Made by a program: the position numbers and the translations under genes. Below the pieces are notes generated by a model. The model saw only the letters and a program-made list of their open reading frames with translations. It did not search any database and was not told where the DNA came from. From the IMG/VR virus record IMGVR_UViG_3300037070_000806, positions 1 through 43,958 of that record: a stretch of 43,958 nt of DNA; one strand, given 5' to 3'. The DNA comes from a virus (taxonomy: Duplodnaviria; Caudoviricetes). Of this stretch, positions 1 through 43,958 are shown one piece after another. How positions within the stretch are numbered: the stretch's first letter is position 1; each line of letters opens with the position of its first letter.

Positions 1-127
1 CCGCCCTCTTGGCACGCGCGTGACTACCCCTCTATGTCCTCGTAACGCATGCACCTACCTTCCGTAGCCATGCATCCGTGCATAGGTACCCCCTTACTCC
101 CCCCTTCGACCAAAAAGGTACATTGGT
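1..127. repeat. Terminal direct repeat, copy 1 (circular assembly overlap)
   Basis: 1..127 is identical to 43832..43958; 127 bp is a common assembler k-mer size. Confidence 0.95.
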
Positions 128-219
128 AGGGTTGACATGGCTGGGGGCGAGCGAAGCGAGGTGCACCATTGTGGCCTTGTGGTTGTGGAATTGTATGCAA
201 TGCTGTATGACTCATACAA

Positions 220-658
220 CTTTGAACGAAATCCTACAACCTGAGACTCGCATCCCATGGATAATAGGGAACTTCCGTGCCTGCGGCGCGAGGATGGAAG
301 TTGCCGACCCGGACGGAGAGGGAGGTTTTGGGAGAGTGTGGGCCTTGCACCCACTCGAAGGTTCCTCCGGTTGTCACCTTTAACCGCACCCCATGAAGTG
401 GGAATGATAGGGATCGGGTGCTTACAGTCACCCCCACAGTTTGAAGCACGTCAATTCGTGCTGATCCCTACCACCAGTTATCCGGACGCCGACTTAACGG
501 CCCTGTGCCTCCGGACGTGCACCCACAAATGAATCCCCCCCGGACCCAGGCGTCACTGGATCACGGGGGGCGAGTCTCCTGCATCGGGCGAGGAGCGCTA
601 ACTGAGAGGGAGCAGAGCCGCCAGAGGTGCCAGCCAAACGACTCTTTTGCGTCTCAGT
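220..658. ncRNA. Candidate structured non-coding RNA or structured DNA region
   Basis: No convincing ORF; dense stems (270-302, 321-368, three-way junction about 408-470, 601-658); lies directly downstream of the leftward promoter at 665-693. Confidence 0.35.
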
Positions 659-664
659 ATATAT

Positions 665-693
665 AGTATAGCACTTGTAAGAGATCGTGTCAA
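665..693 (-). promoter_or_regulatory. sigma70-type promoter, leftward
   Basis: TTGACA-17bp-TATACT with extended -10 TG and upstream AAAAATAG. Confidence 0.8.
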
Positions 694-881
694 GAACTAT
701 TTTTGAGTATTTTTCCTACAAGCCAGAGCGGCAGAAATATTGTTCTGTTCCTGATTTTTATGTAGTTCCTTGGGAACCAGAGTTCTCCATACTCGGTTAC
801 GCATTTGACTGACTTTTCAGTTGTGTGGAGGACTTTAAAGCACCTGAGTTTACCATAGTGATGTTTTTGAGGTAGTTTCAT
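690..881 (-). CDS. Small hypothetical phage protein (63 aa)
   Basis: GAGGCTGCC-ATG start just after palindrome 896; T.K...W.P...I...P.WL pattern seen in small phage proteins. Confidence 0.65.
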   Translation of the reverse strand: MKLPQKHHYGKLRCFKVLHTTEKSVKCVTEYGELWFPRNYIKIRNRTIFLPLWLVGKILKNSS

Positions 882-1074
882 GGCAGCCTCGTGGTTGTGT
901 GAGTCAAACAAGTTTTTGGATCGGTCTCGAGACGCCCCCATATGGGGCTATAGGATGTGAGGGGGTTAGAGTCCGGGATAATATGTGCTCGCCGTCCTAT
1001 GTGTGCTCCGCACACCTACGTCGCCTCGCGGCGCCCCACCCGAACCAGGGGGTTCCCCCTGGCTCCATGTACTT

Positions 1075-1103
1075 ATAATAGCACATAAAAATAACTATGT
1101 CAA
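1075..1103 (-). promoter_or_regulatory. sigma70-type promoter, leftward
   Basis: CTTGACA-17bp-TATTAT, extended -10 TG, upstream AAAATAG. Confidence 0.75.
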
Positions 1104-1126
1104 GTACTATTTTAAGGCACCCTAGT

Positions 1127-1141
1127 TGTATGACTCAAACA
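1127..1141. promoter_or_regulatory. Palindrome site between the divergent promoters (putative operator)
   Basis: TGTATGACTCAAACA lies between the -35 boxes at 1098-1103 (-) and 1186-1191 (+). Confidence 0.65.
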
Positions 1142-1185
1142 AAAATAACTATATATAGCAAAAACATATCACTCAAAAATAATTA

Positions 1186-1214
1186 TTGACATAAAATACC
1201 AGCCATGCTATACT
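1186..1214 (+). promoter_or_regulatory. sigma70-type promoter for the structural arm
   Basis: TTGACA-17bp-TATACT, extended -10 TG, AT-rich upstream element. Confidence 0.8.
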
Positions 1215-1364
1215 TATGATCGTGGGCTTATCTCGACTTGCTCCGTCCAACCCACAACTAAACGGCCGAGGGATTTGGATTTAGGCAGCCTCTCCCTCGG
1301 TCGTCCTCCTTTGAACCGCAGCTTCGGGCTGTGTGACTCATACAAAACCTGAAAGGATAACGTC

Positions 1365-1763
1365 ATGCCGACGTCTAAAACCTATTCGGCTACTGTGCTT
1401 GGTGGTTTCTGGCCGGCGAATGGAGTGGGGACTCTTGTTCCTATTCCTGGGGCGAGGAGTGCTAATAGGCGGTTGGTTGCTCAGTGGCTCGGTGGAAGTC
1501 GGCTGCTTTCGTTTAAGGAGCTGGTCGAGACGCTTAACGGTGTTGCTCCTGGCGCTCTAGCTTCGAAGATTGTGCCAGTGATTGCTGCGAGTCAAGAGCT
1601 TGGTGGTGTGCGTCAAGTCGTTCAGGTTGCTGTTATTAACCGTGTGACGACTGCGGCTGATAAGACAGAAATCGACGATGACCTTCTCACGATGACGAAC
1701 CGAACCACGTTCGGAGCGACTCCACCTGCGAATCTGGATCGCAATCCACTCGGAACTAGGTAG
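1365..1763 (+). CDS. Hypothetical protein, possibly virion-associated (132 aa)
   Basis: ORF with AGGA RBS; first gene of the structural arm. Confidence 0.75.
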   Translation: MPTSKTYSATVLGGFWPANGVGTLVPIPGARSANRRLVAQWLGGSRLLSFKELVETLNGVAPGALASKIVPVIAASQELGGVRQVVQVAVINRVTTAADKTEIDDDLLTMTNRTTFGATPPANLDRNPLGTR

Positions 1764-1795
1764 TGGGCAGCTGCCCACCTTGTGTGAGTCATACA

Positions 1796-2380
1796 ATGGC
1801 ACCTAGACTTCTACCACGGCCACTTGCTAAGTGGGGCGATCCTTACGTGAATCCGGACGGTACTATTGTGCCGCCAGATCGGGTTAACGGAGGGGTCGAT
1901 ACCTCGCTTCCGAAGGTTGATTTCAAGGAATTTAAGCCGCATAGGAAGCGGACAATCAAGGATTTGCCAGCACCTTCGACTACGCTGAATGGGATTGCCT
2001 GTGTATTTATGTACACGACCTTGGGCTTGGGTGATCGCGAGATTGCTGATACGCTCAAAATTACAGTGAAGCAACTGAAGGAGCTGCGTTCGCACCCAGC
2101 TTATGCAGAGTGCTTCGAAGCGGTCACTTCTGAGTTTATCAACATCAACTCGGATATGATTAATGCCAGGATCGCAGCGTACAGTCATGATGCGTTAACT
2201 GAAATTGCTAACATCGCACTAAATGGAAAGGAGGAACGGAATCGACTGAGGGGTAGCACGTACCTAATGAATGCGGGAGGGTACGGCGACAAGTCGAATG
2301 TGGCTGCGTCTGTGGCTAAAAATGATCTGCGAATCGTGATCATCGGGAAAGATCAGGACGTGCGGATCGAAGGTGTGTGA
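1796..2380 (+). CDS. terS: Putative terminase small subunit (HTH protein)
   Basis: HTH-like LGDREIADTLKITVKQLKEL, helical middle, C-terminal beta tail (LRIVIIG); start revised to the ATG abutting palindrome 1781. Confidence 0.55.
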   Translation: MAPRLLPRPLAKWGDPYVNPDGTIVPPDRVNGGVDTSLPKVDFKEFKPHRKRTIKDLPAPSTTLNGIACVFMYTTLGLGDREIADTLKITVKQLKELRSHPAYAECFEAVTSEFININSDMINARIAAYSHDALTEIANIALNGKEERNRLRGSTYLMNAGGYGDKSNVAASVAKNDLRIVIIGKDQDVRIEGV

Positions 2381-2401
2381 GTCACACAACGGGAGGCTGA
2401 G

Positions 2402-2671
2402 GTGAGTGACGTTAGTGACTATACCGATCCTGAGCTTGAGGAACTCGAGCCTGTAACGAAGCCAAAGGAGATGAAGATGGGTAAGTCGAAACAGTTTGGT
2501 GATATGGCAGTAGAGGGCGTGGAAGGTGAGCCAGAAGCTGCGCCTCTGCCGCCGACGCCTGAAGAGATTCAGTCGGCTCATGATGATATGAGGCTGCTGC
2601 AAGACGAGAAGATCGCAGCGAATGCTGAGGCTGAGAAGGAGGCAGCTGAGGCCGCTAAACCAAAGTCTTAG
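2402..2671 (+). CDS. Acidic hypothetical protein (89 aa)
   Basis: GGGAGG RBS, GTG start. Confidence 0.7.
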   Translation: MSDVSDYTDPELEELEPVTKPKEMKMGKSKQFGDMAVEGVEGEPEAAPLPPTPEEIQSAHDDMRLLQDEKIAANAEAEKEAAEAAKPKS

Positions 2672-2762
2672 CGGTTGGGTTCCTCCCGATCAGTTCAACC
2701 GCTGAGGGGTGCAGGAAGTACATCCACGGCTTTCTGCACCTTCAGATGTATGAGTCATACAA

Positions 2763-4487
2763 ATGCCCTCAGTCATTTATGATCTCCAGGATACTTGGAA
2801 CGCTGGCGGTGTCGTTTTCAACGGCATCAAAGTTAACGTCAACAATGTTGCGAGTGCAGTTGGCTCGCGACTTTTGCGTGTGGATACGGCAGGTGTGTCG
2901 CAGTTCGCTGTCGATCCTGTGAATGGTGCTATTGTTGGTTCTGCGACTGGTGGGCCTATGGGGCCTGGGACGATCAACTCCACTGGGTTCTATGTTAATG
3001 GAAGTCTCCTTGGTGGCGTAGCCGATGGGGATAAAGGGGACATCACTGTATCGGTGGGTGGAACGGTCTGGACGATTGATCCTCTCGCTGTTACGTATAC
3101 GAAAATTCAGAACGTTTCTGCGACTGCTCGTGTGCTTGGTCGCTTTAGTGGTGGTGCTGGTCCTATTGAGGAAGGCACAGGGGCACAGGTAAATACGCTT
3201 CTCCCAATATTCACGGATACTGTAAAGGGTGTCGTTCCTCCTTCTGGTGGGGGGACGGTTCAGTTTTTGCGTGCGGATCAAACGTGGGCGACTCCTCCGG
3301 GTGGTGGAGGCGGCTCAGGTCTTGCTGACGCATACCAAGTCATCACTGATGGTTCGGCTCCGGCGTCTGCGGTAGGTGCGGCAACGTTTAAGCTTCGAGC
3401 GTCCGCTCCGTTGAGTGTTGTGACAGAGAACGTTAACGCGACTCATGGCAAGAATGCGTTGTTCTCGTTAGTTAATGCTACATATGGCGACATTATCGTT
3501 ACTGGCGGGATCACGTGGACGATTGGTCCTCGAGCAGTTACCTATGCCAAGATGCCTAGTGTGGCCGCATCGAAGCTCAACGGTCGTGGATCGTTGGCCG
3601 GTGCTGGTGATATGGAGGAGATTACACTCGGCACTAATCTAACGATGTCTGGCACGACGTTGAATGCAACAGGCGGAGGTGGTGGTGGTACGTTTACATC
3701 TTCAGCTACAGCTCCTGTTGCTCCTGTTGCTGGTGATCGCTGGTACAATACTGATACTGGTGTAGAAGCAACTTACATTAATGACGGGAATAGTTCGCAG
3801 TGGATGCAGTCAGCTCCGACTGTTTCGCCTCCTGCGGCGAGTGGATTTGCTGGTATTAATGTTCAGACGTTTACTGCTTCTGGAACGTATACGCCGTCTG
3901 TTGGTATGAAGTATTGTCAGATCGAATGCGTTGGTGGCGGTGGTGGCGGTGGAGGTGCTCCAGACTCTACAGGTTCTTCTGCTGGTGCGGGTGGAGGTGG
4001 TGCTGGTGGCTACTCGCGTAAAACTGTTGCTGCTGCGGTGATTGGCCTGAGTCAAGCCGTCGCGATAGGAGCAGCTGGAGCTGGTGGTAGTGCTGCTGGT
4101 ACCAATGGCGGTAATGGAGGCCCTACTAGCGTAGGAGCCATCTGCATTGCCAACGGTGGCAGTGGGGCGCCGGGGCACACCGCAGCTACGTATCGAGGTG
4201 GGGCCGGTGCCACTACTGGCACTGGTGATATTATGGCGGCAGGATGTCCTGGGGGTCATGGAGACTCAACCATTAATAACTATGCGAGTCTAGCAGGTAA
4301 CGGCGGCGCTAGTTTTTTCGGTGGTGGTGGTCTGGCTCCTGGATGGGCCGCGGGAACCTCTGTTGTTGGTTCGCCAGGAACGAACTATGGCTCTGGAGGT
4401 AGTGGTGCGTGGGGGGATAACACTTCTACTTCACGTGCAGGTGGTGCAGGTGCTCCTGGCTTTGTAGTTATTACGGAGTATTTCTAA
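2763..4487 (+). CDS. Virion fibre/adhesin-like protein with C-terminal glycine-rich domain
   Basis: Internal repeats GDI.V..G..WTI.P.AVTY.K; C-terminal VGGGGGGG...GGAGAPG.V.ITEY domain. Confidence 0.75.
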   Translation: MPSVIYDLQDTWNAGGVVFNGIKVNVNNVASAVGSRLLRVDTAGVSQFAVDPVNGAIVGSATGGPMGPGTINSTGFYVNGSLLGGVADGDKGDITVSVGGTVWTIDPLAVTYTKIQNVSATARVLGRFSGGAGPIEEGTGAQVNTLLPIFTDTVKGVVPPSGGGTVQFLRADQTWATPPGGGGGSGLADAYQVITDGSAPASAVGAATFKLRASAPLSVVTENVNATHGKNALFSLVNATYGDIIVTGGITWTIGPRAVTYAKMPSVAASKLNGRGSLAGAGDMEEITLGTNLTMSGTTLNATGGGGGGTFTSSATAPVAPVAGDRWYNTDTGVEATYINDGNSSQWMQSAPTVSPPAASGFAGINVQTFTASGTYTPSVGMKYCQIECVGGGGGGGGAPDSTGSSAGAGGGGAGGYSRKTVAAAVIGLSQAVAIGAAGAGGSAAGTNGGNGGPTSVGAICIANGGSGAPGHTAATYRGGAGATTGTGDIMAAGCPGGHGDSTINNYASLAGNGGASFFGGGGLAPGWAAGTSVVGSPGTNYGSGGSGAWGDNTSTSRAGGAGAPGFVVITEYF

Positions 4488-5254
4488 TGGCTATTGATTT
4501 TCCATTTCCCGCAACGCTAGGGCAGCTTTACGTCTTCAATGGCGTAACGTACAAGTTCTCCGCTCAGAACGTATGGGAAGTAGTTGGTAGTACCAGTGCG
4601 ATTCTCAGCGTTAACGTTCAGGTGTTCTCAGTTGCGGGGGCGTTTACATATACTCCCATAGCCGGAATGAAGTACTGCGTGATTGAATGCGTAGGTGGAG
4701 GTGGTGGAGGTGGAGGAACTGGTCCTGGAATTTCTGGCATTGTTATGGGTGCTGGTGGTGGTGGTTCAGGAGGCTACTCGAGGAAAACGGTCCTCGCAAA
4801 CATAATCGGCGTGAGTAAAACCGGCACAGTAGGTGCTGGTGGTGTGGCTGGTACGGCTGCGGGTGGTAATGGTGGTAATGGAGGAGTTACAGCACTAACT
4901 GGAATTTGCTCTTCTAATGGCGGATTTGGTGGGGTGGGTGCTCCTAGTGCAGGTTCTGCTGGTAACGGAGCTAATCTATCTAGTGCCATTGGAGACATCA
5001 TGGCGGCTGGAAATCCAGGACAGAATGGTGGATCGAACACGACGACATACAGTATGAATGCTGGCCCAGGTGGATCGAGTGTGTTCGGTGGAGGAGGCAA
5101 TGCACCTGCATGGACTAGCAGTAACAGTGTGGTCGGTGGAGCTGGACAAGCCTACGGTGGTGGTGGGTCTGGTGCCTTCTGCTACGATGCAAACGTGCAG
5201 AGAGCAGGTGGCGCAGGTGCCCCTGGTGTGGTAATCATCACAGAATATCTCTAA
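4487..5254 (+). CDS. Glycine-rich domain protein, paralogue of the upstream C-terminal domain
   Basis: MAIDFP N-terminus; GMKYC.IECVGGGGGGGG and ITEY end shared with the upstream gene; TAATG coupling. Confidence 0.8.
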   Translation: MAIDFPFPATLGQLYVFNGVTYKFSAQNVWEVVGSTSAILSVNVQVFSVAGAFTYTPIAGMKYCVIECVGGGGGGGGTGPGISGIVMGAGGGGSGGYSRKTVLANIIGVSKTGTVGAGGVAGTAAGGNGGNGGVTALTGICSSNGGFGGVGAPSAGSAGNGANLSSAIGDIMAAGNPGQNGGSNTTTYSMNAGPGGSSVFGGGGNAPAWTSSNSVVGGAGQAYGGGGSGAFCYDANVQRAGGAGAPGVVIITEYL

Positions 5255-5272
5255 AAGTTGTATGAGTCATAC

Positions 5273-6238
5273 ATGTCCTACCTCGGCCAAGTACAGAATC
5301 TGGACTGGACCTCGCCTAGCAGGATATTTGCGACTACGGTCGAGCTATTCAACTCACAGCCGAACTACGAGCACGAAGTGGCAATCGCTCTTGATACACG
5401 CATCAAATATCAGGGAGTTGCACCAGTCGTGGGTGGTTGGGGTTATGCGTCGGGTGCTCCTGGTCCTGGGATTCCTCCTGTTCCTCCCCCCGTGAATGAC
5501 AGTTACACCAAAGTTCTGCTTGAGTTCGACGGAATTGAAGGGTCAACAACGTATGTCGATACGAATGCGTCAAAGATGCCTCGAAAGTGGACTCAGCGGA
5601 GTGGTTTGGGTCATATTACGAACGTGGGGGAGAAATTTTATAGTGGTGCGCTGTACTTAGATGGAAAAACTGTGATCACAGCGCCTGATGAGAGCCTTGC
5701 GTTTATTAGGGACACTGATTTCTCGATCAGAGGATGGTTTCTCTGCGATTTTCCGTTAGGGACTCGTCGAACTCTTGTTGCAAAGACTGATGAGGCTGTT
5801 ACTGACTACGTTTTTTGGATTGATCGTGATGAAACAGGCTTGATTGAGGCTGGACTGAATACGCGAATCATATTTGATCATAACATCGTAGATAGGTTCA
5901 ACGTAAGCATTCTGGATCGTATAGGGGACTTCATTGTTGATAGATTTGACCCGACGGCTGTTGCAGGACAACACGTTTTGAAGAGTCAGATGCCCTATAC
6001 AGATACGGTCAATACAGGATGGCACCAGTTTTCGTTTCGTAGAACAGTCAACATGTTGAATCTGGCTCTTGATGGTGATGTGGATAGCAGTTCAACTGTT
6101 GGAAGTGAGGTAGTCAATCAACTGCCAGGAACATTGACGATTGGTGGCTATGGTCCGCCAAAAAATGGTGTTTACAATGGCAATCCTTGGATCGGTGGTC
6201 TAGATCGGTTCGCGATAGACATCGGAATAGGTCGATAG
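5273..6238 (+). CDS. LamG/concanavalin-A-like domain virion protein
   Basis: TKVLLEFDG...ALYLDG...DFSIRGW...WHQFSFRR...LTIGG...GGLDRFAI pattern; ATG overlaps the end of palindrome 5259. Confidence 0.75.
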   Translation: MSYLGQVQNLDWTSPSRIFATTVELFNSQPNYEHEVAIALDTRIKYQGVAPVVGGWGYASGAPGPGIPPVPPPVNDSYTKVLLEFDGIEGSTTYVDTNASKMPRKWTQRSGLGHITNVGEKFYSGALYLDGKTVITAPDESLAFIRDTDFSIRGWFLCDFPLGTRRTLVAKTDEAVTDYVFWIDRDETGLIEAGLNTRIIFDHNIVDRFNVSILDRIGDFIVDRFDPTAVAGQHVLKSQMPYTDTVNTGWHQFSFRRTVNMLNLALDGDVDSSSTVGSEVVNQLPGTLTIGGYGPPKNGVYNGNPWIGGLDRFAIDIGIGR

Positions 6239-6247
6239 GAGAATACA

Positions 6248-6502
6248 ATGGCAATCGTAGCGAATCTTGGCATTCCTGGTTATCCGATAGATCAGAAGTT
6301 CTGTTCGAACAATCGAACAGCGGCGACTGGTGCGGCAGTGATTGCGTTGACGCCACTGTATCCAGGCGAGGTGGTGATGGCGCTTGATACCGGTCAGCGG
6401 TATATGGGCCTCTCGCTTGTTGCTGGTCAGTGGGGACAGATTCATGGGACCATTCCACATAGCGGCGGCGATTCGAGTGTATCGGTGTCGGCAGGATCGT
6501 AG
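6248..6502 (+). CDS. Small putative virion protein
   Basis: AGGAG RBS; shares P.Y..EV..ALDT...Y.G......WG with the N-terminus of 5273..6238. Confidence 0.7.
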   Translation: MAIVANLGIPGYPIDQKFCSNNRTAATGAAVIALTPLYPGEVVMALDTGQRYMGLSLVAGQWGQIHGTIPHSGGDSSVSVSAGS

Positions 6503-6504
6503 CC

Positions 6505-6675
6505 ATGCCCAAGGGGAAAGGTAAAGAAACTGTCAAGGATGTTATGCACAAGTATAAGCATGGCGCTTTGCACAGCGGATCGAAGAAGGGTCCACAGGTG
6601 ACAGATCGGCAGCAGGCAATCGCAATCGCGTTGTCTGAAGCTGGTCTGAGCAACAAGCCTCCTAGGAGGAAATGA
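6505..6675 (+). CDS. Small basic DUF6496-like protein (56 aa, not in the ORF track)
   Basis: Translates MPKGKGKETVKDVMHKYKHGALHSGSKKGPQVTDRQQAIAIALSEAGLSNKPPRRK; LHSG...QAIAIALSEA motif. Confidence 0.75.
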   Translation: MPKGKGKETVKDVMHKYKHGALHSGSKKGPQVTDRQQAIAIALSEAGLSNKPPRRK

Positions 6676-6854
6676 TGGGCGCGAACATTTGGTTCTGGTT
6701 GATCTACGTGATCTTTGGAGTCTTTGGCCTTCTCGGCATAGGCCCTTGGTACAGGGATCGCGTTGGTCCGTGGGGACCGTTTGGCGGTTGGCTGGTTCTA
6801 TTCATCCTCATCGGTCTTCTCGGCCTTCACGTCTTCGGAAGCCCTGTCAGATAG
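6672..6854 (+). CDS. Two-TM membrane protein, possible holin
   Basis: Two hydrophobic segments; AGGAGG RBS. Confidence 0.6.
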   Translation: MMGANIWFWLIYVIFGVFGLLGIGPWYRDRVGPWGPFGGWLVLFILIGLLGLHVFGSPVR

Positions 6855-6871
6855 TTGTATGAGTCATACAA

Positions 6872-7165
6872 ATGGCTAGACGCTCACATACGCAAGACTT
6901 GATTGCTCAGCTCCTTGAGCAACAAGCCACACCGAATGAGCAAGTTGCTGCTCGATTCCCAACTGATCTAGAGCTAGGTTTACCGGATCAGGCTTCTATG
7001 GATCGGTATATTGCGTCAATCAACGGCCGAGAAGGCTTTCCTAACTTTAACTGGGTCAATCCTGCTGGTGTGGAAGCGTTTCTCGCGAATGCTCCGGAAT
7101 CGGAGAACATCGAAGATCGACGGCCTGATCCGGACGCTTTCATTCGCTCAGTGTTAGCACGGTGA
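6872..7165 (+). CDS. Hypothetical protein (97 aa)
   Basis: ATG abuts palindrome 6856; fills the gap before terL. Confidence 0.7.
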   Translation: MARRSHTQDLIAQLLEQQATPNEQVAARFPTDLELGLPDQASMDRYIASINGREGFPNFNWVNPAGVEAFLANAPESENIEDRRPDPDAFIRSVLAR

Positions 7166-7168
7166 GAC

Positions 7169-8710
7169 ATGCCCAACTACCGTCTAGAAGAGGGATCGGC
7201 GCAGCATGCTTTCCAGCAGAGCCGCGCGAAGGTACAGATTTTTGGGGGTGGGTTTGCGAATGGGAAGACGACTGGGCTTGTGATCAAAGCCTTACACTTG
7301 GCGAAGTTCTATCCTGGGTGTACGGGTTTGCTTGGTCGGGAGACTTACCCGAAACTCAACGACACGCTGAGGAAGGAGTTCTTCAAGTGGTGTCCACGTC
7401 ATTGGGTCAAGAAGATGCCGACGCAAGATGACAATAGTGCGTACCTGGTCAACGGTAGTGCTGTGCATTTCCGGTACATTGCACAGCGTGGGAAGAGTGT
7501 GAATGAAGATGGCACGACGACAAGCAATTTGCTCAGTGCTACGTATGACTTTATTGGTCTGGACCAAATTGACGATCCTGGGATTACGCACAAAGATTTT
7601 CTGGACCTTCTCGGCCGTTTACGTGGTGATACGCCTTATCGTGTCGAAGAAGGTGCAGAAGACGAAACTATGCCGAGCGACGGCCCGCGATGGCTTATGA
7701 TGACACTTAACCCAAGTCAGAATTGGGCGTATCATGAACTTATCAAGCCATACCTTGATTGGAAAGAGAGGAAGATATTTAGCGATAAGTTACTAGTGGA
7801 CGAAGACAGTCATATGCCAATTGTGGAGTTGTGTGAGTCAGACACATATGCGAATAAGGCAAATCTGAAGCCGGACTTCATTCGAACGCTTGAGACGACG
7901 TACAAAGGCCAGATGCGAGATCGGTATCTGCTCGGTAAGTGGGCAGCCTTTGAGGGGCTTGTTCATCCTGAGTTCGATACTGCCAAGCATGTTGTAAAGC
8001 GGGAGGCTATGCTTGACCATCTCTTCGCCTGTAGACAGAAGCACGTCAGGATCAAGGCTATTGAGGGGTATGATTTCGGCATTGTTACTCCAACTTGTTA
8101 CATTCTGGGTTTTGTTGATGACTATGGTAGGGTTTGTCTACTGGATGGCTTCTACCAACCAAATTACGATGTTATGCAACACGCAAACACAATCAGGGAG
8201 ATTAGAGGACGCTACAGTGGTCTACTGTTCTTCAATGAGCCACTTGTTGCCGACCCTGCCATCTTCCGAAGGATCGTCGTTGCTGGTCAAGCGGTAAGGA
8301 ACACGACCATTGCGCGTATTCTTAAAGATGGCGGGCTTAATCTTCGAGCTGGTAGTAGTGATGTCCTATCTGGCATTGCTAAAGTCAACTCGTATATTGC
8401 CGGAACCCATAAGACTCCGCATCTTACAACTCATGATCGCCCAGGACCATTGCTCTACGTCGCTGCAGAATTACCGTGGTTCCAAGACGAAGTGATGAGT
8501 TACTACTGGAAACGGGACTCGCAGGGACGAAACATCGACGAGCCGGTAGACTCACACGACCATGCGATGAATACGGTTAAGTATATGCTCAGTAAGCTTC
8601 CTGATCCGAGCGAAATCGTCGTACCAGAGGATGCGTTACCGCCTCGCTGGAAATTCTGGAACGAGATGAATATGGATGACTACAAGCGTGCGACTGGGAG
8701 AATACACTAA
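7169..8710 (+). CDS. terL: Terminase large subunit
   Basis: Walker A GGGFANGKTT, motif TLNP, RYLLGKW, nuclease GYDFG and DHAMN. Confidence 0.93.
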   Translation: MPNYRLEEGSAQHAFQQSRAKVQIFGGGFANGKTTGLVIKALHLAKFYPGCTGLLGRETYPKLNDTLRKEFFKWCPRHWVKKMPTQDDNSAYLVNGSAVHFRYIAQRGKSVNEDGTTTSNLLSATYDFIGLDQIDDPGITHKDFLDLLGRLRGDTPYRVEEGAEDETMPSDGPRWLMMTLNPSQNWAYHELIKPYLDWKERKIFSDKLLVDEDSHMPIVELCESDTYANKANLKPDFIRTLETTYKGQMRDRYLLGKWAAFEGLVHPEFDTAKHVVKREAMLDHLFACRQKHVRIKAIEGYDFGIVTPTCYILGFVDDYGRVCLLDGFYQPNYDVMQHANTIREIRGRYSGLLFFNEPLVADPAIFRRIVVAGQAVRNTTIARILKDGGLNLRAGSSDVLSGIAKVNSYIAGTHKTPHLTTHDRPGPLLYVAAELPWFQDEVMSYYWKRDSQGRNIDEPVDSHDHAMNTVKYMLSKLPDPSEIVVPEDALPPRWKFWNEMNMDDYKRATGRIH

Positions 8711-8740
8711 CAATTGTATGACTCATACAAGGATCGTGTC

Positions 8741-9739
8741 ATGAAAATCGTCATGTCGTCTGGTCATGGGAAGTATATTCGCGGAGCCTCTGGACCGTCG
8801 CCTTGGGGCTTGGATGAGGTAAATGAGGCTCGTCGGGTGGTAGATCAGGCTGCAAAAGAGCTAACCAAGATGGGTGTACAGGTTACCACCTATCACGATG
8901 ACGTAAGCGACGATCAGTCAGAGAACCTCAATCGAATTGTGCAGTTTCACAATGCTCAGGGCGCTCATGATTTTGATGTCAGTGTGCATTTTAATTCTGC
9001 CGATTTCGATGGTAGTAACTGGACGAGTAATCCAGTGGGGCATGAGGTATGGTATAAGACGAGCAATGGAAAGACAATCTCGAAGCAAATCTGTGACAAC
9101 GTATGTTCAGCCGTACCATTCAAGAACCGTGGTGTTAAGCAGACGAACAATTTGGCGTTTCTAAATAATACCGCAGAGGTGGCGACACTAATCGAGGTCT
9201 GCTTTGTGAACTCGAAGGGGGACGTGAATATCTATAACGATCGGTTCAATGACATTTGTGCTGCAATAGCTTCGGGAATCGCGGGGCAGGGCACAGTACC
9301 AGGACCGACTCCACCGCCGACAAGCGATGTGTTGTTCTCAGCAGAGGGTAAATGCTCATACTTTGGGGGGCCGGATGATACTGGTGTGTCTCCAAGTGAA
9401 GGTTTGGCGTTCATCTTTGAGGTTGACGAGGCGCCGCAACTGTTTCTCCCGTTCCAGCCATCTGGAACCACTGGCCTGGCTCGTCGGCTCAATCCTTGGG
9501 TGCATTATGTGGCCTGTCGTTGGGACTATGATGTGACTTCGAAAGAGATGCTAAAAGGCGACCAAATGGCGTGGGTACGCTCGACCTCTACAGGGCTTGG
9601 AATGAAGGCGTTCCCTGCCGATTGGGGACCAAACTCAAACACGGGACGAGTAGCTGATCTATCACCTAGTCTAATGGACGACCTTGGTCTTACTACTGAC
9701 GACGAAGTGGAAGTGACGTACCCATACGAGGGAGACTAA
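8741..9739 (+). CDS. Endolysin: N-acetylmuramoyl-L-alanine amidase (Amidase_3) plus C-terminal DPBB/RlpA-like domain
   Basis: SSGHG...E, VSVHFNS, LIEVCFV zinc-amidase motifs; Pro linker; C-terminal ADWGP...RVADLS. Confidence 0.88.
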   Translation: MKIVMSSGHGKYIRGASGPSPWGLDEVNEARRVVDQAAKELTKMGVQVTTYHDDVSDDQSENLNRIVQFHNAQGAHDFDVSVHFNSADFDGSNWTSNPVGHEVWYKTSNGKTISKQICDNVCSAVPFKNRGVKQTNNLAFLNNTAEVATLIEVCFVNSKGDVNIYNDRFNDICAAIASGIAGQGTVPGPTPPPTSDVLFSAEGKCSYFGGPDDTGVSPSEGLAFIFEVDEAPQLFLPFQPSGTTGLARRLNPWVHYVACRWDYDVTSKEMLKGDQMAWVRSTSTGLGMKAFPADWGPNSNTGRVADLSPSLMDDLGLTTDDEVEVTYPYEGD

Positions 9740-9740
9740 A

Positions 9741-9917
9741 GTGGCTACATGGCAGAACCTAGCAGAGGACGCTGTAGACGAACTTTTCAAGGCGTATGTG
9801 GGCGACCAGCTTATCGCTGTGATCCGCGAGCAGATAGGTGTCAATACGTTTATCGACAACGTGAAAAAGGCTGTGGATAAAAGGGACGCAGTGATAACTG
9901 CGATAGATGACGCATGA
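9741..9917 (+). CDS. Hypothetical protein (58 aa, not in the ORF track)
   Basis: GAGGGA RBS, GTG start, MATWQNLAEDAVDELF...; ATGA overlap with the next gene. Confidence 0.6.
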   Translation: MATWQNLAEDAVDELFKAYVGDQLIAVIREQIGVNTFIDNVKKAVDKRDAVITAIDDA

Positions 9918-10300
9918 TCGCAACAAGCATGGCGGTAGCTACTCTCACTGTGGTCTTCACTCTAACTCTGCTATACTTTCTTGAGGAGCCTGAGGATGTG
10001 TCGCAAGAGCCTTTCGCCTTCATGTTGGCAGCGGAGAAGTCAGTACCGTTCGCGCTTGATGACGTGCGTAAGCCTCTGTTTGACTGTGTAAATCCTACGG
10101 AACGTGAGCGTGTAAGGCAGCTAGTCTTTGACGGGGTTGACAGAGGATTGGTGGAGGCGATGGCACGTCTGTTTGAAGTTTGGCAAAGAGACCCTGACCA
10201 GCAGCAACCTAAGCGAGCGCAGGTCGGAACAGTCAATGCGGTAAACGCTCATAATCGAGCGCGGAAACTTGCCTTTGCTTGGAACCCTCCTGAATGCTAG
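9914..10300 (+). CDS. Membrane-anchored protein, possible lysis accessory
   Basis: N-terminal hydrophobic helix; downstream of the endolysin. Confidence 0.65.
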   Translation: MIATSMAVATLTVVFTLTLLYFLEEPEDVSQEPFAFMLAAEKSVPFALDDVRKPLFDCVNPTERERVRQLVFDGVDRGLVEAMARLFEVWQRDPDQQQPKRAQVGTVNAVNAHNRARKLAFAWNPPEC

Positions 10301-10317
10301 ATGTGTGAGTCATACAA

Positions 10318-12531
10318 ATGGCCATGACCTATCCAGAGTACGGCGACGATGGAAACGATCAGACTGATCTGTTCGATCCTGACGCTGGCACTCAAGAGAA
10401 GACTCCACCGATACCGCAACCCTTGTACCAGCAGTACGAGGGAAGTAAGATCATTATTAGCAAGCAGGTTGGTAAGTACTGGAAGAACAAGTACGATGCG
10501 GCACTCACTGCGTACGAAGAGATTAGGAATAGCTGGGAAGAGATTTACAAGTATTACAACCACTCGCATGGTAAGACCATGCAGACGCCGCGTGGTGTTT
10601 TCCGTAGGGGTGACTCCACGGAGAACATCATATTCAGCAACCTGAATATCATGCTTCCGGCCATCTACAGCCGCGATCCTGATGTAACGTGCAGCACGAA
10701 TGACAAAGCAGATGAACCCTTTACTGTGTGCCTCGAGGGTCTTCTCAACGCGATCTTCCAGCGGAAAAATCTGCTGAATGCGAAACCTAAGATCAAGAAA
10801 GCTGCTGGTGCGGCCTTATTAACGAACTTTGGTGTGCTGAAGCTCGACTGGACCAAGAAGGATGATTCGATTGAGCTTGCGGCGCAGGAGATGCAGCGAA
10901 TCTCTGCGGATTTGATTACTGCGAAAGATCAGGAGAGCGTTGATAGTCTGTACGGACAGATACAGAGTCTCGAGACGACAATGGAGATACTTAAGCCTAG
11001 CGGTCCTAGCTTGGCGAATGTGCTTCCACACAACCTCGTTATTGATCCATATGCAGAACAGCCTGATGGTGCCGATGCCGGATGGATGTGTGAGACTGTC
11101 TACTTTCCGACGGCAGGACTGGTCGAGAAATATACGTTCAAGGAGAATGAGGGAGAGAAGAACCCTATTAGGAACTTAATCTATAAGCCTACGCACAAGG
11201 CTGTCTTCTCCGAAGGGGCGCTGTCTGGCTCTCGTGATGATGGTTTGGGCATGGTCTTGAAGGCGCTTGACGGTCCTGGGGAGGTTCCTACAAGCTTTGA
11301 AGAAGAAGGACGTCGTAGTTACATTGATATGTACTACACTGAATGTAAGCTCCTTTGGGATAAGCATCTTCGGCGCGTGTTGCTGTTCCATTGTGACGAT
11401 TGGACCTGGCCGCTGTGGGTCTGGGATGATCCGTTAGGTATATCGAGGTTCTTCCCATACTTCGTCGTCAGTCTGACGATGAACACAGGTGGAACGGTTG
11501 GTGTCGGTGAAGCTGCTTATATCCTCGATCAGCAAGACGAGGTGAATGACATCAATCGTCAGATGGCAAGGATTCGACGATCTGTGTTCGATTACTTCTA
11601 CTTCAATTCTGACGTGATTACTGCGGACGAGGCAGAGAAGTTCATACAAGGCATTAGAGGTGAGACGGCAGGAGGCAAGCACGTTCTCGGTGTCAAGGCT
11701 GGAGATGGAGGGAAGATTCAAGAGATGATCCAGTCTTTTGCGCCTCCGTCGCTGCAATATGAGATGCTGTTCGACAAGCCTAAAATATTCGATTCAATCA
11801 ACAGGATCACAAATACGAGCGATGCGCTTCGTGGAGTTCAGTTCAAGACCAATACTAACGTGGCGAGTGTTCAGTCGTATCAGGAGAGTATGCGTCTCAG
11901 CGTGGGTGCGAAAGTCGATGTGATCGAAGACACAGTTGCTGATCTCGCGCTGTCTCTGGCTGAGTTGTGCGTACAGAACATGAGCACTGAAGAGGTTGCA
12001 AGTCTGGTCGGCGAAGATTTGGCTCAAGCATGGCAGCAGATGTCTGTCGAAGAGTTCACTAGAAAGTACAGCGTAAATGTCGTGGCGGGAAGTATGGAGA
12101 AGCCCAACAGTATCTTCAAGAAGAAGGAGGCAATCGAGGTCGCTCAGGCTGTTGGACAATTTGCCCGTGCTGCGCCAGGATCGGTTACAAAGATTATGCT
12201 TGGAGTACTACAAAAAGCATTCACTGAAGTTGCGATTAAGCCGGAGGATTGGGAGTCGCTTACTGCGGAGATCAATGCATCAATGCAGAAGGGTGCTCCA
12301 GCAGGAGGTGCAGCACCTGGAGAAGCTGGCCCGCCTTCTGGGGGACCGCCTGGAGCAGCTCAAGGACAGCCAGGACGACCGGCCGCAGTAGGGGCTGATC
12401 CACAGGAGTTGATGGCTCGGGCACAGAAGCTTCCTGACCGGCAGAAGGCGCAAGTAGTACAGATGAGTAATGCGGGAGCTACACCACAAGACATCTTAAG
12501 CTTCATCGGTAGTCAAACAGGAGCACGCTAA
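10318..12531 (+). CDS. Portal protein
   Basis: 737 aa, helical, between terL and scaffold/capsid; ILDQQDEVNDINRQ and TNVASVQ segments typical of P22-like portals. Confidence 0.82.
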   Translation: MAMTYPEYGDDGNDQTDLFDPDAGTQEKTPPIPQPLYQQYEGSKIIISKQVGKYWKNKYDAALTAYEEIRNSWEEIYKYYNHSHGKTMQTPRGVFRRGDSTENIIFSNLNIMLPAIYSRDPDVTCSTNDKADEPFTVCLEGLLNAIFQRKNLLNAKPKIKKAAGAALLTNFGVLKLDWTKKDDSIELAAQEMQRISADLITAKDQESVDSLYGQIQSLETTMEILKPSGPSLANVLPHNLVIDPYAEQPDGADAGWMCETVYFPTAGLVEKYTFKENEGEKNPIRNLIYKPTHKAVFSEGALSGSRDDGLGMVLKALDGPGEVPTSFEEEGRRSYIDMYYTECKLLWDKHLRRVLLFHCDDWTWPLWVWDDPLGISRFFPYFVVSLTMNTGGTVGVGEAAYILDQQDEVNDINRQMARIRRSVFDYFYFNSDVITADEAEKFIQGIRGETAGGKHVLGVKAGDGGKIQEMIQSFAPPSLQYEMLFDKPKIFDSINRITNTSDALRGVQFKTNTNVASVQSYQESMRLSVGAKVDVIEDTVADLALSLAELCVQNMSTEEVASLVGEDLAQAWQQMSVEEFTRKYSVNVVAGSMEKPNSIFKKKEAIEVAQAVGQFARAAPGSVTKIMLGVLQKAFTEVAIKPEDWESLTAEINASMQKGAPAGGAAPGEAGPPSGGPPGAAQGQPGRPAAVGADPQELMARAQKLPDRQKAQVVQMSNAGATPQDILSFIGSQTGAR

Positions 12532-13568
12532 TGCCACCGGACGAAAAGAACCTGTCGAATCAAGCGGCAGAGGACACCGTATTCTCGAACCTCGGACTCA
12601 CCCGAGAGGACTTGGGTATTACCGATGATGACGGTGGGAGTGGGAACGAAGACCTTGGCCTTGGTTCTGGAAACGAGGACCGTGGAGGTTCGGGTAATGA
12701 GGAACAAGAAAGTCGTACGAGTCATACAACCGAGCGCAGCGGTTTGCCTCCGACGGCTGAGGTCCATCCTGACCACAAAGGGAATCTTGTCAACGAGTAT
12801 GGCCAGATCGTTGCTCGATCGGGAAAGGAAGCTCGTCTCTATCAGGACTTACACAAGACGAAAGGCCAAGCCCAAACTCTCCAGGGCCAAATTCAGGACG
12901 TTACGGGGCGTCTGCGGAAGGCTGTGGAGATAGGTCAGAATTTACATCGGGAACTCGAGACTGCTCGTGCTCAAATGGGTGCGGTAAAGCAATTCGGATT
13001 GGAAGAGGGTGAACATCTCACAGCACTCCGACTATACAAGGAGCTTCGCGACAATCCTCGGGATGCCATAAAAAACATCTTGACAAGAGCCGCAACAAAT
13101 GGTATAAATATAGCTGAATTAGGTCTTCAAGGAGGTGTCGATCCCCAAGCTCTTGTTAACATGATTAAGCAGGAGATTGGGTCTGCGGTGAACCCGCTCA
13201 GGGAGCGTACTGAAGCGGAGAGGCGTGCGGCAGCAGCACAGCAGCAGAACCAGCAGCGACTCGGCGAGATACAAGGTGAAGTAGACGGATTTTTTAATCA
13301 GAACCCGGAGGCCAAGCAATACCTTCCGGTGTTTACTCAGACGATCAAGCAGTTCCCAGGAATGTCGCTTGGTGAAGTCTGGGCCAGAATACAGTTACAC
13401 TTCGAACGGAACCCGCAATCGCGGCGTAATCAGAACTCGCCTCGGCGAAGTCTCCCGCAAGGTCGCGGTGTGCCTGTCAATGGCGCCGGTCCTGATCTTG
13501 CACCCGTAACGGACTCGTATGATGCCATCGTGAAGGATGCACTATCCAAAGCGGGTTTCGTACGGTAG
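12531..13568 (+). CDS. Capsid scaffolding protein
   Basis: Acidic disordered N-terminus, coiled coil, position between portal and capsid. Confidence 0.7.
   Translation: MPPDEKNLSNQAAEDTVFSNLGLTREDLGITDDDGGSGNEDLGLGSGNEDRGGSGNEEQESRTSHTTERSGLPPTAEVHPDHKGNLVNEYGQIVARSGKEARLYQDLHKTKGQAQTLQGQIQDVTGRLRKAVEIGQNLHRELETARAQMGAVKQFGLEEGEHLTALRLYKELRDNPRDAIKNILTRAATNGINIAELGLQGGVDPQALVNMIKQEIGSAVNPLRERTEAERRAAAAQQQNQQRLGEIQGEVDGFFNQNPEAKQYLPVFTQTIKQFPGMSLGEVWARIQLHFERNPQSRRNQNSPRRSLPQGRGVPVNGAGPDLAPVTDSYDAIVKDALSKAGFVR
13080..13108 (+). promoter_or_regulatory. Internal sigma70-type promoter upstream of the major capsid gene
   Basis: CTTGACA-17bp-TATAAA with extended -10 TG, inside the scaffold CDS. 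Confidence 0.6.
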
Positions 13569-13597
13569 TTGTTTGACTCATACAAGGAGACTTAGAC

Positions 13598-14566
13598 ATG
13601 CCTGCCCTTGATACCGTGATCAATGCAATGCTGACGCGGAGTCGGGCGAAGCTCATTATGGCTTCGGCGATTTCTGGCACAGTCAGCGCCTACCTACATG
13701 CTAAGAAGAGGGTCATTGTGGAGGATGGTGGTCCGTCGATCACCAACCCGATCATCGTGGGCCTCAATCCAAACGTCACCTCGATGCAGTACTACGATCA
13801 GGTGCCGGTCAACCAGACGAACGAGTTCACGACCGTCTCGTACAGCATGAGCCGTGTAGTGGGTTCGCTCATCATCTCGGATCAGGAAGAAGATGAGAAC
13901 CAAGGCCGCGCCGCAATCTTCAAGATTCTCAAAGGCAAGATCATGGCGTTGGACGAATCCATTTCCCGACAGTTTGCTACTTACCACACCAGCATCGGCA
14001 CTGGGACTGATCCGAACGGACTCGGGAATCTTATCCCTGCCGACCCGACTACTGGATCAGTCGGGGGAATCTCGCTCGCAGCTGAACCTCAATGGCGTTC
14101 GTCGTCGTACAACTTTGCCGGGACACTGACTCCGGAGAACATCGAAGAGGCATTCGATGACATCATCGAACTTGATCTCAATCGATCGAGCGATGGGCAG
14201 GCAAGTCCGAAGCCCACCGTTATCTTCGCAGGAAGAAACATCTACCGCATGCACAAAGCTGCTGCGAGAGACAAGACGACCATCCAGCTCGGCGAAACCG
14301 GAACTGGCAAGAAGCTCATCAACCTCGGAATCGTAGGTACTACTCACAATGGTATCCCGCTTCTGTTCGACGAGAAGCTTCCTGCGAACGTTGCCTACTT
14401 CGTCAACGAAGAGTACCTCACTCTCCATGTTCTCCGTGGCGTCAACATGAAGATCAAGCAGCTCGTCGCTCCTTGGGACACAGATGCCTCCGGCCGTCGA
14501 GTCGTGTGGGAGGGGCAGCTTTGCTCCTGGCGGCAGTACCGCACCCATGCGTACCTGACCAACTGA
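13598..14566 (+). CDS. Major capsid protein
   Basis: 322 aa, AAGGAG RBS, strong C-ending codon bias, NGLGNL...VGGI...WRS pattern of HK97-fold capsids, position after scaffold. Confidence 0.85.
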   Translation: MPALDTVINAMLTRSRAKLIMASAISGTVSAYLHAKKRVIVEDGGPSITNPIIVGLNPNVTSMQYYDQVPVNQTNEFTTVSYSMSRVVGSLIISDQEEDENQGRAAIFKILKGKIMALDESISRQFATYHTSIGTGTDPNGLGNLIPADPTTGSVGGISLAAEPQWRSSSYNFAGTLTPENIEEAFDDIIELDLNRSSDGQASPKPTVIFAGRNIYRMHKAAARDKTTIQLGETGTGKKLINLGIVGTTHNGIPLLFDEKLPANVAYFVNEEYLTLHVLRGVNMKIKQLVAPWDTDASGRRVVWEGQLCSWRQYRTHAYLTN

Positions 14567-14581
14567 TGTATGAGTCATACA

Positions 14582-14995
14582 ATGCTATCAGTAGGATCAC
14601 AAGGCGCACGACTGGCATACGTTGTCGTCGATCTCAGTGAGACCGTCGGCACCGTAAAGCGGCCGGTCACTACGTGGACCAAGAAGGATGGCCTCAAGAC
14701 GAAGATGGTCGAGGAGCCGGCAGGTTATCTCGTCTATTTCCCTCGAGGACACGTTATCAGGCTCAAAGACAAGGAGGCTCTGCGGCACTATGGTCTGGAA
14801 GGGCAACCACCGATCGTTAACCTACAGGGCCTTAACGACCCTAACAGCCCTATTGGTCGGATGCTTTTGTCCCAGGATGAAGGCGTGCGGCGTGGGGCAA
14901 TGGAGACTATGGAGAAGCAAGTAATCAGGTTGGCAACGGCCAAGACGGGTCCGGTGCTGATGCCTGAGCAAATCGAGCCTGAGGAGGCAGCATAA
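14582..14995 (+). CDS. Hypothetical protein (137 aa)
   Basis: ATG abuts palindrome 14567. Confidence 0.75.
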   Translation: MLSVGSQGARLAYVVVDLSETVGTVKRPVTTWTKKDGLKTKMVEEPAGYLVYFPRGHVIRLKDKEALRHYGLEGQPPIVNLQGLNDPNSPIGRMLLSQDEGVRRGAMETMEKQVIRLATAKTGPVLMPEQIEPEEAA

Positions 14996-15690
14996 TGCTA
15001 CAGGATAGACAAGCTTTCGCCGTCGGCGTGAACTGCTATGTTCCCGCTATGCAATACTCAGCTGCGGGTGTGGCGTTTGCTCCTATGCGCCATGTCCTCG
15101 GTGCTCCGGCAACTGCTGGTGCTTTGGCCACACTCATCAGCGCTCAGGGTGCGGTTGGTCCAATCACGTATCTAGCCACGCCAATCAAGCTGGATGCACG
15201 CTATGGCAGGACCATCGCGGTCACGCCATCAGGTGTTCCTGGCAACGCAAACGTTACGGACGTGGTTGGCTACGATTATCTCGGTCAGCCTATGTTCGAG
15301 CGTTTCACAGGCTCGGCGGCAGCGGCTACTCCCCTCGTTGGCCTTAAGGCATTCGGGTGGATTCTCGGCACGCGGGTGAACGTGGCCGCTACCAACGCGA
15401 TCACGAACTCGATCAGCACTGGTGTATCGTTGGGCCTCCCGTGGAAGGGTCAGATTGCGACTGCGAAGGAAGGCGCGACAATTATGACCTTTGCACAGAT
15501 CAACACCAACTCTGTAGCTGCGGTGTTGACTGATCCGCAGACTGGTGTGACTGGCGATCCTCGAGGGCTGTATACTCCGACTACAGCACCAAACGGGACC
15601 AACATCTACGAGTTGAGCATGATCGGCGACAACAGTGTGAATACTGCCGGCAACGGTGGACTCGTCGGGATTAGGCACGCAGCTTTCTAA
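14995..15690 (+). CDS. Putative capsid decoration/minor structural protein
   Basis: Ala/Thr/Gly-rich beta protein after the capsid gene; GAGGAGG RBS. Confidence 0.6.
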   Translation: MLQDRQAFAVGVNCYVPAMQYSAAGVAFAPMRHVLGAPATAGALATLISAQGAVGPITYLATPIKLDARYGRTIAVTPSGVPGNANVTDVVGYDYLGQPMFERFTGSAAAATPLVGLKAFGWILGTRVNVAATNAITNSISTGVSLGLPWKGQIATAKEGATIMTFAQINTNSVAAVLTDPQTGVTGDPRGLYTPTTAPNGTNIYELSMIGDNSVNTAGNGGLVGIRHAAF

Positions 15691-15730
15691 GGTTGTGTGA
15701 CTCATACAACTACGGGCGAGGAGAACAGCG

Positions 15731-16417
15731 GTGAGTGCTACCATTAGAGAGATAGTTAATCAAGCACTCACCGTTGTTGGTGAGGTGTCTGGCCCTGGCG
15801 TACAGATGTATGAGGACGACCGAATGAAGGCTGATGCTATTCGTGCCTTCAATATGATGTTCAAGAAGTATCCGTGGCAGCAGTATCTTGACTGGTTTAC
15901 TGTCACGCTCGACGGAACGACAGGCAGGCCCAACACAGGTCCGTTTAATCAGGTATTGGACTTTGAGGACTTCATCGCAGTACATAGAGCTGGAGAATCT
16001 CGTCGGCTACCCATAGCTCCGACACGCTTGAATCCTAATACACTTGCTGCAGGGACGCAGGCGATGTATTGGACAAGCCTGAATGCCACTGATCTTCAAT
16101 ACCATACAAAGAAGATAAAGGTGTATCCAGCTACAGCCGTTGGTAGCTTGAACGTCCTTGCTAAAGTCTACCCAAGGCCCTTGCCAGCGTCGTTTCAGAA
16201 CTTCGATTGGCAAGACATCTTTTACCTCGATACGGACATGCTCGTCTACGCAACCGCATTTATGACACTATCTGGAGATGATCTTAATGCTGGTGCGGCG
16301 GACATAGTTCGTAACTTGATGGAGATGAAGTACAAGGATGTGATGGTAGCTCTAGGAAATCACCCGATCCCAATTGATGGCGATATGAACATTCCGTACT
16401 ATTGGCGGTGTGCATAA
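15731..16417 (+). CDS. Tail adaptor (tail tubular protein A-like)
   Basis: TIREIVNQAL..VGE N-terminus and YPW motif, typical of podovirus adaptors. Confidence 0.7.
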   Translation: MSATIREIVNQALTVVGEVSGPGVQMYEDDRMKADAIRAFNMMFKKYPWQQYLDWFTVTLDGTTGRPNTGPFNQVLDFEDFIAVHRAGESRRLPIAPTRLNPNTLAAGTQAMYWTSLNATDLQYHTKKIKVYPATAVGSLNVLAKVYPRPLPASFQNFDWQDIFYLDTDMLVYATAFMTLSGDDLNAGAADIVRNLMEMKYKDVMVALGNHPIPIDGDMNIPYYWRCA

Positions 16418-16419
16418 CC

Positions 16420-18264
16420 ATGACAGTCTCAGTCTTTCCACAGTCGCTGAAGGTTGGCAGAACCAACAAGCTCGAGAACATCACACTACGTGGGTTCGGT
16501 GGTGGCTGGAATGCTATTGAAACCGACTTGCAGATGGAGAGCAGCTACCTTGTTAAGCTAAGGAACTTCAGGCGGACGGCAGGAGGGACACAGCGTATTA
16601 GGTTTGGATCGCAGTTTCGAGCGTTCTGGAATGATGTAGTGCCTGATACCGCAGTGCTCCTCGATATGGAGTACTTTTCATTCACCATCGTTCATGTGTT
16701 CTCGAACGGCGATATCTTTGGACTCGACTCCGATGGTACTAAGGTGCCAATTTGGAGCCAAGCCATCGCTGCGGAACTTCCTGTAGGAGAGGGCGAACCT
16801 CCAGCTACAGGATGGTCTGATGGTCTAACGGTAGTGGACTTCGTTTCGTATAAGAATGAGCTGATTATCCATAATGGGATCGACAAGCCTATCACAATCG
16901 ACCGTGAGTTAGTCGCGACGTACCTGCAAGACCTAGCGTCAGGGAGTAACGTCAATGTCCCAATCGGCAAGTACGGATGCGTTGTCTCGAACTACCATTG
17001 TGTCGGAGGTATTCCGGCTCAGCCAACGCTCATCTACATATCATCAGTTGGAACAGCTGGAACATTTCCTTTTGATGATGCACCAAATGACTCGATCACT
17101 GTTGACGTCGGCGCATTTGCTCCGCAGGGCGCCGTCGAAATCAGAGGAATTGCGGGGTTTCGTGCAAATCTACTAATCTTCTTTCAGGATCAGACTGTGA
17201 TCGTGAAGCTGGGGACGTACAATGCTTCCGGTGTCCATGAACCGTTCTTCCCTGACACGATGCCGACGTTCGGGTTACTCGGACATAGATGTATCGTTGC
17301 AGTGGAAAACGACCTTCTGTTCGCTGGTCTGGGGGGTGTCTACAGCGCGCGACGGAACCTGCTTAGTGTGTCGGGTACGCTGGAAACGCAGACGCTTAGT
17401 GATCGAATCGAGCCTGAGTATCGTAAGACAATCGGTATTCTAGACGACGAACAACAACTTAAAGACTGCTGGATGGTACAGGATGCATTATCTCACGATG
17501 TGCTTCTGTTCACGCCAGTTGGACGTGTCTTCGTCTTTAGCTTTAACACAAAACTGAAATACAGCGCGTGGTCAGAATACAGCGACATGGACTATGTGTG
17601 TGGCTGTAAGACGTTTCTGGGTCGGCTGTTTTACAGCACTACTAATAGAACGTACCAGCATGGGAATCCTGTTTTCGTCGATGAGCAGTATTACAGAGAT
17701 CGCGAAGGAGACTTTCAACAAGTCTGGGCGAACGGAATATTCTACGGTATCGGTGATCTGGTGAGAGATGACGTTACAAACGAGACGTTTCGATGTATTC
17801 TAGGCCACATAAGTGCAGATGTGGGATCGTTTCTAGAGGATCGTGGAAACCCGCCGCTGCGGTGGGAAGATTTCCCAGGTACGGACATTAGCTTCGAGCT
17901 AGAGCTTCCGTGGCTGGACAGTAAAGACCCAATGCGAGTCAAATTCTTGCGTTTCGTGTCAATGGCCACTAAGGGCGATGCTAAGTTCATACTACAGGCG
18001 TGGGTAGATAACCTGTATAAGGATGTCAATGGTGCTGTCATCTTCGATCCGTGCTTGTCGATGGAGTTCATTGGAAACGAAGCGGTGGGCTTTGGCCTCG
18101 ATGCTAATTCGTATGGTGGTGGACGTAGAAGCGATGACCCGAGGCTGTGGAAGTTTCCTGTTAGGTTCAAAAAGCTCAAGATGGCGATCTCAGGAACTAA
18201 GGCAGGCTTCCTCGAGTTAGTGAATATGTCGTTTCTCTACTCGCGCGGCAAATATAAACGCTAA
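16420..18264 (+). CDS. Tail nozzle (tubular protein B/P22 gp10-like)
   Basis: About 614 aa beta-rich; GFGGGWN...LRNF N-terminus; AWSEY; follows the adaptor. Confidence 0.75.
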   Translation: MTVSVFPQSLKVGRTNKLENITLRGFGGGWNAIETDLQMESSYLVKLRNFRRTAGGTQRIRFGSQFRAFWNDVVPDTAVLLDMEYFSFTIVHVFSNGDIFGLDSDGTKVPIWSQAIAAELPVGEGEPPATGWSDGLTVVDFVSYKNELIIHNGIDKPITIDRELVATYLQDLASGSNVNVPIGKYGCVVSNYHCVGGIPAQPTLIYISSVGTAGTFPFDDAPNDSITVDVGAFAPQGAVEIRGIAGFRANLLIFFQDQTVIVKLGTYNASGVHEPFFPDTMPTFGLLGHRCIVAVENDLLFAGLGGVYSARRNLLSVSGTLETQTLSDRIEPEYRKTIGILDDEQQLKDCWMVQDALSHDVLLFTPVGRVFVFSFNTKLKYSAWSEYSDMDYVCGCKTFLGRLFYSTTNRTYQHGNPVFVDEQYYRDREGDFQQVWANGIFYGIGDLVRDDVTNETFRCILGHISADVGSFLEDRGNPPLRWEDFPGTDISFELELPWLDSKDPMRVKFLRFVSMATKGDAKFILQAWVDNLYKDVNGAVIFDPCLSMEFIGNEAVGFGLDANSYGGGRRSDDPRLWKFPVRFKKLKMAISGTKAGFLELVNMSFLYSRGKYKR

Positions 18265-18297
18265 CTTGTGTATGACTCATACAACTGGAAGATAGTC

Positions 18298-19914
18298 ATG
18301 ACACTCAGTTATACGCTGCATTTCCATCTCGCGGTGCCAGACTTCCTCTCGGAGCCTTGGCATGGTGAGTTCGCGCAGGCAATGGACTCCATCGACAACG
18401 CCTTGTGGAACATTGTAGGCTCTACAGGGGCAACGATATGGACGAATAGCACACTCTACCATGTAGGCGCGCTGGTTATTGATACTACTACAGGGCGTCT
18501 TTTCATTGCCATTCTTGAACATACTAGTGCAGGTGCGCCAACAACGTTTGAGCAGGATCGCAATGCTAATCCGCTAAACTGGGCTACGTCGATACTTGAA
18601 CTGGCAACGCAAGCAGAAGCAGAAGCTGGTGTCGATAATTCCAAGTTCATGTCGCCACTGCGGACTGCTCAGGCTATTGCTGTACAATCGCCTGTACCTG
18701 GGATCGCCTCGGAGGCAGAGGCAATTGCGGGGACTGATAATACGACGATTATGACACCGCTGCGTGTCAATCAGGTATCTGGTTCTACAGTAAGCGCACA
18801 TCCAGGTGGTCGGTTGACGCTTTCGTCAGGTAATGCTGTGATGGCTGCAAGCGTTACAGGTGCAGCTAATCTATTCTATACACCGCATATAAGCCGGATC
18901 ATTCCAATCTGGGGAGGTAATGGATTTGCATCTGTAGACTGTTGGGATGAGTTAGTAGCAGGTCTGAACGATACGACGCACAATCCAAGTGCGCTTACAG
19001 CTAATAAGGTATTCGATTGGTTTGTGTGGGTCGACAGTGCGCCTGTCACTATCGCAGGGGCGCCTGGAGTAATTACTTTAAACAACCACGGCTTCAGAGC
19101 AGGTCATCCATTTAGACTCTCCTCCACTGGTGTGCTGCCTTCGCCACTGCAACCTAATACGAATTACTACGTGATCTCTACGGGACTAGCAGCAGGTACG
19201 TTCCTGTTCTCAGCAACTAAGGGTGGCGCAGCGATAAACGTAACAGGAGGGGCAGGAGTTCATACGCTTGAAACGCGGCGACTAACGCATGGACCTGCGT
19301 GGACGAACAACACTACAAGAAGCGCAGGGACGGCTCTCAGTCGTGCTCGAGGCATTTGGCTTAACGGCGTAGCGATTACAAACGGGCCTGCGCTCGAGCG
19401 AGGGACTTATGTAGGCACAACATACAACTCAACGGCTAATCAGTTGGCATTTCGCTTTGGAGCCAATAGCCAATCTGCACGGTTTAACGTCTGGAACATG
19501 TACAATCGCGTTAGTGTTGGCGCTATGGTCATCGAGAATCTGGACTCATGGCTCAGTACTAGCGTTGGCAACTGGCAGATGTACAACAATTCTGCTGAGA
19601 ATAGAGTCGAGATGGTAGTGGGGCTACAGGAGGAGGCGGTTGATGTAACGTTCATAGCAGTCTACGCAACAGATGGGGCTGCGTATGCTGCGATTGGCTT
19701 GGACTACGCAACGGACGGTGATAACCCAGCAGACCCCACTATCTTCGGATCGGTAGGCGCTAGTCAGGGCGAGTTGACATCGAAGTGGACCGCTTTGCCT
19801 CCACTTGGCTTCCACTACTGGCAAGCTATCGAGGCTGCGGTAGGCAACACCACCTTCTATGGATACACCGTAGGAAGTACGTCTGCAGGAATAACGTTCA
19901 TGACGCGAATGTAG
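18298..19914 (+). CDS. Tail fibre/receptor-binding protein
   Basis: Two A...EA.AG.DN...M.PLR fibre repeats, GGRLTL, VWNMYNR motifs. Confidence 0.75.
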   Translation: MTLSYTLHFHLAVPDFLSEPWHGEFAQAMDSIDNALWNIVGSTGATIWTNSTLYHVGALVIDTTTGRLFIAILEHTSAGAPTTFEQDRNANPLNWATSILELATQAEAEAGVDNSKFMSPLRTAQAIAVQSPVPGIASEAEAIAGTDNTTIMTPLRVNQVSGSTVSAHPGGRLTLSSGNAVMAASVTGAANLFYTPHISRIIPIWGGNGFASVDCWDELVAGLNDTTHNPSALTANKVFDWFVWVDSAPVTIAGAPGVITLNNHGFRAGHPFRLSSTGVLPSPLQPNTNYYVISTGLAAGTFLFSATKGGAAINVTGGAGVHTLETRRLTHGPAWTNNTTRSAGTALSRARGIWLNGVAITNGPALERGTYVGTTYNSTANQLAFRFGANSQSARFNVWNMYNRVSVGAMVIENLDSWLSTSVGNWQMYNNSAENRVEMVVGLQEEAVDVTFIAVYATDGAAYAAIGLDYATDGDNPADPTIFGSVGASQGELTSKWTALPPLGFHYWQAIEAAVGNTTFYGYTVGSTSAGITFMTRM

Positions 19915-19940
19915 TTGTATGACTCATACAGGAGGGCATC

Positions 19941-20654
19941 ATGTCCTGGCTAAGTAGCATAGTAAATAGCGCAGCTGGTTGGGGTGGTGAAGACCCGAAC
20001 GCGATCCTACAACGTCAACAAGCAGCGGCTGCGGCTGCGGCTGCGGCTGAGCAAGAGCGTCTACGCCAAGCAGCACAGGCTGCAGGGCTGGCACAAGCAG
20101 GATCAGGTGGAGGAGCTTTTGGAGGTGTAGAGGCAGCACCGACTCCTTTGGATGCTGGCTTCGAGATGGGGTTACTGCCAAACAGCTTTGCTGATCCATT
20201 CATCGACTCGTCGATGGCGTCAGGGCGCGCTAAGGCAGACGATTATATTAGTAACATGTTGAAGCGAGGAACTACTACAGCAACAGGAGCGGACGCGGCT
20301 AGAGCAGCTCTTACCGCTCAAGACCCAACTGTTAGGTCGCAGATATCAGACATTAGCAATACACTCCTTAATCAAGAACGTGAGAAGCTTCGTAGCTTTG
20401 GGCCAGGCGGAGACATAAATCCCGCACAGGCAGAGGCAAGTGCGTTCCAAGGAGGGTTCGGTAGTGCCTTGTCAGGTGCTCTCCCTGCCGAACTGTATAG
20501 TACTGCGGGTCTAGGTGGTGCTGCCGGTGCTGCTACTAACTCAAGAAACATCACACTCGATCCGTACGCATCTGAGGGTGGACTTAAAACCGGGTTAACT
20601 GACGCCGAAGCAAAGACGCCTGGTGCTAAGAAGCGTACGACGGCTGTATTCTAG
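19941..20654 (+). CDS. Putative internal virion/ejection protein
   Basis: Ala/Gly/Gln-rich, GGAGG RBS, position after the tail genes. Confidence 0.6.
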   Translation: MSWLSSIVNSAAGWGGEDPNAILQRQQAAAAAAAAAEQERLRQAAQAAGLAQAGSGGGAFGGVEAAPTPLDAGFEMGLLPNSFADPFIDSSMASGRAKADDYISNMLKRGTTTATGADAARAALTAQDPTVRSQISDISNTLLNQEREKLRSFGPGGDINPAQAEASAFQGGFGSALSGALPAELYSTAGLGGAAGAATNSRNITLDPYASEGGLKTGLTDAEAKTPGAKKRTTAVF

Positions 20655-20663
20655 GAGGATATC

Positions 20664-21437
20664 ATGTCTTGGCTCAGCGAATTATTCAACCCTAAGTCAT
20701 CGGCACCTCCAGCATACACACCGCCGGCGGACAACAGCGCGGCGATGATGAAGATGCAGATCGACTACCTAAATAGCCTACGAGAAGATCAGGCGAAGAA
20801 GGATGCTTTGTTCCAAGCACAAGACCCAACTGCAACTCGTCAAGCCGCACTAGGGACTGTAGGTGGCGCCTTCGCTCCTGAGTTTCAAAGCTCGTGGCTA
20901 CCTGGAACGACTACAGACGCACTCGAAGCAGAGTACTACGGAAAGCAACGTGCTGGTGTAGATGAATACCTGAACAATCTCTTCAAGCGAGGCGTGATCA
21001 CAGACGTTGGGCGCAATAGGGCGAACGAGGAGATTGAGCGGCAATCTACAGGTGTTCGCACAAAGTTGGACTCGATAGGGCAGATGCTCCTAAACCAAGA
21101 ACGTGATACGCTTGCCGGCTATGCTGACCGTGCTCGTGGAGCCGCATCCTCGTTGCCTGTAGGCGGTTCGTTCGACATCTCGCCGTTTACGACAGGAGCA
21201 CAGGGTGAGCTTGCCTCATTCCAAGGAAAGCTTGGCGATCTGTATGGTTCACAGGTGCCAGCAGACCTATTTGATAAGACTGTACTTGCTGCGATGGCTG
21301 GTGGCGCTCAAGGTGCTGGCAATCGCCCATTCGATCCCGAGGCTGTGGCTGGGACTAATGTCGGGGTTACGGATAGCACAGAAGACCCATTCGCGCCGAA
21401 GAAAACTACAGCGCCACGTTCATCGACGGTGTTCTAG
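20664..21437 (+). CDS. Putative internal virion/ejection protein, paralogue of 19941..20654
   Basis: Shared MSWLS start, KRG, LLNQER and terminal VF. Confidence 0.62.
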   Translation: MSWLSELFNPKSSAPPAYTPPADNSAAMMKMQIDYLNSLREDQAKKDALFQAQDPTATRQAALGTVGGAFAPEFQSSWLPGTTTDALEAEYYGKQRAGVDEYLNNLFKRGVITDVGRNRANEEIERQSTGVRTKLDSIGQMLLNQERDTLAGYADRARGAASSLPVGGSFDISPFTTGAQGELASFQGKLGDLYGSQVPADLFDKTVLAAMAGGAQGAGNRPFDPEAVAGTNVGVTDSTEDPFAPKKTTAPRSSTVF

Positions 21438-21479
21438 ACTTGACAAGCCGTTGTATGAGTCATACATAAGGAGGGCGAC

Positions 21480-22610
21480 ATGCCTTTCGATCCAATCTCT
21501 CTAGGCATCGCTGGTGCTGGCGCGCTCTTTGACTTCATCAAGGGTCGGCAGGCACAAAACTCTGCTAGCTCAGGACTGGCAGCGCAGCAACAATACCTAG
21601 CGAATGCCTTAGCGGAGGCACGCTATGGAAAATCGCAAGCTATGCAGACCGCTGGAGGTCTTCGTGAAGACCAATTTGGGAATACAACCTACTATGACCC
21701 AGCACAAGGACGATGGGTTACTTCCTTCTCCCCCATGCAGCAACGACTTATCGACGAAGGACAACAACGACAGAGACGTGCTCAGATTAGGGGTAGTCAG
21801 GCTTCGGAAGACTACGACCGACTACGCGCCGAATATCTTTATAACAAGCCTAAAACCGAGGCTCAGAGTTATTCCGAAATAGTTCAACTGCTGCAGGATG
21901 CGATGGGTACAGGAGAGCGTGGAGTAAACACGCTCATGAACCGCTTTGGCATCCGCACAGCGGGGAACCTACCGCAGATCACACAGATGGATACGGGGCC
22001 AAGCCCAAGTCAGCAGCTGGCTGAGACGATGCTCAAGGCTAGGACCTCAGCGCTCGATGAGTCGCTTAAGCGTCAGTCGGGGCATGGTTCTCAGTACCTA
22101 CCTGCCATGAAGCAGTTCGAGGACACGGCGAATTATGTGGCTCCCGAAGACCCAACGGGTAAAGGTATCGTGGGTATGGCGCAGCAGGGAATACAAGACC
22201 TGTTGAAGACCGGGACTGCATACGATCAGTTGCTTGGGAACATCAACATCGGAGGCGCTCGAACCGTCGGCTCTGCACAGGATTCGCTAACAAAATCCAT
22301 TATGGGCGATAAGACCGGAAGCGATCTCATGAGCCTTGCTAAGATGATGATGCCTGGTGCAGAAAAGGCAGGAGTGGGAGCGAAGGCGTCAGGTACGAGC
22401 GTTGATAGTGACGGCAACTCTTCTGGTAGCTCCATTGGAGACTGGGATCGTCGTTACAATTTTGGCCCGCCGACTAAGGGTGTAGGCGGTGAAGCCGCGC
22501 CATTTGGAGGTGCGTCACTTGCGGATTGGGAGTTCGCTAGAGCAAACGATCCGTACAACTTCACTCCGGCGCAGTCGATCAATGACCGCTTTGGTAACTG
22601 GTTGCTCTAA
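21480..22610 (+). CDS. Putative DNA ejection protein
   Basis: DPISLGIAGAGALF N-terminus typical of podovirus ejection proteins; Gln/Ala-rich; AAGGAGG RBS. Confidence 0.65.
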   Translation: MPFDPISLGIAGAGALFDFIKGRQAQNSASSGLAAQQQYLANALAEARYGKSQAMQTAGGLREDQFGNTTYYDPAQGRWVTSFSPMQQRLIDEGQQRQRRAQIRGSQASEDYDRLRAEYLYNKPKTEAQSYSEIVQLLQDAMGTGERGVNTLMNRFGIRTAGNLPQITQMDTGPSPSQQLAETMLKARTSALDESLKRQSGHGSQYLPAMKQFEDTANYVAPEDPTGKGIVGMAQQGIQDLLKTGTAYDQLLGNINIGGARTVGSAQDSLTKSIMGDKTGSDLMSLAKMMMPGAEKAGVGAKASGTSVDSDGNSSGSSIGDWDRRYNFGPPTKGVGGEAAPFGGASLADWEFARANDPYNFTPAQSINDRFGNWLL

Positions 22611-22622
22611 TAGGAGTTAAAC

Positions 22623-22949
22623 ATGAATAATCCTTTGACAGAACAGATGATGGCGGCCCAGGGTGCAGGACCGTCAGACGAAGACATGCTCGAGCAGGTT
22701 CGTATGGGTATGGGTAATCAGGATGGTCCTCCTCCTGGTAGTGGTATGAAGTGGCAAGACTTAGCAGAGGACCAGCAGGCACTTATGTCTGATCCCAACC
22801 CAATGAACGTGCAGGCATTCGTCCAGTACTGGGGACAAGAGAACCTTCCACCCGAACTACAACAAATGATGGGTGGCGGAAAAACTGGGTTGCCAATGGC
22901 AGCTGAACAGGGTGCGGCACCTCCAGAGGCAGCCGAAGGAGAATACTAA
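22623..22949 (+). CDS. Hypothetical protein (108 aa)
   Basis: AGGAG RBS; Met/Gln/Pro-rich. Confidence 0.7.
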   Translation: MNNPLTEQMMAAQGAGPSDEDMLEQVRMGMGNQDGPPPGSGMKWQDLAEDQQALMSDPNPMNVQAFVQYWGQENLPPELQQMMGGGKTGLPMAAEQGAAPPEAAEGEY

Positions 22950-23254
22950 TGGCTAACTACGAAGAGTTCATGGACCCCAACTCAGCGATTGCTCGCATTA
23001 TCATGCAGATGCAGAATGCGGCAACCAGAAGCAATCCTGATGTGATCAGTCAAGGGCAACTGCAAGGCGATCTGCAACCGGGAGGAGCGCAGCCTGGACC
23101 TGTAGGTGCGGGTCCGGGAATGGAAACACAGATGGGGCCTGAACTACGATCAGATATGGATCAGTTCAATGGAACCGTTCGGCCTCCGATCCCTGAGGAT
23201 ATGTCGGCACAGGCATATGTCGAGCAGCTTCTTCGAGGCATGAACATTCAATAA
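22949..23254 (+). CDS. Hypothetical protein (101 aa)
   Basis: AAGGAG RBS; TAATG coupling. Confidence 0.7.
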   Translation: MANYEEFMDPNSAIARIIMQMQNAATRSNPDVISQGQLQGDLQPGGAQPGPVGAGPGMETQMGPELRSDMDQFNGTVRPPIPEDMSAQAYVEQLLRGMNIQ

Positions 23255-23305
23255 CCTGTGTGAGTCGGGTCGCTTAATTCACTCAACCTTGTGTGAGTCA
23301 TACAG

Positions 23306-26300
23306 ATGGTAGAAATTCGAACCGGCCTATTCGTGCCTGTCAAAGACAACGTACAAGAAGATTTGCAGGCACTACTTGGCGACGAGGAAGAGAAAAAGTA
23401 TCCGGGATTTAAGGCTCTACGTACACCGCAGGGCGACGTTTATTACGTCCCGAGCGGCGAAGTTGTACCTGAAGGAGTTACGGGAACCTCACTTCAACAG
23501 GATGAAATTCCAATTCCGTATGTCAGTCTACCGGACGTACCGAAGGAAGACCCTGTTTCTCAGCCCGCATCTAGTGGAACGGCTGTTCCCAAGGAGGTTC
23601 CTCCTACTGTCTACGACGTAACACCATCTGAGACAGTTCCGGAGACGCCTGCCGAGCAGCTCGAGAAGCTCCTTCCTCCTGCGACAGAGGCCGTTCCAGA
23701 GACTCCGCCTGAGCCACCTCCGCCTGAGACTAAGCCTGAGCCTGAAGAACCAACTGCCGCTGAGAAGGCCCTTGAAACTATCACCAAGGGCTTCTTTGCT
23801 GTTCGTAAATCTACAGAGCCAATTCGACAAGCCGTTGCGAAGCCTCTCGCTGGGCTTGCCGCCATTCCTTGGATGGTTCCTGCCGGCTTTGAAGCGATCC
23901 GTGGCTTGCAACACCATGACGAGGCGGAGCGCAAGCTTTCAGTGGCAAATGCTGAGTGGTTGCAGGAACAAGGACTAGGCGCATACAAGGGAGTTCACAA
24001 GATACTTGGGGCGGAGACACAACCTGAAACTGGCGTCGAGCATGTTGCTGGTCAGCTCGCCTCTAGTTATGTCCCTGGTAGCAAGGTAGCAACTGGCGCT
24101 ATGTTCGGCGTCAATGAACTCATGCGGTATCTGAAAGGTGATCCGGCTACGATGACGCCGGAGGAAAAGGCAACGAATGAGGCACGCATGAGAGTGCCGA
24201 AGGCGTTGGCTGAGTTGCTCCTGACACCTGCTGAAGCGGGGGAGGCTGAGGATCGTGCTGCTGCGCTCGAGCGTTTGAAACAAGGACAAGGCGCGCGGCC
24301 CGTTCCTGGTGTGCCTGTGCCAGCAACTGGAAAGCCTGGAGAGCCAAAGAAAAAGAAAGGTCCGACGATCACGCCTGTATCGCCAGAGCAACTCCAAGAA
24401 CAGCCTGTAGCGTCGGGCAAGGTTCCTATGCCTGCCCCACCTATAGGGGCTGTGACACCTGACTCTATCCTACGCAAGCCCCATGCGCCCAAGCCTCCTG
24501 GGAAGAAAAAGGACGAATTGCCTGACGCATACGCAAAACGGCTAGCGGAGTACGACAAGAAGATGAAGGAGTACGTTCGACTAGATGAAGAATGGCGGAA
24601 GCAATTCAACCCATCTGCGACGTTTACTATGAATACCGTTGGAGGAATGAAGGAAGTAAAAGCCGGTGACCTGTGGGGGATGGGCATCATGGCTATTGGC
24701 ACCGCGGGAATGATTGCAACGCCTTACGTGTACAGAGCATTTAGACAAGCTCTTGTGCCTAAGCCAATGACGGCAGAAGAAGCCGCAGCACGCGCTCGAC
24801 CTGTGCCGGGAGCTGCGCCGGGGACGATTACCAATACGGGTGTAGGTGATGCGCTTCGTGCCGTAACACTGGACATAAACCTCGCAACAGTCAGACTCGC
24901 TGAGAAGGCGATGATGCACCCTGCCGCTGTAGACTCCCTCGAGCAAATGCTCCGAAGCGGGGGTCATACGCAAGGTCAGGCGTTAATCGACTCTGGAATA
25001 AGAAACGGCTGGATGCGAACGAATACAATGGAGTTCAAGACACCTAACTCGCTTGAAGACATCAATCGCGCTATTACCGCGACAGATCAACAGATGGGGA
25101 ACAAGAACGGCACCCGTTACTTGATCGTACGCGACATTCTTGAGCAGATCACTCTCGCAGAGGCACAGGCGAAGAACGCTGGAAATCAAGCCACGCAGGA
25201 GCTGGGTAAGATATTTCAGAAGGTGGGCAAGCGTACAGACGTACAAGTGTTTTCTCCGAAGGTAGGCCCTGATGCGGAAATCAAAATCAACGGGCTGACT
25301 AAGGATGACGCGCTGAATATTCAAAGTGTCCTCGAGAAGATGAATCCTGACCTCAAACAGCTTGGGGCGATGTGGGACCGCTGGAACATCGACAAGCGCA
25401 AGTTTCAGGCCGATGGCGAAGCTGCGACGTTAACGAAACGAGAAGCGAAGGATATGAACATCTATAACAAGAGTGACATACCGTGGGGCGCTAAGATCGG
25501 TAAGGATACTCCGTTCGATGATCGTGTGAGTCATACAAACATCGTTGACGCTCAGAACTACAAGTCGCGTGTAGAGTTCGCGGAGCGCTTGCAGAACGAG
25601 ATCAAGCTGTCCTTCGTTGATAAAATGCGTCAACTAAATAAAGGCTACTTCGTGCAGATCAGTAAAGAGGAACTCGCAGGGCGCCCCGAATACAAGCCGT
25701 ACACAGTCGAAGTCTACCGCAATGGAAAACAAGAGTTCTATACTACTGATAGAACGACGCGAGATTTCCTGAACCTCGATCCGTACATCATTGAGCAAGG
25801 CTTCGCTCACTATATGAACGTAGCAAAGCGTACAGTCGAGACCATCTACACCGGCAACTTAAATCCTGCGTTCTCTATTAAAAATGCGCTTCGCGTGTGG
25901 CATACCGCTAAACAAACCGCCGAAGAGGGTAGATATACGCCCTCGATTTGGGGTATGGCTAAGGCTGTTCCTGAACAAGTCTATCCGCAACTTGCGCGGT
26001 TCCTGTCTGAGAAAGTTGAGGAAGGCGGTGGGAAACGCATGTCGCAGTTCTTCGGACGTATCGGAGGGATGGACCCTGTACAGGCCGAAGCTGCGCGTCA
26101 AGCTTTGGGTCGTCGCTGGGCTGCACAGTTTGACGATCATACCTTTAAGCTAATCGAGGCACATGGGGGCGCTCGCGGCAGCTTGATGGAGCAGCAGCAT
26201 AGAACGGCAGAGCAGGCAAGGCTTGGCATTGCTGAAGGCGATAAGAAAATGTCCGCGGCAGGTGAAGCGGCTGCGCGGTACTGGGACTACTTCAAGCGTG

Positions 26301-27997
26301 GATACACAACAACACTTAGCTCTATTCATGAAGCGCCACAGTACAACTACGTTAAGCAGAACATGGGTAAGGGCATCCCACTTGACCAATTAATCGCAGA
26401 AGCTAGAAACCTTGGTGGTGATCCAAAGATCGGTGGACAGTATCGCTTCAAAGACCCTATGGTTGGAGAACGTGGTAAGTATCGGCCGATGGAGTTCGAG
26501 GGGACACCTACTCAAAACGCTCTCATGAAGTGGGGAGTACGTCCTACAGCCGTTGCTGCTGAGGTAATGCGCGCTGGTCCTTGGGGCAATGCCATCATGC
26601 AATCAGTTGGGCGTGTTGGTGCGGCGTATCTAGAGAACCCTGCCCTATTCACAGGAAAGATGTACGCCTATTCTGTAGCGCCAGCAGCAGGAGCCTATCT
26701 TTGGAACTATCAAAACGGCCTCGACCCTAATGGGAAGTCATACGTAGATCACGACATGAATGGCCGCAACAAGTACGACTCCATGACCAACGTGTATCTG
26801 GCCATTCCGGGTTTGCCGGCTGCGGATGGGCTAAGGCTGCCGATCATCGGACTCGAGTTCTCACTCCCGTGGGCGATGACTAAGGTCGCTATGGATCATA
26901 TGTTCGGACAGAATAAACTAGACCTGCGAACTGACGCTAAACAGGCTCTCATGGCGGCTGCGGACATCTCGATCAACGTGCCTCTGAACCCATTCATCGC
27001 TCTATGGGAAACCTCACAGGGCCGCATACCGCCTATGAACATAATGGGCGGAGAAGCAATCAAGCCTAGCAAAGACCCATTTGACCAGTTTAGATCAATG
27101 CCAGAGAGCATTGAACGATACGTTCGACAGCTCGGTGGCATTGGTGCTGCTGTTGGAGAGGGATGGGCAGCATACTCACATACGGATGAAGGCTTAGTGA
27201 AGGGCATTCAGAATGGACTTAAGGGTGCGGTACTGTCACAGGTTCGACAAGTGCCTATCATGAACAACCTCTTCGATGCACAGCCAAAGATGAGTGGCTC
27301 GAATAAAATCACAGAAGAGTACTTCGGAAAGATGAAGTCTATTGACGTTATCGTCAAGCACTTCAAAGATAAAGTCATCAACGCTGGTGTGATTAACACG
27401 AAGCCTGCAAGTACCCTTGGCGGAGAGGTGGCTGATAAGATGCTCGGGCCGCCAGTACCACCGATTACACCAGGACCGCCACAGCCTGCACCGAACAGCG
27501 AATTGTACAATCAGTTCATGTCAACCATCTATGCCCGGTTCAAAAGAGACAATCCTGGCTATAGTCAGAAGGGAGAAGACCTTGGAGGCGTAGGCTTCAT
27601 CTCACTGTTACGTCGATGGGGTGATAGTTCGGCAGCCATTAAGAGCATGGAGTACGTTGACGCAGGGCTTCATCCCAAGTGGCAGACATGGCTGAACAAG
27701 CCAGAGAACGAGCAGCTTCGTGACTGGCTTAAGGAGAACAATGTCGATCAGAAGAATGCTCGAGCCGTCAGAAACGTGTTCGAAGAGAAACGCCAAGCCG
27801 CTGGCTTAACGCTTCTCTACTACATCAATGCTGTCGAAAATGAACTGACAGCCAAGAGGCGCGCAGGTGATCCGGCACTAGGAATCCCCCCCAATCCCAA
27901 TGCCCCACCTGTGCGCCTCGAGGATATTGAACCATACACGTTTGGTACGACGGCGAGTCAGTTTGGCGAGGCATTTAGCGGTGAAGGAGTGCCATAG
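23306..27997 (+). CDS. Large internal virion/ejection protein (1563 aa)
   Basis: Very long, mostly helical ORF at the end of the structural arm; Pro/Glu-rich N-terminus. Confidence 0.7.
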   Translation: MVEIRTGLFVPVKDNVQEDLQALLGDEEEKKYPGFKALRTPQGDVYYVPSGEVVPEGVTGTSLQQDEIPIPYVSLPDVPKEDPVSQPASSGTAVPKEVPPTVYDVTPSETVPETPAEQLEKLLPPATEAVPETPPEPPPPETKPEPEEPTAAEKALETITKGFFAVRKSTEPIRQAVAKPLAGLAAIPWMVPAGFEAIRGLQHHDEAERKLSVANAEWLQEQGLGAYKGVHKILGAETQPETGVEHVAGQLASSYVPGSKVATGAMFGVNELMRYLKGDPATMTPEEKATNEARMRVPKALAELLLTPAEAGEAEDRAAALERLKQGQGARPVPGVPVPATGKPGEPKKKKGPTITPVSPEQLQEQPVASGKVPMPAPPIGAVTPDSILRKPHAPKPPGKKKDELPDAYAKRLAEYDKKMKEYVRLDEEWRKQFNPSATFTMNTVGGMKEVKAGDLWGMGIMAIGTAGMIATPYVYRAFRQALVPKPMTAEEAAARARPVPGAAPGTITNTGVGDALRAVTLDINLATVRLAEKAMMHPAAVDSLEQMLRSGGHTQGQALIDSGIRNGWMRTNTMEFKTPNSLEDINRAITATDQQMGNKNGTRYLIVRDILEQITLAEAQAKNAGNQATQELGKIFQKVGKRTDVQVFSPKVGPDAEIKINGLTKDDALNIQSVLEKMNPDLKQLGAMWDRWNIDKRKFQADGEAATLTKREAKDMNIYNKSDIPWGAKIGKDTPFDDRVSHTNIVDAQNYKSRVEFAERLQNEIKLSFVDKMRQLNKGYFVQISKEELAGRPEYKPYTVEVYRNGKQEFYTTDRTTRDFLNLDPYIIEQGFAHYMNVAKRTVETIYTGNLNPAFSIKNALRVWHTAKQTAEEGRYTPSIWGMAKAVPEQVYPQLARFLSEKVEEGGGKRMSQFFGRIGGMDPVQAEAARQALGRRWAAQFDDHTFKLIEAHGGARGSLMEQQHRTAEQARLGIAEGDKKMSAAGEAAARYWDYFKRGYTTTLSSIHEAPQYNYVKQNMGKGIPLDQLIAEARNLGGDPKIGGQYRFKDPMVGERGKYRPMEFEGTPTQNALMKWGVRPTAVAAEVMRAGPWGNAIMQSVGRVGAAYLENPALFTGKMYAYSVAPAAGAYLWNYQNGLDPNGKSYVDHDMNGRNKYDSMTNVYLAIPGLPAADGLRLPIIGLEFSLPWAMTKVAMDHMFGQNKLDLRTDAKQALMAAADISINVPLNPFIALWETSQGRIPPMNIMGGEAIKPSKDPFDQFRSMPESIERYVRQLGGIGAAVGEGWAAYSHTDEGLVKGIQNGLKGAVLSQVRQVPIMNNLFDAQPKMSGSNKITEEYFGKMKSIDVIVKHFKDKVINAGVINTKPASTLGGEVADKMLGPPVPPITPGPPQPAPNSELYNQFMSTIYARFKRDNPGYSQKGEDLGGVGFISLLRRWGDSSAAIKSMEYVDAGLHPKWQTWLNKPENEQLRDWLKENNVDQKNARAVRNVFEEKRQAAGLTLLYYINAVENELTAKRRAGDPALGIPPNPNAPPVRLEDIEPYTFGTTASQFGEAFSGEGVP

Positions 27998-28014
27998 TTG
28001 TATGACTCACACAA

Positions 28015-28233
28015 CTACATGTTCAGGTAGTCTGTCGCTCGCCAGATGACACGTTTGGGGTCCAGCGTAAACCGCTGGACCTTTTCTTCCTGCCAGAGTG
28101 AATGAAGCTCTGTGATTATATCCTCTTTAGGAATGTGCTGGAACCGCCGAAGTATCTCTTTCTCCGTGTGCCCCGATGTTCCTGACGCTATAAGGTATGC
28201 AGACAACACAGCTCTAACGTCCCTGATAGTCAC
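28015..28233 (-). CDS. Small winged-helix-like protein
   Basis: GGAGG RBS and GTGA overlap with the pol stop; helix-helix-helix-hairpin pattern ending KVQRF...VIWR. Confidence 0.5.
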   Translation of the reverse strand: MTIRDVRAVLSAYLIASGTSGHTEKEILRRFQHIPKEDIITELHSLWQEEKVQRFTLDPKRVIWRATDYLNM

Positions 28234-30746
28234 AGATGGACCTCCTTCATATGCGACCACCTGTGGAGTCCCTTAGAGTCCTCAACAAAAGTCTTGCCAT
28301 CCCACGACGTAGGATAGGACATCTTAAGTTCCGCTGGAACAATCAATGGTTCCGGCTTATGTTTGTACACGTCTTGGATCATGATTGGCGCCTCCGCGTG
28401 TTTCTTCATTATTTTGAGACAAGTCTTCGCGTATTTTGGAGTTGTAATCGGAACGAGGTTGTCATGTACGTCGATCGCTATGCGGGCATATTTTCGGTCG
28501 GGCCATTCGTCATCTTCCTCACACATATACCAGACTCGCGTGACCTTATCCCCAATTGTAGACTGGGGATAAAATGCGATGATACTATCTAGTACGTCGT
28601 CATCTAGTCGCTGGATGACCTTAAAGCGCCGACCCAACCCGTTGTATATCTCCCGCGTGGCCTTAAAGTTCTTCTCTTCCGCGGCCCACCAATATCGAAG
28701 CTCTGGGGTAATGCTATGGTACACGGCCCAAGCACGCGCCGCTTGGTGGAATGGTAAGTCAGTAACCTCCGCAAGCTTCCACTTCTCCATCCTGTAGTTA
28801 AGACCATGACGACACCGCTTGGCTATGTACCGGATCGTAGGGGCATCATTCTCATCCCAGTCCTTCAACGGCACCTGATCGTATGGCATCTTGAACATCT
28901 CTGATGCTAACGCTCGATGGCAGTCATACTTGCCATCGAGGCGTGCTTGCTCAAATTGTTCTTTCCATTTGGGTATATTTGCTCGATAAGCAACAACCCG
29001 AGCCTCTGCTTGCGAGAGATCAAAATATAAAAGCACGCAGCCAGGATCAGCAACATACATACTACGCGCACGAACGGGTTGGTTCTGCATGTTTCCGCCT
29101 TCACCGTATATGAGCGCAGCGGAGGAGAGTCGTCCGGGTGCCCGACTAACACCGTACTGCTTATACTCACATCTAAACCTACCATCCGAAGAAACCTTTG
29201 ACTCAGCGTAAGTCCCTCGGAACTTGTCTTCCTTTTTGAATCTGTTAAGGGCACCGATCATCTCCTTTGCTATTGCCGGAGTACCTGAGTCGCGCATAAT
29301 GTTGTCACGATTAGCTTCGTCTGTGGACGTACCCTTGCCTTTCAGCTTGAGCCGTGTAAAGAATAAGTCCTGTAGCTGTTGCCACGATCCGGGATTTGGG
29401 AAGTAGTCCTCATCATCCACCGCCTCTTGTGCGAGACGCTGAAACTCAGCTTTGTAGTTATCCACGTCCCGATTGACTAGCTCCGTGATGCTCTCTCGTA
29501 TATCCATATCCACCTTCACACCATGAACACACGCTGCGACGAGATGTGGCTGCGCCCTCATGACGTGCTCGAAGAAGAATTTCTCTTGTCCTTGTTGCTT
29601 GAGTTCTCGTTGTAGGGATTCGAAACAAGCGTAAGTGAGGGCGGCATCGGTACAATTATAAATCCAATAACTGTCAATGTCCCCTCCTTCCTTCCACTTC
29701 TTCCCATCATCCTTGTAAAAGGGATGCGTAGTATACTGCGATACGAGAAAGGCAAGACTATGGGGAAGTTGAGGGTAAAGAGTGTGGTGAGCCAACAGTG
29801 TATCGAACCAAATCCTAATACGGAGGCCGTTTCGAAGCCACTCATGATAGGTGTCGAACGAGCCGTTTTGGGCGATGATCCTGTTTGAGTCACACATGTT
29901 TTGTAGGGCCAATAGAAGTTCACGCTCTTGGCGAATACTGTATCTATTGTCTCGTCCGTCACGCAGATTGATACACATAGCTGTGTGAGCATCATTCGAT
30001 AGCCCATAGCACACAGTCTCCGTTGTATTCATCGTCTCAATGTCAAACGAGATGGGCTTCTTAGCCTTGTTCAACTCCTTAATGAACACCATCGCCTCGT
30101 TGAACGTTGGGTTGATTATGGCCTCAACACGATGTGGTCTAAAGACATTTCGATTAACGAGGTCGAGCTTCTTGCAGTCCATTCGAAAGACTGGCTCAAA
30201 CTTAAGTTCGCGCTGTGCGTAAGCGGGGTTGAAGGCGCATACAACTCGTCCTCGCTTACCATTGGGAAGCTCTGTGTCAATGACAGAACCCCTCCAGTTG
30301 GTGACTCCGGTACTTCCGAGAATAGCTTCGAGAGCATAGTTTCCCATTGCAAAGATAATGCTGCAGTTGGGAAGCTGCGCGAGTTCCCATTTGAGCAGGC
30401 CGATCCACTTATCGAGTTCGTCTCTGTGCACGATGTGACGTTCATTTCCTTTTCTGGAGAGACTGATTTGTCGCTTGACCACATTAGTAGTGTAAACGTT
30501 TGTTCGATTGATTCCGTAGGCTTGAGTGGCGCTCCAAAGTAAGTGACCAGCTCCACCAACAAACGGAAGTCGTTGAGGATGACGAAGCTCAGTCTCTCCC
30601 GGTCCCTCACCGACAATCGCGACTGAACTTGTAACGGGGCCATCTGAGAACACCTCTGTGTCAAGAAGTAATTGGCTTGCGTGTGTTCTGAAGTCTAATT
30701 CAAGTTCGTGGCGGGTGATCTGAGGCAGCTCGATCTTTTGCAGCAT
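28230..30746 (-). CDS. polA: Family A DNA polymerase with N-terminal uracil-DNA-glycosylase-like domain and 3'-5' exonuclease
   Basis: UDG-like VGEGPG..E/PFVG.AG/TNVVK; exonuclease FDIET, QNGSFD, YNCTD; polymerase GRLSS, DLSQAEAR, KRCRHGLNY, VHDN; AAGGAG RBS. Confidence 0.93.
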   Translation of the reverse strand: MLQKIELPQITRHELELDFRTHASQLLLDTEVFSDGPVTSSVAIVGEGPGETELRHPQRLPFVGGAGHLLWSATQAYGINRTNVYTTNVVKRQISLSRKGNERHIVHRDELDKWIGLLKWELAQLPNCSIIFAMGNYALEAILGSTGVTNWRGSVIDTELPNGKRGRVVCAFNPAYAQRELKFEPVFRMDCKKLDLVNRNVFRPHRVEAIINPTFNEAMVFIKELNKAKKPISFDIETMNTTETVCYGLSNDAHTAMCINLRDGRDNRYSIRQERELLLALQNMCDSNRIIAQNGSFDTYHEWLRNGLRIRIWFDTLLAHHTLYPQLPHSLAFLVSQYTTHPFYKDDGKKWKEGGDIDSYWIYNCTDAALTYACFESLQRELKQQGQEKFFFEHVMRAQPHLVAACVHGVKVDMDIRESITELVNRDVDNYKAEFQRLAQEAVDDEDYFPNPGSWQQLQDLFFTRLKLKGKGTSTDEANRDNIMRDSGTPAIAKEMIGALNRFKKEDKFRGTYAESKVSSDGRFRCEYKQYGVSRAPGRLSSAALIYGEGGNMQNQPVRARSMYVADPGCVLLYFDLSQAEARVVAYRANIPKWKEQFEQARLDGKYDCHRALASEMFKMPYDQVPLKDWDENDAPTIRYIAKRCRHGLNYRMEKWKLAEVTDLPFHQAARAWAVYHSITPELRYWWAAEEKNFKATREIYNGLGRRFKVIQRLDDDVLDSIIAFYPQSTIGDKVTRVWYMCEEDDEWPDRKYARIAIDVHDNLVPITTPKYAKTCLKIMKKHAEAPIMIQDVYKHKPEPLIVPAELKMSYPTSWDGKTFVEDSKGLHRWSHMKEVHL

Positions 30747-30765
30747 CGCTTGCTCCTTGTATGAG

Positions 30766-30897
30766 TCATACATCTAGCTTGGGTTCCTTCAAGACACGTA
30801 AAATGTCCATGAGAGTGTTTGAGATTGCCCATGCCCAGTAAGTGAACCCTGTGCCGAATATCAGCACAACGACGGTTAACAGTTGAATATCAGTCAT
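30766..30897 (-). CDS. Small single-TM protein (43 aa, not in the ORF track)
   Basis: MTDIQLLTVVVLIFGTGFTYWAW...; ATGA overlap with the helicase stop; its stop lies in palindrome 30758. Confidence 0.55.
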   Translation of the reverse strand: MTDIQLLTVVVLIFGTGFTYWAWAISNTLMDILRVLKEPKLDV

Positions 30898-32111
30898 ACA
30901 TCGTAACTCCGCATAGACAAACCCATCGCTCGCCTATCCGTTATCAGGATCACATTCTTCTTGGCTCTCGTTACCGCTGTGTAGAAGTTGCGTTTGTTAA
31001 GCAACCATATCTGGCTCTTGCTCATACAATAAATGATTGTCTCGAACTCCGATCCTTGTGCCTTGTGTGTCGTGATCGCATAGCCAAGTTCAATCTGCTT
31101 CCTCGGATCGTAGTTGATGATGTGCCCTGCGAACTGATCGTATGTCTTGATCCTTGGAGGAATAACTACTGCCCTGCTACCCGTAACAATACCAAGCTCA
31201 CCAGCATCAGGATCAACCCAGTCTACATACCCAAGCTCTCCATTGAACAGGTTCAGCTTGTAGTCATTTCTAACCCAGATGAACTTATCCTTTGCCCTTA
31301 CCGCAAGTGGTGCCTCGTCCTTATCAAACCTATTCAAGCGCAGCATGGGACCAGTGCTGTTGAACCTCATCTGTAACGATGGGTTCGCTCTCGTTGTACC
31401 TGCTCGTCCCTTACGTGTAGGCATGATGATCTGGTAGTCCTCTTGTGTAAAAGCGTCCGTAACAAAGTCCAGCAGTACACCTAACGGATTATCGTTGTAG
31501 ATGATCTCGAAGAACGAGTTCCTCAGCGGGATGCATCCTTTAAGTATCCGCTGTGCGTTGTCTACAATAGCATCTCCACTCCTATAGTTGTACGTTAACT
31601 CAACTGAAGGCCGCTCCTTCAGCAACGTGATGAACGGAGGCTTACCCTCTTCTACAGGAGGCAGCTGATTGTTGTCACCAAACCAACGTATCACTCCACC
31701 TCTAGGCAGCGCGTCGATTAGGAACCTATAGAGGGACGGCGATATCATTGACGACTCATCAACAATTACGACGTTCTCATCTAATGGGTTATCCTTATTC
31801 CTCCTTGGTAGATTGGGATCACAGTTTTCCTCGAGGTCAGTATCATCCGGCATAGGGAACTGCAACAACCTATGCACTGTCTTTGCTGGTATCCCTGTCA
31901 ACTCTTGGATACGCTTTGCCGCTCGCCCTGTCGGGGCACAAAGAGCTATCCGCTTCTTCATACGTCTAAGCTCTTTGTGGACCTCCCCCATCACCAGGGT
32001 CTTCCCTACACCTGCCCCACCTGTGACACAAGCGATGACCACACTCATATCACAGCACATATCTACCGCACGTTCTTGCTCACTACTAAGATATACCTTG
32101 CTATTTACCAT
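30894..32111 (-). CDS. recD2: SF1B RecD2/Dda-like helicase
   Basis: GGAGVGKT, APTGRAA, IVDESSM, GDNNQLPPV, YAITTHKAQGSE, YTAVTRA. Confidence 0.92.
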   Translation of the reverse strand: MVNSKVYLSSEQERAVDMCCDMSVVIACVTGGAGVGKTLVMGEVHKELRRMKKRIALCAPTGRAAKRIQELTGIPAKTVHRLLQFPMPDDTDLEENCDPNLPRRNKDNPLDENVVIVDESSMISPSLYRFLIDALPRGGVIRWFGDNNQLPPVEEGKPPFITLLKERPSVELTYNYRSGDAIVDNAQRILKGCIPLRNSFFEIIYNDNPLGVLLDFVTDAFTQEDYQIIMPTRKGRAGTTRANPSLQMRFNSTGPMLRLNRFDKDEAPLAVRAKDKFIWVRNDYKLNLFNGELGYVDWVDPDAGELGIVTGSRAVVIPPRIKTYDQFAGHIINYDPRKQIELGYAITTHKAQGSEFETIIYCMSKSQIWLLNKRNFYTAVTRAKKNVILITDRRAMGLSMRSYDV

Positions 32112-32385
32112 TGCCTGTCCCCGGTGGAGCATGAGGATTAACTCTTGGAGGTAGACCTTCTTCTGGGTCTACAATAGTGATGTGGACTTTATAGACTGGC
32201 GCATCCATGTCCTCGAAGTCGTCCGGTGGAATGTTAGTCCTTAGATACATCACCATCATAGGGTTGCCACCATTCATCTCGCTGACAAACCTAACAGTGT
32301 CTTCCACTTCGGTTACGAATAAGTCTCCAGGTCTAAGATCACATGCCAGCTTCTTTTCCAGCTTGATGAATGCCTTCTGTGTCAT
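32101..32385 (-). CDS. Hypothetical protein (94 aa)
   Basis: Coupled ORF in the replication operon. Confidence 0.65.
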   Translation of the reverse strand: MTQKAFIKLEKKLACDLRPGDLFVTEVEDTVRFVSEMNGGNPMMVMYLRTNIPPDDFEDMDAPVYKVHITIVDPEEGLPPRVNPHAPPGTGNGK

Positions 32386-32582
32386 ACGACTTCTGCCATT
32401 ACTTTACGTGCTGCTTGGATAGTCACCATCCGCAGAAACTGAGAAGTTGACATATTCAATACGTGTGCCGCTTTATCTATGTCCTCCTTATCATCTGCCG
32501 ATACTCTATAGATGATTTGTATATCACCAGTCCTAGCAGTCAACTCGCCGAGACTGATGACAATATCCCTGGGCTGCTTCAT
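32382..32582 (-). CDS. Ribbon-helix-helix (DUF1778/CopG-like) DNA-binding protein
   Basis: IIYRVSADDKEDIDKAAHVLNMSTSQFLRMVTIQAA pattern; AAGGAG RBS. Confidence 0.7.
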   Translation of the reverse strand: MKQPRDIVISLGELTARTGDIQIIYRVSADDKEDIDKAAHVLNMSTSQFLRMVTIQAARKVMAEVV

Positions 32583-32643
32583 AGCAAACTCCTTCAGAAA
32601 AGGGGCCGATGTATGACTCATACATACACCGGCCCTAGTTCAG

Positions 32644-33156
32644 TTACTCAGCAGCAGCCCGACGGCCACGCGCTGCGGCAGCCGGTTTTGCCTTGGCATT
32701 ACCACGAGCCGGAGCAGCCTTGGCCTCAGCGGCTTCCACCGCCTTGATCTCAGCACGTTCCTCACCCAGGTACTTACCCGTACCCACGATCAGGCGAGCC
32801 TCACGGCCCATCCAATCGTTGGGGTCGATCGTTGTCGTATTGGGATCGAGTCCCAATGCCTCGATGAACCTACGCAAGTTAAACAAGGCACGCCGATCGC
32901 TCCGTCCCCGCGGCTTGATGATGCGGTTCCAGAACAGCACAGCTCCGTCCTCGTACTGATCCGCCACGTCAGCGGGCAGTTCCGCTGGAGAGACACGAAA
33001 CTGAATGGCAAAGTACGTATTGCCCTTCGCGCTCGTGGTCTCCTGAACGTCCTGCACCTCACCCACGTACTTGCCCGGAGGAATTTCCTTCGGCTTCTCT
33101 ACGTCGGCGAGGTTCTCGTCGAGTTCGATGATGCCCATCGGCTCGTCTGTAGCCAT
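32644..33156 (-). CDS. Single-stranded DNA-binding protein (DUF669-like)
   Basis: IPPGKY..EV...TSAKGN...F pattern; near a Sak4-like gene; AAGGAG RBS. Confidence 0.7.
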   Translation of the reverse strand: MATDEPMGIIELDENLADVEKPKEIPPGKYVGEVQDVQETTSAKGNTYFAIQFRVSPAELPADVADQYEDGAVLFWNRIIKPRGRSDRRALFNLRRFIEALGLDPNTTTIDPNDWMGREARLIVGTGKYLGEERAEIKAVEAAEAKAAPARGNAKAKPAAAARGRRAAAE

Positions 33157-33157
33157 T

Positions 33158-33319
33158 TCACTTGCTCCTTTCGACAGCGGGGGCAGCCGCTTCGACATCG
33201 TTATCCTCTGCCCAGGAAGCTGGTACGCAGCGATCGTGGATGACTTCATTGTCACATACCCAATACTTCTGGGTCGGATCAACTTCCTCTCCACACTTGG
33301 CACATCTGACTATTCTCAT
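33158..33319 (-). CDS. Small zinc-finger protein (53 aa, not in the ORF track)
   Basis: MRIVRCAKCGEEVDPTQKYWVCDNEVIHDRC: CxxC...HxxC; ATGA overlap. Confidence 0.6.
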   Translation of the reverse strand: MRIVRCAKCGEEVDPTQKYWVCDNEVIHDRCVPASWAEDNDVEAAAPAVERSK

Positions 33320-33597
33320 TTGTACCGCCTAGTGTCAACTGCCGTTGACTGCTCTGACTCGTCCCCACGGAACTTCATAAGCTCGCGCTGAAGCCCGCTG
33401 ACCTCTGCCTCTAGCAAATCTGTTGCCCTCGAGAGTGATAGGCCATGAGGATTTACCGGTGTCCCTGCAACTGTAGCCATAGGCTGCGGTACATCATCGT
33501 CAGCTATGGTATTCAGGACATGACGAACAGAGTCCCTCGCGTTGCTTATCTCAAGCGATGCCTTCACTATTCGATCTCTAATTATCTCGGTTATCAT
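33316..33597 (-). CDS. Hypothetical protein (93 aa)
   Basis: AAGGAG RBS; ATGA overlap with the upstream gene. Confidence 0.65.
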   Translation of the reverse strand: MITEIIRDRIVKASLEISNARDSVRHVLNTIADDDVPQPMATVAGTPVNPHGLSLSRATDLLEAEVSGLQRELMKFRGDESEQSTAVDTRRYK

Positions 33598-34424
33598 TTG
33601 TCTCTCCTTGACGCTGGGATTGACAGCTTCGCGTTGCCAGACACCCACTTCTCGTAGAGCGATGCGATCGTCATCTGACCCTTGTCTGGCTTGTTTGAGT
33701 CATACGGCAACATGAACGCAGGCTCTCCGATACCAGTAAACATACGGGACTTCATCGGTCGATGCTTAAGCCACGGCCGCACCGCGAGCTGACGACCTTT
33801 GCTGTCCTGATCTAGATACCAAATCTCACTCAGACGCCACGTTACGTTGTTCACCAACTTACCACCCAACATGATGGTAATGTACTGCACGATGCCTTCC
33901 TTGTCCTTCTCGGGATCAGCCTCATGCGCTGTCAGGATCAGATGCACATCATGCTTGGCTGTGATCCTCAACAGCTTCGTTAGCACCTCGAGCGTGATAG
34001 CGTTCCGCCCACCATAGGCAGACATACCGGGATGCTCCATCGTAGGCACGAAGCCCTTACCCATACCGAGCTTCATGCCTACCGCAGCACGCAACGCCAT
34101 GTCAGTCAATGCCGTTACCGAATCACACACCACCGTCTCGATGTCGGTATCGTTATGCAGTATGTGATCGAGGTCGAACGGATTATCTGATCTCCCATGC
34201 TTGAGGACATCATCGTAGCTGTACTTATACAGTGGCATTACAGCTACGTCCTTCCTCTCCATCACAGACTGATGCTCGTTATCTCCGAACGACAACCACA
34301 GCTTCTTTCCAGGTGCCGTGCCTGCCCATGTTGTCTTGCCACTTCCAGCCGGACCCCACAGTAGAATGGTCATCCGACGTGACGTGTCTCCTTGAGTTGT
34401 TACTTCGAATGGGCTTGTCATCAC
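33594..34424 (-). CDS. sak4: Sak4-like AAA_24 ATPase (recombination/single-strand annealing)
   Basis: LLWGPAGSGKTT, VVCDSVT, ILTAHE; lies between the nuclease and SSB genes. Confidence 0.75.
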   Translation of the reverse strand: MMTSPFEVTTQGDTSRRMTILLWGPAGSGKTTWAGTAPGKKLWLSFGDNEHQSVMERKDVAVMPLYKYSYDDVLKHGRSDNPFDLDHILHNDTDIETVVCDSVTALTDMALRAAVGMKLGMGKGFVPTMEHPGMSAYGGRNAITLEVLTKLLRITAKHDVHLILTAHEADPEKDKEGIVQYITIMLGGKLVNNVTWRLSEIWYLDQDSKGRQLAVRPWLKHRPMKSRMFTGIGEPAFMLPYDSNKPDKGQMTIASLYEKWVSGNAKLSIPASRRDK

Positions 34425-35560
34425 TCACTCACGGCTCGTTCACTGGGGCTTGGTTCTGCCGGGACCATGAGTTCATCGAAAGCCAGCTTGCGTCCGGCGG
34501 CCCCATCCGGGTCTGCACAAAAACTAAGTAGCGAGCATGGTCGAAAGTAGCGATTACAAGAGTGCGTGAACCGAGTCGCATGTTCAAAATCGTCCCGATG
34601 CCTTTCGTATATTTCAGCCATCTCACGAACCCACGTAGCCCAGTGCTGAATATCATCCCACTTCCTCACGATTGGTTCGAAGGGATACACGTCCTCACCC
34701 TTGTTCATGGGCTTGATGCGTAGTCCAGTCACCCGACTTCTGTAGACTTCGAACCCGAAAACGCTAGTACTTGCCGCACAGTAACCAGTAAGCTGATGCC
34801 TCATGTCAAAGGCGTTCCGCCATGCATCTCCGAGCCTTGCCGCAGTCTTGTTCTCGTCAAGGTAATATTCACCAGTGCTCGCTTTGCTAACCAAACCGTC
34901 AATGGTTCCAACGCAGCGAATCTCCTTGTTATCCTCGTAAGTAAGTACAACGTCGAACACTTGCTCAATCCCCACACAAGACTGGGGGTTGCTTTCGTCC
35001 TCCACGTATATGGGCCAATTCTCCATCTTAGGTAGATGCTCATCGACATAACATATGGTTGCAAGCTCCATGTTCGTCATGGTCCGAGTCGGATCAGTCG
35101 GTGCATCCTTCCAACCACTCGAGCTTAACACTCTGAAGCACAACTCGAGCAACTGGTCACGTTCCTCTGTGTGAGTCAAACAATGGTTCCAGCAGAGGTT
35201 CCACCTAGCCGCCTTGAAGATGCGACGCCCCACTACCTGAGCATGTGCATCGAAGCCCTGCTTGCGACTCAACTGCCATATCCTGACAGCCGCAAACACC
35301 TGATGCATCAGCTCACCCGCCTCCAGTGCCATGCTTCGCGCGTCGCTTGGGTATCGCCTTTGCATGTGCACCACTCCCCACGTCGGGCACATTGCCAAGT
35401 CCTCGAGTCGGGAGTTTGAGTAAGGATGCAAGGTCTTCTTCTGTGCTGGAGACGTGGCCGATACTTGCATCAGCCTCGGGCGGTTTACCCTCGTCAGCCT
35501 CTCTTCCGTCCTCGTCTTCGGCCGGATCGCGCTTAGTGGCACTCGCGGCATAATGGGCAT
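34421..35560 (-). CDS. PD-(D/E)XK Cas4/RecB-like exonuclease
   Basis: SNSRL...CP, GTIDG, DENKT, QLTGY, C-terminal C.....C.....C cluster; GAGGAGG RBS. Confidence 0.8.
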   Translation of the reverse strand: MPIMPRVPLSAIRPKTRTEERLTRVNRPRLMQVSATSPAQKKTLHPYSNSRLEDLAMCPTWGVVHMQRRYPSDARSMALEAGELMHQVFAAVRIWQLSRKQGFDAHAQVVGRRIFKAARWNLCWNHCLTHTEERDQLLELCFRVLSSSGWKDAPTDPTRTMTNMELATICYVDEHLPKMENWPIYVEDESNPQSCVGIEQVFDVVLTYEDNKEIRCVGTIDGLVSKASTGEYYLDENKTAARLGDAWRNAFDMRHQLTGYCAASTSVFGFEVYRSRVTGLRIKPMNKGEDVYPFEPIVRKWDDIQHWATWVREMAEIYERHRDDFEHATRFTHSCNRYFRPCSLLSFCADPDGAAGRKLAFDELMVPAEPSPSERAVSE

Positions 35561-35744
35561 CAACGTACCTCCTCAGTTGTGGCATGACGGCCAAGATAAT
35601 CTGCAAGACCTTCTCTGGATCGAGCGCTGCATTTGTCCCTACGAGAGCCATCCTCAGCAGTACCTCAGCCTCGTAGAGTTCCGCCTCCAGCTTACTCTCA
35701 AAGAACGTCCCGTCCTCGGTCACATAGCCTTGTGCCATCTTCAT
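35313..35744 (-). CDS. Hypothetical protein overlapping the nuclease gene
   Basis: YVTEDGTFFESKLEAELYE motif common in small phage proteins. Confidence 0.6.
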   Translation of the reverse strand: MKMAQGYVTEDGTFFESKLEAELYEAEVLLRMALVGTNAALDPEKVLQIILAVMPQLRRYVDAHYAASATKRDPAEDEDGREADEGKPPEADASIGHVSSTEEDLASLLKLPTRGLGNVPDVGSGAHAKAIPKRRAKHGTGGG

Positions 35745-35745
35745 G

Positions 35746-36012
35746 TCAGTTCTCTGGTTCGTTCCGCACGCTGTGAACGTCCACACCATCAGGCATGCCA
35801 CGGCGTTGCAATTCCTTTACTCTGAGGAACAAGTCGTCGTTGATGTTCGCCACGTCCTGCATCCTATTAGTCAGCTGCTCCATCAGCCCTAACGTCAGGT
35901 CAAGACTCCTACTCATCTCCACCTGAACCTCGAACATATGAGTCAGCAAGTACTGAGCCTTCTCACTCAGATTTGCGTCCCTCAACATCCTCTGGAAATC
36001 ATTGAACTGCAT
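35746..36012 (-). CDS. Coiled-coil hypothetical protein
   Basis: ORF in a tightly packed operon. Confidence 0.65.
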   Translation of the reverse strand: MQFNDFQRMLRDANLSEKAQYLLTHMFEVQVEMSRSLDLTLGLMEQLTNRMQDVANINDDLFLRVKELQRRGMPDGVDVHSVRNEPEN

Positions 36013-36014
36013 AG

Positions 36015-36272
36015 CTATGCTCTCCCCTTCACATCAGGCTGACCCTCGAACCGCTTGATCTGTTCCTTGAGCATGATAACCACATCGTCGCGGTTAGCAT
36101 TCGACATGTAGTTACATCGTCCATCACTCTCGAATGGGAACACCATCAGAATGATACCTATCTTCTTAGGGACATCCTCACCGTTGAAGAAGTGGTCGAC
36201 GGTACGCATCACTGCCGTCATCTTATCCACGAACTCCCGCTCGACCGGAGCATCACCTAATCTTTCAGTCAT
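36015..36272 (-). CDS. Hypothetical phage protein (85 aa)
   Basis: GAGGAG RBS; LMVFPF...NYMSNA.R.D motif recalled from alphaproteobacterial phages. Confidence 0.7.
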   Translation of the reverse strand: MTERLGDAPVEREFVDKMTAVMRTVDHFFNGEDVPKKIGIILMVFPFESDGRCNYMSNANRDDVVIMLKEQIKRFEGQPDVKGRA

Positions 36273-36296
36273 AGCTTGGCTCCTCTGTTGTATGAC

Positions 36297-36587
36297 TCAC
36301 ACATACTCTTCCAGTACACCAACTTCCTGCCGCAGCTGCTCGATCGCTTCAACCCTACGTTCCAATGCATAGATCGCACGGTCACATCGTTCGAGTTCCT
36401 TGCCAAGCATCTCGTAGTGTGCCTTAAGCTTGCGCCGAACCTTATCCTGTTCATGCTCAAGCTTAAGGTCTTGGCCCGCAGCATACTCCATCGCAGCAAC
36501 GATACGCCTAGCTCGGATCATCTCCAATCTTTGTTCCAACTCTTCTGTCGTCATCTCCTCGATCGTTCGCTGCAACACCAACGGCAT
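36297..36587 (-). CDS. Coiled-coil hypothetical protein
   Basis: GAGG RBS; stop codon inside palindrome 36289. Confidence 0.7.
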   Translation of the reverse strand: MPLVLQRTIEEMTTEELEQRLEMIRARRIVAAMEYAAGQDLKLEHEQDKVRRKLKAHYEMLGKELERCDRAIYALERRVEAIEQLRQEVGVLEEYV

Positions 36588-37006
36588 TAGCCCCTCTCCA
36601 CTACCTTCATCGTGACCATCGGATTTGTCGGTACCTTAGCCTGATCTATCAACTCCTTGGTTGTACTGACTGGCACCTTGTACTTACTCTTAGCCAGCAG
36701 TATCGCCAGCTCATCACCACTGAACCGTTTGACAGGCTGAGTCACCCTCGCGAACACAGCGAAGTTCGGACTCTGTGTGATTTGATGGTCACCGGGATCG
36801 AGCGTCTTCTTATCAGGGATCAGCCCCTCCTTCGTCATCGCCTTCCACGCAGCGTCACACCTAGCCTCTGCGTAGCGTCGAACGTGATCCCACATGAACG
36901 CTTCACCCAGAAGCGATCCCGTGTTGTGCTTGGCGTCAGGGTTAACCGTCCCGTTAGCCTTGCCCAACTTAGTCAGTGTCTTGATGATGTCTGTCTCGTA
37001 GCTCAT
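36587..37006 (-). CDS. Hypothetical protein (139 aa)
   Basis: GAGGCTGCC-ATG after palindrome 37019. Confidence 0.7.
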   Translation of the reverse strand: MSYETDIIKTLTKLGKANGTVNPDAKHNTGSLLGEAFMWDHVRRYAEARCDAAWKAMTKEGLIPDKKTLDPGDHQITQSPNFAVFARVTQPVKRFSGDELAILLAKSKYKVPVSTTKELIDQAKVPTNPMVTMKVVERG

Positions 37007-37095
37007 GGCAGCCTCTGTTGTTTGAGTCACACAAGAAGGTACTCGATCATCTTCATGATAACCACGACGAGGAGTACCCTCCAAATGATAGGCAT

Positions 37096-37392
37096 CTAGA
37101 ACTCCTTCTTCACACTCGCCCTTGCCGGCTTCCCAGCCACTCCCTGCGGCGCTCCTCTCGCTTCGGCCATCGTCTCAAAGTTCGCCGAGAAGTTCTCCTT
37201 CGTCATCAGCCACTGCTCACCACGATCCCTGGGATTCCTCGCGATCATATCTCCTTCCTTGGGATGCCCATGCTCCGCAAGAGCAGCATCGACGTACACA
37301 TTCGTCATGTCCTCGCCAATCACGTATGGCCGCATCTCCACGATTGTGATGCGGCTGTAGTTCACAAACTGATCCTCGTATTCGTCAGCCAT
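37096..37392 (-). CDS. Hypothetical phage protein
   Basis: GGAGGA RBS; EMRPY...PKEGDMIARNP...QWL...F..NF motif. Confidence 0.7.
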   Translation of the reverse strand: MADEYEDQFVNYSRITIVEMRPYVIGEDMTNVYVDAALAEHGHPKEGDMIARNPRDRGEQWLMTKENFSANFETMAEARGAPQGVAGKPARASVKKEF

Positions 37393-37456
37393 AGTCATCA
37401 TCCTCCATACATGAAACCAGTAGTCATCGAACACTTCTGGTGGTGCTTGTCTGATC

Positions 37457-37813
37457 CTATTCATCCTTCCTTGGTCCATGTTGAATAAACTTCGGCACCT
37501 CGCTAAGAGGGTGAGTGCCTCCACCCTTACCAATGTTCTTCGGTGCCTGATCCGACTGTAGTGCTCGCTGTTGATCCTGAAGTGTCTTGCCTATTGCAGC
37601 ATTTCCTCGAGTTACATCAACAGGCATGATCCGTTGTCGATCCTCTAACAGAGATGCACGTAACCTATCAACCATCCTCAACAACTCATCTAAGTACTTA
37701 ACAAGATCGTATCTCTCCTCTCTCTGTGTGAACTCCAAGTCATCGCTTCGAGTACGGGCACCGTCAGCCATCCGTTGCAGTCCGACAATCAGGTCCATTA
37801 ATCTATCGGCCAT
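37457..37813 (-). CDS. Hypothetical protein (118 aa)
   Basis: GAGGT RBS after palindrome 37828. Confidence 0.7.
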   Translation of the reverse strand: MADRLMDLIVGLQRMADGARTRSDDLEFTQREERYDLVKYLDELLRMVDRLRASLLEDRQRIMPVDVTRGNAAIGKTLQDQQRALQSDQAPKNIGKGGGTHPLSEVPKFIQHGPRKDE

Positions 37814-37835
37814 CTTGCACCTCTAGTTGTATGAC

Positions 37836-38120
37836 TCAAACATAGTTCTTCGTGGGATACCCTGCCTCACGTAACGCAGCACTCAAAGCGATAACCTCAT
37901 CCCGATGGACAAGGGACCGCTTCAACTTCTTACCCTTCGACCGACGCGGCACACTCCCGATTAGACTCGACGCAATCGCGGCAACCGCCTCGAGCGCATC
38001 CATCTTAGCGGCTGTCTGAATAAGCAACTCCTTATTCAAACCATTGGCCCCGTTCTCGAGCTTATCAGCAATCGAGATCAGTAGTTGCGACAAACCATTA
38101 GACTTAGGTAGCTCATTCAT
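37836..38120 (-). CDS. Hypothetical protein (94 aa)
   Basis: GAGGCTGCC-ATG; stop inside palindrome 37828. Confidence 0.7.
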   Translation of the reverse strand: MNELPKSNGLSQLLISIADKLENGANGLNKELLIQTAAKMDALEAVAAIASSLIGSVPRRSKGKKLKRSLVHRDEVIALSAALREAGYPTKNYV

Positions 38121-38152
38121 GGCAGCCTCTCCTGTTCGACGACAAGGAACCA

Positions 38153-38181
38153 ATTATAGCACTTTTATATCACTATGTCAA
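38153..38181 (-). promoter_or_regulatory. Consensus sigma70 promoter
   Basis: CTTGACA-17bp-TATAAT with extended -10 TG; upstream AAAATAG. Confidence 0.85.
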
Positions 38182-38185
38182 GCAC

Positions 38186-38221
38186 TATTTTCGATGGTCT
38201 AGATGTTATTTTCGATGGTCT
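38186..38221. repeat. 15-bp direct repeat TATTTTCGATGGTCT x2
   Basis: Copies at 38186-38200 and 38207-38221. Confidence 0.8.
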
Positions 38222-38570
38222 GTCCTCCTCTAGATTCACTCCACGCAAGCCGTTTCGCAAGATCACCCAAGCTGTACTCCCCGCTAATACATATACGGTC
38301 CCTGTTGCCTGGCCCACCCAACTCAACAACGCTTCCTTCCTTAGAGATCGCGCTGTCTGTAAAATGATCCGCAAGTGCCTGTTTCTTCGCACTGTTCAGC
38401 CCTCTCTGACCAATGACCTCGAGGATAATCAGCATCATTCGACCGATGATGATCGTGGACTTAGCCTCATTGTTGTATGACTCACACAGGATATCCGCTT
38501 GCAGCTTCAACTGGTCGAACAGCTGCCTGCGCCTCGCGCGTTCTGCTCGCCTCTTCTCATTATCTCTCAT
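38199..38570 (-). CDS. Hypothetical protein
   Basis: ATGA overlap with the upstream gene; contains palindrome 38474 in frame. Confidence 0.6.
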   Translation of the reverse strand: MRDNEKRRAERARRRQLFDQLKLQADILCESYNNEAKSTIIIGRMMLIILEVIGQRGLNSAKKQALADHFTDSAISKEGSVVELGGPGNRDRICISGEYSLGDLAKRLAWSESRGGQTIENNI

Positions 38571-38902
38571 GGTCTTTCTCCCGTTCGCCACTCTTCGACC
38601 TCTTTCTCAAGCCGCTCGACATCCTGCCAACGCAGCTCAAGTATAACCGACAACGCATCGAGCTTACTAGTCAAGTGCTTGATCTCGGCGAGATGACGAG
38701 CGATTGCATCGTTGTAGATTTTCCGTTCCGCATCGCGGTCCGCCAGTAGTCGGTCAATCTCGATGAGTCGATTGACTGCAAGAAGCTCCAGCCGCTCGAT
38801 CTCATCTGCGCCCTCTAGCATGTGCTCACAAGTCAGCATGTCCTGTTGTGAGGCTAGACGACGCAACCGCTCACGAATATGTTCTATGACAAAATCAGTC
38901 AT
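38567..38902 (-). CDS. Coiled-coil hypothetical protein
   Basis: IRERLR...EGADEIERL motif; GGAG RBS. Confidence 0.65.
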   Translation of the reverse strand: MTDFVIEHIRERLRRLASQQDMLTCEHMLEGADEIERLELLAVNRLIEIDRLLADRDAERKIYNDAIARHLAEIKHLTSKLDALSVILELRWQDVERLEKEVEEWRTGERP

Positions 38903-39090
38903 GGCTTGTGCTCTCCATAAGTACGCTTGTGCATCGCTTCCCAAACATGCCGTGGCATCTGTTTGCAGATACATGCCTCTGGGACATTCGCAACACATTC
39001 ACCAGGACGGATGACACACCAACCCATGTCCTTACGCCAGCCGTTAGTAATAACATCATAGCCTTCGACTGGTTGATTGTCATTAGTCAT
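38899..39090 (-). CDS. Small Cys-containing hypothetical protein
   Basis: ATGA-coupled at both ends. Confidence 0.5.
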   Translation of the reverse strand: MTNDNQPVEGYDVITNGWRKDMGWCVIRPGECVANVPEACICKQMPRHVWEAMHKRTYGEHKP

Positions 39091-39344
39091 CGCTTGGCTC
39101 CCGTCTTGCGATCAATGGGGGACATATCCGCAGCCTTGACCTCCCTGAACTTCTTGTATGCATCATCCTTCTCGTGGAACTCCCACGTCCGTTCCTCAAT
39201 GTCACTCCTGTTGTAGATCGTTACCTCGTACAAGCCCCTGAACTCCACGAACGTGAGCACAAGGACGTTCTTATCCCTCATCCGATACGTCTCGAGTTCC
39301 ATAGTCGATCCTCCCAATAGCCGCATCAACTCGATTCCAAACAT
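39087..39344 (-). CDS. Hypothetical protein
   Basis: Coupled ORF; alternative start at MELET with a GGAGG RBS. Confidence 0.6.
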   Translation of the reverse strand: MFGIELMRLLGGSTMELETYRMRDKNVLVLTFVEFRGLYEVTIYNRSDIEERTWEFHEKDDAYKKFREVKAADMSPIDRKTGAKR

Positions 39345-39661
39345 CAGTCGATCCTCGCAACCTCAAAGCTACCGTCCTTCTGCACGATAGCCACTATAGC
39401 ATGTCGATAGAACAAGACACGCTCGTCTCTCAGCCATGCCTGTGCTAAAGGCTTAAGTGGAGGATCACCTGGATAGTTCAACACAAACCCATGACCCATC
39501 TTAAAGTTCATCGTACCGTGTCGCCATCCACCTCCATGTGCATAGTTCTTGTCGATCTGTTTCCACGCAGGATCAGGGTCTTCGTTGCGTATCCACAATG
39601 GGATCAGACCCAAATGCTCAGGCGTCATCTCCGGATTTAGCAGTTCCCAAAAAACAACCAT
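39344..39661 (-). CDS. Hypothetical phage protein (105 aa)
   Basis: YAHGGGW...YPGDPP...DGSFEVARID; AAGGT RBS after palindrome 39672. Confidence 0.75.
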   Translation of the reverse strand: MVVFWELLNPEMTPEHLGLIPLWIRNEDPDPAWKQIDKNYAHGGGWRHGTMNFKMGHGFVLNYPGDPPLKPLAQAWLRDERVLFYRHAIVAIVQKDGSFEVARID

Positions 39662-39735
39662 GATTGCACCTTGTATGAGTCATACATCATCTGAGCGGGA
39701 CTTGGCATCCACTGAGAAGCACAAGCCAGACAAGA

Positions 39736-39764
39736 GTGGTCGCGAGGACAAGCCCCGCGACCAC
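39736..39764 (-). terminator. Putative intrinsic terminator
   Basis: GTGGTCGCG/CGCGACCAC stem followed by TCTTGTCT on the - strand. Confidence 0.55.
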
Positions 39765-39777
39765 CCATGTCTCTGGA

Positions 39778-39996
39778 TTAGAGCGCCGTCGCACCACTCG
39801 GCCCACCGTTGCCACCTTCCTTCGGTGCCTTCAGCTCACTCTTATGGGCCTTGATGAACGCCTTGATCTTATCCGCATTCGCAAAGATCACAGCCCACTC
39901 GTCAGCGTAGTACGTGATCGGGAACCTCTGGCGCACACCGTACACCGACACTGCACCCTTCTCGGACACCTTTGCACTAAGCGTTGCCATGTTCAT
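39778..39996 (-). CDS. Small hypothetical protein of the KVSEKGAVSVYG type
   Basis: KVSEKGAVSVYG..RFP.T.Y..W motif; AGGAG RBS. Confidence 0.75.
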   Translation of the reverse strand: MNMATLSAKVSEKGAVSVYGVRQRFPITYYADEWAVIFANADKIKAFIKAHKSELKAPKEGGNGGPSGATAL

Positions 39997-40002
39997 CTCC
40001 TG

Positions 40003-40173
40003 TTAATGGCGTTGCTTGTTCAGTTGCTCTCGTATCCGCGTGACCAACTCCTCTCTCGTCCCGCGTCCAGATTGTCCCAACCTCTGACAGATAGACCCAA
40101 GGCTTATCATGGGCACCTGATCGAAGTTATCCTGCTCATGGGCGATAAGCCAATCTTGAAACCTCTCGTCCAT
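40003..40173 (-). CDS. Small SAP/HEH-motif-like protein (56 aa, not in the ORF track)
   Basis: MDERFQDWL...SLGSICQRLGQSGRGTREELVTRIREQ; GAGGAGG upstream; abuts the upstream stop. Confidence 0.55.
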   Translation of the reverse strand: MDERFQDWLIAHEQDNFDQVPMISLGSICQRLGQSGRGTREELVTRIREQLNKQRH

Positions 40174-40497
40174 CTACTTACGATCCTCCTCAATCGACTG
40201 GCGCATAGACGCAGACCCGTAGATGTTCTCGTCGTCACGATCCCAGAACTCAGGATCGCTATCCCATTGACCCATCGAACGCAGTCGGTCTTCCTCGACC
40301 AACCTCTCTGTCGCAGCCTCGGCGCTTTCCTTCACCACCGTGAACACAAACGACGATGCCTTGTCTGCGAACTCCATGTATGTCTTGACGATACCCAGCA
40401 GATCGTCCAGCTCAAACCTCGTCTGGTAGCCATAGTCCTCCTCTTTGCCATCAGGATAGTTGGATGTGATATGCAACGTGAACACTGTATGAGTCAT
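40174..40497 (-). CDS. Acidic hypothetical protein (107 aa)
   Basis: Start codon and first residues (MTHT) are encoded by palindrome 40486; GGAGG RBS. Confidence 0.7.
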   Translation of the reverse strand: MTHTVFTLHITSNYPDGKEEDYGYQTRFELDDLLGIVKTYMEFADKASSFVFTVVKESAEAATERLVEEDRLRSMGQWDSDPEFWDRDDENIYGSASMRQSIEEDRK

Positions 40498-40500
40498 ACA

Positions 40501-40716
40501 TCAACCCTCCACCTTGAGCCACTTGCCGTCGGCCTGCTTCTGATACCTCTGACCGAGGCCCGTGCCTAGTTTCCTACCTGCTCCCTTCTTCCTCCAACTC
40601 TGAGGCGTCATGATGGCCCACGGTCCCTCATACGTGGCGCCATCAATGAACTCACCTTCAATCACTCTGCCGAAGTCGTCGAACCTCCCGACATCACCGA
40701 GCCAATACCTAGCCAT
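40501..40716 (-). CDS. Hypothetical phage protein (71 aa)
   Basis: FIDGAT..GPWAIM...LGTGLGQRY motif; TGATG coupling. Confidence 0.7.
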   Translation of the reverse strand: MARYWLGDVGRFDDFGRVIEGEFIDGATYEGPWAIMTPQSWRKKGAGRKLGTGLGQRYQKQADGKWLKVEG

Positions 40717-40988
40717 CAGATTTCTCCCAAGTATGGCTGACTCAGCATCTCTGGATAGTACGGTGTCTCGTACAGCTTCGTCCACCGCGGACCTCGCCAC
40801 AACGCACCCGCACCATGCTTGGCCTTGCATACAGACTTCCACATCTTGAACGCAGACTTGAAGTCGTGGAACACCCGCTTCTTCTGATCCGGTATCGAGT
40901 GAACCACAAACACATCAGGCACAGACTTCTTCTTAGTTTCAGGAACAGCTAACTCTGTAGGCAACCTTCTCATTCCGGTCTTATTCAT
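40716..40988 (-). CDS. Hypothetical protein (90 aa)
   Basis: AAGGAGAAGG RBS after palindrome 41006. Confidence 0.65.
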   Translation of the reverse strand: MNKTGMRRLPTELAVPETKKKSVPDVFVVHSIPDQKKRVFHDFKSAFKMWKSVCKAKHGAGALWRGPRWTKLYETPYYPEMLSQPYLGEI

Positions 40989-41060
40989 GGCACCTTCTCC
41001 TTTGTTGTGTGACTCAAACAACTTCCGTCTTCCGTCTCACTCAACTCACACAATACCATA

Positions 41061-41089
41061 ATTATAGCACTTTGATATCACTGTGTCAA
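41061..41089 (-). promoter_or_regulatory. Consensus sigma70 promoter
   Basis: CTTGACA-17bp-TATAAT with extended -10 TG; nearly identical to the promoter at 38153-38181. Confidence 0.85.
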
Positions 41090-41109
41090 GTACTATTTTT
41101 GGCCACCTA

Positions 41110-41147
41110 CGTTGTGTAACCTGAAGTCCGTTGTGTAACCAGAAGTC
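41110..41147. repeat. Tandem 19-bp repeat CGTTGTGTAACCWGAAGTC x2
   Basis: 41110-41128 and 41129-41147, one mismatch. Confidence 0.8.
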
Positions 41148-41159
41148 CGGGAGGGGGGG

Positions 41160-41181
41160 GGAGGGGCGCGGACGCCCCTCC
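41160..41181 (-). terminator. GC-rich hairpin after 41184..41387
   Basis: GGAGGGGCG/CGCCCCTCC stem; followed by a C-run rather than a U-run. Confidence 0.4.
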
Positions 41182-41183
41182 GG

Positions 41184-41387
41184 TCAGGCATCCCGCGATG
41201 GGATCACCACGACGATGCAGTTGGGAAGCTGTTGACGCCACACTTTTGCCAGCGCAACGTTGTATTTCGCCTCACGCACCACGCGGCCGCTCATTTGCAC
41301 CTGCCGCATGATGGCTGTTCGTTCGAGGCGCGACTGGAAGCGCAGCGCAGATTGCGCCCACTTCCAGTCCTTGTCAGTGATCTTCAC
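41184..41387 (-). CDS. Basic hypothetical protein (67 aa)
   Basis: GTGA overlap with the upstream small ORF. Confidence 0.5.
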   Translation of the reverse strand: MKITDKDWKWAQSALRFQSRLERTAIMRQVQMSGRVVREAKYNVALAKVWRQQLPNCIVVVIPSRDA

Positions 41388-41512
41388 CCGAGCACCACAA
41401 ACGCGATGTGGTCATCCGCACGCAGCAACTTGTACGCAAGCATCGCAGCTTGCATGGTGACGAAAGGCTTGCGCGCCCACCCGTCTCCTATCAGTACCCA
41501 TAGCGTTATCAT
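41384..41512 (-). CDS. Small hypothetical protein (42 aa, not in the ORF track)
   Basis: GAGGTG RBS after palindrome 41530; MITLWVLIGDGWARKPF... Confidence 0.5.
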   Translation of the reverse strand: MITLWVLIGDGWARKPFVTMQAAMLAYKLLRADDHIAFVVLG

Positions 41513-41545
41513 ATTGGCACCTCTTTTGTTGTATGACTCAAACAA

Positions 41546-41579
41546 CAATGGGGCGGAGCATTGTCGCTCCGCCCCGTTG
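41546..41579 (-). terminator. Intrinsic terminator after the 316-aa gene
   Basis: GGGGCGGAGC/GCTCCGCCCC stem then TTGTTGTTT on the - strand, running into palindrome 41530. Confidence 0.7.
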
Positions 41580-41583
41580 CTCC

Positions 41584-42534
41584 TTACTCGCCGAGAGCCT
41601 CACTGATCGCGCTCTGCAAACTCTCGAGCGCGTTAATGAGTTCCTCCGACTTCTCCTCAGGCAACTTTCCAATTGCCTGTACCATGTGGCCACAGCGCGC
41701 GATCAAATCCTTGATCGGATCAACTGCCGTCGTCTGAACGCGGCTGTCCTTACGTTGGACAATCGCGACGCCGTGTTTCTCGCCCACCTTCCGCATGATC
41801 TCAGTGAAGCTGGGGCGAGCCTTCAGCTTCTTCTTGTCGACGACGACGCCTTTCTTGTCGCGGATGTCAACGTTCTCATCCTCGTTCAAGAGCACGCTCG
41901 CCATGCCGAAATGCGACTTCACTGCGGAGCCGGATTTGCCGTCTGTCAAACGGAGCAACCCGGTTTCCTCGTCGCGTTCCACCTTCAGGCCGTTCTCCAC
42001 TGCGTGCAGCGCAACTCGCGCTGACTTAGTGACCATCGTCGAGAAGTTGGAACGCACACTCGCCTTCAACTTGGCGGTACGCTCGTCGTCGGAAGTGTCC
42101 ACCATCATAAGCGCGCGAGCCTCCGGCTTCCACTTCCCGTCAGGCCCAGCAAGGCCGATAATCATTCTCAGCTGTACGCCGAGTTTGTTTTTCTGCACCT
42201 TGTGGGTCTTGGCGTCTAACAGACTGTCCGCGAGATTGATTGACTTGTCCGCGACCGCAGCCTTGTGGAAAGCCATTGCCAGCGCAACTTGCGCCCGTCC
42301 ACGCCGCTTGTCGTTGCTTTCGCGGAGTTCGTCCATCTGCATTACGTTCGTGACGGTAGCCGCCACGTCGCGGAGTGCTTCCATCCCAACGTCGAGAGAA
42401 AGCGCAGTAGACTTCAGCGTGGGAACCAATGCGGTTCCCTCGTCGTCGTCGAGTGCCGTCATGGCCGTTGTGCCTTTTGCCTTAACCGCAATCGGCGTGG
42501 CCTTGGCAGCACGCTTCACTGTCTGTTTAGCCAT
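41584..42534 (-). CDS. Lys/Ala-rich hypothetical early protein (316 aa)
   Basis: GGAG RBS, own promoter and terminator, flanked by palindromes. Confidence 0.8.
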   Translation of the reverse strand: MAKQTVKRAAKATPIAVKAKGTTAMTALDDDEGTALVPTLKSTALSLDVGMEALRDVAATVTNVMQMDELRESNDKRRGRAQVALAMAFHKAAVADKSINLADSLLDAKTHKVQKNKLGVQLRMIIGLAGPDGKWKPEARALMMVDTSDDERTAKLKASVRSNFSTMVTKSARVALHAVENGLKVERDEETGLLRLTDGKSGSAVKSHFGMASVLLNEDENVDIRDKKGVVVDKKKLKARPSFTEIMRKVGEKHGVAIVQRKDSRVQTTAVDPIKDLIARCGHMVQAIGKLPEEKSEELINALESLQSAISEALGE

Positions 42535-42607
42535 TGCTCCGTTTCCTTCTTGTTGTATGACTCAAACAAGTCATACGGGGTGAATGTTGCATTTCCGCAA
42601 CACCTCG

Positions 42608-42637
42608 ATCATAGGCACATTGTCGCACCCATGTCAA
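42608..42637 (-). promoter_or_regulatory. sigma70-type promoter
   Basis: CTTGACA-18bp-TATGAT; upstream AAAATAG as in the other leftward promoters. Confidence 0.6.
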
Positions 42638-42943
42638 GCCCTATTTTGCACTGCCGCGGAGCAATTCCGCAGTGCAAAAACTCGGATTTACGGGAACGTT
42701 CCAGACTATTCGTCGCCTGTTGCTTGTCGTAGGACGGTGCTTCCTAGGGCGCAGCCTACAATTGCCGCAACTTGCAAACATGCGGAACCAATGTCCGTTG
42801 CCTTTTTTGCCTAGGATCAAATCAGAGCAAAAGGAACGACAAGGTATCCCGTAGCATGTTCCAGAACGTCCCGGTAAATCCGAGCGCATTTTCTTTTCGC
42901 AAAGTAACAAACGCGGGCATTTGCGCCCGCAATCTAGTCTCGC

Positions 42944-43201
42944 TCAATTGGCCTTGTCAGGCACGCGAACAAAATCCTTTTTCGCGGCCGACTTCGTGAC
43001 GTATCCCTTCCGGCTCACACATTCCGCGCGGAAAGTATTCCACGCGGCCATGCCCTCGCCCTTCGGGGTATTCTTGCGAGTGTCGCTTTCCTTCCACTCC
43101 GCACCGCAGGTACGCAGAACGTCGAGGTAGGTAGCGGCGTTTTCCGCATTGGCCGAAACGACCGACACGATCAGCGCCGCAATTGCAAGAATGTTTCGCA
43201 T
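42944..43201 (-). CDS. Small secreted protein with signal peptide (85 aa)
   Basis: GAGGTG RBS; MRNILAIAALIVSVVSANA signal; C..EWK...W..F..EC motif. Confidence 0.7.
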   Translation of the reverse strand: MRNILAIAALIVSVVSANAENAATYLDVLRTCGAEWKESDTRKNTPKGEGMAAWNTFRAECVSRKGYVTKSAAKKDFVRVPDKAN

Positions 43202-43780
43202 TTTAACACCTCTTTTGAAACGGCGCGCGATATGCGACACCGTGTCCATACGGACAAAAAGCGCCGCACAAAAACCATTGTGCGGCGCAAAAAGAGACGT
43301 TTTCAGTTTTCAGTTTCACGGGGAAAATGCTAGGCGTTTCAGGCGCCTCCCCCAAGTCACTGTCACCGCCAATCCTACCCTTCGGTCGCGTTACCGCTTC
43401 ACGGCATCACCCGGAAAAGCGCGCGCCTATCTCTCAGACCAGTCACGAACGGACAGTTGGACCTCGATACACCTGCGAGTTCTCGTTCCTCGCTTTGCGC
43501 GCGGTGACGTGTCTTCACGCGATCGGCTCATAATACAGGCCTTGGGCGACCCCGCCTCGAAACCTCCGCTCCCGCGACCCGCGACCACCGCGACCCGCAC
43601 TAGTAACCTACCAAATCCTGCCGGGATTGCTATCATTCTTATAGCTCTTCACGCTTTCGTGATCGACCGTCGCAACCCTTTGAAATCGCTCACCTATTCG
43701 CGCCGAGGCACGGAATACGTGACCTCAAATCGCGCTCAATTGTTTGAGTCATACAACCCGAATCAAAAAACCGAACGTGA

Positions 43781-43793
43781 TAACCCTTTGATA
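43781..43793 (-). promoter_or_regulatory. IHF-consensus site
   Basis: TATCAAAGGGTTA matches WATCAANNNNTTR; a one-mismatch copy lies at 43673-43685. Confidence 0.4.
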
Positions 43794-43831
43794 TCATTGT
43801 GATAATTTCAATTCCAAAATAGGACAATTAT

Positions 43832-43958
43832 CCGCCCTCTTGGCACGCGCGTGACTACCCCTCTATGTCCTCGTAACGCATGCACCTACCTTCCGTAGCC
43901 ATGCATCCGTGCATAGGTACCCCCTTACTCCCCCCTTCGACCAAAAAGGTACATTGGT
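43832..43958. repeat. Terminal direct repeat, copy 2
   Basis: Identical to 1..127. Confidence 0.95.

Follow-up and report, generated by a model that had tools for sequence, protein, structure and literature searches.

The conserved inverted repeats that lie between genes throughout the genome of the Streptomyces phage phiC31 are bound by a phage protein, but phiC31 is temperate, with an integrase and a large repressor, unlike the phage we describe here. The closest published case is an unexplained one, the 17-bp dyad repeat of the Cluster O mycobacteriophages. That study describes 34 copies and 3 near copies of a dyad whose 3-bp centre varies, lying both between and within genes and without orientation, in phages that have no integrase, and predicts a dimeric reader (PMC4351075). 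What such genome-wide dyad arrays do in phages without lysogeny genes has been an open question ever since. Cluster A mycobacteriophages carry 20 to 30 stoperators genome-wide, which lie mostly away from promoters, are oriented with transcription and follow a lineage-specific consensus; the phages are temperate and encode the reader, and the distance between motifs correlates with that between repressors (PMC6550527). Microbacterium Cluster EG phages, which are reported to lack a repressor and an integrase, have 18-bp inverted repeats 14 to 22 bp ahead of start codons, but only 8 to 10 copies at one genome end, versus the genome-wide array here (PMC7302621).

Our window, the whole stretch of 43,958 nucleotides that we analysed, is the complete genome of a podovirus-like soil phage. 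The 15-bp palindrome TGTNTGASTCANACA occurs in it 34 times exactly, with near copies at 25523 and 33692 (one mismatch) and 12714 (two mismatches), giving the same 37 sites as the initial annotation. Matches with at most one mismatch number 36, against 0.06 expected from 100 shuffles of the window; loosening to three mismatches adds just 2 more. By our own gene list, in which five gene starts are approximate, 25 of the 37 lie between -15 and +40 of a gene start, 5 elsewhere in non-coding DNA and 7 deep in genes, which bears out the earlier estimate of about 30 copies in gaps or at gene boundaries. Density is alike on the two arms (0.79 and 0.94 per kb), and the length of the upstream gene had no significant bearing on the presence of a site in the window (p 0.19). 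The sites are unoriented: their centre base on the sense strand is G in 20 and C in 17, and 274 to 213 across 13 genomes. Two features of the motif as annotated hold in part. The extension to GTTGT...ACAAC is partial only, its four flanking positions being kept as G in 24, T in 21, A in 28 and C in 14 of the 37, and of the TGTNTGA half-sites the family as a whole keeps T at -5, TG at -3 and -2 and mostly G at -6.

The array thus resembles that of Cluster O in having at least 30 near-identical, unoriented dyads with a variable centre, in and between genes, with no integrase and no host enrichment, so the kind of system is not undescribed, as had been supposed. The phage groups are unrelated, however, and the repeats differ in sequence; in Cluster O the intergenic sites are concentrated on one arm, whereas ours are evenly spread, and here there is a specific candidate reader, a ribbon-helix-helix (RHH) protein with a site upstream of its gene, together with lineage-specific motif variants that can be traced. 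With the Cluster A stoperators our sites share their number and spread (37 in the window, 34 to 51 in relatives), a placement largely distant from promoters, a lineage-specific consensus and a presumed phage-encoded reader, but they are unoriented dyads in a phage without lysogeny genes, and no motif correlation specific to the RHH protein is seen. A search of mainly open-access papers, in their main texts, found no description of this motif or system.

Three sites lie in the non-coding control region (204..218, 896..910, 43741..43755), and another (1127..1141) between two divergent sigma-70-like promoters. The promoters of this region, 1186-1214 (+) for the late arm and 1075-1103 and 665-693 (-) for the early arm, each match 11 of 12 consensus positions and are assigned by consensus match only. 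Along the late arm, sites stand ahead of the first gene (1330..1344), at the terminase small subunit start (1781..1795), at a gene junction (2374..2388), at the start of the tail-fibre gene (2747..2761), at two further gene starts (5259..5273, 6856..6870), within the terminase large subunit gene (7830..7844), ahead of the endolysin gene (8715..8729), at the portal start (10302..10316), within the putative scaffold gene (12714..12728; this gene has a site in 11 of 13 genomes), ahead of and past the major capsid gene (13570..13584, 14567..14581), at four junctions (15694..15708, 18269..18283, 19916..19930, 21452..21466), at the start of a 1563-aa virion gene (23290..23304), in the middle of that 4.7-kb gene (25523..25537) and where the two arms converge (27999..28013). 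The early arm has sites within and ahead of the DNA polymerase gene (29882..29896, 30758..30772), in a terminator-like hairpin past the SSB gene (site 32610-32624 in hairpin 32603..32635, -), within a Sak4-like gene (33692..33706), within the exonuclease gene (35168..35182; a site falls in this part in 11 of 13 genomes, in two reading frames), at four junctions (36289..36303, 37019..37033, 37828..37842, 39672..39686), within a small ORF (38474..38488), overlapping a stop and a start (40486..40500) and beside a terminator-like hairpin at 41550-41575 (41530..41544). Two more follow sigma-70-like promoters on the minus strand: 41006..41020 lies 48 nt past the -10 box of 41061-41089 (12 of 12 consensus positions), and 42554..42568 lies 47 nt past that of 42608-42637. 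Strong promoters have a site 30 to 90 nt downstream in 20 of 40 cases, against 2.2 in a rotation null that leaves the shared intergenic preference of promoters and sites in the comparison.

Are these sites DNA or RNA? That they act as RNA hairpins, signalling translation or processing where genes begin, might be suggested by the 25 sites close to starts, by the one site within a true hairpin and by an excess of G-T over A-C at positions 4 and 12 of the sense strand (8:1 in the window, 24:8 in genome G005). We consider this most improbable. The non-pairing G/A also exceeds T/C (84:45 across genomes), so the bias is not one of pairing, and sites occur deep within genes and at the convergent end. 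Positions 4 and 12 form Watson-Crick pairs in 15 of the 37 sites and G-T in 8; the other 14 cannot pair even allowing G-U, and fall into the mispaired classes already noted in the annotation (T/T 4, G/A 3, A/A 3, T/C 2, G/G 1), with one A/C besides. Extension of the stem directly past 15 bp yields 0 to 4 pairs, and Rfam returned no match. In asymmetric sites, G at -4 falls on the side of the centre G in all 11 informative genomes; taken singly, 6 reach p<0.05, and the window gives p 0.30. This coupling argues for DNA because base pairing cannot produce it. With spacing and placement, these features favour the dimeric DNA-binding protein originally proposed as the likelier reader.

Twelve related genomes carry 34 to 51 copies each of lineage-specific versions of the palindrome, within a family of 211 matched capsid-bearing viral contigs, and all 15 viral loci with at least 2 sites belong to this family. 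The coefficient of variation (CV) of the spacing is below that of uniform random placement in every one of the 13 genomes (p<=0.021), and in the window it is 0.57, compared with 1.01 under a junction-aware null (p 5e-5). Among control 6-mers (363 to 466, in 5 genomes) none or 2% were equally even; a test on the largest gap reached significance in just 7 of the 13 genomes. Together the spacing figures are quantitative evidence of selection on the spacing itself. The junctions that carry a site change between lineages, so the sites are not the fixed junction marks they were taken for. Long genes have internal sites: the 4.7-kb virion gene does so in all 13 genomes, though not at constant places, and the DNA polymerase gene in 12 of 13 at a kept codon position. 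Selection acts on sites in coding and non-coding DNA alike. Even spacing, junction turnover and internal sites in long genes fit coverage of double-stranded DNA, not gene-by-gene control, and the even spacing and internal sites favour the coating type of system that the annotation had offered among others.

Who, then, reads the sites? Contrary to the first impression that no candidate regulator was visible, two core genes qualify, one RHH-like and one winged-helix-like. The 66-aa product of the gene at 32382..32582 (-), whose start lies 27 nt past the site in that post-SSB hairpin, is by its structural model a strand-helix-helix protein of the RHH superfamily (pLDDT 86). Its nearest folds are TacA1, KacA and AtaR (rmsd 0.7-1.4 Å over about 45 residues, probability 1.00, Foldseek E 0.06-0.2); Pfam NikA-like and TacA1 scores fall just below curated cut-offs, and Atlas likeness to RHH clusters is 0.93. 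The gene is present as a single copy in 13 of 13 records at least 90% complete; it lies in the replication operon between SSB and helicase (SSB, RHH, a 94-aa unknown, then helicase), and has no strong promoter consensus of its own. All 28 lineages, and 142 of 149 family representatives, keep an arginine in the strand; the equivalent position, in a register inferred from alignment, reportedly reads guanine in KacA (PMC6698736). The post-SSB hairpin holds a site in 10 of 13 genomes, with the site just past it in 2. Site or hairpin lies directly ahead of the RHH gene in 14 of the 20 distinct loci listed; in the other 6 another gene intervenes, and G017 has no site there. TacA, KacA and AtaR, and the viral SvtR and F55, share the fold, the strand arginine and a likely self-repression through a nearby operator, but each of them acts at promoters through a single operator or a few, against 37 sites here (PMC6698736, PMC5569661). 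Nor is this a toxin-antitoxin pair of the TacAT, KacAT or AtaRT kind: no GNAT toxin gene matched in the window or adjoined the RHH gene. Compared with those regulators, the phage RHH protein is extended by a conserved N-terminal stretch, V-x-I-x-L...G.

From these sequence features we think the phage's own RHH protein probably binds the sites. The fuller reading, that the 37 palindromes are docking sites from which RHH dimers coat genome copies and damp host RNA polymerase, we put at roughly 45%. Dimers would dock on double-stranded DNA at intervals of about 1.2 kb on every genome copy and would likely damp host polymerase traffic, including that over the RHH gene itself. The site in the hairpin ahead of that gene would provide negative feedback, holding occupancy about constant as DNA replicates; those 30 to 90 nt past strong promoters would turn down early transcription; and the rest would be coat, placed where a 13- to 15-bp word costs least, mostly at gene junctions. 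With strong roadblocks at 20 places, the late arm would suffer, and therefore any effect on elongation should be weak or relieved.

Motif and protein do not co-vary in a way that singles out this reader. With the polymerase phylogeny (a quick tree) removed, the partial correlation of motif distance with RHH distance over 28 lineages is 0.01 (p 0.45); it is 0.11 (p 0.07) for the winged helix and 0.16 (p 0.013) for the helicase. Single residues of the RHH strand gave no clean motif code: a Gln-to-Gly change accompanying a relaxed -6 G is one event, and the pairing of Pro with GANTC loss is contradicted by L214. A search for loci of distant RHH subfamilies gave none new. Further out, the complete but distant phage G024 has its own palindrome, 19 copies against 1.2 expected, and an RHH gene in the same operon, with no match to either rival candidate below, which speaks for the RHH as reader; against it, the G024 copies are unevenly spaced (CV 0.97) and none lies next to the RHH gene. 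Fragment L226 (43% complete; no longer record was found) has 21 to 24 copies of a different palindrome and no RHH match in the stretch covering the usual slot, while L223 and L224, both with a divergent RHH, show no clear palindrome within 7.7 and 11 kb. Three outgroup phages, with polymerases 25% identical, had no TGASTCA excess and no RHH match below E 0.29.

L226 does encode the second candidate, a 72-aa protein (28015..28233, -, in the window) that was absent from the first ORF set but is core to 13 of 13 genomes. It matches the C-terminus of a DUF3987 protein (HH probability 95%), apparently as a freed domain, with weak winged-helix hints from Z-alpha, SelB and FaeA (E 0.01-0.9). As reader, it could make the sites loading or priming marks for replication in a phage with no primase match in the window or among the 95 of 164 accessory ORFs scanned, and the mean site spacing is near the length of an Okazaki fragment. 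We find this unlikely: complete G024 keeps a palindrome but has no match to the protein, no array is seen in the full-length-DUF3987 phages L223 and L232, and the putative recognition helix, itself assigned by inference, conserves Leu residues alone and no base-reading side chain. Some other core protein is a rather unlikely reader too. The 316-aa early protein (41584..42534, -) is encoded in 12 of 13 genomes (the thirteenth record lacks the region), with promoter plus site ahead of it in 8 of 12, and its features resemble those of the Streptomyces phage repressor c family at a sub-threshold 0.81; yet its model has no fold match (best Z 6.0), it is only 25-32% identical between lineages while the motif core stays fixed, and G024 has no match. 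The terminase small subunit is core, with what reads as an HTH-like stretch, but has no Pfam match. We also rejected a bZIP-like reader for the AP-1-like core, since the coiled-coil core protein lacks the bZIP Asn-x7-Arg pattern.

Could the RHH protein instead hold the phage dormant, reading the sites as a carrier-state repressor in the Cluster A manner, in which the bound repressor blocks elongation? The number and spread of sites recall the 20 to 30 repressor sites of L5-type phages (PMC6550527), sites lie downstream of strong promoters, and the archaeal viral RHH protein F55 reportedly holds SSV1 in a carrier state (PMC5569661). We nonetheless doubt it, given the unoriented sites and a gene lodged in a replication operon. 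No immunity repressor, integrase or ParA/B partition gene matched in the window or the 95 accessory ORFs scanned, and a GTDB scan (one genome each for 185,579 prokaryote species) found neither prophage nor capsid relative. The absence of an integrase and a CI-like repressor reported at the outset thus stands, with the qualification that a DNA-binding RHH gene is present.

A host reader, perhaps one that needs the GANTC in the site core to carry CcrM-type methylation, seems very unlikely. Away from the sites, all 17 genomes examined are depleted in GANTC (O/E 0.40-0.91), and in the window no other interrupted palindrome is as depleted, which hints from sequence at an alphaproteobacterial host. 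But GANTC is lost from the site in G026, G027 and L219; G026 has 31 evenly spaced sites, 3 with GANTC, and G027 has 35, 1 with GANTC, and we reject a CcrM requirement since these sister phages drop GANTC yet keep sites. Each lineage has its own consensus, the 15 viral loci with at least 2 sites are all of this family, and the 17-bp form occurs as a single copy in each of 30 unrelated prokaryote genomes, never clustered. Cultured phages offered no DNA-level relative of the first 25 kb of the window, and best protein matches are only 22-40% identical.

The RHH protein, if it is the reader, would give an unexplained class of phage repeat one that can be tested in vitro, where the host is not needed; the family supplies both this 66-residue candidate and natural motif variants. 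Should even spacing be the function, this would suggest that a 44-kb phage genome is organised much as a chromosome is. At its most speculative, and we regard it as a long shot, the array would be a sequence-addressed nucleoid in a lytic phage family, a self-limiting RHH protein on a lattice whose even 1-kb spacing is under selection, serving on each genome copy to organise replicating DNA as a scaffold, to load host replication factors where a primase is missing or to break up host silencing filaments, with distant branches using different words and possibly different readers. In one soil run a contig ended in what seemed a joint between the site at 36289 and its identical copy at 38474; we discount it, as none appeared where both sites lay inside the stretch. 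The window itself carries a 127-bp terminal repeat, which may be an assembly overlap.

The palindrome array is real, shared across the family and under selection. When we rescanned the window for TGTNTGASTCANACA we found 34 exact copies, two single-mismatch copies and one double-mismatch copy, just as the initial annotation had counted; the 36 matches with at most one mismatch compare with 0.06 in shuffled sequence, and relaxing the search to three mismatches adds just two more. The flanking GTTGT...ACAAC extension that the annotation also described is present, yet partial rather than full. By our gene list, in which five starts are approximate, 25 of the 37 sites fall between positions -15 and +40 relative to a gene start, with five elsewhere in non-coding sequence and seven deep inside genes. 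Two early promoters are also followed by half-sites (42569-42576 and 41039-41049) that adjoin a full site or lie a little upstream of one.

The window spans a complete phage record that was assembled as circular, with a 127-bp end repeat. Its rightward arm encodes terminase, endolysin, portal, capsid and tail proteins, and its leftward arm an exonuclease, a Sak4-like protein, a single-stranded DNA-binding protein (SSB), a RecD-like helicase and a family A polymerase carrying a uracil-glycosylase-like domain. Soil metagenomes contain near-identical DNA; no cultured phage is close, and a GTDB scan found no capsid relatives. That no integrase was visible has stood up: searches of the window and of 95 of the 164 accessory ORFs of its relatives gave no match to an integrase, primase or methylase. 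An anti-defence gene of the Acb2/Tad1 family (L129:280-507) occurs in three relatives (the G011, G015, G017 family).

Among the best 80 of 211 capsid-gene loci, 79 contain at least two core words, at a median of 6.7 per 10 kb against 0.17 when shuffled. Twelve near-complete relatives, a set that includes the near duplicates G008 and G009 and a G005 record with part of its ends repeated, each have 34-51 sites where 0-0.2 are expected. The window's commonest word occurs in 104 viral loci, of which the 15 with at least two sites are all family members and 70 others have one each; a 17-bp form appears once apiece in 30 unrelated prokaryote genomes. Lineages have their own versions of the motif. 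Counting from the centre, position -4 is A, G or T depending on lineage, -6 is relaxed in G007 and G013, and the centre is free in G001 and G028. In one branch (G026, G027 and the locus L219) position -1 is A or T and GANTC is gone, with 31-35 evenly spaced sites retained. The early arm of G026 also has a gene for a Cro/CI-type HTH protein (L216:1090-1344).

The sites are read as DNA. The initial annotation had preferred a DNA-binding protein to an RNA hairpin, and three observations bear this out: pairing at positions 4/12 is impossible, even as G-U, in 14 of the window's 37 sites; the centre has no strand bias there; and in asymmetric sites G at -4 falls on the side of the central G in 11 of 11 informative genomes, significantly so in six. 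G-T exceeds A-C on the sense strand, but across genomes non-pairing G/A exceeds T/C to match, so the G-T excess is not due to pairing. The sites are also selected for coverage. All 13 genomes space them more evenly than a uniform random placement would, with the largest gap significantly short in only seven; in the window the coefficient of variation is 0.57 versus 1.01 for a junction-aware null, and in five genomes the sites are more even than nearly all control words. Which junctions bear sites differs from lineage to lineage. Internal sites occur in the 4.7-kb virion gene in all 13 genomes, at varying positions, in the polymerase gene in 12, at one codon position, in the scaffold and exonuclease genes in 11, and in the capsid gene in none. 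Junctions are presumably favored because a 13-15-bp word costs least there.

What reads the sites? The best candidate, to which we give a probability of roughly 0.6, is a 66-residue ribbon-helix-helix (RHH) protein encoded at 32382-32582 on the minus strand. Its Pfam matches (NikA-like and TacA1) are weak; its Atlas neighbors are RHH proteins, and its structure model is nearest to TacA1, KacA and AtaR. The window protein heads a family of 234 representatives, and its strand arginine is invariant in 28 of 28 lineages; in KacA, strand arginines are described as contacting guanines and as required for binding (PMC6698736). The gene is found in all 13 records at least 90% complete and in 17 of all 23 searched, in single copy and always between SSB and helicase. 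A hairpin follows the SSB gene in 13 of 13 genomes, with a site inside it in ten and just after it in two. Of 20 distinct RHH loci, 14 have this hairpin directly 5' of the RHH gene and the other six have an intervening gene. The distant, complete genome G024 (L233-L235) has a TacA-like RHH in the same operon and its own palindrome, of the TACACGTGTA type also carried by another distant relative, L227; the G024 sites are unevenly spaced. A divergent RHH is encoded at loci L223 and L224, neither of which shows a clear array. With polymerase distance removed, motif distance does not track RHH distance (partial r 0.01, p 0.45).

Two other proteins might be the reader. The winged-helix-like product of 28015-28233 (minus strand), a second core gene, occurs in L226, a distant relative known from a 19,760-bp fragment (43% complete) that gave no RHH match. 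This fragment repeats TACA-N5-TGTA, often as TTACAA-N3-TTGTAA, 21-24 times; we sought a longer record of L226 and found none. Against it, the gene found no match in G024, which still has a palindrome, and no polar residue is conserved in its likely recognition helix. The protein matches the C terminus of DUF3987 proteins and stands alone, the rest of the DUF3987 gene being missing clade-wide and a primase undetected. The 316-residue product of 41584-42534 (minus strand) is conserved, basic and early, but it too is unmatched in G024; its model is confident (pTM 0.71), a fold search with it matched no known fold, and its many viral look-alikes are uncharacterized. Reading by a host factor through GANTC is countered by the branch whose arrays persist without that word. 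GANTC outside sites is depleted in all 17 genomes tested (observed/expected 0.40-0.91), including those whose motif lacks it, a hint of a possible host signature. Where the RHH gene sits, and the fact that no integrase or prophage was found, make a role in lysogeny less likely.

If the RHH protein is the reader, it would be produced together with the replication genes and, bound at the hairpin site before its own gene, would limit itself. Sites lie 30-90 nt downstream of 20 of 40 strong sigma-70-like promoters in 13 genomes, against a null that ignores their shared intergenic preference, and occupancy there would let the protein damp early transcription; at the other sites it would keep every new genome copy coated at ~1.2-kb intervals. 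The late arm seems driven by one strong sigma-70-like promoter at 1186. Some 20 strong roadblocks would impede this arm, so we expect blocking to be weak, and a structural role is possible.

The initial annotation inferred an undescribed system, which is not supported for the kind as a whole: Cluster O mycobacteriophages, as described in PMC4351075, have a 17-bp dyad in 34 copies, within and between genes, with no integrase or known function, and theirs is an array of the same kind. The array works somewhat like Cluster A stoperators without belonging to that class, those being described as oriented and in temperate phages (PMC6550527). Microbacterium Cluster EG is reported to have 8-10 dyads confined to one genome end (PMC7302621), and the viral RHH repressors SvtR and F55 few sites (PMC5569661). 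No description of the window's motif appeared in the literature listings searched. The phiC31 repeats are a further case for comparison. The array is a further variant of a known, unexplained kind of dyad repeat, now with a candidate RHH reader. In the three outgroup phages L170-L172 the stretch from the SSB region to the polymerase includes a methylase or ParB-like gene, at about the family's RHH and helicase slot; L171 has a few repeated palindromes, and the 22-kb outgroup locus L231 has five copies of a TTAACA-A-W-TTGTTAA-type palindrome.
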